Assembly: GCA_016198275.1 (NCBI GenBank)
Contig: JACQIX010000019.1
Span: 1-61,531, forward strand
Length of the DNA stretch: 61,531 nucleotides
Reading direction: 5' to 3'
Source of the DNA: Candidatus Daviesbacteria bacterium
GTDB lineage: Bacteria; Patescibacteriota; Microgenomatia; Daviesbacterales; UBA10151
In this document: piece by piece, positions 1 to 61,531 of the stretch
Numbering within the stretch: position 1 is the stretch's first letter
How the letters are laid out: every line of letters begins with the position of its first letter
Notes under the pieces: model-generated
Database searches by the model: none
Seen by the model: the letters and a program-made list of their open reading frames with translations, nothing else
What the model was told of the DNA's origin: nothing
Translations under genes and position numbers: made by a program

Positions 1-150
1 CAGGAGTTTAACCAAAGATTAACTGATTGGCTAATTGAATACAATTCTATTAGACCTCACAAGACTCTTGATTACAAATCACCACTGGAGTATCTTGATA
101 ATTACTACCAAAAAGTGTCACCGAGGTACTCATCCCTTACAAACTATTGA
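1..150 (+). CDS. 3' fragment of a DDE (rve/integrase-core type) IS transposase, truncated by the window edge
   Basis: Frame 1 is open from base 1 to TGA at 148-150 and reads QEFNQRLTDWLIEYNSIRPHKTLDYKSPLEYL... The YN-x2-RPH-x2-L...P signature is the conserved C-terminal end of integrase-core transposases. Confidence 0.55.
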   Translation, partial: QEFNQRLTDWLIEYNSIRPHKTLDYKSPLEYLDNYYQKVSPRYSSLTNY

Positions 151-201
151 CTTAGTAGAGCAGCTATTGTAAATTCTAAGTACTGCCTCGAAGTATTTTC
201 C

Positions 202-2208
202 ATGGATTTACTTATTAATAACCTAAGTTACTTAATGTGGGCCTCGGTTGGGGCAGGTCTTTTGTACGGATTTTGGTTGATAATTGATGTTTTGAAACAA
301 CCTGCCGGTGATGAAAAAATGCAGGAGATTGCCTCCGCGATTCAAGTTGGAGCCATGGCTTATCTGCAAAGGCAATATCAGGTGGTGGCAATAGTGGCTC
401 TTTTGATAGCCGGTTTGATTTATTATAGTTTGGGACAAAATGCAGCTATTGGATTTTTGGCGGGGGCAGTGCTTTCAGCTTTGGCAGGTTTTATTGGCAT
501 GAGTGTTGCTGTCAGGGCCAATGTCAGGGTATCGGAAATGGCTAAAAAGGGTTTAGCCCCGGCCTTTAGTTTGGCTTACAAAGGCGGGGCTGTGACCGGA
601 TTTCTGGTAGTAGGCTTGGCTTTGGGCGCAGTTTATGGGTTTTACACATACACTAATGGCGATTTAAAATCTTTGGTGGGATTAGGTTTTGGTGGATCTT
701 TAATCTCTGTTTTTGCCAGATTAGGCGGGGGGATATTTACCAAAGGCGCTGACGTGGGGGCAGATTTGGTGGGAAAATTGGAAGCAGGAATTCCGGAGGA
801 TGACCCCCGCAATCCGGCAGTGATTGCGGACAATGTAGGAGATAATGTGGGTGATGATGCCGGCATGGCAGCTGATATTTTTGAAACTCATGTGGTGACT
901 GCCATTGCTGCCATGATTTTAGGGCAATTGCTCATGCCCGGTTTTATCAATGCCGTACTTTACCCCCAGGTTTTAATGGCAGCTGCCATTTTGGCCTCTA
1001 TTTTTGGCTCTTTTTTTGCCCGTTTAAGCAATAAAAATATCATGGGCGCCCTGTATCGGGGGTTAATTTGGGCAGTGGTTTTTTCGGCCATTTTATTTTA
1101 CCCGTTGACATCAATATTAATGTCAGGCAATGGTAATTTTGAGGTAATTAATTTATATCTGGCAGCCTTAGTCGGCATATTTTTAACAGCTGCAATGATG
1201 GTAGTGACTGAATACTATACCGGCACCCAATATAAACCTGTGCAAAATATTGCCAATGCTTCTAGATTCGGTCATGGTACCAACATCATTGCCGGATTGG
1301 CTATCTCAATGCAATCAACTTTTGTGCCGATATTGTTGATTTCAGCTGCAGTCCTGATCAGTTTCTCCCTGGCCGGCCTTTATGGAATCGCCATAGCAGC
1401 TGTGGCTATGTTGTCACTAGCTGGAATTGTGGTAACCATTGATGCTTTTGGCCCCATTACCGATAATGCCGGCGGGATTGCCGAGATGGCACATTTGCCG
1501 GATAAAGTCAGGCGCGTCACAGATCTTTTAGACGCGGTTGGCAATACCACCAAGGCAGTAACCAAAGGTTATGCAATTGCTTCGGCCGGGCTTGCTGCTT
1601 TGGTTTTGTTTGCTGCTTATGCTCAAGAGTTTATATCTACTGGAAATGAATTGAATTTTTCACTGCTGGACCCCAGGGTGTTGATAGGACTTTTTATTGG
1701 AGGGTCTTTACCTTATCTTTTCGGAAGTTTAGCCATGGAAGCTGTGGGAAAAGCAAGTGGAGCTGTGGTGGTAGAGGTCAGGCGTCAATTTAAAACCATC
1801 AAAGGTATTATGGAGGGTAAAGCCAAGCCGGATTATGCCAAATGCGTGGAAATTGTCACAGCTGCTGCCCAAAAACAAATGCTTATACCTGCTTTAATTC
1901 CGGTTTTGGCTCCGGTTTTGGTAGGGTTTGTATTAGGACCGGTGGCACTGGGCGGGATGTTGGTAGGGTCAATAGTAACCGGAATCTTTGTGGCAGTCTC
2001 TATGACTACGGGTGGAGCTGCCTGGGATAATGCGAAAAAATATATTGAGTCAGGAAAGTTTGGCGGCAAAGGATCTGATGCTCATAAAGCTGCGGTAACC
2101 GGCGATACTGTTGGAGATCCATACAAAGATACAGCCGGGCCGGCCATTAACCCTATGATTAAAGTAGCCAATATCGTAGCTCTGTTGCTGGTGCCTTTTC
2201 TAAGATAG
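202..2208 (+). CDS. hppA: Membrane-bound proton/sodium-translocating inorganic pyrophosphatase
   Basis: 668 aa and highly hydrophobic. It carries the diagnostic motifs [26 protein letters not shown] and [18 protein letters not shown]. Confidence 0.95.
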
Positions 2209-2221
2209 CAACATGGTTTGA

Positions 2222-2626
2222 CTATGAGACTGGTGGAGGAGGCTGTCCCCCTGATAGAGCTGTTTTAACTTCATTTACTACCTGATTTGGGGTGTATGAA
2301 GCTTTAATTAAATATGCCTGCGCTCCCAATTCAAATCCTTCTTTAATTACAGCTTCCTGCCCCAAATTAGTTAGTAGTATGGTAATCATTTTAGAGTTGG
2401 GATTTTGGGTTTTGAATTCTCTTAAAACTTGCAAGCCGTTCATTCCCGGCAGCATAATATCCAAAAGCAGCAAATCAAACTGTTCTTTTTTGAGGGTCTC
2501 CAGTGCAGATTGACCGTCAATTGCGCTTTTAACCAAAAACCCGGCCTGGGTTAGTTGCCTCAAATATAACTCTCTTATAAAATCTTCGTCTTCAACCAGT
2601 AAAATTTTTTTACTTTGTGGATCCAT
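2222..2626 (-). CDS. Stand-alone response-regulator receiver protein (CheY-like)
   Basis: 134 aa. It has an acidic pocket (VEDEDF), a phospho-acceptor context (LLLLDIMLPGMNG) and a conserved Lys (YLIKA). There is no output domain. It lies directly downstream of a histidine kinase on the same strand. Confidence 0.85.
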   Translation of the reverse strand: MDPQSKKILLVEDEDFIRELYLRQLTQAGFLVKSAIDGQSALETLKKEQFDLLLLDIMLPGMNGLQVLREFKTQNPNSKMITILLTNLGQEAVIKEGFELGAQAYLIKASYTPNQVVNEVKTALSGGQPPPPVS

Positions 2627-2667
2627 TACATCATTCTAACTAAACACTACAATTCTTTCAACGGTCA

Positions 2668-2694
2668 ACTACAACTATGTAAACTAGTTGTAGT
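2668..2694 (-). other. Intercistronic stem-loop between the histidine kinase and receiver genes
   Basis: Perfect 10-bp inverted repeat ACTACAACTA (2668-2677) / TAGTTGTAGT (2685-2694) with a 7-nt loop. It touches the kinase stop codon. No U-tract follows on the transcribed strand. Confidence 0.3.
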
Positions 2695-4199
2695 CAATAA
2701 TTTAAGCTGCCGGCTTGAATTGATTGAGCGGCAAATTTATCAGAATTCAACATACCTCTGGTTTGGCTAAGCAGAGGTAAAGTAAAGTAAAATTTACTAC
2801 CCTTTCCTAACTCAGATTCAACCCAAATTTTGCCGTTTAATTTTTCTATAATTGATTTGGCAATATACAATCCCAAACCAGTTCCTTTGCCTCCTTTTTG
2901 GACTTGATTGGAAACTCTAAAGAATTTACTGAAAAGATGAGGTATCGCCTCTTTTGGTATGCCTAAACCAGTGTCAGAGACTACAGTGGTAATTTCATTT
3001 GGAGAAGTTTGGGTAAATACATCAACTTTTCCTCCCGGACTTGTGTAATTGATGGCATTGGCAAGGAGGTTGGTGATTACCTCGCCTGTCCTGATGGAGT
3101 CAGCTAGCACTTTTGGCAAGGGACTTTGAGGGGTAACTAAGGTAAGCAGAATATTTTTTTGGCTGGCCTGGGCTTTCAGATCTTCAACTGATTTAGAAAG
3201 AATATCCATATAATCAGTAGGCTCAGGGGAAACTGCTAATTGTTCCCTTTCTATTTTATTAACATTTAATAAATTCTGAATTAATGTTTGCAACTGTCTT
3301 GCAGCCACGAAGGCTTTGTCTAAAAGCTCTAATTCTTCTTTAGTTATTTTTTTCCTGTTTTCATTAAGAAATACAGAAAGATATCCAATGATACTGGTCA
3401 AAGGTGTTTTTAGCTCGTGGGATGCCATGGAAACAAAATCCAGCTTCATTCTTTCCAGCTCTTCTTCTTTGGAGAGATCATGTAAAATTAAAATACAACC
3501 TAAGTTAGTTTGAACCTGACCATCTACTGTGGTAGTCATTAAGTTAACTTTGGTTTGCCTGCCCATCTTGCCAACCAGATTGGCTGATTTATTAAAGCTG
3601 CCTTGACAATAGTTTTTAGGCAGTATTTCTTCTTGTTCCGCATACAGATGAACAATACTATCAATAGGTTTGCCAAAAACTTCCTCTTGGGTATAACCTG
3701 TAAGCTCCTGGGCGGCTTTATTTATCAGCATGATATTTTTATTAAAATCTACGGCAATAATCCCATCGATAATAGAAGAGAGAATTTCATTTATTTTATT
3801 TCTTTCTGAAATAGCTATCTCCCGATCACTTGCCAATTTGCTAAAGGTTTGGCTCAATTTTTGAGCCATTAAATTAAAGGCATTTCCAACTTCTTCAAAC
3901 TCATCACCTGATCTGATATCGATCCGGCGGTTAAGGTTGCCGTCGGAAAAGTCCCAGGTGCTTTTTATCAGTTTATCAAGCGGTTTAAATAGCCAAAATG
4001 ACAGGGTTATTCCCAAGAGAGTAACCCCCCCCCCTATTATAAAGCTAAGTATGGGGTTTAAGCTAAGATAAAAAGTAATCGCTAGCGGAGAGAGCACTGC
4101 TAAAAATATTAACAAAGATATTTTTAGATGAAGAGTTTTTTTGCGGAGCAGGTTTTGCATATTATAATCCAGCGTATCAGAAGACTGATTTGGGGTCAA
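2694..4199 (-). CDS. Sensor histidine kinase (TM - HAMP-like - PAS-like - HisKA - HATPase)
   Basis: 501 aa. It has N-terminal TM helices, a HAMP-like GDEFEEVGNAFNLM segment, H-box SHELKTPLTS, N-box NLLANAINYT, G1 DTGLGI and G2 GTGLGLYI. The ORF-track start is TTG; an in-frame ATG at 4160 (MQNLL...) is an alternative. Confidence 0.85.
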   Translation of the reverse strand: MTPNQSSDTLDYNMQNLLRKKTLHLKISLLIFLAVLSPLAITFYLSLNPILSFIIGGGVTLLGITLSFWLFKPLDKLIKSTWDFSDGNLNRRIDIRSGDEFEEVGNAFNLMAQKLSQTFSKLASDREIAISERNKINEILSSIIDGIIAVDFNKNIMLINKAAQELTGYTQEEVFGKPIDSIVHLYAEQEEILPKNYCQGSFNKSANLVGKMGRQTKVNLMTTTVDGQVQTNLGCILILHDLSKEEELERMKLDFVSMASHELKTPLTSIIGYLSVFLNENRKKITKEELELLDKAFVAARQLQTLIQNLLNVNKIEREQLAVSPEPTDYMDILSKSVEDLKAQASQKNILLTLVTPQSPLPKVLADSIRTGEVITNLLANAINYTSPGGKVDVFTQTSPNEITTVVSDTGLGIPKEAIPHLFSKFFRVSNQVQKGGKGTGLGLYIAKSIIEKLNGKIWVESELGKGSKFYFTLPLLSQTRGMLNSDKFAAQSIQAGSLNY

Positions 4200-4225
4200 G
4201 GAATCTGCTATAATTTCACTTGCTT

Positions 4226-4299
4226 GGCGCGTTCGTCTAGTGGCCTAGGACATCGGGTTCTCATCCCGAAAATCACGGGTTCAACTCCCGTACGCGCTA
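4226..4299 (+). tRNA. tRNA-Glu: tRNA-Glu (anticodon CUC)
   Basis: Hand-folded cloverleaf of 74 nt. The acceptor stem is GGCGCGT/ACGCGCT with a G1-U72 wobble, and the D arm is GTCT-AGTGGCCTA-GGAC. The anticodon stem TCGGG/CCCGA carries loop TTCTCAT (anticodon CTC). The T arm is ACGGG-TTCAACT-CCCGT, the discriminator is A, and no CCA is encoded. Confidence 0.8.
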
Positions 4300-4303
4300 C
4301 TAT

Positions 4304-4822
4304 ATGATTATTCCCTTACTGCTATTTTTTTTGCTGGTAACATTAATTCACGCTTTATTCCTTAGTTTGGCAAAGTTAAGCAAAACTGAGGATAAGTCAA
4401 AATTGTGGAAGATCCATTATTTTATCAATGGCATACTTTGGTTGATATTGTTATCTTGGATAATTGTAATTCAATTTAGTCCCCCCACTCTGAATTTCCC
4501 TTTGGGGATAAAGTTGCTTGGTTTTATCTTGTGTTTAGCAGGCTCTTATTTAACATTTTCATCTTTTAGAAAGATTAACTTAAAAGAGGCAATGGGACAC
4601 AGATTCTTTTCCCGCAGTCAAACAAAATGGGTTTCTTCAGGGGTGTATACTTATTTCCATAATCCCATGTATGACGGCTTTTTTTTAGTTTTTCTTGGCT
4701 TAGGATTTTTAGCAGGGATTGGCGCAGATTTTATCTTGGCTGGAGCCAGTTTTTTACTTTTAAATGTATTTCTTGCTTCCATAGAGAGCTTATCTTCTCA
4801 ATTGACTTGGCGGATAATTTAG
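4304..4822 (+). CDS. Polytopic membrane protein, isoprenylcysteine carboxyl / phospholipid methyltransferase-like (ICMT/PEMT family)
   Basis: 172 aa with 4-5 TM helices. The C-terminal motif FHNPMYDGFFLVFLGLGF resembles the RHPxY...G signature of the ICMT/PEMT family. Confidence 0.5.
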   Translation: MIIPLLLFFLLVTLIHALFLSLAKLSKTEDKSKLWKIHYFINGILWLILLSWIIVIQFSPPTLNFPLGIKLLGFILCLAGSYLTFSSFRKINLKEAMGHRFFSRSQTKWVSSGVYTYFHNPMYDGFFLVFLGLGFLAGIGADFILAGASFLLLNVFLASIESLSSQLTWRII

Positions 4823-4854
4823 CATAAGATTGGCCTGATTTGACCAACCTCTAA

Positions 4855-5346
4855 ATGACCACTAAACTTAATAAAAACACCAGAGCTGCAAAAAACGTCT
4901 ATCTAACCTCTCAAGGTTTATCTGATGCGAAGGAAGAATTGGAGTTTTTAAAAAAAACCAAGAGAACGCAGATTGCCGAAAGGATTCATCAGGCTCGCGA
5001 ATATGGTGATTTAGCGGAAAATTCAGAATATGATGCTGCTTTGGAGGAGCAATCACTGGCTGAAAATCGTATTGCGGAGCTGGAAAATATTCTCAAAGAC
5101 GCCAAAGTGATAGCTGATAAACATCAATGTGATTTTGTGGTGATTGGCTCAACAGTTAAAATTGAGATGGATGACGGAATTGAGGAATTTACCATTGTGG
5201 GAAGAGTTGAGGCAGATCCTTCCCAAAAAAGGATCTCTAATGAATCACCTTTAGGTTCGGCTTTGATTGGAGCTAAAAAAGGGGAAGAAGTGGAAGTGGC
5301 AACGCCAATTGTAAGGTATAAATGTAAAGTACTTGAAATTAAATAA
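4855..5346 (+). CDS. greA: Transcription elongation factor GreA
   Basis: 163 aa. It has the N-terminal coiled coil with REYGDLAENSEYDAA and the C-terminal FKBP-like domain ISNESPLGSALIGAKKGEEVEV. Confidence 0.9.
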   Translation: MTTKLNKNTRAAKNVYLTSQGLSDAKEELEFLKKTKRTQIAERIHQAREYGDLAENSEYDAALEEQSLAENRIAELENILKDAKVIADKHQCDFVVIGSTVKIEMDDGIEEFTIVGRVEADPSQKRISNESPLGSALIGAKKGEEVEVATPIVRYKCKVLEIK

Positions 5347-6629
5347 TGGAAAAACCTTTAATTAAATTTAATCCTAAGCTGCCTAAGCTGTCAAAAAATG
5401 AACAATCTGTATTAAAGTTACTAGTTGAAGCAGCAGAGTTAATTGCCCCAATTTACCAGCAGCAAGAAAAACAAATTCAAGTAAAAGTAAACAAAAAAGA
5501 GTTAGAAATTGCTGCTAAAAGAAATCCCAATTTACTTTCTCCTTATACCATTATTGAAAAATCAAACGGAAAACTGGTAGCTATTCCCTATCATATAAAA
5601 TATGCAAAATTATTAAAACCAGTGGTCGATAAATTAATTGAAGCAAGTAATTTTACTGAAAATAAAAATTTTGCTAACCTCTTGAAGATACAAGCCAAAG
5701 CTCTATTGGAAGGAACCCAAGAAGATGCAATTGCTACTTGGTTAAAAACGAAGCCTTATATTTTGGATATATCTATCGGGCCAGTTGAACATCATGATGA
5801 TCGTCTATTTCACGCTAAGGCCTCCTACCAAGCATGGGTGGGAGTATTGGACTTAGAAGCTACTAAAAGAGTGGAATATTATAAACAAATAGTTCTATCA
5901 GGTAGAAGAAAAGATTTACTGCCTGGTAGATTGGAAAATTATCATGAAGTTAGGACAAGAGTAGATAATGTAGTTATTTTTTCTGGACACATGGCCAGAA
6001 CTAAATTTGTAGGGGTAAATTTACCCATGAATCCTAAATTAGTAGAAAAGTACGGCTCTGAAATAACTTTATTTACTCAGGTTAATGATTTGAGATCAAA
6101 AGAGCAAATCTGGCCTATTTTTAATAAAAATTTTTCATTCGCACTCAGACAAGGTTTTAATTTTGAAGATTTAAGGAGGGGTAATTTTGATTATGTTACT
6201 CTTCATGAATTGGCCCATAATGATTTATACTATAAAAATGCTGCTAAGAACTTAGGAGATTTACTTTCTCCAATTTATGAATTAAGCGCTAATGTTTTAG
6301 GGCTCCGAATGGCAGGTACACTTCTTTTAAAAGATATTATTAAAGATAAGCAACTAGAGTCAATGATAATTGCCTTTATATGCAGAAGCTTTTATCTAAT
6401 TGAAAAAGGAAAGCGTAGTAAGTCTTGGATTAATTATGGAACAGGTGGAGTTATTTTTATTAACTTTATGCTCCAAAGCGGAGCATTAAAACAATTTAAA
6501 GAATTGATAATTCCTAATTTCACAAAAATTTTCTTATCCTTGCCTGATCTTTCTTATGCACTAGAATTTCTACTTTCCTCCGGCACCAGAAATGACGCAA
6601 AAGCCTTCATTAAAAAATACGGCATTTAA
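5346..6629 (+). CDS. Hypothetical zinc metallopeptidase-like protein (HExxH; tentatively DPP III/M49-like)
   Basis: 427 aa. It has HELAH at TLHELAHN followed about 25 residues later by YELSAN, which resembles the second (EExxA) metal-ligand motif of M49. The start overlaps the greA stop (TAATG). The family call is tentative. Confidence 0.35.
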   Translation: MEKPLIKFNPKLPKLSKNEQSVLKLLVEAAELIAPIYQQQEKQIQVKVNKKELEIAAKRNPNLLSPYTIIEKSNGKLVAIPYHIKYAKLLKPVVDKLIEASNFTENKNFANLLKIQAKALLEGTQEDAIATWLKTKPYILDISIGPVEHHDDRLFHAKASYQAWVGVLDLEATKRVEYYKQIVLSGRRKDLLPGRLENYHEVRTRVDNVVIFSGHMARTKFVGVNLPMNPKLVEKYGSEITLFTQVNDLRSKEQIWPIFNKNFSFALRQGFNFEDLRRGNFDYVTLHELAHNDLYYKNAAKNLGDLLSPIYELSANVLGLRMAGTLLLKDIIKDKQLESMIIAFICRSFYLIEKGKRSKSWINYGTGGVIFINFMLQSGALKQFKELIIPNFTKIFLSLPDLSYALEFLLSSGTRNDAKAFIKKYGI

Positions 6630-6715
6630 ATAAACTATCTTAAATTGCAATATCTTCCTAAAAATAATATAATCCGTTGAAAGTAGAAATCTGCTTTTTT
6701 AAATCAAAGTAAATT

Positions 6716-7618
6716 ATGTCATCAGTACATGGAGTAGAAGTGATTAGGAATGGGGAAAATGACCTTCCAGGTATGAATCCACATCCAAATCCAGAATCCC
6801 CTTTTAAGGGAGGGCCAGCTAGTATTTTTCAGGGCAGCACCAGACTTTACGAGATACAAACAATTAGAAGTGGATCTGAGCACGGTTTTGTCGAAAAGAC
6901 TAATATAGGCTATGAGGTAATTCCTGGACACGAGGCTCTAGTGAGTATAATTGATGGATTATATAGAGGGGTATACCCCAATAGGTCTAAAAGGAATCCT
7001 GAGCTAACCACAGAGAGAGTACTTAAGAGTTTAAGTTACCCTAGGACAATTTTACTACTGGCTTCATATCAGAGAGAACCAGTAGGCTTCGGAATATTCC
7101 CTAGGTTTTATATTGGTGATGAGCCAGTATTATATTCATCCAGAGCAATTTTACCGGAGCATGAACAGGAAGGCCTGGGAACGTTTTTTCTGAAAAGAGG
7201 GATAGAATTACATCAAATAGCATGCTTAAGGACCAAAAAGCCATTGTTAAATGGTGTGTTAATGACTCAAAGCGCCTATTCTGTATTATCGCTTGAAAAT
7301 TTACGACGTGATGGTATAATTGAAAAAATCCAGCCTTTTGAAGAACCTTATGATAAGGAAGGTAAGCGAATTCTTTACGGTGTACATGCTTTAGTTTTCG
7401 TATCTTCAGCAGCTATTGAAGATACAGGGGTTAGCAGGGGTGAGTTAATTGAAGTGGGTATTAATGAAGCGTTTACTACGCCGACAGAAGGAACTAGGGC
7501 TTGGAATCGTTATCTAACTATGGTGCTTCGTCCTCCTGCAGGAGTTGGGATGAGTCCACAAGCAGGTGATGTGGTATATACAAGATTTATTATTCCCAAA
7601 CGTCATTTTCTGGGATAA
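6716..7618 (+). CDS. Hypothetical protein (weak GNAT-like Q-x-x-G-x-G segment)
   Basis: 300-aa ORF in line with its flanking genes. Only a weak acyl-CoA N-acyltransferase-like segment (EQEGLGTFFLKRG) is visible, with no other recognisable motif. Confidence 0.3.
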   Translation: MSSVHGVEVIRNGENDLPGMNPHPNPESPFKGGPASIFQGSTRLYEIQTIRSGSEHGFVEKTNIGYEVIPGHEALVSIIDGLYRGVYPNRSKRNPELTTERVLKSLSYPRTILLLASYQREPVGFGIFPRFYIGDEPVLYSSRAILPEHEQEGLGTFFLKRGIELHQIACLRTKKPLLNGVLMTQSAYSVLSLENLRRDGIIEKIQPFEEPYDKEGKRILYGVHALVFVSSAAIEDTGVSRGELIEVGINEAFTTPTEGTRAWNRYLTMVLRPPAGVGMSPQAGDVVYTRFIIPKRHFLG

Positions 7619-7671
7619 CAATAATGACTGCCAAATAATAATTTCTTCTTTTAAAAATTTACAGCTTCAGT

Positions 7672-7677
7672 TATACT
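7672..7677 (+). promoter_or_regulatory. Candidate -10 hexamer of lysS (leaderless-type spacing)
   Basis: TATACT lies at 7672-7677, followed by 6 nt and then the lysS ATG at 7684. No Shine-Dalgarno sequence is present. Confidence 0.35.
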
Positions 7678-7683
7678 TTTGTC

Positions 7684-9141
7684 ATGGCTTTGCAGGATTT
7701 ACAAAAAGAAAGACTTAAGAAGTTAAGAAATATTCAAAAACTTGGGGTAAATCCGTATGTTTCCAAAAGTCAAAGAAAACATACTTCAGCCATAGCCCGT
7801 AAAATGATTGGTAAAAAAGTGGTTGTTGCCGGCAGGATTAGGTCTCTTAGGCCTCATGGTAAGATTACCTTTGCGGATTTGGAAGATTTTTCGGGAAAAA
7901 TCCAATTATTTTTTTCTCAGGAGGAATTAAGGGGAGAAAAGTATGAGTTTTTATCCAATTTAGATATCGGAGATTTTTTAGAAAGTTTTGGGGAAGTTTT
8001 TAAAACTCAAGCAGGAGAAATTACTGTCAGAGTTTCCGATTATAAATTATTAACCAAAAGTTTAAGGCCGCTGCCTTCTGCATGGCATGGGTTGGAAGAT
8101 GTAGAAGAAAGATATCGTCAAAGGCATATAGATTTGATTATCAACCCTGATGTTAAAAAAGTTTTTGAAGTCAGAAGCAAGGTGATCAGGTTTTTAAGAA
8201 AGTTCATGGAGGAAAAAGGATTTATGGAAGTTGAAACCCCAACTTTGCAGCCGATTTACGGAGGGGCTACAGCTAGACCTTTTGTAACTGCCCATAATGC
8301 CTTAGGCCTTAAATTATTTTTAAGAATTTCCGATGAGCTTTATTTAAAAAGATTAATTGTGGGGGGGTTTGAAAAGGTTTTTGAAATTTGCAAGGATTTT
8401 AGGAATGAAGGGATAGACCGTCAGCACAATCCTGAATTTACCATGATGGAATTTTACTTGGCTTATGCAGACTACGAAGATTTAATGAAATTAACAGAAG
8501 AAATGTTCTCAAAAGCAGTAAAACATATCCACAATAAATTAAAGATTGAGTTTGAAGGCGAAAAAATTGATTTTACCCCGCCTTTTGGGAAAATTACATT
8601 TAATCAACTGGTTAAAATAAACTCCGGAATTGATCTTGAGAAAATTAACACGGAGGAGGAATTAAGAAAGGTGATTTCTGAGAAAAAATTAAATCTTAAT
8701 ATGCAGGATATAGTAGGTTATGGTCCCTTAGTCGATGAATTATATAAAAGAGTTGGAAGGATAAAAGTTAAACAGCCAACCTTTGTCACAGACTATCCTT
8801 ACCAGATGAGGCCTTTGGCCAAAATTAAAGAAGGAAATCCCAGGGTGGTAGGAAGTTTTCAGCTTCTTTGCATGGGGTATGAAGTGGTTAATGCTTACAA
8901 TGAGTTAAATGATAGTCAAGAGCAGGAGATAAGATGGAAGGAGCAATTGTCTTTGGCAAAAAGAGGTCTGATTGAACACCAAGTTTTGGATGAGGATTAT
9001 ATCAGAGCTTTGGAATATGGCATGCCACCAACTGCCGGCTGGGGAATGGGAATAGATAGATTTGTTTCGCTTTTAACTAATATGCACTCTATAAAAGACG
9101 TGATTTTGTTTCCCACCCTTAGGCCGGAAAAGAAGAAATGA
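7684..9141 (+). CDS. lysS: Lysine--tRNA ligase, class II
   Basis: 485 aa. It has an N-terminal OB anticodon-binding domain and class II motifs FRNEGIDRQHNPEFTMMEFY and GWGMGIDRFV. Confidence 0.95.
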   Translation: MALQDLQKERLKKLRNIQKLGVNPYVSKSQRKHTSAIARKMIGKKVVVAGRIRSLRPHGKITFADLEDFSGKIQLFFSQEELRGEKYEFLSNLDIGDFLESFGEVFKTQAGEITVRVSDYKLLTKSLRPLPSAWHGLEDVEERYRQRHIDLIINPDVKKVFEVRSKVIRFLRKFMEEKGFMEVETPTLQPIYGGATARPFVTAHNALGLKLFLRISDELYLKRLIVGGFEKVFEICKDFRNEGIDRQHNPEFTMMEFYLAYADYEDLMKLTEEMFSKAVKHIHNKLKIEFEGEKIDFTPPFGKITFNQLVKINSGIDLEKINTEEELRKVISEKKLNLNMQDIVGYGPLVDELYKRVGRIKVKQPTFVTDYPYQMRPLAKIKEGNPRVVGSFQLLCMGYEVVNAYNELNDSQEQEIRWKEQLSLAKRGLIEHQVLDEDYIRALEYGMPPTAGWGMGIDRFVSLLTNMHSIKDVILFPTLRPEKKK

Positions 9142-9728
9142 AGATTAATGACCTAAAAAATATTTTAAAAGTTTTCTTAACTTTGCAGTGGACAAAGGAG
9201 TTGCCCAGACAGGGTTTTATTGCTTTGGGATTTAAAAGAAATGAAGCAGATTCTGTAGCTGCTCATTCTTTTACCACTGCACTTCTTTCTTATTTTTTGG
9301 CCAAACAATTACAAAAAGATGGTGCAGAAATAGACCCTGACAAAGTGCTAAAAATGGCTTTAGTGCATGACATTGGTGAGACTATTGTTGGAGACGTGGG
9401 TACTTTTGTCAAAGGAATGGCAGGAGGAGTTTTTAAAGATATAGAAGAAGAAGGAGTCAAAGCTTTGGTTGAAGGTTTAGACTCCAAAGAGGAGATTATC
9501 AAATTGGTGGAGGAGTATAATGATCGGACAAGTTTGGAAGCAAGAGTTGTCAAAGCTGCTGATAATTTGGATGCTTTAGCCCAGGCTAAAGGTGTACCTG
9601 CAGCCCAGGATGCGTTAAAATATTTTAAAAAGGTGTATCATATTACCAAATTTGATTGGCACAAAATGGGGGTTGATTTAATATTATCAGGCAGTATTGA
9701 ACCTGCCCGTGATTGGCAAAAGAAGTAA
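9138..9728 (+). CDS. HD-domain metal-dependent phosphohydrolase (YfbR-like 5'-nucleotidase family)
   Basis: 196 aa. It has AAHSF...LVHDIGETIVGD...D, i.e. the H...HD...D pattern. The start overlaps the lysS stop (ATGA). Confidence 0.75.
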   Translation: MKINDLKNILKVFLTLQWTKELPRQGFIALGFKRNEADSVAAHSFTTALLSYFLAKQLQKDGAEIDPDKVLKMALVHDIGETIVGDVGTFVKGMAGGVFKDIEEEGVKALVEGLDSKEEIIKLVEEYNDRTSLEARVVKAADNLDALAQAKGVPAAQDALKYFKKVYHITKFDWHKMGVDLILSGSIEPARDWQKK

Positions 9729-9743
9729 CCCGCCATCTATATT

Positions 9744-10976
9744 ATGTTAGACATAAATTATATACGGGAAAATTTAGATAAAGTTAAAAAATCAGTTGAA
9801 GCAAGAAAGACTGAGGTGGATGTGGACAAACTGATACAGTTTGATGATCAGAGAAGAAAATTGATTCAGACTGTTGATGAGTTACGGGCCAAAAGGAACG
9901 AAGCAGCAAAGAAAAAAGATATAAAGACTGGCAAAAAAATTAAAAATGATTTAGATGGGTTTGAGAAAGAATTGAATAATGTAGAGCAAGACTGGAATAA
10001 TTTAATGCTGCAAATACCAAACATACTGGGGGATGAGGTACCAATAGGGGATGCATCTGCCAATAAAGTCATCAGAAAATCAGGCGAGATTCCTCAGTTT
10101 AATTTTAAAGTCAGGGACCACATGGAACTGGGTAAAATTACGGATATTATTGATTTTGACAGGGGAGTAAAAGTTGGTGGGTTTAGAAGTTATTTTTTGA
10201 AAAATGAAGGGGTTAAACTTCACTTTGGGGTTTTAAATTTTGCCTTTGATCATTTAGTTCAAAAAGGGTTTGAGCCAATTGTGCCGCCAGTTATAAACAG
10301 AAGGTTTGCCCTGATCGGGGGAGGACAATTCCCCTGGGGCAAGGAAGATACATATTCAGTAGGGGAGCAAGAATTTTTGGTTGGTACTGCTGAAATTCCG
10401 CTAATGGCCATGCACGCTGATGAGACTTTAGATATTGGGGATTTACCTAAAAAATATATAGGAATTTCACCATGTTTCAGGACAGAAATTGGCTCTTATG
10501 GTAAAGATACCAAAGGTCTGTATAGAGTGCATGAGTTTTATAAAGTTGAGCAGGTTATTTTATGTGAGGCAGACGAAACTCAGTCTTTAGGATTTTTTGA
10601 GCAACTGCAGGATAATAGCGAGGAAATTTTACAAATGCTTGGTCTCCCCTATCAAGTGGTTTGTTTATCCTCCCAGGATATGGGTAAAAAGGCTGTCATT
10701 ACCTATGATATAGAAACCTGGATGAGTGCAAGAAGTGGATTTAGCGAAACTCATTCCAACTCTGTAGTTTTAGACTTTCAGACCAGGAGGTTAAAAATTA
10801 GGTACAAGGATAAAGATGGAAAAGTGAAATTTTGTTATGCTTTAAATAATACTGCCATTGCTTCCCCCAGAATTTTAATTCCCCTTTTGGAAAATTTTCA
10901 AACAGAGGATGGTTCGGTTAAAATTCCAGAGGTTATACAAAAATACACAGGGTTTTCTGTAATAAATCCAAAATAA
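9744..10976 (+). CDS. serS: Serine--tRNA ligase
   Basis: 410 aa. It has an N-terminal coiled-coil arm and class II core motifs GTAEIPL and CFRTEIGSYGKDTKGLYRVHEFYKVEQ. Confidence 0.95.
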   Translation: MLDINYIRENLDKVKKSVEARKTEVDVDKLIQFDDQRRKLIQTVDELRAKRNEAAKKKDIKTGKKIKNDLDGFEKELNNVEQDWNNLMLQIPNILGDEVPIGDASANKVIRKSGEIPQFNFKVRDHMELGKITDIIDFDRGVKVGGFRSYFLKNEGVKLHFGVLNFAFDHLVQKGFEPIVPPVINRRFALIGGGQFPWGKEDTYSVGEQEFLVGTAEIPLMAMHADETLDIGDLPKKYIGISPCFRTEIGSYGKDTKGLYRVHEFYKVEQVILCEADETQSLGFFEQLQDNSEEILQMLGLPYQVVCLSSQDMGKKAVITYDIETWMSARSGFSETHSNSVVLDFQTRRLKIRYKDKDGKVKFCYALNNTAIASPRILIPLLENFQTEDGSVKIPEVIQKYTGFSVINPK

Positions 10977-10978
10977 TT

Positions 10979-12160
10979 TTAACGAGTTTGTTGTCTTTGT
11001 TTAATTAAATCTGCAGCAGAGGTGGCGCTTTGTCCTACTCCTTCTAATTGCCCAAAATTGGTGGAGCCAGAATTATCAGGTGGCGGGGTTGGTTGGGAGG
11101 GTGTGGTAATTGGAGCAGGAGGTTTTACTTGAGGCAAAGTTGCTTTTGCAGTCTCGGCAGGAAGTGAAGTAGTTGTTTTAGGCGGTTGGCCTATTCCCAA
11201 AATAAAATAAGCAGTGGCTCCAGCCACTATAATCAATAGTCCTATACCTAAGCCGATTACCCACTTAGGTATACCTTTATGCCCTTCAGCTGGAAGAGCC
11301 GGCGCTTCCTGAGTAGGTGTTTGTGGTGGAACCACTAATGTTTCCGGTGCGATGGGAGTTTCCGGCAGAGAATTATTGGTGATTAGATGTGATAGGTCAG
11401 TAGGAGTAGAGTCTGGGGTAGATGGCAGCGTAGCCGAGGTACTTGCGCCAACGTTCATCCAGCTTGGTTGGATTGCGGGTTGTTGAGGAGCGGCAGGGGT
11501 AGTTGCAGATCCGTCAATAGTTGGAGGCTGCGTTGGTGCACCCCACGGGTTATCCAGAGGTGAAAGGATAGGGGTAGGACTTGGTGGTGCGTAAGCGGTA
11601 GCTAATGGTTCGTTTTGAATAGGATAAGTTTGGGTTGGTTCTTCGGATATTGATAAAGGTGTTGTTTGGAGTGGGATTGAAGCTGACTGGGGCTGGGTTG
11701 ATGTAATGTTGGCGGGGGGGGGTTCAATAGGTAAAGTTGGGGTAGAATAATCTGGGGAAGATGCAAAATTAGAAGGGAATGTTTGCGGTTGAGGTTCGAC
11801 AGAAGGTTGAGGAATAGTTGTTAAAGGAGAAGCTGATGTAGTAGGCAAAGGAGTTGATGGCCAAGTTGGCGCGGCATTAGCTGGTGGGGAAAAAGAAGGA
11901 GGAGCTGGGGAAAGAGTAGGTGGTGTAGTTGGCGGTTGATAAGTTCCGCTTAAGGGGTTGGTTGTTTGACTTTGTTGATTAAAGTTTGGTAAGGGAGTTG
12001 ATGGCCAAGTTGACTCTGGATTGTCTGGTGCGGCAGTTGGAGACGGTGAAGGATAAGATTGGATAGGGTTGCTTGGTGCCTGAGGGAGGTTAGGGTTAGG
12101 ATCCGGCCCGGTATTAGAGGGTAGAGGGTTGGGATAGTTTGGGTTGTTTGAATTGTCCAT
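10979..12160 (-). CDS. Pro/Thr/Ser/Gln-rich low-complexity protein with one TM helix near the C-terminus
   Basis: 393 aa. About 300 residues are P/T/S/Q-rich, and TWPSTPLP occurs twice, matching the DNA repeat GGAGTTGATGGCCAAGTTG near 11.86 and 12.00 kb. A TM helix ([24 protein letters not shown]) and a ~70-aa tail follow. Confidence 0.55.
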
Positions 12161-12221
12161 AAGGCAGCAAATTTACTATTGTTAGTGTAATCAATGAATA
12201 TACTTATTGTCAACCATTTTA

Positions 12222-12227
12222 TATAAT
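12222..12227 (+). promoter_or_regulatory. Candidate -10 hexamer of secA (leaderless-type spacing)
   Basis: TATAAT lies at 12222-12227, followed by 7 nt and then the secA ATG at 12235. There is no SD. Confidence 0.35.
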
Positions 12228-12234
12228 ATCAGGT

Positions 12235-14979
12235 ATGTTAGGGATATTAGGCAAGCTGCTTGATTCAAATGAGCGGGAAATCAATAAGCTTAAAAAAGTT
12301 GTTGAAAACATCAATGAGTTTGAAAAAAAAGTTTCCAAGCTGACTGACGTACAACTTAAAAATAAGTTTGCAGAATTTAAAAAAATTCATGAGTCAGGCG
12401 TTTCTTTGGATGATCTTTTGCCTGAAGTTTTTGCAACAGCGCGTGAGGCTGCTAAAAGAACTATCAAACAGCGCCATTTTGATGTGCAGATGATGGCGGC
12501 AATTGTTTTGCATCAGGGAAAAATTGCCGAGCAAAAAACAGGTGAGGGAAAAACATTATCAGCCACTCCGGCGCTTTTTTTAAATGCCATTGCCCAAAAA
12601 GGAGTTCATCTGGTCACTGTTAATGATTATTTGGCAATGAGAGATTGTGGTTGGATGGGACCAATTTTTAATGCTTTAGGGGCAACTTGCGCTACTATTA
12701 TTCATGATAAAGCTTTTATTTATGACCCAAAATATAAAAATATCGAACATGAAGATAAACGCTTGCGTAATTTACGCCCTATCAGCAGAAAAGAAGCTTA
12801 TCAGGCAGATATTACTTATGGAACTAATAATGAATTTGGCTTTGATTATTTACGGGATAATATGGTTTTTAGGCTGTCCGATCAGTCTCAAAGGGGTCAT
12901 TTTTTTGCCGTTGTTGATGAGGTAGATTCTATTTTAATTGATGAGGCAAGAACTCCTTTAATTATTTCCCAACCTGCGGATGAAGCTACGGAAAAGTATT
13001 ACCAGTTTTCCAAAATAATTGATTCCTTAAGCACTTCGGATTATGTAGTGGATGAAAAGCTTAAAACAGCTCATTTAACTGAAGGAGGGATTTTAAAAAT
13101 TGAAAAAATGTTAGGGGTTGATAATCTATATGAAAAAGATTTTTCTTCCTTGCATCATTTGGAAGAGGCTTTAAAAGCCAAAACCTTGTTTCATAAGGAT
13201 AAAGATTATGTGGTAAAAGAGGGAGAGGTAATTATTGTTGATGAGTTTACTGGCAGATTAATGTTGGGAAGAAGATACTCGGAAGGATTGCACCAGGCAA
13301 TTGAGGCCAAGGAGGGAATGCCTATTCAACAGGAGTCTCAGACATTGGCTACCATTTCTTTTCAAAATTACTTCAGGATGTATCAAAAACTTGCTGGCAT
13401 GACTGGAACTGCAGCCACAGAAGCAGAAGAATTTAACAAGATTTATAAATTAGAAGTAGTGGTAATACCCACTAATAACCTGATGATCCGTCAAGATCAT
13501 CCGGATACGATTTATAAAACTCAAGCTGCCAAATATACTGCTGTGGCAAATTTGGTAGAGGAATTACACAAAAAGGGCCAGCCGGTTTTGGTTGGAACTA
13601 CCGCTATTGACAAGAATGAATTTTTATCAGAACTGCTAAAAAGAAAAGGGATTTCTCATGCCCTGCTGAATGCTAAAAATCACGAAAAAGAAGCGGAGAT
13701 AATTGCCAAAGCCGGACAAAAAGGGTCAGTGACTGTGGCAACTAATATGGCAGGAAGAGGGGTGGACATAATTTTAGGCAAAGGGATAGCTAATTTAGGT
13801 GGGTTATACGTAATTGGAACTGAGAGGCATGAATCTAGAAGAATAGATAACCAGTTGCGGGGAAGAGGCGGGCGTCAGGGTGACCTCGGAGAAACCAGAT
13901 TTTTTGTTTCCTTGGAAGATGATTTAATGAGAATTTTTGGAGGCGAGCAAGTTTCTAAAGTGATGGATTTTCTGAAAATGCCCCCGGATATGCCAATTGA
14001 ACACGGTTTGGTTTCCAAAGCAATTGAGGGGGCACAGAAAAAAGTGGAAGGTCACAATTTTGATATCAGAAAACATACTGTTGAATATGATGATGTGATG
14101 AATCAGCAAAGGCAAATTATTTATGAAATCCGCAAAAAAGTATTGGAAGCTGCCAGTGAAGGAAAGAACCTATTTTTAAAAAAGGAAATATTGGAAAAAA
14201 TAGAGAGGGAGATTACAAATGTAGTAACAATTTATTCCGAAGAAGGCATGAACAGTAAAAAGATAGTGGAAGAATTTTCTGCTATTGTGCCTGTTGATGA
14301 AAATAGCCAAAAAGAAATTGCAAAACAAATTAGTTCTCTTTCCAACCCGACTGAGATTATTCGATTTCTAAATGAATTATCTGTCAATTTTTATAAGGAG
14401 AGAGAAAAACAAGTGGGTGAAGAGACTGCCCGTCAGATGGAGGTGTTTGTGTATCTAAATACCATTGATACTTTGTGGATTGAGCATTTGGATACTATGG
14501 ATGACCTTCGATCGGGGATAGGATTGCGGGGCTATGCTCAAAGAGATCCTTTGATTGAATACAAAAGGGAAGGATTTGATCTTTTTGAAAAATTGATGGT
14601 GGAGATTGACTATGAAATTGTCCGAAGAATTTACAAGGTAGCAGTTGCAGGACAAACTCCTCCGGAGTCAAGACCAGTAGTAATAGAAAAACACCCGGAA
14701 ATAGAAATAGGTGTGGAAACTGATCTCCCATTTGATGGCACAAAAGTAAGAATTGAAAGGAATGGAGTAGTATCCGAACAAGTTTATGGGGTACAAGGTC
14801 AACTAAATAATCCTCATGGAAAAATTGGCAGAAATGATCCATGCTATTGTGGTTCGGGTAAAAAGTATAAGAAGTGCCACCTAAATAGGGAACCGCAAGG
14901 AGGACAGGAGTTAGAAGCCTATAACTTATACTTCAATAATCAGGAAGAATGGCAAAGACGTTATGGTAAGAAAAGTTGA
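12235..14979 (+). CDS. secA: Preprotein translocase ATPase SecA, with an atypically long tail after the C-terminal zinc finger
   Basis: 914 aa. It has the DEAD-like motor motifs (MAAIVLHQGKIAEQKTGEGKT, DEVDSILIDEARTPLIIS, MAGRGVDI, GRGGRQGDLGE) and a C-terminal zinc motif CYCGSGKKYKKCH. Another 33 residues follow that motif. Confidence 0.95.
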   Translation: MLGILGKLLDSNEREINKLKKVVENINEFEKKVSKLTDVQLKNKFAEFKKIHESGVSLDDLLPEVFATAREAAKRTIKQRHFDVQMMAAIVLHQGKIAEQKTGEGKTLSATPALFLNAIAQKGVHLVTVNDYLAMRDCGWMGPIFNALGATCATIIHDKAFIYDPKYKNIEHEDKRLRNLRPISRKEAYQADITYGTNNEFGFDYLRDNMVFRLSDQSQRGHFFAVVDEVDSILIDEARTPLIISQPADEATEKYYQFSKIIDSLSTSDYVVDEKLKTAHLTEGGILKIEKMLGVDNLYEKDFSSLHHLEEALKAKTLFHKDKDYVVKEGEVIIVDEFTGRLMLGRRYSEGLHQAIEAKEGMPIQQESQTLATISFQNYFRMYQKLAGMTGTAATEAEEFNKIYKLEVVVIPTNNLMIRQDHPDTIYKTQAAKYTAVANLVEELHKKGQPVLVGTTAIDKNEFLSELLKRKGISHALLNAKNHEKEAEIIAKAGQKGSVTVATNMAGRGVDIILGKGIANLGGLYVIGTERHESRRIDNQLRGRGGRQGDLGETRFFVSLEDDLMRIFGGEQVSKVMDFLKMPPDMPIEHGLVSKAIEGAQKKVEGHNFDIRKHTVEYDDVMNQQRQIIYEIRKKVLEAASEGKNLFLKKEILEKIEREITNVVTIYSEEGMNSKKIVEEFSAIVPVDENSQKEIAKQISSLSNPTEIIRFLNELSVNFYKEREKQVGEETARQMEVFVYLNTIDTLWIEHLDTMDDLRSGIGLRGYAQRDPLIEYKREGFDLFEKLMVEIDYEIVRRIYKVAVAGQTPPESRPVVIEKHPEIEIGVETDLPFDGTKVRIERNGVVSEQVYGVQGQLNNPHGKIGRNDPCYCGSGKKYKKCHLNREPQGGQELEAYNLYFNNQEEWQRRYGKKS
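14878..14905. other. Putative attL (serine-integrase junction inside the secA 3' end)
   Basis: The sequence is CACCTAAATAGGGAACCGCAAGGAGGAC. The AACC core is shared with 50446-50449, and the half-site AAATAGG is mirrored by CCTATTT at the right junction. It lies 88 bp from the recombinase stop. Confidence 0.35.
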
Positions 14980-16548
14980 TTAGAAGCGAAAATCGATCTC
15001 TATTTTTCCATTACCCGTACGTATCTCTTTGATGATCATACGCAGAAAATGTTTTCTTTCTTCAAATTCTGCATTATCCCATAAGATATTGAAGTCTTCC
15101 AGGGATTTAGTGAATTTCTCCAGTTCCAGACGACGCTCGTTAATTTGTTGAAGCTTAATTTGATAATCATCGGCTACCACATGGTACTTGTTCTCTTCTT
15201 CCTCTAAGCGCTTTAAATTGCCTCCATAGACTTCTAACGAGTCGATCCCTGCTTCATAAGCTTCTTTGACCCGCTGTCTTCTTCTTTCAATGTCAGCTAG
15301 ATGTTTTGCAGCATATTTGTAGTCGTCTTCTAGGTTATCCGAGATAGCAATATTACGATCAAATATTAGTCTTTCTCTGGCGGTTGGATTATTAACCAGG
15401 TTTCGAATCTGGTTTAATACGAATTCTTCGAGTTTGGTGGCACTTATAACTCTTCTCTGACAGATACCGCTATATTTGTAACCCCCACAAAGGTACTCAT
15501 AGGTAGTTGTATTATTCCATCTAGGATTCTTTTTCTGCCTATTATGGTGACGAGTGAGATAAGTTACGCCAGATCCACAACGAATACATTTTGCGATTCC
15601 AGTTAACAAACCCCGACTCATCTTGGCCCTACCCTTTTGAGAATTACCTCTGACCTTTTTCTCTTTCTGAGCAAGAGCAAAAATAGCATCAGGAATAATT
15701 GGTTTATGCGTTCCAGGTTCGATAATACCTTTGTGTCCTCTTAACCTTCGTTGTTGATTCTTCTTGTATTCAGCGTGTCTCCAACCCCAAAGCACCTTGC
15801 CTGTATATGTTTGGTTTTGGAGCATATATTTAATCGCTTGTGCTCGCCAAAACTGACCTCGCGGGGGTTTTACTCCTTTTTCTGTCAGCGAGAACGCTAT
15901 GTTCAAAGCTCCTCTGCCCTGAATATATTCATCAAATATCCAGCGGACGATTTTTGCCTGCTCTTTATCTACTAGAACTTCCCTTTGTACTTTTCCTTTT
16001 TCATCTAGCCATCTGTGAATTTTGTAACCATATGGTACGTTGTTAGGGATCCTCCCCGATTTAGCCACAGCGACCTTACCCATCATCATTCTTCTGCGGA
16101 TTTTATTTCTTTCAATTTCAGACATCGTGTCACTATATCCTTCAACCATAATACCGAGGTCATCATCGGTGGGATCGTAGAGTTTTGGATCTTTTGGCTC
16201 TACGGGGGTATTAGTTGAGTAGGTCTGTATAAATAATTCCTTCAAAGCTTCCCTTGAGAGGGTGGCGCGTGCACGGTTTCTTGCAAAACGGTCAAAGTCA
16301 TAAACTAGCACCAAATCAAATATATGTTGCTCAGCGTCATCTAATAACTGTTGGAACGCTCTTCTTTCTTCAATGAGATGGCCACTTTCAGCATCAATGT
16401 AAGGTTCATGAACCAATTCCCAACCATGTTCTACGATGGTCTTTTTGCATTTGGCTATTTGATCAGGAAGAGAATATTTCCCTTCTGCTTGCTCTTTTGT
16501 GCTGACTCGGGCATATATTACCGCCCGGATATGAAATTTATTTTCCAT
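14980..16548 (-). CDS. Large serine recombinase (integrase)
   Basis: 522 aa. It has the resolvase catalytic domain AVIYARVSTKEQ (Ser nucleophile), a recombinase domain, a Cys-rich zinc ribbon (CIRCGSG...CGGYKYSGIC) and a long C-terminal coiled coil (EDDYKYAAKHLADIERRRQRVKEAYEAG...). Confidence 0.9.
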   Translation of the reverse strand: MENKFHIRAVIYARVSTKEQAEGKYSLPDQIAKCKKTIVEHGWELVHEPYIDAESGHLIEERRAFQQLLDDAEQHIFDLVLVYDFDRFARNRARATLSREALKELFIQTYSTNTPVEPKDPKLYDPTDDDLGIMVEGYSDTMSEIERNKIRRRMMMGKVAVAKSGRIPNNVPYGYKIHRWLDEKGKVQREVLVDKEQAKIVRWIFDEYIQGRGALNIAFSLTEKGVKPPRGQFWRAQAIKYMLQNQTYTGKVLWGWRHAEYKKNQQRRLRGHKGIIEPGTHKPIIPDAIFALAQKEKKVRGNSQKGRAKMSRGLLTGIAKCIRCGSGVTYLTRHHNRQKKNPRWNNTTTYEYLCGGYKYSGICQRRVISATKLEEFVLNQIRNLVNNPTARERLIFDRNIAISDNLEDDYKYAAKHLADIERRRQRVKEAYEAGIDSLEVYGGNLKRLEEEENKYHVVADDYQIKLQQINERRLELEKFTKSLEDFNILWDNAEFEERKHFLRMIIKEIRTGNGKIEIDFRF

Positions 16549-16571
16549 TTTTCATTTAGTTGAATAATGTA

Positions 16572-16793
16572 TTAACTCAATCCTTCTTTAAGGATTATCG
16601 AAATGTCTTCTTTTCTATATCGACGATCTTTTCTGTTTCCCACACGTATGGCTTTAAGTTTTCCTTGGTTATCCCATTGTCTCAATGTCCATGGGCTAAG
16701 ATTTAGTATTTGGGAAACTTGATTCAAAGTAAGCAATGGGGGCCAAGTTGATGAATTACTCGGAACAAACTCTATTGTTTTCTTCTTTGTCAT
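16572..16793 (-). CDS. Excisionase/MerR-type helix-turn-helix protein (candidate recombination directionality factor or regulator)
   Basis: 73 aa containing LTLNQVSQILNLSPWTLRQWDNQGKLKAIRVGNRKDRRY, an HTH of the excisionase family. It sits immediately upstream of the recombinase on the same strand. Confidence 0.6.
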   Translation of the reverse strand: MTKKKTIEFVPSNSSTWPPLLTLNQVSQILNLSPWTLRQWDNQGKLKAIRVGNRKDRRYRKEDISIILKEGLS

Positions 16794-16833
16794 AACTTAT
16801 ACTAAGTTAACATAGGTAAATGAAAGATGCAAT

Positions 16834-17664
16834 ATGGAAGAAAATGCAGTAATTTCAGATGCGCTTCGTTTAGCAAAAGCCATTCTTGGCTCACTGCTTC
16901 CCAAAGAACGGTGGGCAATTATAAATATTGCAAAAGATAAAAGAGAAAGTTTTGTTTTAGAGGGATACCCTTCAATACCTACATCATTTGGTTACACCTA
17001 TGATAAAACCCCACTATTATTGGAAAAATATATGGTAATTGAGGATAAAGTAGGTGGTTGGTGGTTTATGGGCATATCTGATATTGATTCCTATTGGGCG
17101 AGATATATTCGACAAAATCTAACCACTGTCAATGATATTGAATGGACAGCTCATGAAAAGGGCTACTTAGAGAAAACTAAACTTGTCGAATATTATTATG
17201 ACGATAAAGGTTCGACTGGTCCAAGAATGCATGGACAGGCCGCGGTGCTAATTAACAAACGTGCATTAGAAAAGTTTATAAATAAGTTTAGCAAGAATCG
17301 GGACATGCCTCTCCACCGGAGAGATCATGTATACGAGAATGGCGAATTACGCTTAAAATTACAAGATGGTTCTTACTGTACGCTTGATTTATCTAAAGCA
17401 GACGAATACAGACCAGTTTTTGAGAGTTTCTATTATCTATACAGGGATACTAACCGATATCTCTTTGACAGAGCTGAGCTTTTGGCAAAGTATAAGGAAT
17501 TAACGAGAAAGGAAGTTGATTGGAGATTTTTTATCAAGCAAAAGTCATCGATTGTCGGAAAAATGATTAACACCAAACCTTGTTTGAAGAATCGGATTAT
17601 TTGGGAATTCGATAAAGAAGAGAAAAAATACAGATTCGGAATTTTACCTCTGTCTGATAAATAA
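16834..17664 (+). CDS. Hypothetical protein (element backbone)
   Basis: 276-aa ORF divergent from the xis-int pair. No recognisable motif. Confidence 0.45.
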   Translation: MEENAVISDALRLAKAILGSLLPKERWAIINIAKDKRESFVLEGYPSIPTSFGYTYDKTPLLLEKYMVIEDKVGGWWFMGISDIDSYWARYIRQNLTTVNDIEWTAHEKGYLEKTKLVEYYYDDKGSTGPRMHGQAAVLINKRALEKFINKFSKNRDMPLHRRDHVYENGELRLKLQDGSYCTLDLSKADEYRPVFESFYYLYRDTNRYLFDRAELLAKYKELTRKEVDWRFFIKQKSSIVGKMINTKPCLKNRIIWEFDKEEKKYRFGILPLSDK

Positions 17665-17679
17665 ATCAGACAATCAGAC
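17652..17679 (+). repeat. Three copies of ATCAGAC (one inverted, two tandem) at the end of the 276-aa gene
   Basis: GTCTGAT (17652-17658) is the reverse complement of ATCAGAC (17665-17671), giving a 7-bp stem with a 6-nt loop across the TAA stop. AATCAGAC is then repeated in tandem (17664-17671 and 17672-17679). Confidence 0.4.
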
Positions 17680-17752
17680 AAGTCATTTCTCTCGGATTAG
17701 CCTCATTTTCTCCTATTGACAAATAAATGTCTTCCTGGGTTTGTGGTAGTTG

Positions 17753-17944
17753 ATGAATACTCAACTACCAAAACAGGTTTTTAAAGATCAAGAATTGTCT
17801 TCGAAGATTGCTGTAACCGTGGCCGATGCGGTGCTGCTTCTTTATAAGTCGGTCAAAGAGCGAAAACTTCGAGAGTTAATAAAAAACATGGAAGATGGAG
17901 GATCCATTAAATATGGAAAATTTACAAGAAACATCACTCTATAA
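17753..17944 (+). CDS. Hypothetical small protein
   Basis: 63 aa from the ATG at 17753 (the track start at 17750 is TTG). It overlaps the next ORF by about 30-50 nt. No motif. Confidence 0.3.
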   Translation: MNTQLPKQVFKDQELSSKIAVTVADAVLLLYKSVKERKLRELIKNMEDGGSIKYGKFTRNITL

Positions 17945-18167
17945 AAACCACGATTTTTACCTTTCGGCGATTTGTTTAGCCGCAGGACTGAGTTTGCTGC
18001 GGCTTGAACGAGGCCAAGGTAAGTTCGTCGTCTTTGTCTTCTCTGACCCCCAGCAGAAAGCCCAACAGATAATTTCTGACCATTGGAGTCACAAACTAAA
18101 AGTTCCCAGCAGAAGCATTATTGAAGCAATAAATGAATTAAAAACCAGATTGCATTCTGGAGTTTGA
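17895..18167 (+). CDS. Small phage-associated protein resembling the DUF5659 family
   Basis: 90 aa. The pattern DFYLSAICLAAGLSLLRLERGQGKFVVFVFSDPQQKAQQIISDHW...AINELKTRL matches my recollection of DUF5659 (a-a-L-x-G, then F-x-F-x-D, then a C-terminal l-K). The start may instead be the Met at 17913. Confidence 0.4.
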   Translation: MEDPLNMENLQETSLYKNHDFYLSAICLAAGLSLLRLERGQGKFVVFVFSDPQQKAQQIISDHWSHKLKVPSRSIIEAINELKTRLHSGV

Positions 18168-18397
18168 AGGAGGCTTTTATGAGCAATAAGAGATTTAAAA
18201 CAATTAAGCTTGGCGAAATTCAACAAAGAATTATCAAACATGCAATGGAATATTTACTTATAAATGCTGATAAAGAGTTGGTGTGTGAGTATTGCCAAAA
18301 AAGACTTATGCATCTGATAGATGGGTTTACAAAACGTACGGAAGGAATAACGCTAACAGAAAAAATAAACTTATCACGAACCAAGGGTAATGAATGA
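18164..18397 (+). CDS. Hypothetical small protein
   Basis: 77 aa. The start overlaps the previous stop (GTTTGAAGG / ATGA-type coupling). No motif. Confidence 0.35.
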   Translation: MKEAFMSNKRFKTIKLGEIQQRIIKHAMEYLLINADKELVCEYCQKRLMHLIDGFTKRTEGITLTEKINLSRTKGNE

Positions 18398-18435
18398 TAT
18401 GGCAATTGTGCTTAGAGTCGGGGAGCTAAAAGTAT

Positions 18436-21246
18436 ATGAACAACTTAAATTTTAAACAAATCGTAGAAGAAATAAAAGGTCGGGTCGATATAGTCGATGT
18501 GGTTAGTGAGTTCGTCGAGTTAAACCGAAACAATAAGGCACTATGCCCGTTTCATGATGAAAGACACCCGAGTTTTAGCGTTAACCCTAAGGGTCAATAT
18601 TATTATTGTTTTTCCTGCGGGGTTGGTGGAGATGTGATCGACTTTCTTAAGCGATTTAACACACAAAGTTTTTGGGAGGTGTTAAAGGAACTTGGTCGAA
18701 AAACTGGAGTTTCCATTGAATCGATATCGGATGAAGACAAAAAGCATATCGAAGACGTCTACACGATTGAAGAAATTCTTACTAAATCTGCTCATTATTA
18801 TCATTTGCGACTAACCAAAGAAGTCAAAAATTATCTAAATGAAAAACGGGCAATTAATGATGAGATGATTGAAAAGTTCCAAATTGGTTTTGCCGATGGG
18901 ACTCTGAGTAATTATTTATTAAATGAGTGCAAATACCCTCTGGATATATGTTTGAAATCAGGCGTTTTAAGGGGAGAACCCGCGAAAGACTATTTTTTTA
19001 ATCGTATCATGCTTCCAAATATCAGAAATGGCAGAGTAGTTTATTTGACAGGTAGGAGTTTAGACGACTCCGAACCGAAGTACATTCATATAGCTGGAGA
19101 ACAGCGATATTTATATAACGAGGAGGCATTAATAGAAGAAAATGTAATAGTTGTTGAGGGTTTCTTTGATTGTGTCTCGTTAGTACAGGCAGGGTTTAAC
19201 GCTGTAGCTTTGATGTCAACGAACCTAAAAGATGAATTCGTTCGTAAGTTTGATAAATGTAAAACAGTGTATATCTGTCTTGATGGCGATGAGGCTGGAA
19301 AGGTAGCTACCGAAAAACTTGGAGCAGCCCTAGTTCAAAAGACAAGAATCGTTCAGTTACCAGACAATTTAGACCCAGATGATTTCTTAAAGTCTTATTC
19401 TAGGGAAGATTTTGACGCACTGCTAAATTCCGCTCTTGATTTCATTCGTTACAAATTAAGCCAAATATCAACCGATACCGATAAAACCGAATTACCAAAG
19501 AAACTTGAGCCAATTCTTCTATTGCTTAACAGGTTAGATAGGGCTAACTCAGAGGCATTTTTATCTCACGTCATCAAAGATTATTTCAACCTGAAAAATA
19601 AAGACATTGATGCTTACAGGCAAACGATGAAAGAATTAGCCAAGAGAGAAAAAGAGAAAATTTCTACTTCGGGATTTGATCTTCCGGTTAAATATTCAGC
19701 CCATCTAAATGGTTTGGTTGATCTCGTTTTAGATAATGGCGAAACTGCATTTTTGATCAAAGAACTAGATAAATTGAAGATACGAGCTGAGATTGAGGAA
19801 GGATGGTGGTTGCTGTTGCCGCCTCCCAGAGAGCAGGTTCCTTGGTTATTGCCTAAGGGTGAAAACGTTATCAAGATATACGAACAAGAGGAATCTTTAG
19901 CACAAAAAACAGTCGATGGGCAACTTTATGATGATATTGTTAGCTATCTGAAGAACATATCAGAGTTACCCGGAGAGGCTTATTATGAATTACTTGCTGC
20001 TTGGGTTCTCCATACATATTGCATGGAAACACCCCAATATACGCCTATTATTTGTCTTTTTGCAGTTCCAGAAAGAGGGAAGAGCCGAACCGGAAAGGGA
20101 CTGATATATCTTGTATATCATGGCATCCATGTTGAAAGTTTGCGGGATCCATATCTGGTTCGAGTAGCAAATGATTTAGATGCTACTCTATTTTTTGACG
20201 TCAAAGATGTTTGGGAGAAGGCGGAAAAAGAGAAAAGTGAAGATATTTTGCTTCACAGGTTTGAAAAAGGTGCTAGAGTACCACGGGTTAATTATCCTGA
20301 GCGAGGACCGCATCAGGACATCGTTTACTATAAAATTTTTGGGCCTACGATTATCGCTACCAACGAGAGTGTCCACCAAATCCTTGAAACACGAGCGATT
20401 CAGATTAATATGCCCGAAACTAGTAAGCGGTTTGATAATTCCGTTACACCCGAACTAGCTATAGAGTTAAAAGAGCGTCTTATTGTTTTTCGAGCTCGTC
20501 ATTTTGAGGAACAATTTCCTGAAATTCCAAAACCTGCAAATGGAAGACTTGGAGATATACTACGACCCCTACTTCAAATCGTTCAGCTCGTTAAACCAGA
20601 ACGGGAAGAAGCATTTTTGCGGCTCATTAAGGAATTAGAAAAGGAGCGATTAATTGAGAAAGCGGATTCTCTAGAAGCCCAGATATTGCTTGTTATTATC
20701 GGACTGAAGGATCGAGTGGAGAGGGGTATGTTACCTGTCAAGGATATTACCGACAAATTAAATGAAAACAAGCCCGATGACCATAAATTTTCTTATCATC
20801 GAGTTGGAAGAAGACTTTCTGCTTTGGGTTTCCGTAAGGGAAAAACCGGAGATGGAAGCTCTGCGATTATATGGGACGACGATTTAACGGAACGAATGAA
20901 AGCAAAGTATGGTTTGAACGAATCATCAGAAATACCAGAAACACCAGAATCTTCGGATTTAAATACAGATAATACTGATGTTTCTGGTGATACTGGTGTT
21001 TCTCCAAAGATTAACAAGAATGGAATAAACCTAAATCACATGGGAGATAGTGAGTTAATGGACCAAGAAGACGCATTGAGGAATGCCCTAATATTTTTTG
21101 AAAAGAATACTCCCGAATATGAAGTCAAATATAAGGAATGGTTCTCTTATAGAGAAGAAGGTGTTCGACGTAAGCTTTTTGATACTTTTGTTCCAGCAAG
21201 CCAGCAAGAGCTGGGATTTAACGATGGAGGTGGTTCTAGTGCCTAA
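18436..21246 (+). CDS. DnaG-type primase (CHC2 zinc finger + Toprim) fused to a C-terminal P-loop NTPase-like domain
   Basis: 936 aa. It has a zinc finger (CPFHDERHPSFSVNPKGQYYYCFSCGVGGDVIDF), Toprim motifs (VVEGFFDCVS and CLDGDEAGKVA), a downstream Walker-A-like AVPERGKS, and a Walker-B-like LFFDVKD. Confidence 0.85.
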   Translation: MNNLNFKQIVEEIKGRVDIVDVVSEFVELNRNNKALCPFHDERHPSFSVNPKGQYYYCFSCGVGGDVIDFLKRFNTQSFWEVLKELGRKTGVSIESISDEDKKHIEDVYTIEEILTKSAHYYHLRLTKEVKNYLNEKRAINDEMIEKFQIGFADGTLSNYLLNECKYPLDICLKSGVLRGEPAKDYFFNRIMLPNIRNGRVVYLTGRSLDDSEPKYIHIAGEQRYLYNEEALIEENVIVVEGFFDCVSLVQAGFNAVALMSTNLKDEFVRKFDKCKTVYICLDGDEAGKVATEKLGAALVQKTRIVQLPDNLDPDDFLKSYSREDFDALLNSALDFIRYKLSQISTDTDKTELPKKLEPILLLLNRLDRANSEAFLSHVIKDYFNLKNKDIDAYRQTMKELAKREKEKISTSGFDLPVKYSAHLNGLVDLVLDNGETAFLIKELDKLKIRAEIEEGWWLLLPPPREQVPWLLPKGENVIKIYEQEESLAQKTVDGQLYDDIVSYLKNISELPGEAYYELLAAWVLHTYCMETPQYTPIICLFAVPERGKSRTGKGLIYLVYHGIHVESLRDPYLVRVANDLDATLFFDVKDVWEKAEKEKSEDILLHRFEKGARVPRVNYPERGPHQDIVYYKIFGPTIIATNESVHQILETRAIQINMPETSKRFDNSVTPELAIELKERLIVFRARHFEEQFPEIPKPANGRLGDILRPLLQIVQLVKPEREEAFLRLIKELEKERLIEKADSLEAQILLVIIGLKDRVERGMLPVKDITDKLNENKPDDHKFSYHRVGRRLSALGFRKGKTGDGSSAIIWDDDLTERMKAKYGLNESSEIPETPESSDLNTDNTDVSGDTGVSPKINKNGINLNHMGDSELMDQEDALRNALIFFEKNTPEYEVKYKEWFSYREEGVRRKLFDTFVPASQQELGFNDGGGSSA

Positions 21247-21472
21247 TTTTAGAGAAAAAGTACAAGACAAAGTTGCCTTGATCTTAATAGATTTTTTGCA
21301 TGATGTTAAAGCTGTTAATTGGACAGCAAGAAATGAAATAGATATTGATGAAAATAATTACGGAGAGCTGGCGAAAATGTACGCAAAGCAAATAGAGAGA
21401 TTTATCGTAAGGTCATTGACAAGCAAGAGTATTGATAAATCTACAAAGGAATCCGAAAAATATGAACGCTGA
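21224..21472 (+). CDS. Hypothetical small protein
   Basis: 82 aa from the ATG at 21224. The track ORF starts at 21098 but would overlap the primase by 149 nt. No motif. Confidence 0.3.
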   Translation: MEVVLVPNFREKVQDKVALILIDFLHDVKAVNWTARNEIDIDENNYGELAKMYAKQIERFIVRSLTSKSIDKSTKESEKYER

Positions 21473-21554
21473 CAGTAAGGTAAGATACGTCAGATATACC
21501 AGAAAGGCCTGTCGTTCAAGAATTTCTAATGAAAGAGCGAGGTGAATTACGAGC

Positions 21555-22040
21555 GTGAATAACCAACAAAATCAACAAAACCAACAGAATGTTAATTCTT
21601 ACGAAGCTTTAGATAAGCTAGGCAAAGAAATTGTAGTCTTAAAACTATCGGGGCTTTCATATCAAAGTATAGTGGAATATCTAGAAAAGATAGGAGAGAA
21701 GCGAGAGAACCAGACAGTTAGAGAATGGTTTATTAATGGTGGTAAGTATTATGAAGCTTATGAGTTTATGAAGGCTAAAAGGCATGAAGAAATCGAACCA
21801 GAATTTAAGGCAATCGAGGGGCAAATCAAAGAAGGAGCAATAGATGCAATCGGGGTTGTCAGGGATCAAGTTAAAAGGGGCAATCTGAAAGCAGCAATGT
21901 ATCTTCTTAAATTGGCTGGTTTTGAAGTGGAGCAAATCAAAAATATCAGTGACGAGTCTGAAGAAATGAAGCTTTTGAAGGAAATCATAGAAAGAAATGA
22001 ACAGCGATCTAGCACAACTCACCAAATTATTCAAAATTAA
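21555..22040 (+). CDS. Candidate terminase small subunit / HTH DNA-binding protein
   Basis: 161 aa with a GTG start. It has an N/Q-rich N-terminus and then an HTH-like segment (LKLSGLSYQSIVEYLEKIG). Its position immediately upstream of TerL, overlapping it, is the main argument. Confidence 0.4.
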   Translation: MNNQQNQQNQQNVNSYEALDKLGKEIVVLKLSGLSYQSIVEYLEKIGEKRENQTVREWFINGGKYYEAYEFMKAKRHEEIEPEFKAIEGQIKEGAIDAIGVVRDQVKRGNLKAAMYLLKLAGFEVEQIKNISDESEEMKLLKEIIERNEQRSSTTHQIIQN

Positions 22041-23352
22041 TGGTCAAGGTTTGGTTTTAACCCCAACCCAACAGAAAATTTTTGACCTGATAGTTACTAA
22101 CGCTCATCCAAGAAATCAAATTATTGCTCCTACCCAATATGGAAAGTCACTCACCGTAGCTTTATCTGTGTTATGTAGAAGTGTGGGTAAGGGTGAGAAG
22201 TTTATTATTTTAGCTCCTTCTGAGAAAAAAGCAGGGATTACCATGAATTACATTATTGACCACTGTTTTGATTCCAATCTTTTTCTCTCCCAACTAGAAC
22301 TTGAGCAATCATTTACTCTGGATAGACTTAGAAGAGAACGTTCCAGGAATCATCTAACCTTTAAAAATGGCGGTGGGATAATGACATTAACACTAGATGC
22401 CAGAAATTCTAAGAGATCTCTTGAAGCAGCAATGGGTTTTGGAGGTAATAGGTTAATTTTAGACGAAAGCAGTCTAATTGATGATCCCTTGTATGCAACA
22501 GTTAAAAGGATGTTAGGTGGTCATCCTTACAGCAATACCTTTCTTCTTGAGATTGGCAATCCTTTTTACAGAAATCATTTTTACCGAACTTGGAACACTG
22601 AACGATATAACAAATTATTTATTGACTATAAAGTTGGACTTGCGGAAGGTAGATATTCTGAGGAATTTATCGAAGAGATGAGAGATGAGGCATTTTTCAG
22701 TGTTTTTTATGAGTGTAAATTTCCAGAGGAAGATATAGTAGATGAATATGGTTATCGAGTCCTTCTTACCAATGAGGAATTAAATAATGCTTTTGTAAAC
22801 GAGCATCTACCTATGGAGAGAGAGCTATATTTAGGAGCTGATATAGCAGGAGGCGGTGATTACAATGTCTTTGTAATGCGGACAAAACAGTTTGCTTGGA
22901 TTGAAAGTAAAAATAGGTCTAATGACACAATGACAAATGTTTCTGAAATTCAAAGGATTTTAGAACAATATCCTAATCTTAAACCCCAAAATGTTTTTGT
23001 AGATGATATAGGGGTGGGAAGAGGGGTATCTGACAGATTAAGAGAATTAAATCTAGCAGTAAATGGGGTATCAGCTGGAGAAAAAGCTCTAAATGCTGCT
23101 AAACATAAGAATATTAAAGCTGAATGTTATTGGTTGGCTTCTCAATGGATTAAACAGGGAGGAAAACTTTTAAGAGATGATAATTTCAGACAACTCACTT
23201 GGATAAAGTACAAAGTTAATAGTGAGAGGGTTTTACAAATTGAGCCTAAAGAAGGGTTGAAACAAAGAACTGGTAGATCACCTGATTTTGCTGATGCTTT
23301 TATGCTGACTTTTGTTACCCCAAAACTAGAGCCTAAAATTTGGTGGATATGA
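21997..23352 (+). CDS. terL: Terminase large subunit
   Basis: 451 aa. It has Walker A APTQYGKS and Walker B LILDESSLI. The C-terminal RNaseH-like nuclease carries acidic motifs GADIAGGGDYNVFV, VDDIGVGRGVSD and SPDFADAFML. Confidence 0.85.
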   Translation: MNSDLAQLTKLFKINGQGLVLTPTQQKIFDLIVTNAHPRNQIIAPTQYGKSLTVALSVLCRSVGKGEKFIILAPSEKKAGITMNYIIDHCFDSNLFLSQLELEQSFTLDRLRRERSRNHLTFKNGGGIMTLTLDARNSKRSLEAAMGFGGNRLILDESSLIDDPLYATVKRMLGGHPYSNTFLLEIGNPFYRNHFYRTWNTERYNKLFIDYKVGLAEGRYSEEFIEEMRDEAFFSVFYECKFPEEDIVDEYGYRVLLTNEELNNAFVNEHLPMERELYLGADIAGGGDYNVFVMRTKQFAWIESKNRSNDTMTNVSEIQRILEQYPNLKPQNVFVDDIGVGRGVSDRLRELNLAVNGVSAGEKALNAAKHKNIKAECYWLASQWIKQGGKLLRDDNFRQLTWIKYKVNSERVLQIEPKEGLKQRTGRSPDFADAFMLTFVTPKLEPKIWWI

Positions 23353-23404
23353 CCGGCAAACACTTCCTCTAAACTGTACGTTCTTTAGTGGTAACTGAAT
23401 TCTA

Positions 23405-23442
23405 TTGAATTTGTTTTGATGATATTCTACACTATGTAGTAG
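23405..23442 (+). promoter_or_regulatory. Promoter plus palindromic operator upstream of the BlaI-like repressor gene
   Basis: -35 TTGAAT (23405-23410), a 17-nt spacer and -10 TACACT (23428-23433). The 16-mer CTACACTATGTAGTAG (23427-23442) contains the dyad CTACA-cta-TGTAG. It matches the 16-mer at 24901-24916 at 14 of 16 positions. Confidence 0.5.
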
Positions 23443-23444
23443 AT

Positions 23445-23810
23445 ATGAAGGCAAAAGCTTTGAGTGAACTTGAGCAGGAAGTAATGAATATTGTTTGGAA
23501 ATGCGGAGATTGCACTGTGCGTGACGTGCTTGAAAGAATAAATATGAAGAAAAAACTTGCGTATACGACCGTAATGACTATTATGGGGAGGCTTGTCGAT
23601 AAAGGAGTTTTGGCTAGAAAACCAGATGGCTTGAGTTACCTTTACTACCCAAGGATAAGCAAGAAAAATTTTGTAGCCAAGTCTGTTCACAATATTTTTA
23701 CTACTGCAGTAACTTCTCTGGGTCAGGAAGCAATCACTCATTTCGTAAAAGAAATTCAAAAGTTGAGTCCTAAAAAGAGGCGAGAACTTTTAAAAATACT
23801 GGATGAGTAA
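23445..23810 (+). CDS. BlaI/MecI/CopY-family winged-helix transcriptional repressor
   Basis: 121 aa. LSELEQEVMNIVWKCGDCTVRDVLERI...LAYTTVMTIMGRLVDKGVLAR is the family signature. It lacks the C-terminal CxCx4CxC of CopY and has an N-terminal CGDC instead. Confidence 0.85.
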   Translation: MKAKALSELEQEVMNIVWKCGDCTVRDVLERINMKKKLAYTTVMTIMGRLVDKGVLARKPDGLSYLYYPRISKKNFVAKSVHNIFTTAVTSLGQEAITHFVKEIQKLSPKKRRELLKILDE

Positions 23811-23816
23811 AATGAT

Positions 23817-24845
23817 ATGTCAAACAAAACAGGTATCAATCAAAGCTACATCATCCTAGTACTTTTAGGGTTGGTAGCTGGGGCAATTAGTATTGCTTTA
23901 CTGGCTAAGGTATATCCGTTATTTTCGGCAAAAGCACTTTACTTTTGCCAACAGTTTGTCGCAAATACTTTTTTTATGCTCCCTCACACTCTTCCTGGAG
24001 CTTTTGCCACTGCGGTGTGGGCTGTTTTATCGCTGGGTCTTATTTCCTTTCTCATCCAGTTGGCAAAAACATACGCGCTTCTTCGAAAGACTATTCCGAA
24101 GAAGATTCCCTTAACTCGTAAGCTTCAAGAGACAGTCAACTCGTTAGGTCTTGGAAACAGTACTCAATTAATTGAAGACAAAAATTTATACTCCTTTTGT
24201 ATCGGTTTTTTGAACCCCAAAATTATCATTACTTCAGGTCTTATTTCAGATTTAACACAGAAGGAGCTTGAAGCAGTGTTGCTTCACGAACAGATGCACT
24301 TAAAAAATAGGGACCCGCTGAAAATATTGATTGGGAAAACTGTATCTTCAACGTTTTTCTTTCTGCCAATATTCAGGGAACTTTATCGAAATATGGAAGC
24401 TACCAATGAACTGATAGCCGATTATTGGACCACTGAAATTCAAAAGGATACAAAATTTTTACGCAGTGCTCTGCGCAAAATTATTGCCCAGCCCCAAATT
24501 ACATTCGCAACGGTTCCCGCCATTTCCCATCCTGATCATATCGAAATCAGGGTGCGTCAACTCAAAAACACTGGAATTAAACATAAACTAACCCTTTCGT
24601 ATAGCAGTATTATCGGCAGCGCAATGTTTATCGTGGTTAGTTTGTTTGTGCTTCAAACCCCTGTTGACGCATTCCACACTGAAGACTCAAGTGAACCGTC
24701 TTATTTTGTATGTTCGGTTGATAATGTCTGTAGGCAAGAGTGTCATCACAATTCCAATATGTCTGTTCCCCGTCCTGATCATTTATTCACTCCCGTTAAT
24801 TCTTCTCCTACTTCTTCAAAATACGAAGCTCCATCATACAAATAA
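23817..24845 (+). CDS. BlaR1/MecR1-like M56 membrane zinc protease lacking a penicillin-binding sensor and ending in a short Cys/His-rich tail
   Basis: 342 aa. It has TM helices and HExxH in LLHEQMHLKNRDP. After a final TM helix, the ~60-aa tail contains CSVDNVCRQECHH. Confidence 0.8.
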   Translation: MSNKTGINQSYIILVLLGLVAGAISIALLAKVYPLFSAKALYFCQQFVANTFFMLPHTLPGAFATAVWAVLSLGLISFLIQLAKTYALLRKTIPKKIPLTRKLQETVNSLGLGNSTQLIEDKNLYSFCIGFLNPKIIITSGLISDLTQKELEAVLLHEQMHLKNRDPLKILIGKTVSSTFFFLPIFRELYRNMEATNELIADYWTTEIQKDTKFLRSALRKIIAQPQITFATVPAISHPDHIEIRVRQLKNTGIKHKLTLSYSSIIGSAMFIVVSLFVLQTPVDAFHTEDSSEPSYFVCSVDNVCRQECHHNSNMSVPRPDHLFTPVNSSPTSSKYEAPSYK

Positions 24846-24877
24846 GCAAAGCTTGTTACTTCGTAATAAAGATACTC

Positions 24878-24916
24878 TTGACAGAGAAGTGATCACCCTA
24901 CTACACTTAGTAGTAG
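24878..24916 (+). promoter_or_regulatory. Promoter plus palindromic operator of the thiol/CxxC operon
   Basis: -35 TTGACA (24878-24883), an 18-nt spacer and -10 TACACT (24902-24907). The 7-5-7 palindrome CTACTAC-ACTTA-GTAGTAG (24898-24916) overlaps the -10. The leader carries GGAGGTGA before the ATG at 24951. Confidence 0.5.
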
Positions 24917-24950
24917 TTTATTTTATTAAATATATGAAAGGAGGTGACAT

Positions 24951-25229
24951 ATGCCAGACAATACTTCTCTAAAATCAAGTGCGATACATCAGGTAGAAGA
25001 TGCACCAACTAATAATACCATGACGCTTCGTGTGCCCAAACCCAACATGCAGGTGGCGGTTTTGGGACTGGTAGCGTTTATTACTCTCTTTCAGACTGTT
25101 CAATTGGTGAGAATCGGTGCTAAAGCGGGATCAGCACCAGTCAAGGCCGCGCCAGCCGCTGCAACTACCAATACCGGCGGTTCCGGGAGCAATGCGGACG
25201 TTCCCCAATCAATGGTTGGCGGTTGTTAA
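24951..25229 (+). CDS. Small single-TM protein with an Ala/Pro/Thr/Gly-rich linker ending in ...MVGGC
   Basis: 92 aa with a strong SD (AAAGGAGGTGA, 5 nt before the ATG). The TM helix is VAVLGLVAFITLFQTVQLV, and the C-terminal residue is Cys. Confidence 0.5.
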   Translation: MPDNTSLKSSAIHQVEDAPTNNTMTLRVPKPNMQVAVLGLVAFITLFQTVQLVRIGAKAGSAPVKAAPAAATTNTGGSGSNADVPQSMVGGC

Positions 25230-25253
25230 ATAGTATTCGATTTAAAGCAAATT

Positions 25254-26471
25254 ATGCGTACTAAGACAAAACTCGTCTCTGACGAGAAGACTATTAATAT
25301 ATCAAAGACTAATGGCCAGGTAAAAGCAAAATCTCTCAATGTTCCTTGGCCAAAAGTTTTTCTGGTTGTGGCAGTGATTTCAACTGTTATCGGCGCCTTC
25401 GTTGCCACAAAAACGCTCGCACAAACAGAAAAGAAAATTGCTGAGGTAAAAGAGATGGCTCGACCTGCGAATGTGACTTTGACCAAGATTGCAGTTGAGA
25501 ACTGTGCAGACTGTTTCAATGTTGATGACGCGATAGCGACGTTTAAAAAGCAAAATGTTTCTGTCAGCGAAGAAAAAACTTTTCTTTCCACCTCAGCTGA
25601 AGCAAAGACTCTGATTACCGATTTGGGGATTAAACGGCTTCCTACTTATGTTGTTAAAGGAGAGATAACTAAGCAAAGTCTCGAAGGATTTGTTAAAGGA
25701 AACGGCGAGGTTAAAAATGACACCTTTATTTTTACAGGCGTTTCCCCTTTATTTGTAGATCCTCTGAGTAATAAAGAGATGGGTAAAGTTAGTGTGACAT
25801 ACCTCACCGATCCATCGTGTTCTTCTTGCATTAATCCAAAACTTACCATTGATGCGTATAAAAAAGCTGGGGTTAAAGTAACTGAGGAAAAAGAAGTATC
25901 TTGGAATTCTTTAGAGGGGCAAAAAATTATTAATCAGTATAAGATTGAAAAATTGCCAACTTTTGTACTCTCATCTGACGTTTCTTACTATTCGAGTATT
26001 AAGGATAACTGGCAAAAGATAGGGACTGTCGAACCAGACGGAGCATACGTGGCCAGACAGTTATTTCTTCCCTATCGTGATGTGACTAAGGGCCAGATTG
26101 TCGGACTGGTCGATGTTGTTTATCTTACCGATTCTAGTTGTACTGATTGCTACAAACCTCAGGAGGTTCATAAAAATATACTTACCCAAGGGTTTGGGGT
26201 AGGAATTCGGTCTGAACAAAGTGTCGATGCGAATTCACCGTATGGCAAGAGTCTTGTCTCAAAATACAAGATTACTCAAGTGCCAACCTTATTAATTTCA
26301 CCTGAAGTAGCGGAGTACTCAGGCATCAAACAAGTATGGCCTCAAGTAGGAACCACGGAACCAGATGGATGGTATGTGTTTCGCCAGGTCTCGCGTTTGG
26401 GCAGTGTTATTTATAAAGATTTTACAAGTAATCAAGTAGTTCGGCCGCAGCAACAACAAGCTGCACCGTAA
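25254..26471 (+). CDS. Membrane-anchored protein with three tandem thioredoxin/DsbA-like CxxC domains
   Basis: 405 aa with an N-terminal TM anchor. It has three ~110-aa repeats, each with a CxxC motif (CADC, CSSC, CTDC) and a downstream [KR]LPT / VPT cis-Pro-type motif (IKRLPTYV, IEKLPTFV, ITQVPTLL). Confidence 0.6.
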   Translation: MRTKTKLVSDEKTINISKTNGQVKAKSLNVPWPKVFLVVAVISTVIGAFVATKTLAQTEKKIAEVKEMARPANVTLTKIAVENCADCFNVDDAIATFKKQNVSVSEEKTFLSTSAEAKTLITDLGIKRLPTYVVKGEITKQSLEGFVKGNGEVKNDTFIFTGVSPLFVDPLSNKEMGKVSVTYLTDPSCSSCINPKLTIDAYKKAGVKVTEEKEVSWNSLEGQKIINQYKIEKLPTFVLSSDVSYYSSIKDNWQKIGTVEPDGAYVARQLFLPYRDVTKGQIVGLVDVVYLTDSSCTDCYKPQEVHKNILTQGFGVGIRSEQSVDANSPYGKSLVSKYKITQVPTLLISPEVAEYSGIKQVWPQVGTTEPDGWYVFRQVSRLGSVIYKDFTSNQVVRPQQQQAAP

Positions 26472-26483
26472 CAGTAATAAAAT

Positions 26484-27746
26484 ATGTTTAAAAAAACTAT
26501 CAGCGGAATAAAGACTGTCTTTGGCGACAGTTCATCATGGAAAGTTGCCGTAGTTGCAGGCGCAATTCTCTCTTATCTCTATTACTGGCTTCTTTCCCAA
26601 GTTACAACTATACCTCAATTTTTCTCCATGGCTCAAAATGGCGAATTTGGCCAGCATAGCATTCTTTATGCATTTCTTTATTGGACAACAACCTTAACTA
26701 CAATCGTTTTTTTTGGAATATCAGTGGCAGTCCTCGCATGGCTCTGGCGCCATTCAAAGCTACAACGGCTCGCCGTAGGTGGGTCAAATGCACTGGGTGT
26801 ATTTGCCGGAGCACTCGGATCATCCTGTCCGGTATGTGGAGCGTTCCTCCTAAATGCAATTGGAGTTACGGGCGGAGTCGCTACGATGCCCTTTCAAGGA
26901 TTGGAACTCAAGTTTGCTAGCTTGGGGCTCATGGTAGGGTCTACATTCTTTGCTTCCCGAAAAGTAAACGAGGCAGAAGAATGTGTGGAATGCGAGGATA
27001 TTTCTGAACACAAAGTTTCCGATAGTAAGTCATATAAGAAAGTTATTGTTCTTCCGCTCGAGAAAGTTTTTGTCTCAATCCTTATTGGCTTGTTTATTGT
27101 TAATCAAATTCTAATAAGCCAAGTGGCGGCGATCACTGGCTTGCCATCTGGAGGAATCGGGAGATTACTCGGTATTAGAACGGCATCAGCTATGACCATT
27201 ATTGCTCCCAAACTCAATCCAGATGGGAGAACCACTACTCTTGTTGAACAACCAACCATTACCGAGGTTTCTGCTAATCCTAACACCGGGGACGCCCTGG
27301 CTGATGCTAAGGTGGTCATGATTGCCACTGGTAAACCCTTTTATGCCCCCGATGACGTCTCTTTTGATGATCCGATTAACGCGCAAAAAAAATGGGGCGC
27401 ATTTGAGCAGTCAATTAAACTTTCGGGAGCCGAGGAAACACGGTATCAAAAACTCATAAGTACCATGGTTTGCAGTTACTGCTGTGGTGGTCCAACAAGT
27501 GTTACGCTCAATAAAAATTGCGGGTGCGCCCATGCTAAAGCAGTGCGGGGTTTTTACAAGTATATGATCCAAAATTACGGCGATCAGTATTCCGATGATC
27601 AACTTATCGGTGAATCTCACCGTTGGTATGCCATCTGGTATCCCAAGGGGATGCTGGAAGACTATTTATTAGCCACAGGTAAATCTGACGCACTTCCTCA
27701 TCAGACTCACGGAGGGGCGGGGGCTGATGGAAGGCATGGATTATGA
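26484..27746 (+). CDS. Cys-rich membrane protein: 4-TM module with an intramembrane CPVC plus a soluble domain carrying a CSYCCGG...CGCAH cluster (PCYCGC-like)
   Basis: 420 aa. GALGSSCPVCGAFLL lies in a TM segment, and the C-terminal domain has MVCSYCCGGPTSVTLNKNCGCAHA. Resemblance to the PCYCGC-motif family is from memory only. Confidence 0.5.
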   Translation: MFKKTISGIKTVFGDSSSWKVAVVAGAILSYLYYWLLSQVTTIPQFFSMAQNGEFGQHSILYAFLYWTTTLTTIVFFGISVAVLAWLWRHSKLQRLAVGGSNALGVFAGALGSSCPVCGAFLLNAIGVTGGVATMPFQGLELKFASLGLMVGSTFFASRKVNEAEECVECEDISEHKVSDSKSYKKVIVLPLEKVFVSILIGLFIVNQILISQVAAITGLPSGGIGRLLGIRTASAMTIIAPKLNPDGRTTTLVEQPTITEVSANPNTGDALADAKVVMIATGKPFYAPDDVSFDDPINAQKKWGAFEQSIKLSGAEETRYQKLISTMVCSYCCGGPTSVTLNKNCGCAHAKAVRGFYKYMIQNYGDQYSDDQLIGESHRWYAIWYPKGMLEDYLLATGKSDALPHQTHGGAGADGRHGL

Positions 27747-28180
27747 GCTTATTATCAGGTACGAAAACACGGATAGGCAGCCTTGTAAGTTCTTTGACGT
27801 CCGTACTTGGGATTGGCAGTAGCAGCACTTCAGTCGTGTGTCAAACAACCTGCTCAACATCTTCGAGTGTTTTGCCGTTTTTGGGTTTATCCTTAGCCGC
27901 TACGCCATTTGCCTTCATCCAAGACTATCAGCTATATATTTGGTGGTTGGCATTTTCTCTTTTTGTTTTGACTCTATGGGTTTCTTCAAAGAGAAATTTT
28001 TCTTCAAAATTTGAACAAGGACTTCTTTTTGTAAATGCAGGGCTTTTGGCAATAGGGTTGCCTTATCTGCGTAATTCGCAAGCGTTTGTTCTTATTGTCG
28101 GGTTGGGAATTGTTCTTTTAGTATTAGGGATATTTCAAGCGATTAGAGCTAAAAAGTTTGTTCTTGAATTTACGAAGTAA
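27743..28180 (+). CDS. Small polytopic membrane protein with a CxxxC pair
   Basis: 145 aa. The start overlaps the previous stop (ATGA). VVCQTTCSTSSSVLPFLGLS is followed by QDYQLYIWW, a pattern shared with 26484 and 43223. Confidence 0.45.
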   Translation: MSLLSGTKTRIGSLVSSLTSVLGIGSSSTSVVCQTTCSTSSSVLPFLGLSLAATPFAFIQDYQLYIWWLAFSLFVLTLWVSSKRNFSSKFEQGLLFVNAGLLAIGLPYLRNSQAFVLIVGLGIVLLVLGIFQAIRAKKFVLEFTK

Positions 28181-28181
28181 T

Positions 28182-28895
28182 ATGAAACAGAGTAAACGAT
28201 CAGAGTTAAAGATTTCAGCATGGGATTTTACAATTCCCGGCTTTGTTGTGCATCCGGCGTTCCACTTGCCTAAATATTCACTTGCCACATATCTGTTTAT
28301 TATTATCATCGCAGGATTTCTTATTAACCAAACTCTCCTCATGAAAGTTAATTCAAATGCCGTAAATCAGAAAAGTCAGGTGGAACTTACAGCTTCTCCC
28401 CCCCCATCGCTTTCAGCATTTGATCAAAATATCATAGCTAAATTGAAAAATGAAGGTAAACCTTATCCAATATTAGGTACAGCTCATAACCATGCCGATA
28501 TGAAAGTCTTTATGAATGGACAACCGTTTAATTTTGCAAAGCCAGAGTATTACATGAAGAGCAGGCTTCTTCATGTAGATAATAATCAAAACCTCGAGGA
28601 TGCAGGCTCGGTCCTGCACATGCATGCCAAAGATGTACCGATGTGGTTGTTCTTTGAAAGTCTGGGTATGAAGCTAGGGAAAGACAGTTTGACACTCGCC
28701 GATGGCCAGATTTTAAGGAACGAGAATGGTAATACCTTGAAGTTTTTCCTCAACGGGAAAAAGGTTGGCGAGTTGGAAAACTATGTTTTTCAGCCACTGG
28801 ATAAATTACTTATCAGTTTTGGTCCGGAGAATGATCCGGATATTCAAAAGCAAACAGATTCTGTACCAAATTTTGCAAAGGGTCACCAGAAGTAA
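28182..28895 (+). CDS. Membrane-anchored hypothetical protein with His-rich patches
   Basis: 237 aa from the ATG at 28182. The track TTG start at 28158 overlaps the upstream gene. It has a TM anchor, then GTAHNHADMKVF... and VLHMHAKD. Confidence 0.45.
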   Translation: MKQSKRSELKISAWDFTIPGFVVHPAFHLPKYSLATYLFIIIIAGFLINQTLLMKVNSNAVNQKSQVELTASPPPSLSAFDQNIIAKLKNEGKPYPILGTAHNHADMKVFMNGQPFNFAKPEYYMKSRLLHVDNNQNLEDAGSVLHMHAKDVPMWLFFESLGMKLGKDSLTLADGQILRNENGNTLKFFLNGKKVGELENYVFQPLDKLLISFGPENDPDIQKQTDSVPNFAKGHQK

Positions 28896-28896
28896 T

Positions 28897-29457
28897 ATGA
28901 GCAAACATAATGTTGTTATTGATGTTTCGACTGAACGGAAAGTCTTTATCGGCATTGGACTACTAACATTACTGATTTTAGTAGGAGGGGTATGGTTGAT
29001 GAGCGCTTCAGGTAAAAAACAACAAGAAAAGTTAAGTAAGCCGCTCATGGGAGAAGAAATTACCAGTCAAGGAGAGCCTCATGTTAAAAGAGGAGAATCG
29101 CATCCTTCATATAACTCCAATCCTCCGACCTCCGGTTGGCATTGGGGCGATGGCACTGCCGGACCAGGGATTAAAGACCAGCCGGTTCCCGATGAACTGG
29201 TACTCCATAGTATGGAGCATGGTGCAGCAGTCATCTGGTATAAATCTGACATGTCAAAGGAAGATGTAGAAAAGATTACCAAAGCATTTAATGATGCTTC
29301 CGGTAAGAAAATCATGGTACCGCGTCAGAATTTGGATACACCGATTGCGTTAACATCTTGGGGGCGTTTACTTAAGCTTCAATCAATTGATGAGGGAAAA
29401 ATTAAGGAGTTTATTTCAACCAATGAAGATCGGGGGCCTGAAAAGGCCGCAATATGA
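28897..29457 (+). CDS. Membrane-anchored DUF3105-like protein
   Basis: 186 aa from the ATG at 28897, 1 nt after the previous stop. NSNPPTSGWHW...LVLHSMEHGAAVIWY...LTSWGRLL fits the DUF3105 pattern as I recall it. Confidence 0.5.
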   Translation: MSKHNVVIDVSTERKVFIGIGLLTLLILVGGVWLMSASGKKQQEKLSKPLMGEEITSQGEPHVKRGESHPSYNSNPPTSGWHWGDGTAGPGIKDQPVPDELVLHSMEHGAAVIWYKSDMSKEDVEKITKAFNDASGKKIMVPRQNLDTPIALTSWGRLLKLQSIDEGKIKEFISTNEDRGPEKAAI

Positions 29458-29460
29458 TTT

Positions 29461-30138
29461 ATGAATCAAATATTAATGTCTTTTGCTTTTCTAGCTGGAC
29501 TGCAGGCATTTTTTGCGCCATGTAGCATTGCTTTAATTCCGGCGTACGTCGGATACTATGTCCGTGAACGTGCTGATAGTCACAGTAAGCTGCAAGAGTT
29601 ATTTTTTGGACTAAAAGCAGGAATTTTTTCAAGTCTGGGTCTTTTAAGCGTATATTCCGTTTTCGGAATACTCTTTGCACTTTTAGGGAAAGTTTTAGCT
29701 CCTTTCATGTCCTGGATTGAGCTTACAACCGGTGGTATTCTCTTGTTCTTGGGTGCATCGACGCTTTTGGGGTATGAGTTTGCTATCCGGCCTCCTGTTG
29801 TTATTCAGGTCAAGTCGGATGGAGTGAGAAGGTTTTATTTTTTTGGTCTAGCATATGCTTTGGGGGCGATAGGCTGTACCCTTCCTATTTTTCTGCTGGT
29901 TATATTTCAAGCACTTGCTCAAACAGGGTTTATGGGAGGTATAGCCACTTTTTTGATTTATAGCCTTGCCATGGTTCTTCTGATGCTTGCTTTTTCCCTT
30001 GTGGCTGCTGTTTCCAAAACAGCCATCTCTCGTTTTATGAATCGCTATATTAATGCTATCCAAAAGAGTGCGGGAATGCTGATTCTCTTCGCTGGAATAT
30101 ATTTAGTTTATCTAAGTTTAAAAATAATAACCATATGA
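29461..30138 (+). CDS. CcdA/DsbD-family transmembrane thiol:disulfide electron transporter
   Basis: 225 aa with 6 TM helices. The conserved Cys lies in FFAPCSIALIPAYVGY, with a second Cys in GAIGCTLPIF. Confidence 0.8.
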   Translation: MNQILMSFAFLAGLQAFFAPCSIALIPAYVGYYVRERADSHSKLQELFFGLKAGIFSSLGLLSVYSVFGILFALLGKVLAPFMSWIELTTGGILLFLGASTLLGYEFAIRPPVVIQVKSDGVRRFYFFGLAYALGAIGCTLPIFLLVIFQALAQTGFMGGIATFLIYSLAMVLLMLAFSLVAAVSKTAISRFMNRYINAIQKSAGMLILFAGIYLVYLSLKIITI

Positions 30139-30764
30139 AGCGACCTGTGATTGTTTGGCACGATCAGCCACTATTTAAAAAAACACCTTTTGCACTCGTT
30201 GTTGTAGTTGTTTTATTTGTCGGTTTTAATGTCTACCTTAATCTAAAGATTAAAAATACAAATGAAGAACTGAAGCAAATTGAGTCTGCAGCTTCCGCTC
30301 CGAGGAGCGTACCAGCAGAGTTTACCAAACGGATTGAACTTGGAGAAAAAGGCTGTCCTATGGCGAAAGCGGGTAATCCTAACGCTCCTGTAAAGTTTAA
30401 ACTCTTCGAATCTCCAACGTGTCCCTTTTGTATTGCTCAGGATAAGGTTATCTCTGAAATATTACCTCAGTATGGAGATCTGTTTTATGGAGAGTGGTAT
30501 CAGGTTACAGACTGCGTTAAAGAATCAGAGCAATATGGTATATCTGGTGTACCAACGTTTGTCTTTAGTGCCAAGGGTTCTGAAAAGGCACCAGCATACG
30601 GATTTTTAGATAAACAACAACTCATCGATTATATATGCCGAGTTTCAGGTGAATGCACGTCACCTAAAGAATCTCAGACAAAAACTTTATCACCTGTCCT
30701 TGCAACCTCCCAATTTGTATGTAAACCAAGAGAGACTTATACGTATGAACTAACTAAAAAGTGA
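30135..30764 (+). CDS. Membrane-anchored thioredoxin-fold (DsbA/TlpA-like) oxidoreductase
   Basis: 209 aa. It has a TM anchor, CxxC in ESPTCPFCIAQD, and a GVPTFVF cis-Pro loop. The start overlaps the CcdA stop (ATGA). Confidence 0.7.
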   Translation: MKRPVIVWHDQPLFKKTPFALVVVVVLFVGFNVYLNLKIKNTNEELKQIESAASAPRSVPAEFTKRIELGEKGCPMAKAGNPNAPVKFKLFESPTCPFCIAQDKVISEILPQYGDLFYGEWYQVTDCVKESEQYGISGVPTFVFSAKGSEKAPAYGFLDKQQLIDYICRVSGECTSPKESQTKTLSPVLATSQFVCKPRETYTYELTKK

Positions 30765-30774
30765 ATATGAGTTA

Positions 30775-30813
30775 AAATTCTTAATGAAATCCTCATGAAT
30801 AATCGGTTAAAAT
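30775..30813 (+). promoter_or_regulatory. Promoter A with tandem 11-bp response-regulator boxes (multicopper oxidase operon)
   Basis: AAATTCTTAAT and GAAATCCTCAT (30775-30796), an 11-nt gap, -10 TAAAAT (30808-30813), then 8 nt to the GTG at 30822. Confidence 0.5.
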
Positions 30814-30821
30814 GAAAATCT

Positions 30822-32408
30822 GTGAATAAAACGTACTTAATAATATTGCTTGTAGTTGTAGTTCTCAGTGGAGTTTTTCTTTTTTCAAGACAACAATCAA
30901 ACACACCTCAAAAAGGAGAATTCTCTACTGCAGTTAATCAGGCAAGTAGCCCGAAACAACAAGAAACTGTGAATCTTAAAGATGGTGATACATATAACTT
31001 AACCGCCAGTGTAGTTAAAAAATCCATCAATGGCCAAGAGATGAAAATGCTTGCCTACAACGGCTCAATCCCTGGTCCCCTCATCAAAGTTCCTCAAGGA
31101 GCACAAATCACTCTCAAGTTTACAAACAATGCTGATGTTGACTCAACCATCCATTCGCATGGAGTCAGAGTCGATAACAAATTTGACGGGGTTCCTGATA
31201 TAACTCAGGATCCGGTAAAGCCGGGCCAATCATTCACCTATACTCTTAAATTCCCTGATGCCGGTGTGTATTGGTATCACCCACATATTCGAGAAGATTA
31301 TGCTCAAGAATTGGGATTATACGGAAATTTTTTGGTCACACCGAGCACTCCTGATTATTGGGCTGAGGTCGATCGCGAAGAAGCACTTTTTTTGGATGAC
31401 ATCCTTATTGAAAATGGGCAAATCGCCAAATTTGACAAGTCAGTTGTGGATCACACACTTATGGGGCGGTTTGGCAACACAATGTTGGTTAACGGAGATG
31501 ATAAATATAAGTTATCGGTCAAGCAAGGAGAGAGAGTGCGATTTTATGTTACAAACGCTGCTAATACAAGAACATTTAATTTTGCTATTCCTAATACTCG
31601 TATGAAGCTGGTTGGCAGTGACAACGGAAAATATGAGCAAGAGGAATGGATTGGTTCGGTTACCATTGGTCCATCAGAGCGGCAGATCATAGAAATTTGG
31701 TTTGACAAAAATGGACAGTATCAGATTGTCAACCAAACTTCTGATAAAACATACACTTTAGGAACTATTGCAGTACAGCAAAATCCCGTTACTACCTCAT
31801 ATTTTTTAGTCCCGCGTGTAAATCAGGATTACATTGATTCTCTTGCCAGCTTGCGGCCACAATTTGATAAACCGGTAGATAAAAGCCTAAAGCTTACATT
31901 ACAAATGGGACCATCAAATACTAGTACAAATAACAACAGCTCAATGGGTGGGCACATGATGGGTAATGATCAAATGATGGAAAATACTCAAATGACTATG
32001 GGAGATATCCAAAAAATAGAATGGGAAGACGATATGGGGATGATGAATGCCCAGTCAACCAAAGATTCACTTAAGTGGAAGCTGGTTGATATAGCAACCA
32101 ATAAAGAGAATATGGACATCGGCTGGCAGTTCAAAAAAGGTGATGTCGTTAAGATGAAGATTTTCAACGACGATAAATCCATGCATCCCATGCAACACCC
32201 GATCCATATTCATGGGCAAAGGTTTTTAGTGCTTTCGACCAATGGTGTTAAAAACAATAACCTTGTCTGGAAAGATACTACTCTCATTCAAACCGGAGAT
32301 ACAGTAGAACTCCTGGTACAAATGGATAATCCAGGAGACTGGGTAATTCACTGCCACATTCCGGAGCACATGGAAGCCGGAATGATGAGCGAATTCAAGG
32401 TAATTTAA
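30822..32408 (+). CDS. Multicopper oxidase (CueO/CopA-like) with a Met-rich insert
   Basis: 528 aa with a signal/TM anchor. The copper ligand motifs are HSHG, WYHPH, HPIHIHG and HCHIPEHMEAGMM. The Met-rich segment is MGGHMMGNDQMMENTQMTMG...DMGMM. Confidence 0.9.
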   Translation: MNKTYLIILLVVVVLSGVFLFSRQQSNTPQKGEFSTAVNQASSPKQQETVNLKDGDTYNLTASVVKKSINGQEMKMLAYNGSIPGPLIKVPQGAQITLKFTNNADVDSTIHSHGVRVDNKFDGVPDITQDPVKPGQSFTYTLKFPDAGVYWYHPHIREDYAQELGLYGNFLVTPSTPDYWAEVDREEALFLDDILIENGQIAKFDKSVVDHTLMGRFGNTMLVNGDDKYKLSVKQGERVRFYVTNAANTRTFNFAIPNTRMKLVGSDNGKYEQEEWIGSVTIGPSERQIIEIWFDKNGQYQIVNQTSDKTYTLGTIAVQQNPVTTSYFLVPRVNQDYIDSLASLRPQFDKPVDKSLKLTLQMGPSNTSTNNNSSMGGHMMGNDQMMENTQMTMGDIQKIEWEDDMGMMNAQSTKDSLKWKLVDIATNKENMDIGWQFKKGDVVKMKIFNDDKSMHPMQHPIHIHGQRFLVLSTNGVKNNNLVWKDTTLIQTGDTVELLVQMDNPGDWVIHCHIPEHMEAGMMSEFKVI

Positions 32409-32411
32409 TGA

Positions 32412-33377
32412 ATGAAAAAGCATGCCAAAACATTACTTCTTTTATGTGTTATAGGGATAATTGTTGTGGCTGTCTTCTTGCAATGCACAAAACCCAATAA
32501 CAATAGTACTTCTCCAAACACAGCTCCAACAAATATTCAGGGGGAAAATAATAGTTCATCCTTCATCGAGAGTTTACGCAGTAGAGACTATGAACCGAGC
32601 CAAATCACTATTGAAAGTACTCTTTCTAATAATGGAGCCTATACGGGCTATCTGATTTCCTATATTTCAGACGGTCTGAAAATTTACGGCAGGATGAATG
32701 TGCCAACTAGAAATGGACTATTCCCTGTCATTATTCTCAACCATGGATACTTTAATCAATCATCTTTCACCAGTGGTGATGGTACGCAGACCATGGCTGA
32801 TATTTTAGCTAGAAATGGCTATCTGACTCTGGCTTCGGACTATCGAGGGTTTGGTAAATCAGAAATTGATACCCAAGGATCACGCGGGCATAATCCTAAT
32901 TATGCTATTGATATTTTAAATCTAATTGCTTCTGTTACTAGCTTGGATAAGGCGGACCTAAATAGAATCGGTATGTGGGGGCATAGTATGGGTGGTGAAG
33001 TGGCCATCCGAACAGCTGAGGCAACAGACAAAATAAAAGCAGTTGTTTTGTGGGCACCAACAAGTACGAAAGCATCGGAAAACGCTGCGTTTTATGGAAG
33101 AGGCAGACGTACTTCACCTTTACCCAGTCAAGGTACTGAAAGCGCTTACTCGAATAATGACATCGGCTATATAACTGCTCCCATAAGTCTGCATCAAGGG
33201 CTGTCTGATACTGAAGTCGATCCAGAGTGGTCAAAAGATTTGGATGAAGCCTTACAAAAGGAAGGTAAATCTGTTGAGTATTTCGAATACCCAGGTCAAG
33301 ATCATAACTTCAGGAATCTTGGCTGGGAGGTTATATCAAAAAGAACTATTGAATTTTTCGATAAGTATTTGAAATAA
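32412..33377 (+). CDS. Secreted/anchored alpha/beta hydrolase (S9 / dienelactone-hydrolase-like)
   Basis: 321 aa. It has a nucleophile elbow GMWGHSMGG and C-terminal D...H (GLSDTEV, GQDHNF). Confidence 0.7.
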   Translation: MKKHAKTLLLLCVIGIIVVAVFLQCTKPNNNSTSPNTAPTNIQGENNSSSFIESLRSRDYEPSQITIESTLSNNGAYTGYLISYISDGLKIYGRMNVPTRNGLFPVIILNHGYFNQSSFTSGDGTQTMADILARNGYLTLASDYRGFGKSEIDTQGSRGHNPNYAIDILNLIASVTSLDKADLNRIGMWGHSMGGEVAIRTAEATDKIKAVVLWAPTSTKASENAAFYGRGRRTSPLPSQGTESAYSNNDIGYITAPISLHQGLSDTEVDPEWSKDLDEALQKEGKSVEYFEYPGQDHNFRNLGWEVISKRTIEFFDKYLK

Positions 33378-33401
33378 ACAAAGAAAAGAGGTGATGAAAT
33401 T

Positions 33402-33524
33402 ATGGAGGAAAAGAAACAAAAATACACATGTCCTATGCACCCCGAAGTAAAGTCTGACAAGCCGGGAAGTTGTCCAAAGTGTGGAATGGATTTAGTGCTA
33501 GAAGAAAATAAAGATGAGAAATAG
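33402..33524 (+). CDS. Unlisted 40-aa stand-alone heavy-metal-binding zinc-ribbon (HMBD-type) mini-protein
   Basis: It reads MEEKKQKYTCPMHPEVKSDKPGSCPKCGMDLVLEENKDEK and has an SD (AGAGGTGA) 7 nt upstream. The same YTCPMHPEV...KPGSCPKCGM motif forms the N-terminus of the P1B ATPase at 40980. Confidence 0.6.
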   Translation: MEEKKQKYTCPMHPEVKSDKPGSCPKCGMDLVLEENKDEK

Positions 33525-33535
33525 GTGTACAAAAT

Positions 33536-33573
33536 AAAATCTTAATAAAATCCTCATCTTTTTAAGTTATAAT
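33536..33573 (+). promoter_or_regulatory. Promoter B with tandem 11-bp boxes (autoregulated two-component operon)
   Basis: AAAATCTTAAT and AAAATCCTCAT (33536-33557), a 10-nt gap, -10 TATAAT (33568-33573), then 6 nt to the ATG at 33580. Confidence 0.55.
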
Positions 33574-33579
33574 ACGGGT

Positions 33580-34254
33580 ATGAGAATATTGCTGATTGAG
33601 GATGAACGTCGTCTTTCTAGTGTCGTTAAAAAGGGACTTACGGAGGAAGGGTTTGCCGTAGACACGGCCTTTGATGGTGAGGAAGGTCAATATCTGGCTG
33701 AATCTGAGAACTACGACCTCATAATCCTTGACATCATGCTTCCCAAGGTTGACGGACTGACTGTTTGTAAAGAACTTCGCGCCAAAAACATTAAAACCCC
33801 AATTCTTATGCTTACAGCTAAAACGACGGTTGAAGACAAGGCAGCGGGTTTAGATAGCGGTGCTGACGATTATCTGGCTAAACCATTTGCTTTTCTGGAG
33901 CTGAGATCACGCATTCACGCTCTTATTAGAAGAAGCAAACAAGATCCCTCTCCAACTCTCACCATTGCCGATTTAGTGCTCGACCCGATTAGACATAAAG
34001 TCACTCGTGATGGAAAAGACATTAGTCTTACTCCAAAAGAATTTTCGGTGCTGGAAATCCTGCTTCGTCATAAAGATGAGGTTGTCACGAGAACCATGAT
34101 TATCGAGCATGTTTGGGATTATAACTTTGATAGTATGAGCAATGTTGTTGATGTGTTTATTGCCCAACTCCGGCGAAAAGTTGACAAGGGAGCGAAGATT
34201 CAACTCATTCATACTCTGCATGGAGTGGGATATAGGGTAAGTAAGGGAATATGA
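33580..34254 (+). CDS. OmpR/PhoB-family response regulator (CopR/CusR-like)
   Basis: 224 aa. The receiver has DLIILDIMLPKVDG, and the winged-helix output has LTPKEFSVLEILL...VDVFIAQLRRKV...IHTLHGVGYRV. Confidence 0.9.
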   Translation: MRILLIEDERRLSSVVKKGLTEEGFAVDTAFDGEEGQYLAESENYDLIILDIMLPKVDGLTVCKELRAKNIKTPILMLTAKTTVEDKAAGLDSGADDYLAKPFAFLELRSRIHALIRRSKQDPSPTLTIADLVLDPIRHKVTRDGKDISLTPKEFSVLEILLRHKDEVVTRTMIIEHVWDYNFDSMSNVVDVFIAQLRRKVDKGAKIQLIHTLHGVGYRVSKGI

Positions 34255-35648
34255 AGACTAAAAGCATTCGCTTCCGCCTGACGTTCTGGTACACGATTTC
34301 TCTGGTTCTGGCAATCATTGTCATTTTTGCCAGCTTTTATTTTATAACCAGACAGGTACTCCATGACCAAACTGACAGCTCACTTAAAGTTCACAGTAAT
34401 AAGATTGTAGAGATTATCACAAGTCAGAACACTGGTATGCACGATGCGATTGCCAGGGAAGCTTTTGTGGAAGAATTTAGTAATATTCCGGGAATGCTGG
34501 TTGTGGTTATGAACAGTTCTGGGATGATCGTTTCAAGTTCTCAAACCGTTAGCCCAACAGATAGCGTAATCCGCGACCTCTTTGCAGAAGCCAACCAATC
34601 CCAGAAGCCTTTTTTTACTGATCGGCGCATTGGCACCTCGGAGCTCCGTTTCCTAGTCAATCCAATTGCGCAAAATAATTCACTGCTGGGAGTGGTTATC
34701 ATGGGACACCCAATTGATGTTATCAAGAATGCTCTCAATAGTTTGATTACCATGCTAGGGGTAGTCTTTGCCATCTTTCTTGTTCCGGCTGTTCTGGGCG
34801 GATATTTCAATGCACGCGCTGCGGTTTCACCCATCTCAGATATTTCTAAAAAATTAAAGCTTATTAACTCCGGAAATCTGAGTGAGCGTATTCGTAATCC
34901 AAATACGGGGGATGAGATTGAGGAATTGTCTGTAACTTTCAACAGCCTGCTTGACAGGCTTGGAGGTGCATTTCAAAGAGAACGACAGTTTATAGGGGAC
35001 GTTGCCCATGAAGTTAAAACCCCTCTCTCAGCCCAGCGAACGAATATCGAAGTTGCACTGGCAAGGGATCGGTCAAAGGAAGACTATCAGCAAGCTTTGG
35101 AGGAGTCGCTGGTTGATAATAATAGGCTTTCAACTACACTTAAAAATGTTCTAGATTTAGCATGGTCAGAGGCAGATGCAGCCCGTACTCAGTTTGAAAA
35201 CTTTGACCTTTCTGAACTGGTGCAAGAAATGATGGATTTAGGTACAAAAATGGCGGTCAAGAAGCAGATTTCGGTTGACGGAAGTATTGAACAACATCTT
35301 CTTATTTCGGGCAAAAAAGACAAACTTGAACGGGCACTTATTAATTTAGTTGATAATGCCATCAAATATACTCCAGACAAAGGGACGGTTACTATTTCCT
35401 TACAGAAAAAGAGGGACCAAGCCCAATTTAAGGTTAAAGATACAGGAAGGGGTATTTCCGTGAGGGACTTGCCGCATGTTTTTGAACGTTTCTACCGTGG
35501 TTCAAGGACTGATAAAACATTTGGTTCGGGATTAGGTTTGTCTATAACCTCCGCAATTGTAAGTGCTCATCGCGGGGAGATACGAGCGAAAAGTCAGATT
35601 GGTAAAGGCAGTGAGTTCATCGTTTTATTACCCCTCTCATCCTCATAA
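34251..35648 (+). CDS. Sensor histidine kinase (CopS/CusS-like)
   Basis: 465 aa. It has two TM helices flanking an extracytoplasmic domain, HAMP, H-box AHEVKTPLS, N-box LVDNAIKYTP, G1 DTGRGI and G2 GSGLGLSI. It has an ATGA overlap with the regulator gene. Confidence 0.9.
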   Translation: MKTKSIRFRLTFWYTISLVLAIIVIFASFYFITRQVLHDQTDSSLKVHSNKIVEIITSQNTGMHDAIAREAFVEEFSNIPGMLVVVMNSSGMIVSSSQTVSPTDSVIRDLFAEANQSQKPFFTDRRIGTSELRFLVNPIAQNNSLLGVVIMGHPIDVIKNALNSLITMLGVVFAIFLVPAVLGGYFNARAAVSPISDISKKLKLINSGNLSERIRNPNTGDEIEELSVTFNSLLDRLGGAFQRERQFIGDVAHEVKTPLSAQRTNIEVALARDRSKEDYQQALEESLVDNNRLSTTLKNVLDLAWSEADAARTQFENFDLSELVQEMMDLGTKMAVKKQISVDGSIEQHLLISGKKDKLERALINLVDNAIKYTPDKGTVTISLQKKRDQAQFKVKDTGRGISVRDLPHVFERFYRGSRTDKTFGSGLGLSITSAIVSAHRGEIRAKSQIGKGSEFIVLLPLSSS

Positions 35649-35674
35649 TTTCCTAATCCTTCAAAGTCTACCAT
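35636..35674 (+). promoter_or_regulatory. Promoter C with tandem 11-bp boxes (second CcdA + redoxin pair)
   Basis: CTCATCCTCAT and AATTTCCTAAT (35636-35657, overlapping the kinase stop), an 11-nt gap, -10 TACCAT (35669-35674), then 6 nt to the ATG at 35681. Confidence 0.45.
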
Positions 35675-35680
35675 AAGAGA

Positions 35681-36565
35681 ATGGACTTACTTGTCAGTGC
35701 GTCGTTAATCGCTGCATTCTTAGCCGGAATAGCAGCTTTATTTGCGCCTTGCTGTATTACGGTTTTACTCCCAACATATTTTGCCTCAATCTTTAAAGAA
35801 AAGAGCAAGGTATTTTTCATGACTTTTATATACTTTTTAGGACTACTTGCGGTTTTTATTCCCATCGGTTTGGGATTTACTGCTCTCACTCAACTCTTTC
35901 GGGAATTTCATAATGTCATATTTATCGGCGGAGGGATTTTTCTCTTAATATTAGGTTTTGCTTTGACTATTGGGTACAAATTTTCCCTGCCCATGCTTGT
36001 TCACCCGGAACTGAAAGAGCATGATATTCTCTCAGTCTTTGGATTGGGAATTTTTTCAGCAATTGCTACTACTTGCTGCGCTCCGGTGCTTGCAGGTGTC
36101 CTGGCGTTATCCAGCCTTTCAGGGTCCTATTTTCTGGGAGCTATTTACACACTTACTTATGTATTGGGCATGGTGACACCTCTATTTATACTGGCAGCCT
36201 TTTTGGATAAGGCAAATTTCACGAAAAAGTTTATGGGTTTCAGAAGGCCGGTAACTTTTGCAATATTAAACTTCAAGATTACCAATACAATCGCCAATCT
36301 CTTTTCCGGACTCATGTTTTTAGCCATTGGAGTAGTTATCACTTATTTAGGTCTGACTAATCAGTTGTCCATGCAAAATTCGTATCAGCTGAATACCAAT
36401 CTCATAATTTTCGATATAACAAAGCGAATCGGTCAGTACAGTGCAGTTTTACCTGAGTCGGTTTGGGCAATCATTTTCTTAAGCATCTTTGGACTGATTG
36501 TGGCAGTTGCAGTCAAACAATTCATTACTCAAAGTCGAAAGCAGGAAGGAGGTGGATCTTTATGA
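35681..36565 (+). CDS. CcdA/DsbD-like transmembrane thiol:disulfide transporter (second copy, longer)
   Basis: 294 aa. It has LFAPCCITVLLPTYF and a second Cys pair in ATTCCAPVLAGV. Confidence 0.7.
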   Translation: MDLLVSASLIAAFLAGIAALFAPCCITVLLPTYFASIFKEKSKVFFMTFIYFLGLLAVFIPIGLGFTALTQLFREFHNVIFIGGGIFLLILGFALTIGYKFSLPMLVHPELKEHDILSVFGLGIFSAIATTCCAPVLAGVLALSSLSGSYFLGAIYTLTYVLGMVTPLFILAAFLDKANFTKKFMGFRRPVTFAILNFKITNTIANLFSGLMFLAIGVVITYLGLTNQLSMQNSYQLNTNLIIFDITKRIGQYSAVLPESVWAIIFLSIFGLIVAVAVKQFITQSRKQEGGGSL

Positions 36566-37212
36566 ACTCATCACAGAAACACATAGCTATTATTGCGACA
36601 GAAGTAATTATCGCCATGGTTATTCTCGTCTCGATTTTTGTGAAGGCTACAAGCCAATCACCTGCAACCCAATCATCTCAAGCGAATACATCAGGTGATT
36701 CAATGGCAGATCACCACAAACCAAAGCCCGCAGATTCAGCAGTTTTTGACGGACTCATGGGCAAATCAGCTCCGGATTTTACCTTACCCAGCTATGATGG
36801 CAAACAAGTAAGTCTAAAGGATTTTCGGGGCAAAAACGTAATTCTCTTTTTCAATGAAGGCTTGATGTGCTATCCAGCTTGTTGGAATCAAATTGTCGCC
36901 TTTGGGAAAGATACTGCCTTTAAGGATAAAAATACAGTTGTAATTAATATTACAGTGGATTCCAAAGATGACTGGAAAAAAGCAATTGATAAAATGCCGG
37001 AACTGGCGGGAAACACGGTTCTTTTAGATCCAAACAGAGAAGTTTCAGGTCTGTATGGGGTTTTGGCGCTCAATTCTTCTATGCATCGGGGACAATTTCC
37101 GGGGCATACCTATGTTCTGATTGGCAAAGATGGCATTGTCCGATTTGAAAAAGATGATGCTCAAATGGCAGTCCGAAACCAAGAGTTATTATCTGAAGTA
37201 GCCAAGCTCTAA
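36562..37212 (+). CDS. Membrane-anchored thioredoxin-fold redoxin (AhpC/TSA / TlpA-ResA-like)
   Basis: 216 aa from the ATG at 36562, with an ATGA overlap and GGAGGTG 7 nt upstream. It has GKSAPDFTLPSYDGKQVSLKDFRGKNVILFF and a CYPAC redox motif. Confidence 0.7.
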   Translation: MNSSQKHIAIIATEVIIAMVILVSIFVKATSQSPATQSSQANTSGDSMADHHKPKPADSAVFDGLMGKSAPDFTLPSYDGKQVSLKDFRGKNVILFFNEGLMCYPACWNQIVAFGKDTAFKDKNTVVINITVDSKDDWKKAIDKMPELAGNTVLLDPNREVSGLYGVLALNSSMHRGQFPGHTYVLIGKDGIVRFEKDDAQMAVRNQELLSEVAKL

Positions 37213-37214
37213 GT

Positions 37215-37253
37215 ACTATACTCATGAAATCCTAACACCCCATTTTCTATACT
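37215..37253 (+). promoter_or_regulatory. Promoter D with 11-bp boxes (DUF2933-like gene)
   Basis: ACTATACTCAT and GAAATCCTAAC (37215-37236), an 11-nt gap, -10 TATACT (37248-37253), then 6 nt to the ATG at 37260. Confidence 0.45.
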
Positions 37254-37259
37254 GGGGTC

Positions 37260-37499
37260 ATGAGGCAGGTGAACAACATGAACACTATAAGTACAGTTAA
37301 ACCCGTCCATGAACATGCAGAAAACAATAGCTTTTTGTCGGGAAAGACTTTGAGTATTTGTCTTGGGCTCATTGCTTTGGCGGTCGTTGCGCTCACTGTG
37401 TTTAAAGTCTCGGTCGGGACTCTGTTCTTTGCCGGAGTTTTACTGTTGTGCCCGCTTTTACATGTCTGGATGATGAAGGATGGTGGGCATAAACATTAA
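37260..37499 (+). CDS. Small membrane protein, DUF2933-like (C-terminal CPLLHVWMM...GGHKH)
   Basis: 79 aa with one or two TM segments. The C-terminus LLLCPLLHVWMMKDGGHKH resembles the Cys/His/Met tail of DUF2933 proteins seen in metal-resistance loci (from memory). Confidence 0.45.
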   Translation: MRQVNNMNTISTVKPVHEHAENNSFLSGKTLSICLGLIALAVVALTVFKVSVGTLFFAGVLLLCPLLHVWMMKDGGHKH

Positions 37500-37510
37500 G
37501 AAACTCTCAT

Positions 37511-37549
37511 CTCTCGCTCACCCTGTCCTAATTGGTGATCCGCTACACT
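37511..37549 (+). promoter_or_regulatory. Promoter G with 11-bp boxes (His-rich secreted protein)
   Basis: CTCTCGCTCAC and CCTGTCCTAAT (37511-37532), an 11-nt gap and -10 TACACT (37544-37549). A 38-nt leader with AAGGAGGTGA precedes the ATG at 37588. Confidence 0.4.
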
Positions 37550-37587
37550 TGATATAAGTTAATAACCATCAAGGAGGTGAAAGGAAA

Positions 37588-37896
37588 ATGACTAAACAAA
37601 ATATCTTTAAAACATTCGGACTTCTTACTTTATCAGCGTTTGCAGTTGGAATTCTTTTCCTTTCAGTCAGAGCCAATCAGGTTGAAGCAAAAGATTTTGT
37701 AAATAGTCGTTATCAAATGATGGGGTATATGAATAATTCAGACTATTCATACCCTAATCACACCAAATTAACTTCTGAAGAGAAGCAGAAAATGATCGAC
37801 TTGATGAAAAAACACCATGGCGACAACTGGCAAAATCATCATCAACAAATGCATGGTTCCGATAACGGAATCCAAGAGAAAGGAGGAAGCTTATGA
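37588..37896 (+). CDS. Small secreted/anchored His-rich protein
   Basis: 102 aa. It has a signal-anchor (LLTLSAFAVGILFLSV) and a C-terminal HHGDNWQNHHQQMHGSDNG. Confidence 0.5.
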   Translation: MTKQNIFKTFGLLTLSAFAVGILFLSVRANQVEAKDFVNSRYQMMGYMNNSDYSYPNHTKLTSEEKQKMIDLMKKHHGDNWQNHHQQMHGSDNGIQEKGGSL

Positions 37897-37940
37897 GCTG
37901 CTGCATGAGCCCATGTCGAAGCCCTACGATTAAGAAGTAA
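37893..37940 (+). CDS. Unlisted 15-aa Cys/Met-rich micro-ORF (MSCCMSPCRSPTIKK), translationally coupled
   Basis: The ATG at 37893 overlaps the upstream TGA (ATGA). AGGAGG lies at 37881-37886, 6 nt upstream. The TAA stop is at 37938-37940, and an intrinsic terminator follows. Confidence 0.35.
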   Translation: MSCCMSPCRSPTIKK

Positions 37941-37964
37941 GGACACGAATAGTAAAACCAGAAA

Positions 37965-37999
37965 ATCACCCCTCAATATCCCCGGGGGGTGATTTTTTT
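37965..37999 (+). terminator. Rho-independent terminator
   Basis: Stem ATCACCCC (37965-37972) / GGGGTGAT (37986-37993), with extra C:G pairs in the loop region, followed by a run of T to 37999. Confidence 0.7.
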
Positions 38000-38033
38000 A
38001 CTCACAATTTCCTAATCCTAAGATTGTTACACT
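37995..38033 (+). promoter_or_regulatory. Promoter E with 11-bp boxes (ICMT-like operon)
   Basis: TTTTTACTCAC and AATTTCCTAAT (37995-38016), an 11-nt gap, -10 TACACT (38028-38033), then 8 nt to the ATG at 38042. Confidence 0.45.
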
Positions 38034-38041
38034 ACAAGCAT

Positions 38042-38761
38042 ATGGAATACGATTACGGAAATTGGCTACTCGTTTTATTTAATATTGTTCTGTTTTTGTA
38101 CTTTATCAAAAGTGCGTTTAAGCCACGGACAAAGACAGACTGGACAACTTTCCGCTATTTTGGCGCCTTCATTGTGGCACTATTCGCCGAGATGTATGGA
38201 TTTCCTCTGACTATTTATCTTTTAACTTCATTCTTTGGTAACAAACTAGGATTGGATTTTACTCACAACAATGGCCACATTCTCAATACCTTGTTTGGTT
38301 TAAAAGGTGATCCACATTTTAATATCCTGCACATCGCTAGCTACGCGCTGATTATTGGCGGACTTGTCCTTCTGGGTAGGGCTTGGGAAGTGCTCTATAA
38401 AGCGGTTAAACAAAACAAACTTGCAACAGACAGTGTTTACAAATACATCCGCCATCCTCAATATCTGGCGTTTATACTTATTATTTTAGGATTCCTTGTT
38501 CAATGGCCGACTCTAATTACTCTTATCATGGCCCCAATTCTTATCTTCCGGTATATTAAGCTTGCAAGAACAGAGGAAAAAGAGATGCTTAAAAAATTTG
38601 GGTCTGCATACCAAGTGTATAAAAATGAGGTCCCGGGTTTCTTTCCGTCTATAAAACATCTTTTAGGCGATGTTATTCAAAAAATTACAATCTCAAAAGA
38701 TCTTAAGGCAGGAGAACATTATGAAAAACAGAGTCACATTGTACCGCACAGTCAAAACTGA
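38042..38761 (+). CDS. Isoprenylcysteine carboxyl methyltransferase (ICMT/PEMT)-family membrane protein
   Basis: 239 aa from the ATG at 38042. The track TTG start at 38024 lies inside the predicted promoter. The family signature YKYIRHPQYLAFILIILGFLV is present. Confidence 0.6.
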   Translation: MEYDYGNWLLVLFNIVLFLYFIKSAFKPRTKTDWTTFRYFGAFIVALFAEMYGFPLTIYLLTSFFGNKLGLDFTHNNGHILNTLFGLKGDPHFNILHIASYALIIGGLVLLGRAWEVLYKAVKQNKLATDSVYKYIRHPQYLAFILIILGFLVQWPTLITLIMAPILIFRYIKLARTEEKEMLKKFGSAYQVYKNEVPGFFPSIKHLLGDVIQKITISKDLKAGEHYEKQSHIVPHSQN

Positions 38762-39284
38762 TGATCAAGAGGAGGCAAATTCAGATCCCCGTGATTCAAT
38801 TACCGAGCCGATTCGGGAAAGCGTTGTTTTGTTTGTTATAAAAATTGCAACAATTCTTATCATCACCGATCTGGTTTATGCTGTGGTTAATTTTGTTCTG
38901 TTGCGAGCCTTCTTTTTAAACCACGAATTGCCATTTAATATCCACGACCTGACTGCGTATATTCTGACCCTTCTGCATATAGCAAAAACAGCGCTCCAAG
39001 TTTGGGGAATCTCATCAATCGTATTTCGTTGGGTGGGAAACTCATACTTCATCACGCAAAAACATCTGGTACGACACGAGGGAATCATTAACTGTATTGA
39101 AAAGATATATGACCTGGATATTATTCGTTCAATATCAATCCAACAATCATGGTTGGGAAAAATTTTCAGGTACGGTTCAGTAAATATAGAGATAAGCGCT
39201 TCTGGTGGGTATACCGATCAAGTTACCTTAAACGGAGTAACAAATCCTCAGCAATACGAAAAGATGCTGCGCCGACACTTCTGA
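38721..39284 (+). CDS. Membrane protein with a bacterial PH (YdbS/YdbT-like, bPH_2) domain
   Basis: 187 aa from the ATG at 38721, with AGGAG 6 nt upstream. Two TM helices are followed by VRHEGIINCIEKIYDLDIIRSISIQQSWLGKIFRYGSVNIE. Confidence 0.5.
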   Translation: MKNRVTLYRTVKTDDQEEANSDPRDSITEPIRESVVLFVIKIATILIITDLVYAVVNFVLLRAFFLNHELPFNIHDLTAYILTLLHIAKTALQVWGISSIVFRWVGNSYFITQKHLVRHEGIINCIEKIYDLDIIRSISIQQSWLGKIFRYGSVNIEISASGGYTDQVTLNGVTNPQQYEKMLRRHF

Positions 39285-39379
39285 ACTACATAAAATTCTT
39301 CCCCCTCAATGGTAATTTCTGTTACTATAAAATGTAGTAGGGAAAATTATCAAAACATAAGCTTAAGGAGGTGATACTA

Positions 39380-39721
39380 ATGGCAAAACCAAATAACAAT
39401 AATTCAATAATTATGTGGGTAGTCGGTGCACTTATTGTTGGCGGAGTCTTGGGCTACCTGATTTCCCAATCAAGAACCCCATCAGCTGCGTATATGAGCG
39501 GAACTGCTTCCATGATGAAAGACAGTGGTTCTACAATGATGCAAATGGGCAAAATGATGATGCAAAGTGGCTCCATGATGCAACAGAAAGGTCAAAAATA
39601 TGGTGACCAGGAAATGATGCAACAGGGCAAGACCCTTGAAGAAAACGGCACCATGATGGAACAAAAAGGAACCACCTTGACGGAACGAGGCAACGGTATG
39701 ATGCAAATGATGGGTCAATAA
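39380..39721 (+). CDS. Membrane-anchored Met-rich protein (candidate Cu(I) binder)
   Basis: 113 aa from the ATG at 39380, with AAGGAGGTGA 6 nt upstream. A TM anchor is followed by repeated MMxxG/MMQ motifs (SMMKDSGSTMMQMGKMMMQSGSMMQQKG...GNGMMQMMGQ). Confidence 0.6.
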   Translation: MAKPNNNNSIIMWVVGALIVGGVLGYLISQSRTPSAAYMSGTASMMKDSGSTMMQMGKMMMQSGSMMQQKGQKYGDQEMMQQGKTLEENGTMMEQKGTTLTERGNGMMQMMGQ

Positions 39722-39725
39722 GTAT

Positions 39726-40421
39726 ATGGATTTTACCTATGCCTATTTAATAGCCAGTATCTTACTGCTGTTTGTTTGGCTTGTTTTGTATTGGCTAAAA
39801 CCACAGTCACGCAAGAAAATGCTTCTTATTAGTCTTCTTACTATGCCGCTTGGGTTGACTGAGCCGCTTTTTGTTCCTTCATATTGGTTTCCTTTTACTC
39901 TTTTTGATCTGGCCCGACAAACAAGATTTGACTTGGAAAGCCTTCTTTTTTCATTTGCCGTCGGAGGAATTACTGCCATTCTATACGAATCACTCTGGGG
40001 CAAATTGAGAAAACCCATAGGTGTTCACGAAATGCACCAAGGCAAACATCGACTTCATCGTTTAGCCTTGCTATCACCACTAATATCGTTCGGAGCTTTG
40101 TACTTCTTCACCCCCCTTAATCCTATTTACACGACTATTCTTGCCATGACCATTGGCGCAATTGCCACTTGGCTGTGCCGTCCCGATCTTGCTCGCGCCA
40201 TGCTTACAGGAAGTCTTTTATTTCTAATTCTTTATTTCGTAGTTTTTCTTATTGGATTTGTGTGGCTTTTCCCAGGATATGTTGAGGCTGTTTGGAACTT
40301 ACCTGCCATATCCGGTGTTTTACTTGCCGGAGTTCCTATCGAAGAACTACTGTTTGCAGCCTCTTTAGGCGCTATGTGGAGTAGCGTTTATGAACATTTT
40401 ACTTGGTACAAGTTCTCGTAA
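39726..40421 (+). CDS. Polytopic membrane protein (weak lycopene-cyclase-domain-like PxEE motif)
   Basis: 231 aa with about 6 TM helices. GVPIEELLFAASLG resembles the hPxEE motif of lycopene cyclase domain proteins. The call is tentative. Confidence 0.35.
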   Translation: MDFTYAYLIASILLLFVWLVLYWLKPQSRKKMLLISLLTMPLGLTEPLFVPSYWFPFTLFDLARQTRFDLESLLFSFAVGGITAILYESLWGKLRKPIGVHEMHQGKHRLHRLALLSPLISFGALYFFTPLNPIYTTILAMTIGAIATWLCRPDLARAMLTGSLLFLILYFVVFLIGFVWLFPGYVEAVWNLPAISGVLLAGVPIEELLFAASLGAMWSSVYEHFTWYKFS

Positions 40422-40423
40422 AT

Positions 40424-40461
40424 GAAATCCTAATAAAATCCTAATGAAGATTGAGTATCAT
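40424..40461 (+). promoter_or_regulatory. Promoter F with the best tandem 11-bp boxes (P-type ATPase operon)
   Basis: GAAATCCTAAT and AAAATCCTAAT (40424-40445), a 10-nt gap, -10 TATCAT (40456-40461), then 6 nt to the ATG at 40468. Confidence 0.55.
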
Positions 40462-40467
40462 AAAACA

Positions 40468-40983
40468 ATGCAGGAACCAAAAATCAGAACAATCTTACTT
40501 GTAAGTATTTTTGCGATCGCTTTTGCGTTTGTTGAGGCTTCAGTGGTTGTGTATCTACGACATCTATTGGGTGCCAGTTTTAACCCGCCGCAAGTCAGCC
40601 GGGAGCAAGTCTTATTATTAGTCCCAGGAATAGCTTTTCTTGACCCAAAAACAACTCTGGCCGTAATGAAGGATTCACAGATTTTGAAGGTTGAGCAATT
40701 TCGGGAGGCAGCGACCATAATTATGCTTGCCAGTGTTGCATTTTTAGCTGCCAAGGAAGCTCGCGAGAAATTAGCTTACTTTCTTCTCGCGTTTGGTGTT
40801 TGGGATATCTTTTATTACGTCTTTTTGCGGCTGGTTATTGGTTGGCCGAAGTCTCTTTTTGATTCAGATATTTTTTTTCTGTTACCAGTTCCATGGGTAG
40901 GACCGGTGATTACACCTTTAATTATCTCAAGCGTTTTAATCTTTGCAGCTTTATTGCTTTTAAAAAGAAAAGTTGAATTATGA
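40468..40983 (+). CDS. Polytopic membrane protein of unknown function, first gene of the ATPase operon
   Basis: 171 aa from the ATG at 40468. The track start at 40444 lies inside the predicted operator. It has about 5 TM helices and an ATGA overlap with the ATPase gene. Confidence 0.4.
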   Translation: MQEPKIRTILLVSIFAIAFAFVEASVVVYLRHLLGASFNPPQVSREQVLLLVPGIAFLDPKTTLAVMKDSQILKVEQFREAATIIMLASVAFLAAKEAREKLAYFLLAFGVWDIFYYVFLRLVIGWPKSLFDSDIFFLLPVPWVGPVITPLIISSVLIFAALLLLKRKVEL

Positions 40984-43226
40984 AAAATCAAGTCGCTGAA
41001 AAGAGTGTTTATACCTGTCCGATGCATCCAGAAGTGCAGATGGACAAGCCTGGCTCATGCCCAAAATGCGGGATGAAACTAGTGGAAAGCAAAATGAAGA
41101 TGAACCATGAGGGAATGGATCATGGTGCCATGGGTCACGGTGATCATGTAATGAAACCAGTGTCTCAAATGTCATGGTGGGAAAAATTCAAAATGAGCAT
41201 GACCATGGCTATGGGTATGGAGCATGGAGGCCTGGCAGGACGTGAGATGGCCAAACTTATGGAAGAGGATATTCGCAATAAGTTTTTTGTGGCGTTGATT
41301 CTGACCTTGCCGATTATCGCGTATTCACCTCTAGGAACAAACATCTTGGGGTTAAGACTCCCTGAGCCGATTCCTGCCAGCTGGACAATGTTTTTGTTGG
41401 CTACTCCTGTTTATTTTTACTCCGGCTGGATATTTCTCTACTCCACATACAAAGCATTAAAAGCAAAAACGCTTAACATGGCTGTGCTCATTGCTGTTGG
41501 TATCACCGCAGCATATGCATTTAGTGTGGTTCTAACGCTTCTCGGTAGCAAAGAATCTTTTTATGAAGCCGCTGCAATGCTAACCACATTCGTTCTCTTT
41601 GGTCATTGGATGGAGATGAAAAGTAGGCGTGGGACTACTGATGCGCTTCAAGCACTTTTTGACCTTGTCCCCCCTCAAGCGCGAGTAATACGAAATGGCA
41701 AAGAAGAGTTGATTCCTACAGCGCAAGTGCGATTGGGTGATGTTATTGTCTTAAAACCTGGAGATAAGGTGCCCGTTGACGGTGAAATAATAGAAGGTGA
41801 AACTGCCATTGATGAATCTTTAGTGACTGGTGAGTCTTTACCTGTTGTTAAAACAGTTGGTGATAAGGTGATCGGCGGCTCAATCAATACTTCGGGGTCA
41901 GTCCAATTTAAAGCAACTAAAATTGGTGAAGATACCGCTCTTGCTCAAATAGTCAAAATGGTTGAAACTGCCCAGAACTCCAAAGCTCCGGGGCAGAAAA
42001 TCGCTGATCGCTTTGCCAGATATTTAGTAGTTGTCGCTGTTGGCGGTGGACTTTTGACCTTCGCCGTCTGGTTTTTCATCCTCGGCCAGCCGATTCTCTT
42101 TGCACTTACTTTTGCCATCTCTACTGTCGTTATTGCCTGCCCTGATGCACTTGGACTGGCTACACCAACAGCTGTAGCAGTAGGTACTGGTTTGGGCGCA
42201 AAACATAATATTTTGATTAAAGATGCTCCTACTCTTGAGCAAGTTTCAAAAATACAATCTGTTGTTCTGGACAAAACAGGAACCCTCACTGAGGGTAAAC
42301 CTAAAATTACCGATGTGGTTGCTTCAAAAGGATTCACCGAGAACGATATTATTACACTTGATGCTGCAGCCGAAGCAAGATCTTCTCATCCTTTGAGTCT
42401 GGCGGTTTTAGAAGAAGCCAAACAAAGAAAACTTAGCATTCCTACTCAGGTGGAAAAATTTAAGAATCTAGCAGGTCATGGGGTTGAAGCAGTTGTTGAT
42501 GGTAAGCATGTGCTTGTCGGAACCGTAAAACTCATGAACGACTCGAGGGTTGATATTTCACCACTTCAAAAAGATATTGACAGACTACTCTCTGAAGGCA
42601 AAACCATCATGGTATTGGCTTTAGATAACAAAATTGCGGGCGTTGCAGCTGCTTCTGATCCGGTGAAGGAAAACGCTAAGCAAGCGATTACTCGTATGAA
42701 AGAGCTTGGGTTAGAGGTTGCGATGATTACCGGAGACAACAAAAAAACCGCTGAAGCCATTGGGAAACAGTTAAACATTGATAGAATCTTTTCCGAAGTA
42801 CTTCCGGGAGACAAAGCCTCCTACGTCAAGAAACTGCAACAGGAAGGCAAATTTACTGCCATGGTTGGTGATGGAGTCAATGATGCTCCGGCACTGGCTC
42901 AAGCTGATATCGGTATTGCCATTGGGGCCGGAACCGACGTAGCTATTGAAACAGCCAAAGTCGTACTGATGAAATCCGATCCTGCGGACGTTCTCAGAGC
43001 CATCAAGCTCTCTAAAGCGACTGTTCGTAAAATGAAACAGAATCTCTTCTGGGCTTCGATTTACAACCTATTGGCCATACCTGTTGCAGCCGGTGTTTTA
43101 TATCCCGCCTACAACATTTCATTACGTCCTGAAATCTCGGCACTTCTGATGAGCATTTCTTCCATTATTGTCGCAACTAATGCAGTCTTACTTAACCGAG
43201 CAGAAAAGGATCTTATAACCGTATGA
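40980..43226 (+). CDS. Copper-type P1B heavy-metal-translocating ATPase with an HMBD zinc-ribbon + His/Met-rich N-terminus and a non-canonical CPD transmembrane motif
   Basis: 748 aa. It has TGES (VTGESLPV), DKTGTLT, GDGVNDAP, TM7 YNLLAIP and TM8 MSISS. TM6 reads IACPDALGLATP (codons tgc cct gat). The N-terminus is YTCPMHPEVQMDKPGSCPKCGM followed by HEGMDHGAMGHGDHVM. There is no ferredoxin-like CxxC HMA domain. Confidence 0.92.
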   Translation: MKNQVAEKSVYTCPMHPEVQMDKPGSCPKCGMKLVESKMKMNHEGMDHGAMGHGDHVMKPVSQMSWWEKFKMSMTMAMGMEHGGLAGREMAKLMEEDIRNKFFVALILTLPIIAYSPLGTNILGLRLPEPIPASWTMFLLATPVYFYSGWIFLYSTYKALKAKTLNMAVLIAVGITAAYAFSVVLTLLGSKESFYEAAAMLTTFVLFGHWMEMKSRRGTTDALQALFDLVPPQARVIRNGKEELIPTAQVRLGDVIVLKPGDKVPVDGEIIEGETAIDESLVTGESLPVVKTVGDKVIGGSINTSGSVQFKATKIGEDTALAQIVKMVETAQNSKAPGQKIADRFARYLVVVAVGGGLLTFAVWFFILGQPILFALTFAISTVVIACPDALGLATPTAVAVGTGLGAKHNILIKDAPTLEQVSKIQSVVLDKTGTLTEGKPKITDVVASKGFTENDIITLDAAAEARSSHPLSLAVLEEAKQRKLSIPTQVEKFKNLAGHGVEAVVDGKHVLVGTVKLMNDSRVDISPLQKDIDRLLSEGKTIMVLALDNKIAGVAAASDPVKENAKQAITRMKELGLEVAMITGDNKKTAEAIGKQLNIDRIFSEVLPGDKASYVKKLQQEGKFTAMVGDGVNDAPALAQADIGIAIGAGTDVAIETAKVVLMKSDPADVLRAIKLSKATVRKMKQNLFWASIYNLLAIPVAAGVLYPAYNISLRPEISALLMSISSIIVATNAVLLNRAEKDLITV

Positions 43227-43648
43227 ACAGTGCAATAGCAAAAGGAACTCTGGCTTCACTGGTACTCCTTATAGTGTATTTCACCGTTGTCTCTTTGGTT
43301 TCCGGTTGGAGTTTTGCTCAGGATCAGTTTCGTCAATTCTGGTACTTCGTTGTTACTTTGGCAATAGGATTTGGTGTTCAGATAGGGCTGTATAGTTATC
43401 TTAAAAGTTCAATCAAAGGCGCGGTTAGTCCGAGAATTGTAACCACTACCGGAGCCACTTCCACTGCAGCGATGATTTCCTGCTGCGCCCATTACCTTGT
43501 GAACTTATTGCCCATCCTAGGCGCTGTTGGAATCATCACCGTTATCTCTCAGTACCAAGTGCAATTATTTTGGGTAGGTCTAGCGTTTAACTTTGCAGGA
43601 ATCGCTTATATGGCAAATAAAGTCTATAAATTCTCAAAACATATATGA
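43223..43648 (+). CDS. Small 4-TM membrane protein with an intramembrane Cys pair (SCCAHY)
   Basis: 141 aa with an ATGA overlap with the ATPase gene. MISCCAHYLVNLLPILG...SQYQVQLFWV is the same pattern as in 26484 and 27743. Confidence 0.45.
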   Translation: MNSAIAKGTLASLVLLIVYFTVVSLVSGWSFAQDQFRQFWYFVVTLAIGFGVQIGLYSYLKSSIKGAVSPRIVTTTGATSTAAMISCCAHYLVNLLPILGAVGIITVISQYQVQLFWVGLAFNFAGIAYMANKVYKFSKHI

Positions 43649-44106
43649 AAAACCAAAAGGTCATCATAATTGGTCTGGCAATTGTTATTATCGGAGCCGC
43701 TTTTTATTATGTGATCTTCAACCGTACAAACTCGTCAAGCACACAACCAGTTGGACCTGAACAATCAGAACAAAGTACTCTTTCAACCCAAACACTAACG
43801 GATGGAACTGTAACTTATAAAGTAACACCCAAAAATTTGACTTCTAGTGTCTCTACTTGGGATTTTGATATCAGCCTGGATACACATACCGGAAGCTTAG
43901 ATCAGGATCTAGTAGAAATCGTTCATCTGGTTGACGACAAAGGCAATGAATATAAAGCCACAACATGGGAGGGTGCCCCAGCTGGAGGTCATCATCGCGA
44001 AGGTATTCTTAGGTTCTCTCCAGTTACTCCACGCCCTGATTTCTTTGAATTGAAAATACAAACTACAAGTAGCACAGAAAATAATAGTTTGCGCTGGAAT
44101 ATATGA
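43645..44106 (+). CDS. Membrane-anchored extracytoplasmic protein of unknown function
   Basis: 153 aa with an ATGA overlap. A TM anchor is followed by a beta-rich-looking domain with a GGHHREG patch. Confidence 0.4.
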   Translation: MKNQKVIIIGLAIVIIGAAFYYVIFNRTNSSSTQPVGPEQSEQSTLSTQTLTDGTVTYKVTPKNLTSSVSTWDFDISLDTHTGSLDQDLVEIVHLVDDKGNEYKATTWEGAPAGGHHREGILRFSPVTPRPDFFELKIQTTSSTENNSLRWNI

Positions 44107-44588
44107 ACAAAACATTACGACATTATGAAGAAAGCGTGCTTATTCCCGCCTCTCCCCATGATTTGTTTAATTATGTAGATGACCATAAGAACTTTTCTTC
44201 CCATATGAGTAAGGCATCGCCGATGTTGGGTGGAGGAAAAATGGAAGTATCAGTTGACGAAGGAGATGGTCGGAAGGTTGGTTCACACATCCGGTTAAAG
44301 GGAACTGCCTTTGGAATCAAATTGTCTTTGGATGAAGTGGTCACACGTTATGAACCGCCATTATTAAAAACTTGGGAAACGGTTGGAATTCCAAAACTTT
44401 TGGTAATCGGTCAGTACCGCATGGGGGTTGAGATAAAACCGCAAAATACTAATTCCCTCCTTCGAGTTTTTATTGATTACGACTTACCAACTACAAATAC
44501 CTGGTTAGGACAGTTGTTTAGTGGTTTTTATGCAAAATGGTGCGTCCGGCAAATGCTTAAAGGGGCAAGTGTTCATTTTACTAAATAG
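44103..44588 (+). CDS. SRPBCC (START/polyketide-cyclase-like) superfamily protein
   Basis: 161 aa with an ATGA overlap. The N-terminus (ESVLIPASPHDLFNYVDDHKNFSSHM) and the length fit the SRPBCC fold. The call is tentative. Confidence 0.45.
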   Translation: MNKTLRHYEESVLIPASPHDLFNYVDDHKNFSSHMSKASPMLGGGKMEVSVDEGDGRKVGSHIRLKGTAFGIKLSLDEVVTRYEPPLLKTWETVGIPKLLVIGQYRMGVEIKPQNTNSLLRVFIDYDLPTTNTWLGQLFSGFYAKWCVRQMLKGASVHFTK

Positions 44589-44603
44589 AAAGAGGTGATT
44601 TAT

Positions 44604-44801
44604 ATGGGAATTGCAGATATTTTCAAAAAAGCGGCCAAGAAATTGGATGAAGGCAAAGATCCAATTTGTGGCATGAAGGTAGACTTGGAAACTACCAAAT
44701 TCAAAAGTACTTATCAGGGCAAAGTATATGGATTTTGTTCAGAGGAATGTAAAAAGACTTTTAACAAAAATCCATTTCAGTACGCAGATGCAAACTGCTA
44801 A
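44604..44801 (+). CDS. YHS (TRASH-type) metal-binding domain protein
   Basis: 65 aa from the ATG at 44604, with AGAGGTGA upstream. DPICGMKVDLETTKFKSTYQGKVYGFCSEECKKTFNKNP is a typical YHS domain. Confidence 0.7.
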   Translation: MGIADIFKKAAKKLDEGKDPICGMKVDLETTKFKSTYQGKVYGFCSEECKKTFNKNPFQYADANC

Positions 44802-44828
44802 TAATTTATTGAGAGGAGGTGAGAAGTT

Positions 44829-45050
44829 ATGAAACCATCAAAATTAATGCATATCGCTAGTATTATTGTCGGGTTTGTTGGCATTATTTCATTCGCAAGT
44901 GCTATTTTGGGTGGATCGGATAATCTCGTATTCGGGATTACGAAGACGGACGCACTACTGTGCTCTGCCATTCTTATTCTTATCGCCATCTGGACTCAGA
45001 TAGCGACAATCCATCACATAATGCTTGAGAAGAAGGGAGAAATTGTTTAA
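44829..45050 (+). CDS. Small two-TM membrane protein
   Basis: 73 aa. GGAGGTGA lies 6 nt upstream of the ATG. Hydrophobic, no motif. Confidence 0.4.
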   Translation: MKPSKLMHIASIIVGFVGIISFASAILGGSDNLVFGITKTDALLCSAILILIAIWTQIATIHHIMLEKKGEIV

Positions 45051-45096
45051 TCAATAATTCTATTATGGAAGTATTAATGAATGGAGGTGAGAAATT

Positions 45097-45363
45097 ATGA
45101 AACATGAACCAAATGCTACTGCCAATGCAGCTGCAGTTACCGTTGCAGCGCTCTATGTTGTTTGCCGAATAGCTATCGCGCTATTTCCTGATTTAGCAAT
45201 GTCTGTTGCCCAGTCGTGGTTCCATGGCTTGGAGCTTAGTAAAGTTTCCGGATGGAATCTATCGATGGGCCCATTCATTTTGGGGCTTATGACATCTGCC
45301 GGAGGAGCGTGGTTAGTAGGTTACGTTTTTGCGACTGCTTATAACTATTTTGCCAAGAAATAA
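45097..45363 (+). CDS. Small two-TM membrane protein
   Basis: 88 aa. GGAGGTGA lies 6 nt upstream of the ATG. Hydrophobic, no motif. Confidence 0.4.
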   Translation: MKHEPNATANAAAVTVAALYVVCRIAIALFPDLAMSVAQSWFHGLELSKVSGWNLSMGPFILGLMTSAGGAWLVGYVFATAYNYFAKK

Positions 45364-45376
45364 CTTGTGGACTTGT

Positions 45377-45637
45377 TTAAACGTTAGTAAGATCGTTCAT
45401 CGAGACACCAAGAGCTTTAGCAATCTTCCACATAACATAAACTGTTGGGTGGTATTTCCCAAGCTCCAAATGACCCACATAAGTGAGATGCAGTCCAGCT
45501 TTTTCTGCCAGTTCTTGCTGGGTTAGTTTCTTGTTTTTTCTCGCCTCCTTCAGTCTTTCACTTAATCTTTTTGTGAACTCCCTTCTGAGTCTAGAATTTT
45601 CTGCCTCCGTTGAGGGAGTTTGAAATGATAATCCCAT
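45377..45637 (-). CDS. XRE-family helix-turn-helix transcriptional regulator
   Basis: 86 aa containing LTQQELAEKAGLHLTYVGHLELGKYHPTVYVMWKIAKALGVSMNDL. Confidence 0.8.
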   Translation of the reverse strand: MGLSFQTPSTEAENSRLRREFTKRLSERLKEARKNKKLTQQELAEKAGLHLTYVGHLELGKYHPTVYVMWKIAKALGVSMNDLTNV

Positions 45638-45654
45638 CTATCATATTGTCTAGA

Positions 45655-45702
45655 GTACTCATAGGATTTTATATAGCGTACTCATCTAACTTTTGATATA
45701 AT
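45655..45702 (+). promoter_or_regulatory. Divergent control region: two GTACTCAT repeats and an extended -10
   Basis: GTACTCAT occurs at 45655-45662 and 45678-45685, 23 bp apart. TGaTATAAT lies at 45694-45702, upstream of the GTG at 45739. Confidence 0.4.
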
Positions 45703-45738
45703 CCTTGATAAATAAGGCAAAGATTGGAGGTGATAAAA

Positions 45739-46266
45739 GTGAAGAAATGTAAATCTTGTAAGGCTGAGATACCATCAGACGCTAAAAAGTGTTCACATTG
45801 TGGAACCGACCAAAGGGGTTGGCTCAGACGGCACCCGATACTTACTGGCCTTTTGGTATTATTCGTAATAGGTTTTATCGGAATAGCCGCCAGCGGAGGC
45901 GAAAGTACAAGCACAAGTCAGCCTACCGCCCAGACAACAGGTGCTGAGACCAGATCAGCAGAGCCGATGAAGATAACCGCCAAGGAGCTTGCGGATGCTT
46001 TTGATGAAAACCAAGTAAGTGCTGAAAAAACATGGGGCGGGAAGTATGTTGAGTTTTCCGCTATCGTGTCAAACATCACGGACTCCGGACTTTCATTCAG
46101 CAGTGTTGCCTCGAAAGAGTTTTCTTTGGCACAGATCAGCTGTCGAGTGAAGGACAAAAACCAACTGCTTTCATTGAAAAACGGCCAGAGTGTTACTGTG
46201 AGGGGTATTGTGGGGAGTCAAACCATTGGAGTGATTGATGTTGATGACTGTGAAGTGGTCAAATAA
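45739..46266 (+). CDS. Zinc-ribbon - TM - OB-fold (tRNA_anti-like) protein
   Basis: 175 aa from the GTG at 45739, with GGAGGTGA 5 nt upstream. CKSCKAEIPSDAKKCSHCG is followed by a TM helix and then AKELADAFDENQVSAEKTWGGKYVEFSAIV...VTVRGIV, typical of tRNA_anti-like OB domains. Confidence 0.5.
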   Translation: MKKCKSCKAEIPSDAKKCSHCGTDQRGWLRRHPILTGLLVLFVIGFIGIAASGGESTSTSQPTAQTTGAETRSAEPMKITAKELADAFDENQVSAEKTWGGKYVEFSAIVSNITDSGLSFSSVASKEFSLAQISCRVKDKNQLLSLKNGQSVTVRGIVGSQTIGVIDVDDCEVVK

Positions 46267-46286
46267 TAAAATCTTCAGTACGCGGA

Positions 46287-46315
46287 TTTAAGCCGGTTGC
46301 CCCTCCCGGCTTAAA
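46287..46315 (+). terminator. Stem-loop downstream of the OB-fold gene (possible terminator, no clear U-tract)
   Basis: 10-bp stem TTTAAGCCGG (46287-46296) / CCGGCTTAAA (46306-46315) with a 9-nt loop. Confidence 0.35.
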
Positions 46316-46369
46316 ATGTTGGCCTAAGTATTTAGGTTCCAATTATTGTAAAATATACATGCTGCCCGA

Positions 46370-49300
46370 ATGGGCATTTTTTATGGAAGAAATATGGAAG
46401 ACAGAATAGAACCTCTAGAGGCGGAACAAGCTAGGCAAGCGACAGATGCTATTAAAGGATATATTTATCAAATTTGGCAAAGTTTATATAAATGGATTCA
46501 TTTAGCAGATGAAGAAATTTTATATTTGGAAGGTGCCGAAGACTTCGATGTTTTATCGCCTGATAAATCTGTAACCACTCAAGTCAAGGATTTATCTAAA
46601 ACATTAACTCTGCGTTCGCCCGAGATAACCGAAGCAATCTCCAATTTTTGGAAATTAAGACAAAGAGAGAAACGAAATGTGATTTTTCAGTTTCTTACGA
46701 CTGCCGAAAAAGGGCAGGAGCAAGGGAATCCATTTAATGGATTTACAGGGTTAAATTATTGGGAGCAATGTAAAAATGGCGGCAATACATCTCACATAAA
46801 GAAATTTTTACTTCGATTGAAGGGTTTGCCGCCGGAATTGACTAAATTTATAAAGACGAGTTCTAACGCAGAATTTCTTAAGGAGCTAATAATTCCGATT
46901 GAATGGAACACAGGCGAGGGGAATCTTGAGGAGGTAAGAAAACAAGTTGAAAACGACCTAATCGTTTATGGTGAAAAGCATAAATATTCGGCCTCCGATT
47001 CAAAAAGAGCTGCTGCAATTTTGTACGATAAAGTATGTACAATTCTGTGTATAAAGGATCTCCGACAGCGCTGTCTCACCAAGGCTAGCTTTATCGAAGC
47101 TTTTGAAGATGCCTTAAGTGAAAAAGTTTCAAAGAGCGAATTGATTCTTTTGCGTAAAACCCAAAGTCAGTTTACAGAGATAATTCAAGATCTTAGTAAT
47201 TTTCTGGGCATGGGAGCGTCTGGCAAGACAGTAAATTTTCAGGTAACAAATCCATATATTGTTAATAAAAATTTGTTTATAACAAGGGGTAAACTGGTTG
47301 CACAAGTTCATCAAAAACTATCAAAGACCGACTTTCTACTCATAAGAGGTTCAACTGGTATGGGAAAGTCTTTGTTGTCGTTGGATGCTGTAGATCATGA
47401 TCGAGATAATTGGCGCTGGATTAGCTTCAGAAAACTGAGTGGGATCCAAATAAATGAGGTTTTACATGGATTATATGATGTTGTTTCGGGAGATATCCTT
47501 AACTATATTCTGGATGATATAAATTTCGATAGCGATTATTCCTTATATGAACAGAGTTTTGAGCGATTTGTTAATCTACTGAGAAATAGTGATAAAAAAA
47601 TTATTGTTACCTCCCAAAAGAAAATACCATCTCGTCTAGGATTAAAGCTTGGCCTGTCGAATGTAAATGAAATAATCGTTAACAACTTTGATACTGATGA
47701 AGTAACAAGCTTGTTAAGGTTAAACTCCTGTCCCGGGACAGATTTAAACTTATGGGTCAAGGATATTCAAATTACCACCAGATCGCATCCTCAGTTAGCC
47801 CATGCGCGAGCCAGAAGGTTATCACAAGAGCATTGGGATAAATCCAAAGCTATTTTGCGGACAGAGGAACTAACAGAGGTTAGGCGTGAAGTGGTTGGGA
47901 ATTTAATGTCGGAACTGCCATCCACCGAATCAAGAGATTTACTATTGCGACTGAGTATTTTAACTGGTTCATTTAAGCTAAAAAATGCGTTGATTCTTGC
48001 CAAATATCCAACGCTTATTAAAACTCCTGGAGTATTCTTTAACCAACTCATTGGACCTTATGTAGAACAGGTTGCTGAGGATAGTTATCGATTAAGCCCT
48101 CTTCTAGATAATGCCTTTCAAAGTAATTTTTCTCCAGATGAAATTAGAACGCTGCATGCAGTAGCGGGCGAATCTTATCTATCAAAAACTCTTAACCCGG
48201 ACGACTTCTCTAACATTCTCCTGCATGGAGTTACGAGTGAGTCTGGTAGATTACTTACTTTTGCTTTTTCGGCATTCTTATCAATCAAAGGACCTTACAA
48301 GAAGTTAATTTACCCCCATATTGATTGGATAACAATGGTCCACATAGGCACTGGCAGGTTGGCATTCCCGCAGGATGAGATTATGAATCTCATGTTTAGA
48401 TATATTCAATTCAGTGTAGCGGTAGAAACAAGTAACGCAAAGTTTGCACTGGCAGTAGCGGATGTTTGGTTTGAAGAGATCAATAAATTCACCGGTAAGG
48501 GACCACTTCAAAAGTTGGACAAACATATAAATTTGTTTCCTTTTATGTTTTATCTTTCAGTATTTCGTTATAACGATTTGGCTATTCCAATTAGTAAATG
48601 TGTGGAATGGTTAATCTCAGCCTTGGGTTTTATAGAAAAAAATCCTGAAATAAATACGATTTTTAAACCCCGCTGGAAGGAAGAGAATTTATCTTGGATA
48701 GAGTTAACGCTTGAGGTTGCTTTAACCAAAAGAATAAACAGTTCAAATATAGATGAATTTATGTCCGCAATCGCTAACCAAAAAAATGGAGACAGATTAC
48801 TAAAACTTATTGATGACCACGACACATTGCCCAAAAGGATAGTCGATAACGTCTGGTTGGATCAGATAGATTCAAAAACCCCAGATTGGCAAAAAGCCCT
48901 AGCGCAGCTTGAAAAAATAAGGGAATTCACATTAAGAAACAAAGCGGTTAACATTTCCGCTATTGCGGTCAGGTCAATTGCACTTATAAAGAACGAGTAT
49001 CTTCAAGACAAGAAAGGGGCTGTAAAAGCAATCGCTGATGGGATCAAAGCACTGGACAAACATCCAGAACTAATAAATTATGAGGCAAAAATTGCTTTTA
49101 TAGATCGGGATTATATTACTGCTCTGAAAATTTGGAATCGAGTACTACCGGATTTAGCAAAACATGGAGATTTGACAGCCGCTTTTGCCTATAGGGACGC
49201 AGCTGTTGCAGCAGCACAAACGAACGATTGGGTAACCGCCGCAAAGTACTTTAAATCGGCATCAAGTTACACCGGTAAACAAAACGAAAAGATATTCAGA

Positions 49301-50434
49301 ACACAATGTATAGCAGATTACGGTTTTGCCTTGTGGAAATTGAAGAAATATCCAGAATGCCTAGATACTTTTGCTGAGGTGATTGATTTATTCGATCAAT
49401 TACCAGATCCAAGACAAAATTTACGAGTCTTAGGTTTACTAAAAATGACCTCAAATGCTCTTATCTACTTTCAAAAAACCGTTAACCCGGAGTTTAGAAA
49501 TATTGGAATTCCATATACAGAGCCTTTTTCCGGCTCCTTTAGCCAACTGGAATTTAGTGAAAAACTTCGTGCGCTACCGATACCACCGCATATTTCTCTT
49601 TGGACATTTCTTGCTGAGATTGAGTATGAGCTGGGTATAGGAAACAAAATATACGATAAATTAATGAGCGTTTATTCACGATTGCCTGTTCTCTTTCAAG
49701 CAGAAGCTAAAAAATTGGCCGTTTTAAAATTGTTGAGGGTTGGTAATCTAACAGGTCTTCTTTCAGATCTGGTGGACTTTTTTACTCTTACAAACATATC
49801 CGTAGTTACCGAGAATAGGCATGAGTTAATTAAAAAACTTACAGACGAAGATTATGAACGAGCAATCGAGCGTCATGGTCCAGCCATTGTGAATGTTATT
49901 GCTTTTTCAACACTTAGCTTTATATCAGATAATCCTTATGAAAAGCTTCCTAACGAAGAATGGCAGCTGCAAGCAAAAAAACTGGGATTGGATGAATGTG
50001 TGGAATGGCCAGAATATATAAATGCTATTCCCAAAATGACTTCTACTGAAGCTCACAGAATTATAAAAGATAGATCCGCAAATGTTGCACTAAGAGTGTT
50101 GGCCTCAGTTTATATTCTGACTCATGATGATGACCGCGATTACTCACTTTACGCTAGCGCTTTACTTACAGCCTCTATTAAAGACTATACTTTATTCTCT
50201 GGTGAACTTGGGAAATACTTGTCAGCATTGGTTTCTAGGAGGTGGAAAGATATTGCGACAAATTTAAATAGAATTTGGCATGATGAAGAATCAAAGCGGG
50301 TTTTAGTTGCCTGTGCTGATAAGGAAAGTCGTGGTCTAAAAAAAGCAGCAAAGATAGCATTAGTTGCAAGTGACATTTCGTTCTTAAAGATAGATAATAT
50401 TAAAGGGAAGCTTAAAGAAATCGCTGACAATTGA
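46370..50434 (+). CDS. Single-gene STAND-like candidate antiphage protein: Cap4/DUF4297-type PD-(D/E)xK nuclease + P-loop NTPase + long helical TPR-like C-terminal region (Avs/bNACHT-like)
   Basis: 1354 aa (alternative ATG at 46394). The N-terminus has AIKGYIYQ...LYLEGAEDFDV...TQVKD, the GxxYQ / E-x-x-ED / QxK pattern of Cap4-type nucleases. Walker A is IRGSTGMGKSLLS (47348-47371) and Walker B is NYILDDINFD. About 800 residues of helical repeats follow, e.g. AAFAYRDAAVAAAQTNDWVTAAKYFKSAS. Confidence 0.65.
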   Translation: MGIFYGRNMEDRIEPLEAEQARQATDAIKGYIYQIWQSLYKWIHLADEEILYLEGAEDFDVLSPDKSVTTQVKDLSKTLTLRSPEITEAISNFWKLRQREKRNVIFQFLTTAEKGQEQGNPFNGFTGLNYWEQCKNGGNTSHIKKFLLRLKGLPPELTKFIKTSSNAEFLKELIIPIEWNTGEGNLEEVRKQVENDLIVYGEKHKYSASDSKRAAAILYDKVCTILCIKDLRQRCLTKASFIEAFEDALSEKVSKSELILLRKTQSQFTEIIQDLSNFLGMGASGKTVNFQVTNPYIVNKNLFITRGKLVAQVHQKLSKTDFLLIRGSTGMGKSLLSLDAVDHDRDNWRWISFRKLSGIQINEVLHGLYDVVSGDILNYILDDINFDSDYSLYEQSFERFVNLLRNSDKKIIVTSQKKIPSRLGLKLGLSNVNEIIVNNFDTDEVTSLLRLNSCPGTDLNLWVKDIQITTRSHPQLAHARARRLSQEHWDKSKAILRTEELTEVRREVVGNLMSELPSTESRDLLLRLSILTGSFKLKNALILAKYPTLIKTPGVFFNQLIGPYVEQVAEDSYRLSPLLDNAFQSNFSPDEIRTLHAVAGESYLSKTLNPDDFSNILLHGVTSESGRLLTFAFSAFLSIKGPYKKLIYPHIDWITMVHIGTGRLAFPQDEIMNLMFRYIQFSVAVETSNAKFALAVADVWFEEINKFTGKGPLQKLDKHINLFPFMFYLSVFRYNDLAIPISKCVEWLISALGFIEKNPEINTIFKPRWKEENLSWIELTLEVALTKRINSSNIDEFMSAIANQKNGDRLLKLIDDHDTLPKRIVDNVWLDQIDSKTPDWQKALAQLEKIREFTLRNKAVNISAIAVRSIALIKNEYLQDKKGAVKAIADGIKALDKHPELINYEAKIAFIDRDYITALKIWNRVLPDLAKHGDLTAAFAYRDAAVAAAQTNDWVTAAKYFKSASSYTGKQNEKIFRTQCIADYGFALWKLKKYPECLDTFAEVIDLFDQLPDPRQNLRVLGLLKMTSNALIYFQKTVNPEFRNIGIPYTEPFSGSFSQLEFSEKLRALPIPPHISLWTFLAEIEYELGIGNKIYDKLMSVYSRLPVLFQAEAKKLAVLKLLRVGNLTGLLSDLVDFFTLTNISVVTENRHELIKKLTDEDYERAIERHGPAIVNVIAFSTLSFISDNPYEKLPNEEWQLQAKKLGLDECVEWPEYINAIPKMTSTEAHRIIKDRSANVALRVLASVYILTHDDDRDYSLYASALLTASIKDYTLFSGELGKYLSALVSRRWKDIATNLNRIWHDEESKRVLVACADKESRGLKKAAKIALVASDISFLKIDNIKGKLKEIADN

Positions 50435-50435
50435 G

Positions 50436-50460
50436 GCTATATGGTAACCTATTTGAACAG
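50436..50460. other. Putative attR
   Basis: The sequence is GCTATATGGTAACCTATTTGAACAG. It shares AACC (50446-50449) with attL, and CCTATTT mirrors AAATAGG at attL. It lies 12 bp after the stop of the STAND-like gene. Confidence 0.35.
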
Positions 50461-50518
50461 CATTTCAAACGTTGTCATTACCCAAATTAAGAAATTTGGG
50501 TCCCACTATCCCAATTGA

Positions 50519-51958
50519 TTAATTTATGGTGTGTAAAATTAAAATCTTATCCCGATCTTTTTTCAGTATTTGGTAATTTTTTTCTAAAAGATTAAAGTTT
50601 TCTACTCTCCAATTATTTGTAATTAACAAAAACTCATCCTTACTATTTAAGAGAGCAATAAATTCTTCTTGTTTGATTGGTGCTTTATCTACTCTGTCTT
50701 TTTCAGAATAAAATAATGCAGCTGGCGCAAAGTCGCCATCTACCAAAAGTTGTTGAGGGTACTTGCCTGCCTCTTTTGAAAGAATTGCTTCATCCGAGAC
50801 AAAAGCTGGAATATCAATAAATTGATACCAAATCATTTTAACCTGGCTGAAATAAATTAAAGAACTAAACAGTAACACAATTGCATATAGATAATATCTT
50901 AACTTATGGAAATATTTTTCTAAAATTATATAAGTTAATCCAAAATAAGATAAAAATAAAATAGGGAAAAGTGGAATTAAATACCAAATTTGTACTTTGG
51001 GAGAAAAAATTGTTGGTAGAATAAAAGAAATAAAAAATACCATTAAGATAAAAAATCTTTTTTGTCTGAAAATAGTTGATAATATCAATGATAAGATTGA
51101 AGGCCAAAACCATCGTCCAATGCCATAATATAGATAATCTTTGGTAAGCTTAAAATTGGCCAAATAAGTAGATTGTAAGTTTACTTCTTTAAGTCCTATA
51201 CTGAAATAATGTTGGATATAACCAGGATTCTGAATTATTTGAATAATAAACCAACCTAAACCAGTTATTGAAAATATTAAAATTGGTATCATTAAATCTT
51301 TCCACAGAAAGGTATTTTTTTTGTAAAAAATTATGATTAAAGTGGGAATAATTGCTAAAGGTACCATTGTCTTTGTCAAGAGAAGTAAAGCTAAACTTAT
51401 TGCTAAAAACAGAAGATATTTTTTCTTTTCAGATGCCATAAGTCCTAAAAGTATGCTTAGAAGAAAAAACATGGTTAAAATGATGTCAAGATTGCCTGTA
51501 CGGGATCTGAAAATAAACCAAGTTGCAGATGTCAAAGAGATGGCCGATGATAGACCAACTAAGGGATTAAACAGCTTTTTACCCAGTAAGTATAGTAAAG
51601 CAATACTGATAATGCCAGCTAGAGCTGATGGAAATCTAGTCCAAAATTCATTTATCCCAAATATCTTATATGTTAAAGCCATTAGCCAATAACCCGCTGG
51701 AGGATGATCGAAATAGGGATGTCCATTCCAAGTTAAGTTAATGTAATCTTCTGATTTGACAATGTTTCTGGCAACCGTAGCATACCATGCTTCATCCCAA
51801 CTGATCAGCGATGTCTGTCCTAATTTATAGAAAAATAGGGGAAGAAATAGTGGGACTATTATAAAAAATAAAAAAAAGCTCTTCATCAAAGTTAGTATAT
51901 CATCATATAATGGAACTATGGTTAAATCACTTCTTTTAATTTTGATTGCCTTTAACAT
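50519..51958 (-). CDS. GT-C glycosyltransferase, ArnT/PMT (family 39/83)-like
   Basis: 479 aa and polytopic. SWDEAWYATVARNIVKSEDY...YFDHPPAGYWLMALTYKIFGINEFWTRFPSALAG is the typical first-loop region of ArnT/PMT_2 enzymes. The start may be the Met at 51886. Confidence 0.75.
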   Translation of the reverse strand: MLKAIKIKRSDLTIVPLYDDILTLMKSFFLFFIIVPLFLPLFFYKLGQTSLISWDEAWYATVARNIVKSEDYINLTWNGHPYFDHPPAGYWLMALTYKIFGINEFWTRFPSALAGIISIALLYLLGKKLFNPLVGLSSAISLTSATWFIFRSRTGNLDIILTMFFLLSILLGLMASEKKKYLLFLAISLALLLLTKTMVPLAIIPTLIIIFYKKNTFLWKDLMIPILIFSITGLGWFIIQIIQNPGYIQHYFSIGLKEVNLQSTYLANFKLTKDYLYYGIGRWFWPSILSLILSTIFRQKRFFILMVFFISFILPTIFSPKVQIWYLIPLFPILFLSYFGLTYIILEKYFHKLRYYLYAIVLLFSSLIYFSQVKMIWYQFIDIPAFVSDEAILSKEAGKYPQQLLVDGDFAPAALFYSEKDRVDKAPIKQEEFIALLNSKDEFLLITNNWRVENFNLLEKNYQILKKDRDKILILHTIN

Positions 51959-53435
51959 AATTTTAAACGCTTATTGGTTGTTACTAGGTGATATTCATTA
52001 CGATATAGATGTTTCAAGGGATTTTTTAGTTATTGACGATATCATCAGAAATAATCATCTAACATTATTAGGTCCCAGATCAGGAGCAATACCTGGGGTT
52101 TTCCATGGTCCGTTATGGTTTTACGTTAACCTGCCAGCTTTTTTATTTGGCGGGGGAAATCCATTAATAGTTGGTTGGTTTTGGTTTTTATTATCAGCCA
52201 TTTTTTTATTAGTGGTATTTTGGGTGGCAAAAAAATTATTTGGTTTTGAAATAGGATTGCTTTCTGCTCTTCTTCTTTCTGTTAACTCCATAGTAAATCC
52301 CACAATTGGCTTGAAAAACTTTTATAACCCATATGGGGCAGTATTCTTATCGCCTATATTTTTCTTTTCTTTTTATAAATACATTATTACTTATAAGTTT
52401 AAATATCTAATTTACAGTCTTTTTATATTGGGACTGATTATTCAATTCCAGATGGCTTTTGGGGTGCCGATATTTTTTGCCATAACTCCATTGATTATTT
52501 ACCTATTATATAAAAAGAAAAGAATATGGCATTTATTGTCTTACTTTATTCTACTGATTCCCCTGTCTTCTTTTATCATATTCGATCTTAAGCACAACGG
52601 ATTACAGTTTAAAGCTTTGATTCGTTACCTAAATGAAACAAGTGAAGTTATCAATCTTTTGGATATTTTTAAACTTAGGATAAATGAGTTTACTTTTAAT
52701 TTTTTCGATTTTCTCTCTCCTGGAAAAAATATTCTGACTGCTTTTTATGCAATCAATTTTTTAATATTATTTCCATATAGTTTAAGAAAAAGCAACAGAC
52801 AGCAGAAAACAGCGTACTTCATATTTGGCTATTTATTTTTAGGATTTTGGGTCATAACTTTATTTTTTCCTGGGGGAGTGGGCAATTATTTCTGGCCGCT
52901 TTTACCTTTAACAATCATTATATTTTGTTCATTTTACAATTTTATAAAGAAGGAAATCTTTATACTATTTTTCCTGATACTTTATTTGGTAAATTTTTAT
53001 GAGGGAATTTTGGCAATTTTAGAATTTAAGACAGATGTTAATCAAAGAGGTCCTCATAGTTGGGCATTTAATTTGCAAGTTGCTAAAAAAATATATGATG
53101 ATGCCAAAGATGATTTTGGATATTTTAATTTTTCACCAGACAGATTTGCCTATCAACAAAGGTATGCCATGATTTATACAAAAAAGTTTTTTCCAAATAT
53201 TTATTCTTTTTCCTCAATCAAAAAACCTCTTACGTATTTAGTTGAGGTAGACCCGCCTAAAGACAGATCATATCTAAATGGTACTAACTGGAGAATTGCT
53301 GATGTGAAGATTGATAGAGAACCGGATCAGGTGTTTAGATTGGATTTTATTAAAATAGAAAAATATTGGCTAAGTGATGATGAAATCAAAAAACCATCAA
53401 ACCCTTATTTGCAAGACTCGCTGTTTCTTCAATAA
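51918..53435 (+). CDS. Polytopic membrane protein, probable GT-C-fold glycosyltransferase paralogue
   Basis: 505 aa. The N-terminal loop DIDVSRDFLVIDDI...LLGPRSGAIPGVFHGPLWFY parallels the 55831 and 59675 proteins. Confidence 0.45.
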   Translation: MVKSLLLILIAFNIILNAYWLLLGDIHYDIDVSRDFLVIDDIIRNNHLTLLGPRSGAIPGVFHGPLWFYVNLPAFLFGGGNPLIVGWFWFLLSAIFLLVVFWVAKKLFGFEIGLLSALLLSVNSIVNPTIGLKNFYNPYGAVFLSPIFFFSFYKYIITYKFKYLIYSLFILGLIIQFQMAFGVPIFFAITPLIIYLLYKKKRIWHLLSYFILLIPLSSFIIFDLKHNGLQFKALIRYLNETSEVINLLDIFKLRINEFTFNFFDFLSPGKNILTAFYAINFLILFPYSLRKSNRQQKTAYFIFGYLFLGFWVITLFFPGGVGNYFWPLLPLTIIIFCSFYNFIKKEIFILFFLILYLVNFYEGILAILEFKTDVNQRGPHSWAFNLQVAKKIYDDAKDDFGYFNFSPDRFAYQQRYAMIYTKKFFPNIYSFSSIKKPLTYLVEVDPPKDRSYLNGTNWRIADVKIDREPDQVFRLDFIKIEKYWLSDDEIKKPSNPYLQDSLFLQ

Positions 53436-55790
53436 TATAATAATTATTATTACCAGAGAAACAGCACTGATTATTGCTCCGTATTTTAAAGATTTCGGAG
53501 CATATTTGAATTCAACAGTGTGGTTGCCTTTTGGTAAAAAAATACCTCTAAAATTATAATTTGTTCTATGGATAGCAGTTTCCTTGCCGTCAATCATTGC
53601 TTTCCATCCAGGATAGAAGGAATCAAGGACTACCAGAAAAGCGTCAATATTTGAAGTGGTTTTGATTTGAACATGAGAATTAGTTAAAGGAGTATAGATT
53701 AAGTTAGCTTCTAGATCTTGGGGAGAGGTATTGTCAAATTTAAAGTCTTGGGTGATTGAGGTTGTTTCAATAGGGAAATCCTTATCTATTAAAAGTTTTA
53801 AAGTTTCTAATTCCGATGCTTTAATTACTCTTTTTGTTAAATACGCTCTTGGCAGGCTTTGGCTGTTTTCCAAAATTGCTATTCCTTTGTCTTCAAAAAC
53901 CTCTTTGTATTTTGGCGGGATAGTAACAGACACTTGCCCGCTACTGCTAACCCTGCCTTGATCACCTATTTTTAGAGCCACCAGAAAACGGGTATTAGTC
54001 ATGTCTAATATTTTGGAATTAAAATTTCCCACAAGGCCCCATCTAGGTTTAGGAGCCGTTTCAATGTTAGAAGAATCCACCACAGCCAATAATTTAGCTA
54101 TGTTTAAAGGATAAATCCCGTCATATCCTTGTATGGAAGAAATTTTAAAAGTAATCCACATATTGGCAGGAAAAACATCTCTTTCGGCAATCACTCTATC
54201 GTTAGGAAATTTTTCCAAAAACTTTGAAATAGGGGTTTGAGGATAAATGAAATCAGCACTGGAAAAGGTATTGAACTTAAGCCCAAAACGAAATAATTCG
54301 ACAGTCAGAATAAAGATAAAAATTAACTGGCCAATCAAAATAAAAAACCCAGACTTATTTAAAAACTTATTTAGGATTAAAATAACAAAAAAAACAGTTA
54401 CTATAATTAAAAGAGGCAAAAAAAGATTTCTTAAACTAATGTTAATATTTTTTAATAGAACATCAATATCACTTATTGAAACTTGTAATAAACTGATGGT
54501 ATTGATTAAAAGATATTTGCATATTAACAGGCCAATCAATACTCCTAAAATGATTGATAAAATTGCTAAAGCAGGTTTTAAACTTAATTTGTAATTTTTA
54601 CTCACTTGAGATACTCCATATGCTCCCAAAATAGATAAGGATAAATTTATTAAAAAATTTGCCCGGTTCATGGTAATTGATTGACCACCCCAAAGACCCA
54701 ACTTATATAAAAAGATACTTAAGGGGTTTGAGATAGAAAAAATTAGAGTTACAATTAATAAGCAAAGAGCAAATTTTATTTCGGTTTTACCGAAAAATTT
54801 CTTTAATCCTAATAAAGAAAATATCAATGTTGTTACTCCTGCATAGATGGTTGTGTCCATATTATCTCCCCTGCCCCAAAAATTACCGGTTGCCGGATTA
54901 CCAAAAAAATCAGGTGCCGCTAGATTGATAAGATTTTCAGGTGCAAAAAAAGGCACATTTTCATCTATAGTTTCAACTATTCTTTGAGAAACTTGAATAA
55001 GCTCGGCAACAGGGAGTAAAAAGACAGCGCTTAGGGAAATACCTAATATAATAAAAAAAAGGATGGTTACATCTGATAGGTATTTTTTAGATCTGAATAG
55101 AAACCAAAGTGCCATCCCCAAAAAAGTAAAAGGAATAACAGGCAGGTAGCCTGCCAATATTTGTAAGAAAATAAAGATACTAAGAATTGCACCCCACTTA
55201 ATCTTTCTTGTAATTAGATATTTATCTTCCAATAAAATTAAGATGGGAAAAAAAAGACTGGTGGTGGCCTGGGTATTCCATTGGATCCATAAAATCGTAG
55301 AACCGCCAAACCCGTAAGCAACCGCACCAAACACTGAAGGAAATTTGCCTAAATTTAAATGCCTTAAAAGCAAATACATAAAGAATGCAGCCAGAATAGG
55401 TTGTGACATGACCTGAAGAGTCCAGGCAATATGTGAAGATAAAAAGAGATAGAAAATCATTGTCGGAAAAAGTACCCCGACTTGAACGTTTGCAAATAAT
55501 GGATATCCGCCAAACATATAAGGATTCCATAAAGGCAGTTCTCCTTTTTTAGCAAAATCCGCTACCAATGATTTGAAAGGATAATAGAGCGATACTGCAT
55601 CAGAAAGTTTGGAGTTTTGGACAGGTACACCAACCGTATAATTTCCCCATTTATAGTTTAGCCAAGGATAATAGGCTCCTACAATTAAATCAGTAGGCAA
55701 AGGAATCAACCCTAAAAAAATTTTATAAAAAAATATTAAGGTAATTAATGTAAAAAAAACTAAAGCCAAAATTGCTTCTTTTAAACTCAT
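53397..55790 (-). CDS. YfhO-family membrane protein (GT-C-type glycosyltransferase)
   Basis: About 797 aa from the ATG at 55790. The track start at 55847 would overlap the divergent gene. YYPWLNYKWG...SDAVSLYYPFKSLVADFAKKGELPLWNPYMFGGYPLFANVQ is typical of YfhO. Confidence 0.7.
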   Translation of the reverse strand: MSLKEAILALVFFTLITLIFFYKIFLGLIPLPTDLIVGAYYPWLNYKWGNYTVGVPVQNSKLSDAVSLYYPFKSLVADFAKKGELPLWNPYMFGGYPLFANVQVGVLFPTMIFYLFLSSHIAWTLQVMSQPILAAFFMYLLLRHLNLGKFPSVFGAVAYGFGGSTILWIQWNTQATTSLFFPILILLEDKYLITRKIKWGAILSIFIFLQILAGYLPVIPFTFLGMALWFLFRSKKYLSDVTILFFIILGISLSAVFLLPVAELIQVSQRIVETIDENVPFFAPENLINLAAPDFFGNPATGNFWGRGDNMDTTIYAGVTTLIFSLLGLKKFFGKTEIKFALCLLIVTLIFSISNPLSIFLYKLGLWGGQSITMNRANFLINLSLSILGAYGVSQVSKNYKLSLKPALAILSIILGVLIGLLICKYLLINTISLLQVSISDIDVLLKNINISLRNLFLPLLIIVTVFFVILILNKFLNKSGFFILIGQLIFIFILTVELFRFGLKFNTFSSADFIYPQTPISKFLEKFPNDRVIAERDVFPANMWITFKISSIQGYDGIYPLNIAKLLAVVDSSNIETAPKPRWGLVGNFNSKILDMTNTRFLVALKIGDQGRVSSSGQVSVTIPPKYKEVFEDKGIAILENSQSLPRAYLTKRVIKASELETLKLLIDKDFPIETTSITQDFKFDNTSPQDLEANLIYTPLTNSHVQIKTTSNIDAFLVVLDSFYPGWKAMIDGKETAIHRTNYNFRGIFLPKGNHTVEFKYAPKSLKYGAIISAVSLVIIIIILLKKQRVLQIRV

Positions 55791-55830
55791 ATTATGAGTA
55801 TACTTATACTTAATAAAAAAATATACAGTA

Positions 55831-57309
55831 ATGAAGAAAACATACATTATTTTGTTGCTGATACTACTTTTAGGTTTATTTTTTAGGATTTATAAATTAG
55901 AAATTTTTTATTCCTGGGGTCATGACCAAGATCTTTTTGCCTGGATTGCAAAAGATATTTTAGTTGATTATCATCCCAGACTTATTGGCCAAGAAACTAG
56001 TATTACAGGAGTATTTATAGGCCCTTTGTTCTATTATCTGATTGCTTTAAGCTTTGCTGTTTTTAAAATGAATCCTTTAAGCGCTGCCATTGTAACAACC
56101 ACTATTAGCCTTTTTACAATTTTAAGTATTTATTGGGTTTTTAACAAATTTTTTGGACTAAGTGCTGGGCTTATTGGATCTTTTTTATATGCTGTCTCGC
56201 CAGGGGTAGTTTTCGGAGATCGTTGGGTAGTGCCGACTCAACCAACACCTCTTTGGACAATATGGTATTTTTACGTTCTTTTTTCAATCTTGAATGGGAA
56301 TCTAAAAGTTTTGATACCTTTAAGTATTTTAGTTGGTTTAATCTGGCATGTTCATATTGCTTTTATACCCCTATTGATATTGCTGCCGGTAGCCTTTTTG
56401 TTGTCAGAAAAAAGAGATAAGTTAAGATTTAGTTTAAAAAGTATTACAATTTCGTTGTTAATATTTTTTGTGCTCATCTCACCTTTTTTTGCTTTTGAAT
56501 TCAGACATAATTTCCAGCAGACCAAAAGTTTAATCGGGGCAACCTATCAAGATAGAGGAGATTTAACCGGACTTGAGAGATTAATTAAGGTGCTAAGTTC
56601 TGGCGGAAGAGCTTTAGTCGGTACATTTGTTTTAAGTAATACTGCCATTGAATTGGAACAATCTTTTACAGTAACTATGCCATTCATACTAATATTGATA
56701 ACACTCTATTTACGGTTTACTCGAATCTTAAACAAAAACCAGGTAAAACTTCTTTTAGTTTGGTATCTAATCGTTTTTTTGGGCCAGTTTTTATCAAAAA
56801 GAATAATAACAGAATACTATTTTAGTAATCTTATTGTCATATTTATTTTAATATTATCTCTTTTTTTAAATAGAATTAATATTTTTTTGAGAAAATTTCC
56901 ACTTTCAATTATTGTTTTATCAATTTATTTAATAGTAGTTACAGTTTGGTTTATTAACAAACCTGATGATCTGGGAGGGTATTTATATAAAAGACAGGCA
57001 ATAGAATATATTAAAAATGATGTAAGCAGCAAAGGGTATCGTTGTATTGCCATAAATCATATTGAAAACCAAAAAGGAGGTGCGACTGGTTTTAGATATT
57101 TATTCTGGCTTAATAAATTATTAGTAGTCACATCAGGCAATGACGTACCTGTCTACAGTATAGTAAATCCTTGGTTGATTTCTGAAAAAGAAATTAAAGC
57201 CAAATTCGGTAATATTGGAGTTATCATTCCAGCGGGGAATAAGATCGATCCGGAAATTTGTTATCAACAATATCGCCAATTACTGCCTTTATGGGGATTT
57301 AATAATTAA
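55831..57309 (+). CDS. Polytopic membrane protein, probable GT-C-fold glycosyltransferase (paralogue of 59675..61180)
   Basis: 492 aa. Long blocks are shared with the 59675 protein, e.g. RWVVPTQPTPLWTIWYFYV / RWVVPTVTTSLWSIWYFYT, GLIWHVHIAF / GLIWHIHIAL and GFRYLFWL / GFRYLFYL. Confidence 0.5.
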   Translation: MKKTYIILLLILLLGLFFRIYKLEIFYSWGHDQDLFAWIAKDILVDYHPRLIGQETSITGVFIGPLFYYLIALSFAVFKMNPLSAAIVTTTISLFTILSIYWVFNKFFGLSAGLIGSFLYAVSPGVVFGDRWVVPTQPTPLWTIWYFYVLFSILNGNLKVLIPLSILVGLIWHVHIAFIPLLILLPVAFLLSEKRDKLRFSLKSITISLLIFFVLISPFFAFEFRHNFQQTKSLIGATYQDRGDLTGLERLIKVLSSGGRALVGTFVLSNTAIELEQSFTVTMPFILILITLYLRFTRILNKNQVKLLLVWYLIVFLGQFLSKRIITEYYFSNLIVIFILILSLFLNRINIFLRKFPLSIIVLSIYLIVVTVWFINKPDDLGGYLYKRQAIEYIKNDVSSKGYRCIAINHIENQKGGATGFRYLFWLNKLLVVTSGNDVPVYSIVNPWLISEKEIKAKFGNIGVIIPAGNKIDPEICYQQYRQLLPLWGFNN

Positions 57310-57317
57310 ATCTAAAA

Positions 57318-58151
57318 ATGATGAGGAAGTTAGATAAAAATTCTATACGAACACTGATTCCTAAGAGATCAATAGATGCCAATAAAGGAACTTTTGGTAA
57401 GGTTTTGGTGATTGGCGGGTCCAAAAATTATCCAGGGGCAGCGTACTTTGTTTGTGCTGCTGCTTATCGGGTTGGGGCAGGGTTAGTTACTTTGGCAACA
57501 GAGGATATTGTTAAGATTATTGTTTCAAAAAAATTACCGGAGGTTACCTTTTTATCTTCAAATGAAGTTTTTGAAAAAATCGACAATTATGATGTTTTAT
57601 GTGTAGGTCCTGGTTTAGGTACAAACACTGCGGCTGCCAAATTAGTAAAACAACTTTTAATTAAAAAGTTACCCCCAAAAGTGATTGATGGGGATGGGTT
57701 AAATTTACTTTCCAAAATGGAAGTTTGGTGGGAAAAGTTAGATGGGGAAGTAGTTTTAACACCTCATCCAGGAGAATTTTCCAGATTAACAGGATTAAGT
57801 ATAGAAAGGATTCAATCTGATCGGGAGAATGTTGCTCTACAATTTGCCAAAAAATGGGGGAAAACTGTTGTTTTAAAAGGAGCAAATACTATAGTGGCCT
57901 TCCCTGGTGGCGGGGTAGTAATCAGTCCGTTTGCTAATCCCCTGCTTGCTACTGCTGGTACCGGTGATATATTAGCGGGGGTAATTAGCGGATTTTTAGC
58001 CCAAGGATTAAATAGTTTTGAGGCTGCAATTTGTGCTACTTATATTCACGGATTGGCAGGTGAGAAATTAAAAGTTTTATTTGGTAAAGCAGGAGCTTTA
58101 GCAAGTGATTTATTACCACTTTTACCACAAATTATTAAAGAATTAGTATAA
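57318..58151 (+). CDS. nnrD: ADP/ATP-dependent NAD(P)H-hydrate dehydratase (YjeF C-terminal domain)
   Basis: 277 aa with GTFGKVLVIGGSKNYPGAAYF, VVLKGANT and ATAGTGDILAGVISGFLAQG. Confidence 0.85.
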   Translation: MMRKLDKNSIRTLIPKRSIDANKGTFGKVLVIGGSKNYPGAAYFVCAAAYRVGAGLVTLATEDIVKIIVSKKLPEVTFLSSNEVFEKIDNYDVLCVGPGLGTNTAAAKLVKQLLIKKLPPKVIDGDGLNLLSKMEVWWEKLDGEVVLTPHPGEFSRLTGLSIERIQSDRENVALQFAKKWGKTVVLKGANTIVAFPGGGVVISPFANPLLATAGTGDILAGVISGFLAQGLNSFEAAICATYIHGLAGEKLKVLFGKAGALASDLLPLLPQIIKELV

Positions 58152-58230
58152 ATATATATATTTTTAAAATTACTACCTTGACATTTAAATTAAATCTTGT
58201 TAATTATTATATTAATTATCACTTTAAATC

Positions 58231-59670
58231 ATGCAGAATAATGACTCTTCATTAAAAAACTTCCTGGAAATTCCTTATGATAGGCTGGAAGAGATGAATT
58301 TGAAGGCTAAAGAAAGGCAGCAGACAAATGACCCTAAAATTTTAGAAGAAGAGTATCGTATTTATCTTAAGAGAGAGAAAAGAATTAAAGCAGTAACATT
58401 GTGTTTTACTGATATTGAAGGCAGATTTCACATGTTGGATTATGACAAAAAATATCTTTTGGAATCTGCTTCCAATTTAACCTTTGATGGTTCGTCTATC
58501 AGGGGGTTTACGGCCCAGCATGAATCAGATTTAAGATTGGAAGTTGATTGGCCAAGTTTTATTTGGTTGCCATCCGATATATTTGGTTCAGGTAAAGTAG
58601 TCATGTTTGCAGATGTATTAAGTAGAGATCGGACTCCTTATAATTCAGATTTTAGGCTTCAGCTAAAAATCTATACTAAAAAACTTAAAGAAAAAGAGGG
58701 TATTGTTGCCTATGCTGCCACGGAAACAGAAGGTTTTTTAGTGGAGAGTGTAGGAGCAGAGCAAAGCTTTGATGAAGATTCAGGTTTTAAATTAATTTCC
58801 ACAGGTGGTTATTATCACTCACTTCCTTTGGATAAATTGCGCCGATTTATTGATGCATCAGCCGAATCGCAAAGGTCAATGGGATTTAAGAATGAAAAAG
58901 ATCATCCGGAAGTAGCACCCTCGCAATTTGAGTTAAATTTTGGATATACGGAAGTTATTAGAGCCTGTGACCAAATTCAACTTTATAAATTGGTTTGTCG
59001 GCAGGTAGCCAATAATATGGGTTTGACAGCCACATTTTTACCAAAACCAATTGCTAATGTTAACGGGTCAGGTATGCATACCAATTTTTCACTGAGTAAA
59101 AACAATAAAAATCTTTTTTTTCAAAAAGATGGCCAAGATGGATTATCGCAATATGCCTGGGATTTTATCTTAAGGATATTAAATCATGCTCCTGAAACTT
59201 CTTTAGTATTTAGTTCATCAGTTAATGCTTACAGAAGATTGGATCCACACTTTGAAGCCCCTAATCAAATTAGGGTCTCACCAATTGATAGGGGTTCCAT
59301 GATCAGGATCCCTGCTGGTAATGAAAAAACAGCCCGGATTGAATTAAGGGCTGTTGCGCCTGATGCTAATCCGTATCTGGTGCTTTATACTATGTTAAGA
59401 ATCGGCTTGGAAGGAAAAAAATTAGTCCAACCGAAAAATAGACGGGACAGAGCGAGATTTCTTCCTGGTACCATTCATGATGCGATTAGACTTTTTAAAG
59501 CAAATGATTTTATTGGCCGTTTTTTAGGAGAAGAGAATAAGAAAAAATATTTAATTTTCAAAGAATTTGTAGCAGACAGAAGCCCCCGGGAACTTGGTAA
59601 AAAGGTCAAAACATCGGAAATTATTTACCATCATGAAGTAACAAATCAGGTGTTATGGAATACTTTTTAA
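58231..59670 (+). CDS. glnA: Glutamine synthetase family protein
   Basis: 479 aa. It has the beta-grasp FTDIEGRFHMLDY and catalytic motifs KDHPEVAPSQFELNF, GSGMHTNFSL, NAYRRL and RIELR. Confidence 0.8.
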   Translation: MQNNDSSLKNFLEIPYDRLEEMNLKAKERQQTNDPKILEEEYRIYLKREKRIKAVTLCFTDIEGRFHMLDYDKKYLLESASNLTFDGSSIRGFTAQHESDLRLEVDWPSFIWLPSDIFGSGKVVMFADVLSRDRTPYNSDFRLQLKIYTKKLKEKEGIVAYAATETEGFLVESVGAEQSFDEDSGFKLISTGGYYHSLPLDKLRRFIDASAESQRSMGFKNEKDHPEVAPSQFELNFGYTEVIRACDQIQLYKLVCRQVANNMGLTATFLPKPIANVNGSGMHTNFSLSKNNKNLFFQKDGQDGLSQYAWDFILRILNHAPETSLVFSSSVNAYRRLDPHFEAPNQIRVSPIDRGSMIRIPAGNEKTARIELRAVAPDANPYLVLYTMLRIGLEGKKLVQPKNRRDRARFLPGTIHDAIRLFKANDFIGRFLGEENKKKYLIFKEFVADRSPRELGKKVKTSEIIYHHEVTNQVLWNTF

Positions 59671-59674
59671 GTCT

Positions 59675-61180
59675 CTATTCAACATACAAAGGCATAGGAT
59701 CTTCTAAATTAGTATTAGGAGTTTGACAACCTTTTTCAATAGTATCTTTTGGCGGGATCTGAGAAGGAAGGATAAGACCAATATGCCCAAATTTAACTTT
59801 AACTTCTTTTGATAATTCTTCCGGGATCACAATATTGTAAACAGGGACATTAAGCGATGGGTGAGTTAGATAAACATTTTTCAAATAAAATAAATACCTG
59901 AAACCAACATTTTCTCCCGGGTTAGTAATATAGTTTATACCAACACAGGGATAACCCAATTCCTTAGAATTTTTTTTTATATATTCCACCACTGATTTTT
60001 TTTCAACATAGCCCTTATGATAAAAATCTTGAGTGATTAAAAAAAATGTATTCTTAATAAGAATAAAAGCTAAAATTACCAGAGTTATTAATTTGCCCCA
60101 GAAAGAAAACTTAAATAATAAGTAAAGTAAAAAACTTACAATCACAATAAATATTACTGTTATATTGGCAAAATAATATTCAGAAATAGTGGAAGACGAT
60201 AACGTGAAGAAAATAATAACCCCTAAAGCCCAGAAGTATTGCGGAATTAATTCTTTTGGGGATATTAGTTTCTTTTTAATAGGAAGCAAGGCAGAAAGGA
60301 AAATTAGTAAAACAAAGAAGATGTTATTTGTTACTTTAAATGATTGTGGAGAAAATAATAGAGAATTTACGTTTTTTGTTATCATTTCTAAAACTAATTG
60401 AAATTTATAAAAACTGGCAAAACTTTCCCGGGAATTAGTAAAGTTGTTTATTAAACTGAAACTTTGTCCGAAATTGTGCCTTAATTCAAAAATAATTAAA
60501 GGTGCTGAGGTAATTAAAAGAGATGCTGTAAAAAATAAAGTCTGTTTTAAACTAGGTATTCTTTTAGATATAAGGATTGCAATCGGTATGGCAATAAGGG
60601 TGGGAATTAAAGCAATATGGATATGCCATATTAGTCCAATTAAAATTCCCACTAACCACAGCGCGGAAAAATTGCCGCGAGAAAGCAAGATGAGCGTATA
60701 AAAATACCAAATTGACCAAAGTGACGTTGTCACAGTCGGTACTACCCAGCGGTCGGCATTTACTGTAACAGTTAAAACGGCATATAAGAAAGCTGCAATG
60801 AATCCGATCTCTTTTTTAAATAAATTAGCTAAAACAAAATAGTAACTAAATATGGTAAAAAGTCCCAGCAAAGTTATTGGAATAAGCACCCCGATCGGAT
60901 CCATGTTGGATAATATAAAAAAGGGAGTAATCAGATAATAATATGCTGGACCAATAAAAATACCCGGAGCAGTGGTTTGTTGTCCTATCAGACGCAAGTG
61001 CCCATTTACCAAAATATCTTTAATAATCCAAGAATATAAATCTCCGTCATGAGCAAATTCAAATCTGTCTATTATTTTGTAAGTTCTAAAAAATAATCCG
61101 AGTATTAATATTATTCCCAATATTAAAGTAGGAAGAAGACGCATCTTCCCGATAGTAACAGCTGCAATTTGAATACGCAA
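59675..61180 (-). CDS. Polytopic membrane protein, probable GT-C-fold glycosyltransferase (paralogue of 55831..57309)
   Basis: 501 aa. See the shared blocks listed for 55831..57309. Confidence 0.5.
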   Translation of the reverse strand: MRIQIAAVTIGKMRLLPTLILGIILILGLFFRTYKIIDRFEFAHDGDLYSWIIKDILVNGHLRLIGQQTTAPGIFIGPAYYYLITPFFILSNMDPIGVLIPITLLGLFTIFSYYFVLANLFKKEIGFIAAFLYAVLTVTVNADRWVVPTVTTSLWSIWYFYTLILLSRGNFSALWLVGILIGLIWHIHIALIPTLIAIPIAILISKRIPSLKQTLFFTASLLITSAPLIIFELRHNFGQSFSLINNFTNSRESFASFYKFQLVLEMITKNVNSLLFSPQSFKVTNNIFFVLLIFLSALLPIKKKLISPKELIPQYFWALGVIIFFTLSSSTISEYYFANITVIFIVIVSFLLYLLFKFSFWGKLITLVILAFILIKNTFFLITQDFYHKGYVEKKSVVEYIKKNSKELGYPCVGINYITNPGENVGFRYLFYLKNVYLTHPSLNVPVYNIVIPEELSKEVKVKFGHIGLILPSQIPPKDTIEKGCQTPNTNLEDPMPLYVE

Positions 61181-61206
61181 TTATACAATGTTAAACTATT
61201 GCTCTG

Positions 61207-61531
61207 ATGATCGTCAATGCAATTAAAACCCGTAAATTTTTACCACCGAAAGATAATCTCTGGGACCTTTTAAAAGCCATTAGATCACTTAAGGAAAATT
61301 CGGTAGTTGCTGTTACTTCAAAGGTGGTATCAATTGGGGAAGGTAGATGTGTCCTGATAGAGAAATTTCCTGATAAAGACAAGTTAGTGATAATGGAAAC
61401 AGATAAATATTTGCCAAGAGAGACAGTTCCTCATGGGTTAGTTATGCATACTATAAAAAACAATATGTTTATAGCTTCAGCAGGGATTGATGAAAGTAAT
61501 GGGGCAGGCCATTACATTTTATGGCCAAAAG
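61207..61531 (+). CDS. 5' part of a CofE-like gamma-glutamyl ligase family gene (runs off the window)
   Basis: This ORF is not in the track because it has no stop in the window. From the ATG at 61207 it reads MIVNAIKTRKFLPPKDNLWDLL...VAVTSKVVSIGEGR...ASAGIDESNGAGHYILWPK, typical of the F420-0:gamma-glutamyl ligase-like fold. Confidence 0.55.
   Translation, partial: MIVNAIKTRKFLPPKDNLWDLLKAIRSLKENSVVAVTSKVVSIGEGRCVLIEKFPDKDKLVIMETDKYLPRETVPHGLVMHTIKNNMFIASAGIDESNGAGHYILWPK

Follow-up and report, generated by a model that had tools for sequence, protein, structure and literature searches.

A probable mobile genomic island with copper-related cargo at the 3' end of secA in a Candidatus Daviesbacteria genome

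Positions 14871-50468 of the 61,531-nucleotide Candidatus Daviesbacteria contig analyzed here (hereafter, the window) very likely constitute a mobile genomic island in its integrated form, 35,598 bp long, from a family of Microgenomates (CPR/Patescibacteria) elements that a large serine recombinase inserts into the 3' end of secA. This secA-targeting island family is previously undescribed, and no report of the secA SEC-C zinc-finger codons as an integration target was found in the searchable literature. The first-pass annotation had placed a serine-recombinase element between secA and the glycosyltransferase cluster, and had held that a large cargo-rich element would be notable if the host is a CPR organism. 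The placement is confirmed, now at nucleotide resolution, and the island is indeed cargo-rich, but it is not rare: the family is widespread and copper cargo is common in public CPR genomes. What is notable is the family and its target site, rather than one odd island.

Attachment sites and limits of the island

The crossover maps to an AA dinucleotide within the SEC-C zinc-finger codons of secA, with cores at 14869-70 and 50467-68. The left site, attL (14845..14895, + strand), comprises a secA-derived B arm, the first AA core and an element-derived P' arm (GAAGTGCCACCTAAATAGGGAACC) that is kept in six other elements; collinearity with an empty-site relative, L085, stops at 14879. The right site, attR (50440..50490, + strand), comprises a P arm (GGTAACC, 17 nt, core), the second AA core and the displaced native 3' end of secA, which is still in frame at 50467-50490 (AAA CGT TGT CAT TAC CCA AAT TAA, encoding KRCHYPN and a stop). 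The same order of P and B' arms is present in L188 and L190. In L085, whose SecA is 80% identical to that of the window, the native end is intact (KKCHYPN and a stop) and carries no insert. Joining 50443-50468 to 14871-14894 reconstructs a predicted attP in which two imperfect inverted arms (GGTAACC...GGGAACC) flank the central AA at a distance of 17 nt, and the dyad symmetry of this site is best (18/30) exactly at the common AA. The reconstructed attB encodes a protein ending in ...GSGKKYKRCHYPN followed by a stop. Sequence comparison shows that the recombinase joined the element attP to a chromosomal attB situated in the codons of the last two SEC-C zinc ligands. Long flanking direct repeats are missing from the element edges, as expected for serine integrases. 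The earlier reading of a site-specific large-serine-recombinase insertion is thus supported by the native secA end at the right junction, the insert-free L085 and the attP dyad. Its proposed limits, 14891 and 50449, identify the correct region but lie inside the two inverted arms, the real junctions being ~20 nt further outward.

In independent assemblies from seven sequencing runs, sequence extends across one of the two junctions: attL in SRR12113383, -84 and -85, and attR in SRR12113420, -24 and -31, at 100% identity. A chimeric origin of the junctions in assembly or binning, fusing a CPR backbone to foreign DNA, could be read from the breaks of Logan contigs at 14538 and 50467, but such crossing by three runs on one side and three others on the other renders it negligible. 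The 14538 break falls in the most conserved SecA motif, a position that accounts for it as a k-mer branch, and the same secA-integrase junction recurs in six further genomes, which stem from separate, unrelated projects. Neither an excised circle (attP) nor a same-species empty site (attB) was present in the assemblies of the seven runs searched, the sole hint being contig L084, which ends exactly at core base 50467. Another reading extends the mobile unit to the entire 42.4 kb missing from L085 (14880-57326), glycosyltransferase cluster included, as secA in that relative is followed by the NAD(P)HX dehydratase gene that corresponds to window position 57327. We regard this as very unlikely. 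The displaced secA end and P arm at 50443-50490 lie upstream of the glycosyltransferase genes (50519-57309), and the tetranucleotide usage of the cluster resembles that of the backbone (r = 0.85-0.89) and not that of the element (0.53-0.69). A glutamine synthetase gene (58231-59670) is likewise an indel with respect to L085, so that ordinary gene-content drift at 80% SecA identity accounts for the difference. The AT-rich cluster, extra relative to L085, backbone-like in composition and outside the recombination sites, is not part of the element. An empty state with secA directly before the GT39-like gene, as originally envisaged, can be inferred for the window's own lineage, but L085, the closest relative available, has the dehydratase gene at that position instead. 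The same 35 kb does not recur in relatives, where the secA site is either occupied by a different element or empty; together with the junction crossings, this speaks against both of the grounds on which the first-pass annotation would have been refuted.

Composition also sets the island apart from its flanks. Three backbone segments correlate mutually in tetranucleotide usage at r = 0.85-0.89, but the values drop to 0.50-0.79 when element segments are compared with the backbone; the element has a GC content of 0.37-0.41, against 0.39 for the left backbone and 0.31-0.34 for the right one. The putative ribosome-binding sequence GGAGGTGA occurs six times in the window, always on the + strand, within the element and 6-9 nt 5' of a start codon, with no copies in 26 kb of backbone (chance estimate, ~0.3 per strand). 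All 19 backbone genes lack a Shine-Dalgarno match, even one of 5-mer length. The first-pass remark that the site was not seen upstream of the inspected backbone genes holds, but its attribution to "many" genes was somewhat generous, as ~9 of ~42 element genes carry it when near-variants are included.

Gene content of the island

The integrase (14980..16548, - strand, 522 aa) contains Resolvase, Recombinase and Zn_ribbon_recom domains (PF00239, PF07508 and PF13408, all above cutoff), with its serine in a YARVST motif. It matches the phrog_95 integrase (4e-95) and, over its full length, the SPbeta integrase YokA/SprA (1e-14). An HTH_17/MerR-type small DNA-binding protein (16572..16793, - strand; PF12728, 2.7e-9), the excisionase-type gene of the first-pass annotation, is encoded directly upstream of the integrase; each of the five members whose integrase is at least 69% identical has it in that place. 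It is a candidate recombination directionality factor or regulator, the former role being a guess; the known directionality factors of serine integrases are mutually unrelated. Two further core genes follow on the + strand. One (16834..17664) encodes a two-domain, 276-aa protein with a winged-helix-like C-terminal half, orthologues in L180, L184, L186 and L188, 136 representative clusters and an AlphaFold pLDDT of 92.6; in fold searches every match stayed at E = 0.05 or worse, and the partial ones are to winged-helix domains. The other (17895..18167) encodes a 90-aa DUF5659 protein (PF18903, 3e-4, below cutoff) with orthologues in four other elements (41-62% identity).

The predicted primase-NTPase fusion and packaging pair are likewise borne out, more weakly for the small subunit. 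A DnaG-type primase (zinc ribbon and Toprim by Pfam; 18436..21246, + strand) is fused to a C-terminal P-loop domain: residues 9-337 match PDB primase 2au3 (1e-39), a Walker A motif (AVPERGKS) lies at residue 543, and a stand-alone P-loop protein encoded by the L188 element can be aligned to residues 519-665. The large terminase subunit TerL (21997..23352, + strand; phrog_2, 7e-29) is apparently intact: all 52 invariant columns are retained, among them those of Walker A TQYGKS, of LILDES and of the nuclease aspartates. It is 34-59% identical to the TerL of IMG/VR contigs of 28-38 kb, near element size. In the two annotated ones (L168 and L165) portal genes adjoin TerL, and L168 also encodes capsid and tail proteins. 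The TerS-like ORF (21555..22040, + strand), which overlaps the TerL start, is weakly assigned, mainly by position; it has no PHROG match, and its pairwise similarity to the TerS-like ORF of L165, which adjoins the closest TerL, is weak (E = 0.013). Portal, capsid, tail, relaxase and type IV secretion genes are all missing from the element.

The metal- and thiol-related cargo of ~22 kb noted earlier spans 23445..45363 (+ strand); its co-orientation also holds, with 36 of 39 element genes on the + strand. By Pfam it includes a CopY/BlaI-like repressor with an M56 protease, thioredoxin-like proteins, DUF3105, DsbD/CcdA-like proteins, a multicopper oxidase, a hydrolase, a heavy-metal-type response regulator and histidine kinase, a TlpA/AhpC-like redoxin, ICMT, a Met-rich protein, an HMBD-type copper P-type ATPase, SRPBCC, YHS and DUF5676. 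The copper ATPase scores 579 bits against a cutoff of 397 for NCBIfam TIGR01511; the two-component pair falls just below the NCBIfam heavy-metal cutoffs. N-terminal hydrophobic segments are present in nearly all cargo products. From homology, with several matches under curated cutoffs, we infer a probable role in envelope copper tolerance, combining a copper-exporting P-type ATPase, a multicopper oxidase, YHS, HMBD and Met-rich binders, thiol-disulfide repair and two regulatory systems. Known copper islands carry cop/pco/cue-type clusters and Scs-type thiol-disulfide "suppressor of copper sensitivity" proteins, and the element resembles them in its P1B-type ATPase, multicopper oxidase, CopY-like repressor, CopRS-like two-component system and DsbD/thioredoxin-like envelope proteins. 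It differs in a CPR-specific set and order with DUF3105, DUF5676, ICMT, bPH_2 and a lycopene-cyclase-domain protein, and in its circulation within CPR. The same gene set, reordered, occurs on Woesebacteria and WWE3 contigs, and the CopA ATPase is 79-92% identical over more than 100 protein clusters, every named one from CPR (Woesebacteria, Microgenomates, WWE3), a pattern that points to probable recent spread.

Between this cargo and attR lie an HTH_3 regulator (45377-45637, - strand; Pfam and PADLOC HTH matches), a zinc-ribbon/tRNA_anti-like membrane protein (45739-46266, + strand; Sie-like phrog_8545, 1e-10) and a 1354-aa protein (46370..50434, + strand). The last, previously flagged as a defence-type gene, is a candidate STAND-type anti-phage protein, with a DUF4297 nuclease-like N-terminus (PADLOC, 1.2e-8), a P-loop with Walker A GSTGMGKS at residue 327, a TPR-containing C-terminus (TPR_12, 2e-5), weak nSTAND3/6/1 matches (0.003-0.013) and no PDB sequence match.

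Island family, host and SecA end

Integrase relatives (48-85% identity) adjoin secA in six other Microgenomates/Patescibacteria genomes; all five homologues looked up, plus L087, are adjacent to and convergent with it. The secA-adjacent members share a junction of AA followed by GAARTGYCAY, and attR remnants (KKCHYPN and a stop in L188, KKCHYPLLG and a stop in L190) delimit elements of 11.5 and 11.1 kb, respectively. Family-wide genes comprise only the integrase, HTH_17, the ~270-aa winged-helix-like protein and, mostly, DUF5659; cargo differs. A CPR host, as first proposed, is supported by 70% SecA identity to a Ca. Daviesbacteria MAG, with LysRS-HD-SerRS-x-SecA order common to both, and by the named integrase or CopA relatives, all from Microgenomates, Woesebacteria, Daviesbacteria, WWE3 or Patescibacteria. 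Integrases are 69-80% identical in cases where the host SecA proteins reach only 54-70%; this excess, the CopA conservation, and the distinct composition and ribosome-binding-site usage support probable horizontal movement.

The window secA gene (12235-14979) has its last codons and tail supplied by the element (14871..14979, + strand), which encodes the K-C-H of the SEC-C zinc motif and a 31-aa tail (LNREPQGGQELEAYNLYFNNQEEWQRRYGKKS). Because the element brings its own K-C-H codons, SecA retains its zinc finger while gaining the tail, as sequence comparison shows. Missing from L085 SecA, this tail is conserved in L184, L186, L087 and L190. Synonymous sites are close to saturation and pN/pS is 0.2-0.4, so that by this measure the tail is a peptide under purifying selection on an essential protein.

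Other large serine recombinases target genes (SPbeta SprA in spsM, A118 in comK, Bxb1 in groEL1), and SCCmec CcrAB inserts at the 3' end of rlmH/orfX. The element shares with such prophages and islands a three-domain integrase, of which SPbeta integrase is the closest solved structure, short att sites with imperfect inverted arms and a 2-bp core, and intragenic insertion with the integrase at the edge. Like SCCmec, it targets a conserved housekeeping gene at its 3' end and carries an adaptive resistance module. It departs from these islands in its target, the secA SEC-C codons, in its CPR hosts, and in rebuilding the broken motif and adding a conserved tail to an essential protein.

Possible routes of transfer

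We suspect a helper-phage packaging route. The element would excise with a directionality factor, for which the HTH_17 protein adjoining the integrase is the candidate; the primase/P-loop fusion could replicate the excised circle, and the TerS-like/TerL pair might load the element DNA into capsids made by a related helper phage for cell-to-cell transfer, the element acting as a satellite or gutted prophage. This route is favoured by the intact TerL, by the phage packaging and structural modules in which TerL of L168 and L165 is found, by the similar size of the IMG/VR contigs with related TerL and by the satellite-like content of the Woesebacteria family member described below. No helper phage was identified. 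It is possible, but doubtful, that the island moves free of phage, by natural competence uptake or mobilisation by another element followed by integration, with TerL/TerS as incidental cargo. TerL is missing from most family members, and in four with integrases 69-80% identical neither primase nor TerL lies within 10 kb, indicating that packaging genes are not family-wide; the short list of family-wide genes is also compatible with this route, and competence and type IV pilus genes are common in CPR bacteria. Against it, Pfam scans of the element detected no relaxase, oriT-type or conjugation genes, and the retention of every invariant TerL residue argues that TerL is used.

An immobile remnant is unlikely. 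Under that scenario a temperate phage at secA lost its structural genes, gained the copper island and has since been vertically inherited. The position of TerS-like and TerL genes where a phage packaging module is expected would fit, as would cargo directly after TerL in place of portal and capsid genes, and the missing circular form and empty site in the seven runs. Yet integrase, TerL, primase and both att sites are intact, the excess of integrase over SecA identity noted above speaks against vertical descent, and the conserved family core is not phage-like, with phage genes absent from most members.

Among phage satellites, which are typically ~10-18 kb, P4-like elements, PICIs and capsid-forming PICIs resemble the island in that they combine an integrase with a primase-type gene for replication and with one or more packaging genes, and lack tail and lysis genes. 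It differs from satellites in ~60% metabolic cargo and the lack of a known helper, and TerL without capsid genes fits neither PICIs nor capsid-forming PICIs. The size of 35.6 kb, two to three times that of a typical satellite, counts against the packaging route. One family relative, a Woesebacteria member, shows satellite-like content, with GP3_package (TerS type), P4_cII and a primase-DUF3987 gene.

Context and boundaries of the insertion in secA

The layout of the window was derived from its open reading frame listing together with Pfam, PHROG, NCBIfam and PADLOC scans. A housekeeping backbone on the left (1-14979) includes genes for an H+-pyrophosphatase, a two-component pair, tRNA-Glu (the sole match in an Rfam scan), GreA, LysRS, an HD hydrolase, SerRS and a Pro/Thr-rich ORF, and ends with SecA (12235-14979). 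Backbone genes resume after 50519 with three PMT_2-type glycosyltransferases, a YfhO-like protein, an NAD(P)HX dehydratase, glutamine synthetase and a further PMT_2 gene. SecA is 80% identical to that of a Hainich groundwater contig (L085) found by a metagenome scan with SecA, 70% identical to that of a Ca. Daviesbacteria MAG in which the LysRS-HD-SerRS-x-SecA order is also present, and 62% identical to that of a 516-kb complete chromosome. These SecA matches and the common gene order indicate that the host belongs to the Patescibacteria/CPR (Microgenomates). The Pro/Thr-rich ORF (393 aa, 10979-12160, minus strand) has a local GC content of 0.48 against ~0.37 for the backbone, no Pfam match and a divergent counterpart in L085.

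What lies between these backbones is a real recombinase-borne island with precise limits, in the genome of a member of the Microgenomates. The DNA of L085 is collinear with the window from the end of SerRS through secA to base 14879, and then jumps to 57327, at the dehydratase gene. Its SecA ends in ...KKYKKCHYPN*, whereas the SecA of the window continues from ...KKYKKCH with 31 additional residues. The native secA end is found 84 nt before the glycosyltransferase gene, where 50467-50490 reads AAA CGT TGT CAT TAC CCA AAT TAA, encoding KRCHYPN*. Joining 14870 to 50469 reconstructs the chromosomal site (attB) and opens secA again, with the end GSGKKYKRCHYPN*. Joining 50468 to 14871 reconstructs the element site (attP), in which dyad symmetry is maximal (18/30 positions) exactly on the AA dinucleotide common to the left and right junctions (attL and attR), with the arms GGTAACC and GGGAACC lying 17 nt on each side of this AA core. 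Because the displaced secA end, the restored attB and the attP symmetry all converge on AA, the element is delimited as 14871-50468 (35,598 bp). The first-pass annotation had proposed an insertion of about 35.6 kb at 14891-50449; the insertion stands, while those limits both lie inside the two att arms. A search for flanking direct repeats around the insert found no long ones, as is the rule for serine integrases. A GGGTAA/TTACCC symmetry seen in attB is not conserved in other hosts, and we make no claim for it.

The junctions are not an assembly artefact. Exact-protein look-ups found attL crossed at 100% identity by the Logan assemblies of SRR12113383, -84 and -85, and attR by those of SRR12113420, -24 and -31. 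In all three runs the contigs crossing attL end at 14538, within the codons for RGYAQRDPL, the most conserved motif of SecA. This position was rejected as an element boundary, since it lies inside that motif and L085 remains collinear on to 14879; the break is probably a k-mer branch, at a k-mer shared with the secA of other species, and not a biological junction. Contig L084 (SRR12113428), running in from the right, ends exactly at 50467, the first core base. Coexisting attB and attR would make the de Bruijn graph branch at this base; the stop is suggestive only. Every contig carrying the integrase or the 1354-aa gene of the element represented the integrated form, with no excised circle, and the assemblies searched held no attP or attB molecules. 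A same-species empty site was sought by a database search with the reconstructed native SecA C-terminus (117 aa), which returned nothing above 67%, and by look-ups with the flanking glycosyltransferase, which gave occupied sites only. Phage and plasmid collections contained no near-identical match to the DNA of the element. In SRR12113424 (L197, 2029-6069) the gene call for the candidate defence protein gives a variant of 1346 aa instead of 1354 aa, indicating strain-level variation within the element.

The AT-rich glycosyltransferase cluster is outside the element: it sits beyond attR, and its tetranucleotide usage correlates with that of the two backbone flanks (r = 0.89 and 0.85) more strongly than with that of the element segments (r = 0.53-0.69). 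This cluster (50519-57309, three PMT_2 glycosyltransferases and the YfhO-like gene) and the glutamine synthetase gene (58231-59670) are absent from L085, and are ordinary gene-content differences between relatives with 80% identical SecA. The backbone-like tetranucleotide usage of both segments suggests a second, non-recombinase variable region adjoining the island.

A family of integrases targeting secA

The recombinase gene (14980-16548, minus strand) abuts secA stop codon to stop codon. Its product carries a catalytic domain (PF00239, 1.2e-24, 87.5 bits against a cutoff of 23.3) with the serine nucleophile in a Y-A-R-V-S-T motif near residue 16, followed C-terminally by PF07508 (5.9e-21) and the zinc ribbon PF13408 (3e-10), both over cutoff, and aligns over its full length with SPbeta YokA. 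This domain composition, together with an att architecture of imperfect arms, an AA core and no long repeats, identifies it as a predicted large serine integrase. About 180 relatives were found in databases, all of the named ones from Daviesbacteria, Woesebacteria, Microgenomates or Patescibacteria; IMG/VR contained no relatives of either the integrase or the primase of the element.

All five of the integrase relatives that were looked up (80, 77, 77, 69 and 48% identity) adjoin secA in convergent orientation, and a sixth case (L087) was found among 164 SecA loci. The junction AA|GAARTGYCAY is common to all six, and the entire element-derived arm at attL, GAARTGCCAYMTAAATAGGGAACCGCAA, is common to the members with 77-80% identical integrases. 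Displaced secA ends are present in L188 (KKCHYPN*) and L190 (KKCHYPLLG*), each after ...CAYTTCAA, giving element sizes of 11.5 and 11.1 kb, respectively. For L180, L184 and L186, attR was not found within the 10-kb flank, so that either these elements exceed 10 kb or their displaced secA remnants have decayed. The conserved core of the family consists of the integrase, an HTH_17 protein, a ~270-aa protein and a DUF5659 protein, and the cargo differs: L184 (1-7455, GCA_964599625.1) encodes an MmeI-type restriction-modification enzyme, SMODS, DUF6602, GmrSD and a trypsin-like protease; L188 a PIF1 helicase and an M48 protease; and L190 (2108-9632, Woesebacteria GCA_001792335.1) primase-DUF3987, GP3_package, P4_cII, HigB, an M78 peptidase and Beta_protein. 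In four pairs, integrase identity (69-80%) is above that of the host SecA proteins (54-70%), which argues for horizontal movement of the secA islands.

Integration replaces the native end of SecA with a tail supplied by the element, EAYNLYFNNQEEWQRRYGKK in the window. The tail of L184, EAYNLFFNNPDEWDRRFGKK, is conserved with it as protein; similar tails occur in L186, L087 and L190, and truncated ones in L180 and L188. Among about 160 other SecA loci, the only tail match was L087, which also has the integrase. Past the integrase-binding arm, synonymous differences have almost reached saturation (pS 0.78-0.94) and non-synonymous ones amount to 0.17-0.38, over 25 codons only. Because the protein is conserved and non-synonymous differences are low where synonymous sites are nearly saturated, the tail looks selected. 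Here a conserved, element-encoded tail rewrites an essential secretion ATPase, an unusual interaction between host and element.

Core genes and affinities of the element

Next to the integrase lies the HTH_17 gene (16572-16793, minus strand), followed in order by a 276-aa ORF, a DUF5659 ORF, a 936-aa DnaG-type primase, a TerS-like ORF and TerL. The N-terminal 340 residues of the primase match solved DnaG primases. Pfam gave no match on its C-terminal half, in which residues 519-665 contain the Walker A motif AVPERGKS and can be aligned to a separate P-loop protein that the L188 element encodes in the corresponding place; the primase-NTPase fusion proposed in the first-pass annotation is thus supported. 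TerL is 34-59% identical to TerL on IMG/VR phage contigs, the best match (59%) being that of L165, and retains every invariant alignment column, including the ATPase and nuclease motifs. Two such contigs were annotated: in L168, TerL is accompanied by genes for TerS, portal, protease, major capsid and tail, in L165 by those for TerS and portal, and none of these neighbours was found in the window. The TerS-like assignment is a weak one, made by position and a weak pairwise match. The 276-aa core protein (16834-17664, plus strand) was confidently modelled as two domains (pLDDT 92.6). Neither PDB nor BFVD yielded a significant match to its fold, its C-terminal part resembles a winged helix, not significantly, and we read it as a putative DNA-binding protein. 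Many of its homologues (P0361-P0496) match residues 1-155 only or 160-276 only while keeping the same overall length, and family members appear to exchange the two domains.

The element is of a kind already known, a serine-integrase island or satellite-like element with a copper-resistance module. It differs from a complete temperate prophage in having no portal, major capsid, tail or lysis genes: no structural PHROG or Pfam match was obtained within it. It also differs from integrative conjugative or mobilisable elements, as no Pfam family for a relaxase, coupling protein or type IV secretion gene was matched by any of its ORFs of at least 60 aa. It resembles phage satellites (PICI/P4-like) in having an integrase, a primase-P-loop fusion, TerS-like and TerL genes and no structural genes; no helper phage was identified, and at 35,598 bp the element is unlike satellites of typically about 10-18 kb, a size into which the L188 and L190 elements (11.5 and 11.1 kb) do fall. 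Both its transfer route and its current activity we infer. It is possible, though in our judgement unlikely, that the secA islands are CPR-wide, phage-dependent satellites with an unusually broad host range conferred by an integrase that recognises the near-universal SEC-C coding sequence, a functional SecA tail and use as a landing-pad tool. If this were true, the role of the tail would be to modulate secretion or else to mark the host or "addict" it, and the tail would not be a neutral by-product, and the integrase/att pair would be a ready-made landing-pad tool for Microgenomates genetics. We know of no genetic tool currently available for Microgenomates, and the predicted attP/attB pair with its integrase could become one.

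No paper in the literature searched connects serine recombinases with CPR, or with a target in secA. Three features appear undescribed there: the secA/SEC-C target, the conserved tail grafted onto SecA, and the spread and cargo diversity of the family in CPR bacteria. The genomes of CPR bacteria are very small, and the usual description of these organisms is that they have few accessory functions. For a typical CPR genome, taken to be 0.6-1.2 Mb, we estimate that this one island accounts for ~3-6%; it brings a complete predicted copper and envelope-redox defence along with a candidate anti-phage gene. In other Microgenomates, related islands with restriction-modification and other defence cargo occupy this landing site too, which points to an organised, site-specific system of gene exchange within CPR.

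Copper, thiol and candidate defence cargo

An almost unbroken run of copper and thiol genes (23445-45363, plus strand) is followed by an HTH_3 regulator, a zinc-ribbon/OB-fold membrane protein and the 1354-aa gene. The P-type ATPase scores 578.9 bits against a cutoff of 397 for the copper-translocating subfamily TIGR01511 (NCBIfam) and 605 against 346 for TIGR01525, has an HMBD metal-binding match (7e-14) and falls under the E. coli CopA equivalog cutoff; it is predicted to be a copper-exporting P1B-type ATPase (CopA). In NCBIfam, the oxidase is nearest to CopA/CueO-type multicopper oxidases and the repressor to CopY/TcrY. The response regulator (263.7 against a cutoff of 279.2) and the histidine kinase (259.2 against 292.55) both have heavy-metal (CopRS/CusRS/SilRS-type) families as their best matches, at scores slightly below the cutoffs. 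Further cargo comprises thioredoxin-like, DsbD/CcdA-like and TlpA/AhpC-like proteins, DUF3105, and YHS and HMBD mini-proteins, and nearly all cargo products have N-terminal hydrophobic segments.

More than 120 cluster representatives are 79-92% identical to the cargo ATPase, and all those named are CPR (Woesebacteria, Microgenomates, WWE3 or Patescibacteria); the same copper genes recur, in shuffled order, on contigs of Woesebacteria and WWE3. Because all named relatives of the ATPase at such identities are CPR and the gene set is shuffled in these lineages, the copper module appears to move within CPR, rather than being a recent import from another phylum, and would have spread recently across Woesebacteria, Microgenomates and WWE3. 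On the WWE3 contig Ga0394679_047560 (L194, 506-1741) the set adjoins another, shorter serine recombinase (411 aa), which may be a second, different vehicle for the module; there, the copper set and recombinase are followed by a ParB-methyltransferase and large unannotated ORFs.

The first ~100 residues of the 1354-aa gene product match DUF4297 (1.2e-8, PADLOC), a nuclease-type effector domain. Its P-loop region has a Walker A motif and matches nSTAND3/6/1 at 0.003-0.013, under cutoff, as is the match of its C-terminus to TPR_12 (2e-5), and no sequence match was found among solved structures. On these matches, its best reading is as a candidate STAND/Avs-like defence protein.

Several smaller features accompany the cargo. 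The strong GGAGGTGA ribosome-binding sites reported in the first-pass annotation are real, and the "many" genes said to use them come down to about nine, mostly small, cargo genes. An unannotated 40-aa ORF (33402-33524, plus strand; MEEKKQKYTCPMHPEV...CPKCGMDL), preceded by a strong AGAGGTGA ribosome-binding site, resembles a stand-alone heavy-metal-binding HMBD-type peptide. A 113-aa protein (39380-39721, plus strand) contains 21 methionines and one N-terminal hydrophobic segment and has no family match; an abundance of methionine such as this is typical of envelope proteins that bind Cu(I). Finally, a 22-nt motif, AAATYCTTAATRAAATCCTMAT, made up of two tandem ~11-nt half-sites, occurs in three copies (30775-30796, 33536-33557 and 40424-40445, plus strand) against 0.03 expected for a pattern derived from these same copies. 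The copies lie just upstream of the multicopper oxidase, the response-regulator/kinase pair and the membrane-protein/CopA operon, and the motif is a candidate operator for the OmpR-type regulator of the cargo.

Follow-up and report, generated by a model that had tools for sequence, protein, structure and literature searches.

The SCCmec islands of staphylococci are integrated at the 3′ end of rlmH (orfX) by the CcrAB large serine recombinases. In E. coli, phage 21 and e14 reside in icd, a gene that receives an alternative 3′ end from the prophage. The serine integrase of mycobacteriophage Bxb1 uses an attB site within groEL1 of Mycobacterium smegmatis, at the 3′ end of the gene, and integration reportedly impairs biofilm formation, which depends on GroEL1 (PMC1470463 and references therein). 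The attP and attB sites of Bxb1 comprise 48 bp and 38 bp, respectively, with a central dinucleotide (PMC1470463).

The DNA analysed here (the window; 61,531 nucleotides) is from an uncultivated groundwater CPR bacterium of the Microgenomates group with a small genome, whose only secA gene holds an island of ~35.6 kb. On the evidence of its junctions, an empty site, the attP sequence and the recurrence of the insertion in other hosts, this is very probably a serine-integrase island in the end of secA, with an AA crossover, a 50-bp attP, a displaced native end and an element-supplied tail. The locus shares with Bxb1 a large serine recombinase, short attachment sites (~48-bp attP and 38-bp attB in Bxb1) that are interrupted inverted repeats around a non-palindromic central dinucleotide and are otherwise dissimilar, and a conserved housekeeping gene as the target, which is entered at its 3′ end with a change to the encoded C-terminus. 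It differs in that the SEC-C zinc-motif codons of a CPR secA are the target, the core is AA instead of GT, the essential Cys-His ligands are encoded anew by the element together with a conserved 32-aa extension, and the element is apparently not a complete phage. Like SCCmec, it is a cargo island without phage particle or conjugation genes that uses a large serine recombinase and occupies the last codons of a conserved, still-open gene; however, it has one recombinase gene rather than a ccrA/ccrB pair, another target, and a long new peptide tail in place of a near-identical last-codon replacement. As with phage 21 and e14, the substitute 3′ end would keep an important host gene functional after insertion, but those elements have tyrosine integrases, a long identical core and a near-synonymous replacement, whereas here a serine recombinase with a 2-nt core leaves a C-terminus unlike the native one (YPN replaced by a 32-aa tail). 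An insertion in the last codons that leaves the frame open, as in the SCCmec/rlmH and phage 21/icd type, is thus found at this locus, and the near-native C-terminus of that type is not.

The two ends of secA

The secA ORF (12235–14979, + strand) encodes 914 residues with the C-terminus ...CYCGSGKKYKKCH followed by LNREPQGGQELEAYNLYFNNQEEWQRRYGKKS, and it is single-copy, with one match in the genome. The host-encoded part (12235–14870, + strand) accounts for residues 1–879, with codon 879 (Lys) represented by its first two bases. It contains the SecA Pfam domains and the SEC-C motif (residues 866–883), and the protein is 82–83% identical to its nearest relatives up to residue ~883, where homology stops. 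The element-encoded end (14871–14979, + strand) consists of the codons for Lys880, Cys881 and His882, of which the latter two are the last zinc ligands, a 32-aa tail (Leu883–Ser914) and the TGA stop. This stop (14977–79) directly adjoins that of the convergent recombinase gene (TTA on the + strand, 14980–82), as an initial annotation of the window had noted and the ORF coordinates confirm. The same annotation counted 33 residues after Cys-His, where we count 32, and took 27 residues as foreign, where the foreign part is 35 residues (K880–S914) and includes Cys-His itself.

The native 3′ end of secA lies at the far side of the island (50467–50490, + strand), where AAA CGT TGT CAT TAC CCA AAT TAA encodes K-R-C-H-Y-P-N-stop. 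Native SecA is 885 residues long and ends in KRCHYPN-stop, not in the KCHLNREPI-stop that had been reconstructed. Among relatives, whose secA 3′ ends the initial annotation had proposed to align, ~30 show the short CH-YPN-stop ending and none ends in LNREPI; other families end in YPQLG, YPKYG and similar sequences. The displaced end agrees with this family-wide ending, and SecA does normally terminate shortly after the zinc motif, as the initial annotation had presumed. The crossover falls in codon 879 of 885, and element DNA holds the ORF open to 914 residues. The restored C-terminus is unlike the native one, with RCHYPN-stop replaced by KCH and 32 new residues.

Attachment sites and crossover

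The crossover is the dinucleotide AA, found at 14869–70 and again at 50467–68, and the element is 35,598 bp long (14871–50468, equivalently 14869–50466). The attL site (14845–14894, + strand) consists of the host half-site up to 14868, AA at 14869–70, and the element half-site GAAGTGCCACCT with the arm AAATAGGGAACC (14871–14894). The attR site (50443–50490, + strand) consists of the arm GGTAACCTATTT (50443–54), GAACAGCATTTC, AA at 50467–68 and the displaced native end ACGTTGTCATTACCCAAATTAA. The corresponding 50-bp attP is GGTAACCTATTT-GAACAGCATTTC-AA-GAAGTGCCACCT-AAATAGGGAACC, in which a 12-nt arm and a 12-nt spacer stand on either side of AA. Around the core, the attP of the window reads ...AGCATTTC-AA-GAAGTGCCACC... 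and attB reads ...GGTAAAAAGTAT-AA-ACGTTGTCATTACCC....

The dyad of attP is centred on AA and matches at 16 of 24 positions, a value not attained by any of 20,000 50-mers drawn at random from the window; the attP of an unintegrated relative (L062, see below) matches at 22 of 30, and the 8 of 24 in attB are not significant. The position of the crossover is ambiguous by exactly 2 nt (AA), the stretch that attL and attR share with the observed attB, and the ambiguity is likewise limited to AA in the attL/attR pairs of two related elements (G042 and G043), as expected for a serine recombinase. The att system is resolved to the base pair, with a 50-bp attP, an attB in secA and an AA core. The AAATAGG...CCTATTT dyad that the initial annotation assigned to attB is real and non-random, but both of its halves are the outer arms of attP and belong to the element.

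We propose that the large serine recombinase encoded by the island itself recombined the 50-bp attP with an attB in the SEC-C zinc-motif DNA, with strand exchange at the non-palindromic AA of the Lys879 codon by a chemistry that we infer. The element half-site re-encodes Lys-Cys-His, so that all four zinc ligands of SecA are retained. The reading frame then continues through 32 element-encoded residues to the stop that abuts the integrase stop, and the native end R-C-H-Y-P-N-stop lies 35.6 kb away, at attR. The fused SecA is presumably functional, because the genome has no other copy and the sampled populations are dominated by the occupied form.

Empty site and population data

In a public groundwater run (X22), a 58-nt contig joins positions 14841–14868 of the window to 50467–50496 and was met from both sides. 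Its junction sequence is AAAAAGTATAAACGTTGTCATTACCC, and the empty site reads ATGCTATTGTGGTTCGGGTAAAAAGTAT-AA-ACGTTGTCATTACCCAAATTAAGAAATT. The depths in this run are 5.1 for the empty form, 12.5 and 12.4 for the occupied form and 17.9 and 17.7 for the flanks, and they are additive (12.5 occupied plus 5.1 empty ≈ 17.9 flank). The common left-flank contig stops exactly at 14870, where the empty-site contig branches off, and a right-hand start at exactly 50467 is present both in the empty-site contig and in a Logan contig of another run (L031). In at least one groundwater sample the element is polymorphic, with ~29% empty sites as represented by one short low-depth Logan unitig and one contig end, which are assembled and not raw reads.

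Only the occupied, tailed form is present in nine of the ten runs of the source organism (X1–X7, X21 and X23). No contig with a circular attP junction was found in any run examined; therefore, the empty site in X22 may stem from cells that never carried the element rather than from excision. Runs X8–X11 contain other, related organisms only, and the loose ends there again read ...CAC TAT CCT AAT TAA. A contig that matches 14848–14880 and then diverges, seen in several runs, was rejected as an empty site, being part of the SEC-C gene of another organism.

A second, diverged HYPN-stop remnant (CAC TAT CCC AAT TGA; 50504–50518, + strand) lies in host DNA, 13 nt past the native stop. It is within a unitig (50467–50567) that can be followed from the point where the two forms branch. 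The genome (0.79 Mb) contains only three matches to CAYTAYCCNAAYTRR, of which two are at the right junction; the third, on contig C31, is a chance match with no SEC-C gene.

Related elements in other hosts

Integrases 70–86% identical to that of the window are encoded in three genomes of GTDB and on 13 contigs from metagenomes, with some duplication among the contigs. Eleven distinct elements among them lie tail-to-tail with secA, all at one position of that gene although the CPR hosts are diverse, and they share the junction host ..GSGKK(Y/W)-AA-GAARTGYCAYnTRAATAGGKAACC behind divergent host secA genes. At attR, G042 and G043 are laid out like the window, in that GGTAnCCTATnT..AGCATTTC-AA precedes the native secA end of the host, KCCYPKFG-stop in G042 and KCHWPLAA-stop in G043. 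The unintegrated relative L062, with no secA alongside, has an intact attP, GGTACCCTATTTGAATAGCATTTC-AA-GAAGTGTCATTTGAATAGGGTACC, which differs from the initially predicted attP, GGCTATATGGTAACCGCAAGGAGGAC. Together with the attR sites of G042 and G043, it sets the end of the element at ...GCATTTC-AA.

Because the target is conserved SEC-C zinc-motif DNA, one integrase family enters secA genes that are ~50–70% identical across Microgenomates-group CPR. Almost no genetic tools are available for these bacteria, and this makes an integrase whose target site occurs naturally in many of them a useful practical lead. Full-text literature searches gave no report of a secA-targeting integrase; secA is mentioned in a phage WO paper in an unrelated context. 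A pattern scan for attP in viral_contigs gave no match, and no attR of G041 was found on 23 kb of the same contig or elsewhere in that genome. A DNA search with the right end of the window against G041–G043 gave weak matches only, including one (G043:C30) that is the true attR.

Alternative readings of the junctions

The initial annotation placed the crossover at AACC, with CACCTAAATAGGGAACCTATTTGAACAG as attB, KCHLNREPI-stop as the ancestral end and the last 27 residues as foreign. AACC is indeed present at 14891–94 and 50446–49, and a join there yields the AAATAGG/CCTATTT dyad and a short ORF. However, the + strand of the window contains 228 copies of AACC and the two 60-nt end regions have eight different tetramers in common, so that the repeat is at chance level; the true crossover AA is located 22 nt upstream of the left copy and 21 nt downstream of the right copy. 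TAAATAGGGAACC, which this model treats as host DNA, moves with the element into unrelated secA genes, where it is conserved among the related elements, and it is also present in the attP of L062. The empty site observed in X22 differs from CACCTAAATAGGGAACCTATTTGAACAG, an outcome that the annotation itself had named as speaking against it, and the endings of relatives are YPN-stop rather than LNREPI. A crossover at AACC is thus extremely improbable. The wider claim that the SecA tail comes from an integrated element is borne out by the junctions, the empty site and the relatives' endings, and an ancestral attB and stop codon are recoverable, but with a sequence and a stop other than those reconstructed.

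Another candidate is a crossover at CCAC (14877–80 and 50503–06), for which the second HYPN-stop copy (50504–18) would be the displaced native end; this copy directly borders the downstream gene's stop, and a join there would give KCHYPN-stop. This was dropped as having next to no likelihood, because the empty-site contig links 14868/70 directly to 50467, upstream of the second copy, the end of the element is fixed at AA by L062 (attP) and by G042 and G043 (attR), and the attP dyad is centred there. The predominance of the tailed form, alone in nine of ten runs, would also be expected if the long tail were native to the lineage and the recombinase gene a mere neighbour, with no integration into secA. 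Such a reading is hardly conceivable in view of the empty-site contig with its additive depths, the displaced KRCHYPN-stop at attR, and the presence of the same tail on SecA bodies that are just 52–55% identical.

The SecA tail peptide

Given an insertion at AA, the peptide that follows Cys-His is element-encoded. Across elements it is 30–33 residues long with the consensus LNREP..EAYNLY..EW.RRYGKK, and its first five residues (LNREP) are set by the attP arm. Tail-bearing SecA forms only seven clusters among 5.8 billion proteins, and among the other tailed SecAs the tail is 64–97% identical to that of the window, compared with 52–69% for the SecA body. The tail alone matched no Pfam family. 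In a predicted model, the last 60 residues include two tail helices of moderate confidence (pLDDT ~70–81). SecB (PF02556) was not found in the source genome, which is 84% complete, and a SecB-binding role for the tail is therefore unlikely.

Over 19 codons in nine sequences, compared in non-independent pairs, pN/pS of the tail is 0.30 in the secA frame versus 0.9–1.5 in three other frames; one antisense frame with a similar value contains stops. The secA frame is the only one open in all nine sequences across these conserved codons, with sense +1 open in eight of nine and each antisense frame interrupted by stops in most sequences. The substitutions include synonymous CGT/AGA changes of Arg. 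By these measures the tail appears to evolve like coding sequence (pN/pS ~0.3). In the attP form, a TAG is located two codons ahead of the core in three of four elements, so that production of the peptide is possible only as a SecA fusion.

The tail may instead be a by-product, in which translation enters element DNA and runs to the first stop, and the conservation of EAYNLY..EW.RRYG reflects a DNA or RNA constraint such as the integrase 3′ region, a terminator or a site bound by a directionality factor. The origin of LNREP in the attP arm and the lack of a Pfam match are consistent with this. In addition, six related elements (L034, L052, L055, L056, L060 and L061) have a shortened tail or an in-frame stop, indicating that the long tail is not required, and in two of them the downstream sequence is still conserved. 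The coding-like substitutions confined to the secA frame, the openness of that frame alone in all nine sequences, the TAG ahead of the core and the two predicted helices speak against a by-product, which we regard as possible but rather doubtful. We infer selection on the tail peptide as a component of SecA. The stronger proposal, that the tail is a selected modification by which this element family edits an essential translocase and alters the behaviour of the host's only SecA, seems unlikely. If true, the tail could alter contacts of the zinc domain with the ribosome or membrane, or the export of the envelope and redox proteins of the island, and transcription and translation of secA antisense into the integrase gene could couple silencing of the integrase to the integrated state. 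An element that rebuilds the last two zinc ligands and appends a coding-like peptide offers a testable case of rewriting of the C-terminus of the Sec motor.

Gene content of the island

The recombinase gene (14980–16548, − strand) encodes 522 residues, with the catalytic Ser16 in YARVSTKEQ invariant among four homologues. The initial assignment to the large serine recombinases was correct, as the protein has a resolvase-type N-terminal domain (PF00239, 1.2e-24, residues 9–166) and, in the C-terminal part, Recombinase (PF07508, 5.9e-21) and Zn_ribbon_recom (PF13408, 3e-10) domains. It also matches the integrase family phrog_95 (3.9e-95). Just upstream is a gene for a 73-aa HTH_17/MerR-type excisionase-like protein (16572–16793, − strand; PF12728; phrog_66, excisionase and transcriptional regulator), which adjoins the integrase in G041–G043 and L062 as well. 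Serine integrases act through a phosphoserine intermediate with 2-nt 3′ overhangs, need no host factor, and depend on a directionality factor for excision. This protein is a candidate directionality factor or regulator and the only accessory candidate.

A phage-derived backbone follows (16834–23352, + strand), with a conserved ORF (16834–17664), a DUF5659-like ORF (17895–18167), a DnaG-type primase (18436–21246; phrog_6444 primase, 2.7e-75) and a large-terminase-like gene (21997–23352; phrog_2 TerL, 7.3e-29), all on the + strand. Conservation between the window and the related elements extends only to ~18.2 kb (tblastx). In searches of ~35 element ORFs with Pfam and of seven backbone ORFs with PHROGs, the phage-type matches were the integrase, the excisionase-like protein, the primase and TerL, and no capsid, portal, tail or lysis genes were found. 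No relaxase, coupling protein or type IV secretion domain was found by Pfam in the element ORFs scanned. From its gene content, the island appears to be neither a complete temperate phage nor an integrative conjugative or mobilisable element.

The cargo (23445–46266, + strand), as assigned by Pfam, relates to copper and redox envelope stress. It includes a BlaI/CopY-like repressor with an M56 protease, thioredoxins, DsbD-like proteins, an OmpR-type regulator with a histidine kinase, AhpC/TSA, a multicopper oxidase (30822–32408, + strand) and a heavy-metal P-type ATPase (40980–43226, + strand), a copper and redox-stress cassette that the element moves. The right edge of the element is occupied by an ORF of 1354 residues (46370–50434, + strand) with only a weak TPR match. 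In the right flank, a convergent host gene (50519–51958, − strand) encodes a PMT_2-family glycosyltransferase.

Fusion of secA to an integrated element

The secA gene of the window (12235–14979, plus strand) encodes a 914-residue protein with all SecA domains and the SEC-C zinc motif at residues 866–883. Its C-terminus reads ...CYCGSGKKYKKCH followed by LNREPQGGQELEAYNLYFNNQEEWQRRYGKKS, with 32 residues past the Cys-His pair on recounting (33 were initially given). The secA stop codon (TGA, 14977–14979) directly adjoins that of a convergent 522-residue gene (14980–16548), as noted earlier. Because its product contains Resolvase, Recombinase, and Zn_ribbon_recom domains, we designated it as a large serine recombinase; it also matches the PHROGs family phrog_95 (integrase, 3.9e-95). 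The general idea of the initial annotation, that the SecA tail is supplied by an integrated element, is borne out by eleven related insertions and by an empty site in the public sequencing run X22.

The element is 35,598 bp long (14871–50468, or equivalently 14869–50466). On integration, Lys codon 879 is rebuilt across the crossover, and the element then encodes K880, C881, H882, and the 32 further residues. The zinc motif stays complete because Cys881 and His882 are supplied by the element. The host genome (0.79 Mb, 41 contigs) has only one secA, and the occupied form is the sole or major form in ten runs, with a depth of up to ~41. Therefore, we infer that the fusion protein must be functional. 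SecB was not found in the host genome.

Directly upstream of secA, on the minus strand, lies a 393-residue ORF (10979–12160) that is very rich in Pro, Thr, and Ser and has no Pfam match; one apparent membrane segment near its C-terminus was judged by reading the sequence. Within secA, a co-occurring strain in runs X21–X23 (depth 5–8) has 220 other nucleotides instead of 136 nt of the SecA linker (14660–14797), and the linker preceding the zinc motif is variable between strains.

Attachment sites and crossover

Among public CPR genomes, one MAG each of Woesebacteria, Microgenomates, and Patescibacteria encodes an integrase homologue (77–86% identity), and 13 metagenome contigs carry further homologues (70–86% identity). 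The integrase is placed tail-to-tail against secA in eleven distinct cases, some contigs being duplicates of one another. The left junction is identical in all eleven: the host sequence ...GSGKK(Y/W) is followed by AA and then by GAARTGYCAYnTRAATAGGKAACC of the element, and the host codons and upstream sequence are quite different from host to host. Because the same element-side junction recurs behind differing host sequences, TAAATAGGGAACC, initially assigned to the host, is element DNA.

The SEC-C-motif gene of another organism (runs X2, X3, X5, X21, and X23) matches window 14848–14880 over 33 nt with one mismatch and diverges from secA exactly past the His codon. This gene shows that the target DNA is conserved across genes and species, and SEC-C-motif genes of other proteins could be secondary landing sites.

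In one of the public genomes (G042), a single contig carries both ends of the element, and the right one reads GGTACCCTATATGCTAGCATTTC-AA-AAAGTGCTGCTATCCCAAATTTGGTTGA, corresponding to ...HF-K-KCCYPKFG-stop. The right end in a second genome (G043) is GGTAGCCTATTTAACTAGCATTTC-AA-AAAATGTCACTGGCCACTGGCAGCGTAA, which finishes in its own host ending KCHWPLAA-stop, and that of the window is GGTAACCTATTTGAACAGCATTTC-AA-ACGTTGTCATTACCCAAATTAA. These three right ends indicate that the element terminates at ...GCATTTC, followed by AA and then each host's own SecA end. In the Woesebacteria genome GW2011_GWB1_38_8b, attL is present on contig C1, and a matching right end (GGTAnCCTAT...GCATTTC) was not found within 23 kb or elsewhere in the genome; this copy may have decayed or lost its attR.

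Joining both element ends of the window gives the attP GGTAACCTATTT-GAACAGCATTTC-AA-GAAGTGCCACCT-AAATAGGGAACC, a 50-bp site in which the central AA is flanked on each side by a 12-nt spacer and then a 12-nt inverted arm. Its dyad matches at 16/24 positions, a value reached by none of 20,000 random 50-mers drawn from the window. A metagenome contig (L062) holds an uninterrupted attP, GGTACCCTATTTGAATAGCATTTC-AA-GAAGTGTCATTTGAATAGGGTACC (dyad matches 22/30), next to its integrase with no secA alongside, and is a related element in the unintegrated attP state. This 9.3-kb contig (Ga0209520_10003323) has small ORFs flanking the related element in the 6 kb that were read and may represent a circular or episomal molecule.

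These sites differ from the attP first proposed. The AAATAGG/CCTATTT symmetry, previously taken as the dyad of attB, is real but belongs to attP and not to attB: its halves are the outer arms, and they come to lie 35.6 kb apart upon integration. Likewise, the tetranucleotide AACC does occur at both 14891–14894 and 50446–50449, but comparison of attL, attR, and attB leaves AA (14869–14870 = 50467–50468) instead of AACC as the core. The ambiguous stretch is exactly two bases, and such a 2-nt crossover is the hallmark of a serine recombinase.

Empty site and native end of SecA

Most groundwater runs holding the organism contain the occupied form only. In run X22, a 58-nt contig (depth 5.1) joins window 14841–14868 (ATGCTATTGTGGTTCGGGTAAAAAGTAT) to 50467–50496 (AAACGTTGTCATTACCCAAATTAAGAAATT), a different attB from that of the initial annotation. 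This contig was recovered independently from the right and left junctions, and the left-flank unitig common to both forms stops exactly at 14870. The occupied contigs reach a depth of 12.5 at the left junction and 12.4 at the right one, and the flank depths are 17.9 and 17.7. The occupied and empty depths sum to the flank depths, and ~29% of the sites are empty. Logan contig L031 from another run (SRR12113428) likewise begins exactly at 50467, the expected place of an assembly-graph branch.

In a search of 40 related genomes, secA identity to the window was at most 83%, and homology to the window SecA breaks off at about residue 883. Reading of the 3′ ends showed that SecA ends in CH-YPN-stop in almost every family member and in CH-YPQLG, YPKYG, and similar sequences in other families of the class; none of these relatives ends in LNREP.... 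These endings place the homology break at or before the His codon, not 14 nt further on at AACC. Reading from 50467, the HYPN-stop string at 50476–50490 gives KRCHYPN-stop, so that the ancestral stop codon reconstructed earlier cannot be retained, and the native SecA has 885 residues ending in ...GSGKKYKRCHYPN-stop.

Genome-wide, the HYPN-stop pattern matches only three times, and the strings at 50476–50490 and 50504–50518 account for two of these. The host DNA right after the native stop (50491–50518) contains another copy of the secA end in diverged form (GGG TCC CAC TAT CCC AAT TGA; ~18/28 nt identical to the first), whose appearance points to either an old tandem duplication or the trace of a previous event at the site.

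Content and class of the element

What the related elements, including that of G042 (exactly 13,000 bp), have in common is a few small ORFs besides the integrase and a 73-residue excisionase-like HTH protein. In the window copy, a primase of phage type and a TerL-like gene are also present; genes for capsid, portal, tail, or conjugation were not found in it using Pfam on ~35 element ORFs and PHROGs on the 7 backbone ORFs. The remaining genes are copper/redox-stress cargo (a multicopper oxidase, a heavy-metal P-type ATPase, thioredoxins, DsbD-like proteins, a two-component system, and a BlaI/CopY-like switch), and a 1354-residue ORF lies at the right edge. The most fitting label for the element is phage-derived integrative island, possibly satellite-like.

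At the sequence level, the window system shows all the defining features of large serine recombinases that could be examined here, and its mechanism appears to be that of serine integrases. The nearest analogues in the logic of the secA insertion include SCCmec at rlmH and phage 21 at icd. Bxb1, which inserts in the 3′ end of groEL1, is another, and its att sites (attP, 48 bp; attB, 38 bp), with interrupted inverted repeats around a central dinucleotide, are alike in size and layout (PMC1470463). Three features are new: the element targets the secA codons for the SEC-C zinc motif in CPR bacteria, it rebuilds the two zinc ligands, and it appends a conserved peptide to SecA; our literature search found no such case.

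The appended peptide

Several findings favor a tail that is more than a read-through product. Among 5.8 billion proteins, the tail is present on only seven SecA clusters. Its identity to the window tail is 64–97%, compared with 52–69% for the SecA body; the tail travels with the element. Its initial five residues, LNREP, are set by the attP arm. The 19 conserved codons past LNREP (EAYNLYxNNxEEWQRRYGK) were compared across nine elements, giving a pN/pS of 0.30 for the secA frame, against 0.9–1.5 for three other frames; one antisense frame has a similar ratio but contains stops. A TAG lies two codons ahead of the core on the other attP half in 3/4 elements, indicating that the peptide is translatable only as a SecA fusion. 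The predicted structure of the last 60 residues has two helices in the tail with moderate confidence. A required function is disfavored by six related elements, in which in-frame stops or deletions leave only LNR, LNREP, LNREPQG, and similar remnants. Nevertheless, it seems fairly likely that the peptide is under selection as a part of SecA.

In two related elements (L034 and L052), the reading frame is interrupted by TAA or TAG at tail codon 9–11, yet EAY(N/S)LY..EWQRK downstream is conserved and kept in frame. These stops are either recent nonsense mutations or the sign of a second constraint on the region.

In the intact-tailed elements, to which this measurement was confined, 0–4 nt separate the new stop of secA from that of the integrase gene, with no terminator-like site between them. 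Transcription of secA would continue into the integrase gene in antisense orientation, which might silence the integrase once integrated.

Follow-up and report, generated by a model that had tools for sequence, protein, structure and literature searches.

A probable sensor-less BlaI/BlaR1-family proteolytic switch accompanies copper and thiol genes in a Microgenomates (CPR) bacterium

The stretch of DNA analyzed here (the window; 61,531 nt from a Candidatus Daviesbacteria contig) carries on its forward strand a gene for a 121-aa winged-helix repressor (positions 23445 to 23810), followed after a gap of 6 nt by a gene for a 342-aa membrane protease (23817 to 24845). The repressor gene also lies upstream of the protease gene in 76/80 related loci. 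Public occurrences of the region are limited to groundwater DNA metagenomes. The assignment of the repressor to the BlaI/MecI/CopY family, proposed by a first-pass annotation made from the letters of the DNA, is established by a match to Pfam PF03965, Penicillinase_R (E = 8e-31; 107.2 bits, cut-off 22.6), covering residues 6 to 121 of 121, and by end-to-end alignment with MecI (1SD6/1OKR); BlaI of Mycobacterium tuberculosis (2G9W) also aligned. The protein scores 68.7 bits against the NCBIfam CopY model TIGR02698, under the cut-off of 121.95. As the annotation had stated, it lacks the CopY-type C-terminal CxCxxxxCxC, and no cysteine occurs beyond residue 23. A CGDC motif, which the annotation presented as standing in for the CopY metal site, is indeed found at residues 20 to 23, but it is missing from most orthologues and was dropped as a metal site for that reason. 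The N101-F102 bond of MecI aligns with H99-F100 of the repressor (nt 23739-23744); the P1′ Phe (F100) is kept in 37/37 aligned orthologues, and the P1 residue varies. The repressor is the sole BlaI-type gene of the 788-kb assembly, and no second BlaI/M56 pair that might own some of the operators described below was found in the genome.

The partner is a sensor-less zinc protease of the M48/M56 type. Profile searches returned Peptidase_M48 (1.9e-13) and Peptidase_M56 (1.2e-11), with 44.8 bits against PF05569 (cut-off 31), and so upheld the M56 assignment that had been made from the HExxH motif. This motif, HEQMH, occupies residues 157 to 161 (nt 24285-24299), and E198 and D202 are invariant. 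BlaR1 of Staphylococcus aureus is the closest solved relative: it is the best PDB match by sequence (profile match to BlaR1 residues 102 to 348, E = 1.4e-11), and its cryo-EM structures 8EXT, 8EXQ, and 8EXP are the top Foldseek matches. Transmembrane (TM) helices were placed at residues 10 to 30, 62 to 84, and 262 to 280, two of them, by hydropathy, ahead of the protease domain. The protein ends 62 residues past the last helix with no transpeptidase/penicillin-binding domain, in agreement with the annotated loss of the penicillin-binding sensor and the approximately 60-residue tail containing C-x5-C-x3-C-HH. In the AF2 model the core reaches a pLDDT of ∼90, and values below 50 fall at residues 39 to 57 and 284 to 342, exactly the two cysteine-bearing segments.

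This architecture rules out a canonical beta-lactam sensor. Homology at the family level is all that would speak for a BlaI/BlaR1 system of that kind; the NCBIfam BlaR1 models NF000326 and NF033108 give the protease 29 and 26 bits against cut-offs of 400 and 1200, and Pfam searches of the downstream genes found no beta-lactamase or PBP gene behind any operator, so that the probability of this reading is negligible. The wording of the annotation, in which the sensor domain had been “replaced” and the circuit “rewired,” was nevertheless too strong, since a transpeptidase sensor is present in only ∼6% of M56 proteins and no architecture is commoner than a short, unannotated C-terminus (PMC13492132).

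The predicted operator is a 17-bp palindrome, TACTACA-N3-TGTAGTA, of which a motif scan located three copies with one mismatch each. Operator 1 (TTCTACACTATGTAGTA, 23425 to 23441) ends 3 nt ahead of the repressor ATG, so that a leaderless or almost leaderless, autoregulated repressor/protease transcript is predicted. Operator 2 (CTACTACACTTAGTAGTAG, 24898 to 24916) is a perfect 7-5-7 inverted repeat that contains the 17-mer at 24899 to 24915. Operator 3 (TACTATAAAATGTAGTA, 39323 to 39339) overlaps a likely −10 element (TACTAT/TATAAA) and has a CopR-box-like element upstream. The annotation had recognized the first two sites and missed the third. Its 16-mers (23427 to 23442 and 24901 to 24916) are correctly positioned and identical at 14/16 positions, but as drawn they are only approximately palindromic, both being the inner part of the longer 17-bp palindrome. 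In the window, 3 sites with ≤2 mismatches were found versus 0.15 expected. The 788-kb assembly as a whole contains 3 sites at ≤1 mismatch, versus ∼0.65 in shuffled sequences, and all of them lie on the island in promoter position.

Both of the annotated operators overlap a TACACT −10 element with a suitably spaced −35 element, as had been noted. The promoter of the repressor/protease operon (23405 to 23433, forward strand) consists of TTGAAT at 23405 to 23410, a 17-nt spacer, and TACACT at 23428 to 23433, the latter within operator 1; it scores 8/12, under the threshold of the consensus scan, and the orthologues have TTGACT-17-TACAAT at this position. The consensus scan did detect the promoter of the downstream thiol-oxidoreductase operon (24878 to 24907, forward strand), composed of TTGACA (24878), 18 nt, and TACACT (24907). 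Its −10 element sits within operator 2, and the TTGACA-18-TACACT arrangement is conserved in orthologous intergenic regions. The assignment of one operator to the pair’s own promoter and one to the Cys-rich operon is matched by conserved positions in 16 related genomes. The operator ends 0 to 19 nt ahead of the start codon of repressor orthologues, and the operator 2 counterpart lies ∼25 nt ahead of the first gene in 15/16 related loci. Among 46 operator sites in 17 genomes, the half-sites are near-invariant, with no compensatory changes.

These patterns bear on whether the palindromes are operators at all. A terminator scan flags 24898 to 24916 as a 7-bp stem followed by TTTATTTTAT, and operator 2 might accordingly be read as the intrinsic terminator of the protease gene, with the other palindromes arising by chance or as repeat elements. 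The stem has only three G-C pairs, however, and most orthologous sites lack the T-run. The half-sites are conserved as sequence rather than as pairing, operator 2 overlaps the conserved promoter, and the 17-mers of operators 1 and 3 stand ahead of start codons, where there is nothing to terminate. A terminator function for operator 2 was dropped because conservation extends to the sequence but to neither the T-run nor the pairing, and we regard the whole non-operator reading as very improbable.

Behind operator 2 lies an operon of 8 or 9 tightly packed genes (24951 to 30764, forward strand; delimited from ORFs and Pfam matches) that we predict to be regulated by it. Its first three products are a 92-aa tethered peptide with a terminal Cys, a triple thioredoxin-like protein, and a 420-aa membrane protein with CPVC and CSYCC motifs; further products are a 145-aa CxxxC membrane protein, a 245-aa protein, a DUF3105 protein, a CcdA/DsbD_2-like protein, and a thioredoxin-like protein. 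A third operon predicted to be regulated (39380 to 44588, forward strand) follows operator 3 and begins with a Met-rich small protein (likely ATG at 39380). It continues with a lycopene-cyclase-domain protein, a 179-aa membrane protein, a P1B ATPase (40980 to 43226) with an HMBD and a His/Met-rich N-terminus, a paired-Cys membrane protein (43223), a 153-aa protein, and an SRPBCC protein.

Sixteen other CPR genomes share this gene order and the placement of the operators. The order of repressor, protease, and genes 1 to 3 of the downstream operon is found in 15/16 CPR loci, with genes 1 to 3 missing from the remaining one (L011). In at least 10 related loci, a homologue of the gene at 43223 is preceded by an operator copy of its own; an operator 3-type link to the ATPase was not seen in other CPR loci. 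Among distant relatives, the products of the operator-controlled operon are DsbA-like proteins, DsbD_2-cupredoxin fusions, and HMA/CopZ-like proteins, and a P1B ATPase or multicopper oxidase lies within 7 kb in 15/80 related loci. We count both of these observations, as well as the position of operator 3 ahead of the Met-rich protein and the HMBD-containing P1B ATPase, in favor of a copper signal. The CopR-box-like boxes of the island point to a distinct CopRS-type two-component system as the existing copper sensor of the island, and this counts against a copper-sensing role of the pair.

The protease has two segments that would lie outside the cell. The C-terminal tail (residues 281 to 342; 24657 to 24842, forward strand), placed there by hydropathy and flank charges, is a candidate sensor and contains the motif C299-x5-C305-x3-C309-H310-H311 (nt 24711-24749). 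The outer loop (residues 31 to 61) includes C44 (nt 23946-23948), a fourth cysteine, better conserved than the three in the tail, that the annotation had overlooked. The annotation had made conservation of the tail residues its test beforehand, and the tail cysteines withstood it. Among 97 homologues, C299, C305, and C309 occur in 89%, 85%, and 91% and C44 in 98%; where the position exists, these cysteines are almost never substituted, and part of the cluster is missing in about 10 to 15% of homologues. The tail histidines fared differently: H310 and H311 are conserved in 41% and 38% of the same homologues, and the pair was dropped as family-wide ligands at this level of ∼40%. Extracytoplasmic copper sites are usually built from Met and His, which counts against sensing by Cys; M54, the one Met of the outer loop, is kept in 2% of homologues. 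In wider homologues from other phyla (26 to 36% identity), an equivalent of C44 is present in 57/61. Many wider homologues (about ten CPR lineages) have a C-x4-6-C-x3-C tail or one or two tail cysteines, and a Cys is retained even where the tail is cut to a few residues.

The search for a known domain in the tail gave no Pfam match at E ≤ 10. A phmmer search of 1.84 billion representatives returned two family members and one weak match to a repeat protein, namely, a large surface protein whose Ig-like repeat (FxCSLDGxxFxxC) bears a disulfide. This resemblance to a two-Cys repeat fits purely structural disulfides and counts against a sensing role. The same switch might respond to another signal, with the cysteines merely holding together a small extracellular knot. 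Such a signal could come from a partner protein (for example, the 92-aa peptide with a terminal Cys, which is co-conserved), from misfolding of an envelope protein, or from lipids or the cell wall. A product of the downstream genes is suggested as ligand by the order retained in 15/16 CPR loci, and the C-termini of CenR and of most M56 proteins are short and disordered, with unknown signals (PMC13492132). Against this stand the position of C44, the best conserved of all, in the other segment, and the regulation of copper/thiol genes in several phyla. In addition, the short tails with a single Cys make an intradomain disulfide knot impossible in those proteins. We judge this explanation rather unlikely.

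Sensing could instead take place in the cytoplasm, through the repressor itself or through C128 of the protease, with the protease degrading metal-loaded or oxidized repressor and the tail playing no part. Protease residue C128, which adjoins the active-site sheet on the cytoplasmic side, is invariant in the close family (97/97), this repressor has its CGDC motif, and copper binding by PetR was considered by the authors of the PetRP study (bioRxiv 10.1101/2020.07.31.226407). Of the wider homologues, however, 24/61 have Thr, Val, or Ser in place of C128, versus a C44 equivalent in 57/61. Most orthologues lack CGDC, the repressor lacks the CopY C-terminal motif, and this reading offers no reason why the outside cysteines should be so strongly conserved. 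Cytoplasmic sensing therefore appears improbable.

Considering these results, we propose that the pair is probably a sensor-less, PetR/PetP-like regulated-proteolysis switch of the BlaI/BlaR1 family, carried as cargo of a mobile copper-resistance island in a Microgenomates (CPR) bacterium. Family membership, architecture, the operator sites and their restriction to the island, gene order, and cysteine conservation are observed; we infer that the repressor binds DNA and is cleaved, what the signal is, and what part the cysteines play. A repressor dimer would occupy each of the three 17-bp palindromes, overlapping the −10 elements of three promoters, and would repress its own leaderless operon, the 8- or 9-gene envelope thiol-disulfide oxidoreductase operon, and the operon of the Met-rich protein, the P1B ATPase, and the paired-Cys protein. 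The gluzincin site of the protease (HEQMH...E198xxxD202) is predicted to face the cytoplasm, with the C44 loop, which precedes the helix leading into the protease domain, and the 62-residue tail (C299, C305, and C309) outside. Copper, or copper-catalyzed oxidation of envelope thiols, may alter the state of these cysteines through Cu-thiolate or disulfide formation. The change could be relayed via the membrane helices, similar to BlaR1, where signaling passes from outer loop EL1 to helix α3 and on to the protease (PMC9834060). Once activated, the protease would cleave the repressor, probably at the H99-F100 bond, and so derepress the three operons, and the induced reductive proteins might reset the sensor. 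The copper/thiol setting fits the earlier suggestion of metal or thiol stress sensed outside the cell.

The switch is not new in kind, because sensor-less BlaR-like proteases are the family majority and a copper-responsive pair, PetRP, is already known. To our knowledge, the signal and the sensing residues have been identified for almost none of the many BlaR-like M56 proteases that lack an antibiotic sensor. In the family described here, four conserved cysteines on the outside, an operator that is precisely defined, and a conserved regulon of small size make the sensing question experimentally tractable. We tentatively suggest, as a possibility that is more doubtful than the switch itself, that the outer-loop and C-terminal cysteines form a general, undescribed thiol-sensing module of “sensor-less” BlaR-like proteases (in CPR bacteria, Chloroflexota, Firmicutes, and others), in which an outside Cu(I)-thiolate/disulfide switch would drive repressor proteolysis and be reset by the induced thioredoxin/CcdA pathway. 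If true, signal perception would be explained for much of the class to which most M56 proteins belong, and the first repressor regulon would be defined for CPR bacteria. We know of almost no transcriptional regulation worked out in uncultivated groundwater CPR bacteria, and no relevant report turned up when the literature was searched for BlaI/BlaR in CPR or Patescibacteria. The pair would add a second regulatory layer, beside the CopRS-type system, to copper islands moving among groundwater CPR bacteria.

Several known systems share parts of this arrangement. In ScsABCD-type copper tolerance, envelope thioredoxin-like proteins and a DsbD/CcdA-type electron conduit are induced by copper stress; the likeness concerns the output genes only. 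The regulators and proteins differ, and the setting is the Gram-negative periplasm. The CopY/CopR/TcrY repressors of Firmicutes (TIGR02698) share the winged-helix family, the copper-ATPase operon, and an ACA/TGT-centered palindrome, their operator being RNYKACANNTGTMRNY (PMC7253601). CopY senses Cu(I) itself via its C-terminal CxC...CxC, the motif absent here, and has no protease partner. Other noncanonical BlaIR systems, namely, CenIR of Clostridioides difficile (PMC13492132), BlaI/BlaR of M. tuberculosis (Rv1846c/Rv1845c; 2G9W), and BlaI_0696 of Clostridium thermocellum (PMC8457756), likewise pair an M56 protease having a short, unannotated, apparently disordered C-terminus with a small regulon that includes its own operon, and the operators of BlaI_0696 are also hexamer-N5-hexamer (PMC8457756). 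For these systems the signal is either unknown or unrelated (cell envelope or energy metabolism), and a conserved Cys cluster or a copper/thiol regulon has been described for none of them.

The best sequence and fold matches are BlaI/BlaR1 and MecI/MecR1 of S. aureus and Bacillus licheniformis (8EXP-8EXT, 1SD6, and 1OKR; PMC9834060). Shared with them are the cytoplasm-facing HExxH...ExxxD, the adjacent repressor gene, the Phe at the scissile N101-F102 position, TACA/TGTA-type palindromes overlapping promoters, and autoregulation (here predicted). The pair described here differs in lacking the extracellular transpeptidase sensor and, by hydropathy, one N-terminal TM helix; the operator core spacer is 3 nt rather than 2, the P1 residue is His rather than Asn, and the regulon is without beta-lactamase or PBP2a. 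The BlaI motif of M. tuberculosis is probably TAC(G/T)AC-N5-GT(A/C)GTA. In Synechocystis sp. PCC 6803, the sensor-less M48/M56 protease PetP degrades the BlaI/CopY-like PetR upon copper addition (bioRxiv 10.1101/2020.07.31.226407; PNAS 2021). PetR/PetP and our pair have in common a BlaI/CopY-like regulator without the CopY Cys motif, a downstream co-transcribed M48/M56 protease without a penicillin-binding domain, a copper context, and half-sites 5 nt apart (GAC-N5-GTC for PetR and TAC-N5-GTA here). According to its description, PetP has three predicted TM helices before the protease domain and two conserved outer-loop Met residues proposed as ligands (bioRxiv 10.1101/2020.07.31.226407), in contrast to the two helices, loop Cys, and C-x5-C-x3-C tail found here. 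PetR governs the choice between plastocyanin and cytochrome c6 and can activate, whereas here copper/thiol defense operons lie behind the operators and the site positions indicate repression.

The window encodes a BlaI-type repressor (23445-23810, + strand; 121 aa) and, 6 nt 3′ of it, an M56 protease (23817-24845, + strand; 342 aa), the only BlaI-type and M56 genes in the assembly. The repressor matched Pfam Penicillinase_R over its full length (E 8e-31; 107 bits versus a cut-off of 22.6) and aligned end to end with MecI (1SD6, 1OKR) and the BlaI proteins of S. aureus (1SD4) and M. tuberculosis (2G9W). The Phe aligned to P1′ of the MecI/BlaI N101-F102 bond was retained in all aligned orthologues. 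An identity as CopY was ruled out because the repressor scored 68.7 bits against the CopY/TcrY equivalog model, under the cut-off of 122, and the 121-aa sequence contains no Cys beyond residue 23. The first-pass annotation had noted an N-terminal CGDC in place of the C-terminal CopY motif. Since the CGDC was not conserved in the repressor orthologue alignment, the repressor is unlikely to be the metal sensor.

The M56 assignment of the protease was borne out by Pfam matches to Peptidase_M48 and Peptidase_M56; residues 157-161 read HEQMH, and E198 and D202 are invariant in the family alignment. A profile of the protease family matched BlaR1 residues 102-348 (E 1.4e-11), and Foldseek searches with the AF2 model (mean pLDDT 74, near 90 in the core) returned the BlaR1 cryo-EM structures as the best matches, followed by ZMPSTE24/Ste24 and BepA. 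Three membrane helices are clear by hydropathy (residues 10-30, 62-84, and 262-280). Their flanks are strongly positive at 85-105 and 240-261 and acidic at 281-300, which assigns the protease domain to the cytoplasmic side and the 62-residue tail to the outer side of the membrane. The stretch 35-55 has a polarity too high for a separate helix, so the segment 31-61 probably forms an outer loop placed where BlaR1 has loop EL1, which directly precedes helix alpha3 as that helix enters the BlaR1 protease domain (PMC9834060). The tail matched no known domain in Pfam, was not folded in the AF2 model, and outside the protease family resembles only the two-Cys Ig-like repeat of one large surface protein. 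At its extreme C terminus (residues 335-342; window 24819-24842), the protease carries KY-x-APSYK, which recurs in many homologues (KYEAPSYK, KYAAPSYK, KYELPSYK, or YGLPLK) behind a variable linker; Y336 is 68% conserved. One homologue in a same-family genome (G107:C1:21379-22368) contains an in-frame TGA, which may reflect a pseudogene or a sequencing error.

Judged against related loci, the functional operator unit is predicted to be a palindrome of 17 bp, which can be written as TACTACA-N3-TGTAGTA or TACTAC-N5-GTAGTA. Three sites in the window, each with one mismatch, fit this unit. The two near-identical 16-mers of the first-pass annotation lie where it had placed them, at op1 and op2, and agree at 14/16 positions; a third site, op3, was absent from it. 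op1 (23425-23441) contains the −10 element TACACT, 17 nt past TTGAAT, and since op1 ends 3 nt 5′ of the ATG, a leaderless repressor transcript is predicted. op2 (24899-24915) lies in a perfect 7-5-7 repeat (24898-24916). It contains the −10 of TTGACA-18-TACACT, a promoter also detected by a promoter scan, and precedes the thiol operon (24951-30764, + strand), whose first gene has a strong AGGAGG. A scan also flagged op2 as terminator-like, a reading we rejected: most orthologous sites lack a T-run, and the stem is kept as sequence. op3 (39323-39339) lies ahead of an operon at 39380-44588 (+ strand). Within the window, three sites have ≤2 mismatches versus 0.15 expected, and in the 788-kb assembly the sites with ≤1 mismatch are exactly op1, op2, and op3, versus about 0.65 in shuffles. 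Immediately 5′ of op3 (39292-39339 region) is a CopR-box-like element (aaaattctt...cctcaatg) resembling the boxes ahead of 30822 and 33580 (multicopper oxidase and response-regulator genes). The op3 promoter may thus combine activation by a response regulator with BlaI-type repression.

About 100 protease homologues of equal length were found, nearly all in CPR lineages, and 16 loci from Roizman-, Levy-, and Daviesbacteria, WWE3, and other MAGs were compared. The pair is present in 16/16 loci and is followed in 15 of them by genes for a 92-aa peptide, a triple-thioredoxin protein, and a 420-aa membrane protein; locus L011 keeps the pair and operator without these three genes. The window and the 16 loci together hold 46 operator sites, with almost invariant half-sites, variable centres, and zero compensatory changes. 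One class lies 0 to 19 nt 5′ of the repressor ATG (TTGACT-17-TACAAT), another about 25 nt 5′ of the thiol operon's first gene (TTGACA-18-TACACT), and a third 5′ of homologues of the paired-Cys membrane protein gene at 43223. In the window the latter gene lies inside the op3 operon, so regulon membership is kept and gene order is not. At six loci (L006:11877, L009:11858, L010:4429, L013:7582, L015:12480, and L016:14331), a perfect TACTACACATTGTAGTA precedes the 43223-gene homologue and is followed 7 nt on by an extended −10, TGCTAaACT; these operators fall in the −35/spacer region and do not overlap the −10. Several loci (L002, L005, L007, L011 to L013, and others) come from TPA binned assemblies titled, e.g., “uncultured Gammaproteobacteria bacterium”; their gene content is clearly CPR, their proteins are 42 to 62% identical, and the labels look wrong.

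The protease family is patchy, occurring in 33/301 genomes of the class (11%) and, among about 19 genomes of the window's own family, in just 3. The switch directly follows a serine recombinase gene (14980-16548, minus strand), a 936-aa primase-like gene, and a terminase-like gene without a Pfam match at E≤0.01 (window 14980-23352). This distribution and these neighbours fit a module that is accessory, mobile cargo. DPANN-type archaeal MAGs (Woesearchaeota, Micrarchaeota, and Nanoarchaeia; L067, L068, L061, L065, L075, and L076) also carry a repressor with a short M56-like protease, which in L067 adjoins genes homologous to those for the triple-thioredoxin protein and the paired-Cys membrane protein, suggesting transfer between CPR bacteria and DPANN archaea.

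Across 97 near-full-length protease homologues, conservation was 98% for C44, 100% for C128, and 89%, 85%, and 91% for the tail residues C299, C305, and C309. The cysteines of the C-x5-C-x3-C-HH tail described initially therefore hold up; its histidines do not (H310, 41%; H311, 38%). Cysteine losses are nearly all gaps or truncations, with one substitution per position, and variants with one tail Cys retain the equivalents of C44 and C309. Saccharibacteria and further CPR groups have homologues of 26 to 36% identity in which C-x4-6-C-x3-C tails recur. Many tails of Chloroflexota/Firmicutes relatives are very short with one or two Cys, often near the C terminus, and a few (L031, L046, L053, and L055) lack tail Cys. 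A C44 equivalent occurs in 57/61 wider homologues, a count to be read knowing that aligners preferentially line up rare Cys. We tentatively propose the protease cysteines as the sensing residues, a reading about which we are nearly evenly divided. The main value of the analysis is that it reduces the question of how BlaR proteins lacking a sensor domain perceive signals to a few testable mutants.

The operators link three units: the switch itself, the thiol operon, with its many thioredoxin-like, CcdA/DsbD-like, and CxxC membrane proteins, and the op3 operon. The first gene of the latter (39380-39721, start likely 39380) encodes a small membrane-anchored protein consisting mostly of Met/Gln/Gly repeats (MMQMGKMMMQSGSMMQQ...), without a Pfam match, that resembles Met-rich proteins that bind Cu(I). 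The operon further encodes a lycopene-cyclase-domain protein, a 179-aa membrane protein, a P1B ATPase (40980-43226), the paired-Cys membrane protein, and two further proteins. The ATPase has a His/Met-rich N terminus, an HMBD zinc ribbon (CPMHPEV...CPKCGM), ACPDALG at the TM4 position (i.e., CPD versus the usual CPC or CPH), and YN and MSISS further downstream. In distant relatives the same operator accompanies an operon with DsbA-like proteins, DsbD_2-cupredoxin fusions, and HMA (CopZ-like) proteins, and a P1B ATPase or multicopper oxidase lies ≤7 kb away in 15/80 related loci. Given this gene context together with the precedent of PetRP, a Synechocystis BlaI-like regulator and sensor-less M48/M56 protease (bioRxiv 10.1101/2020.07.31.226407), envelope copper would be the most likely signal. 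Copper might act on the protease thiols directly or via thiol oxidation, and we consider it reasonably probable that the signal is copper or thiol stress.

The first-pass annotation is right in outline and errs in its reading of the CGDC and the tail histidines and in implying that the sensor-less architecture is rare; a third operator, a fourth cysteine (C44), and a conserved regulon are added here. The transpeptidase sensor domain occurs in only about 6% of M56 proteins, and a BlaI-like gene lies within 5 genes in about 96% (PMC13492132). Repressor and protease fall in the two families of BlaI and BlaR1, and the pair is predicted to work in a like manner. The transpeptidase sensor that defines BlaR1 is absent from the protease, as is the C-terminal Cys motif that defines CopY from the repressor. 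The pair falls within the sensor-less BlaIR-like pairs, a large class in which PetRP is closest in logic; PetR sites near the −35 are activating, and the TACTACACATTGTAGTA sites at the 43223-gene homologues likewise lie in the −35/spacer region, so regulation at these promoters may be of either sign. The CopY box RNYKACANNTGTMRNY has a 2-nt core spacer (PMC7253601), versus 3 nt in the operator described here, whose hexamer-N5-hexamer geometry is common to PetR (GAC-N5-GTC) and C. thermocellum BlaI_0696 (PMC8457756).
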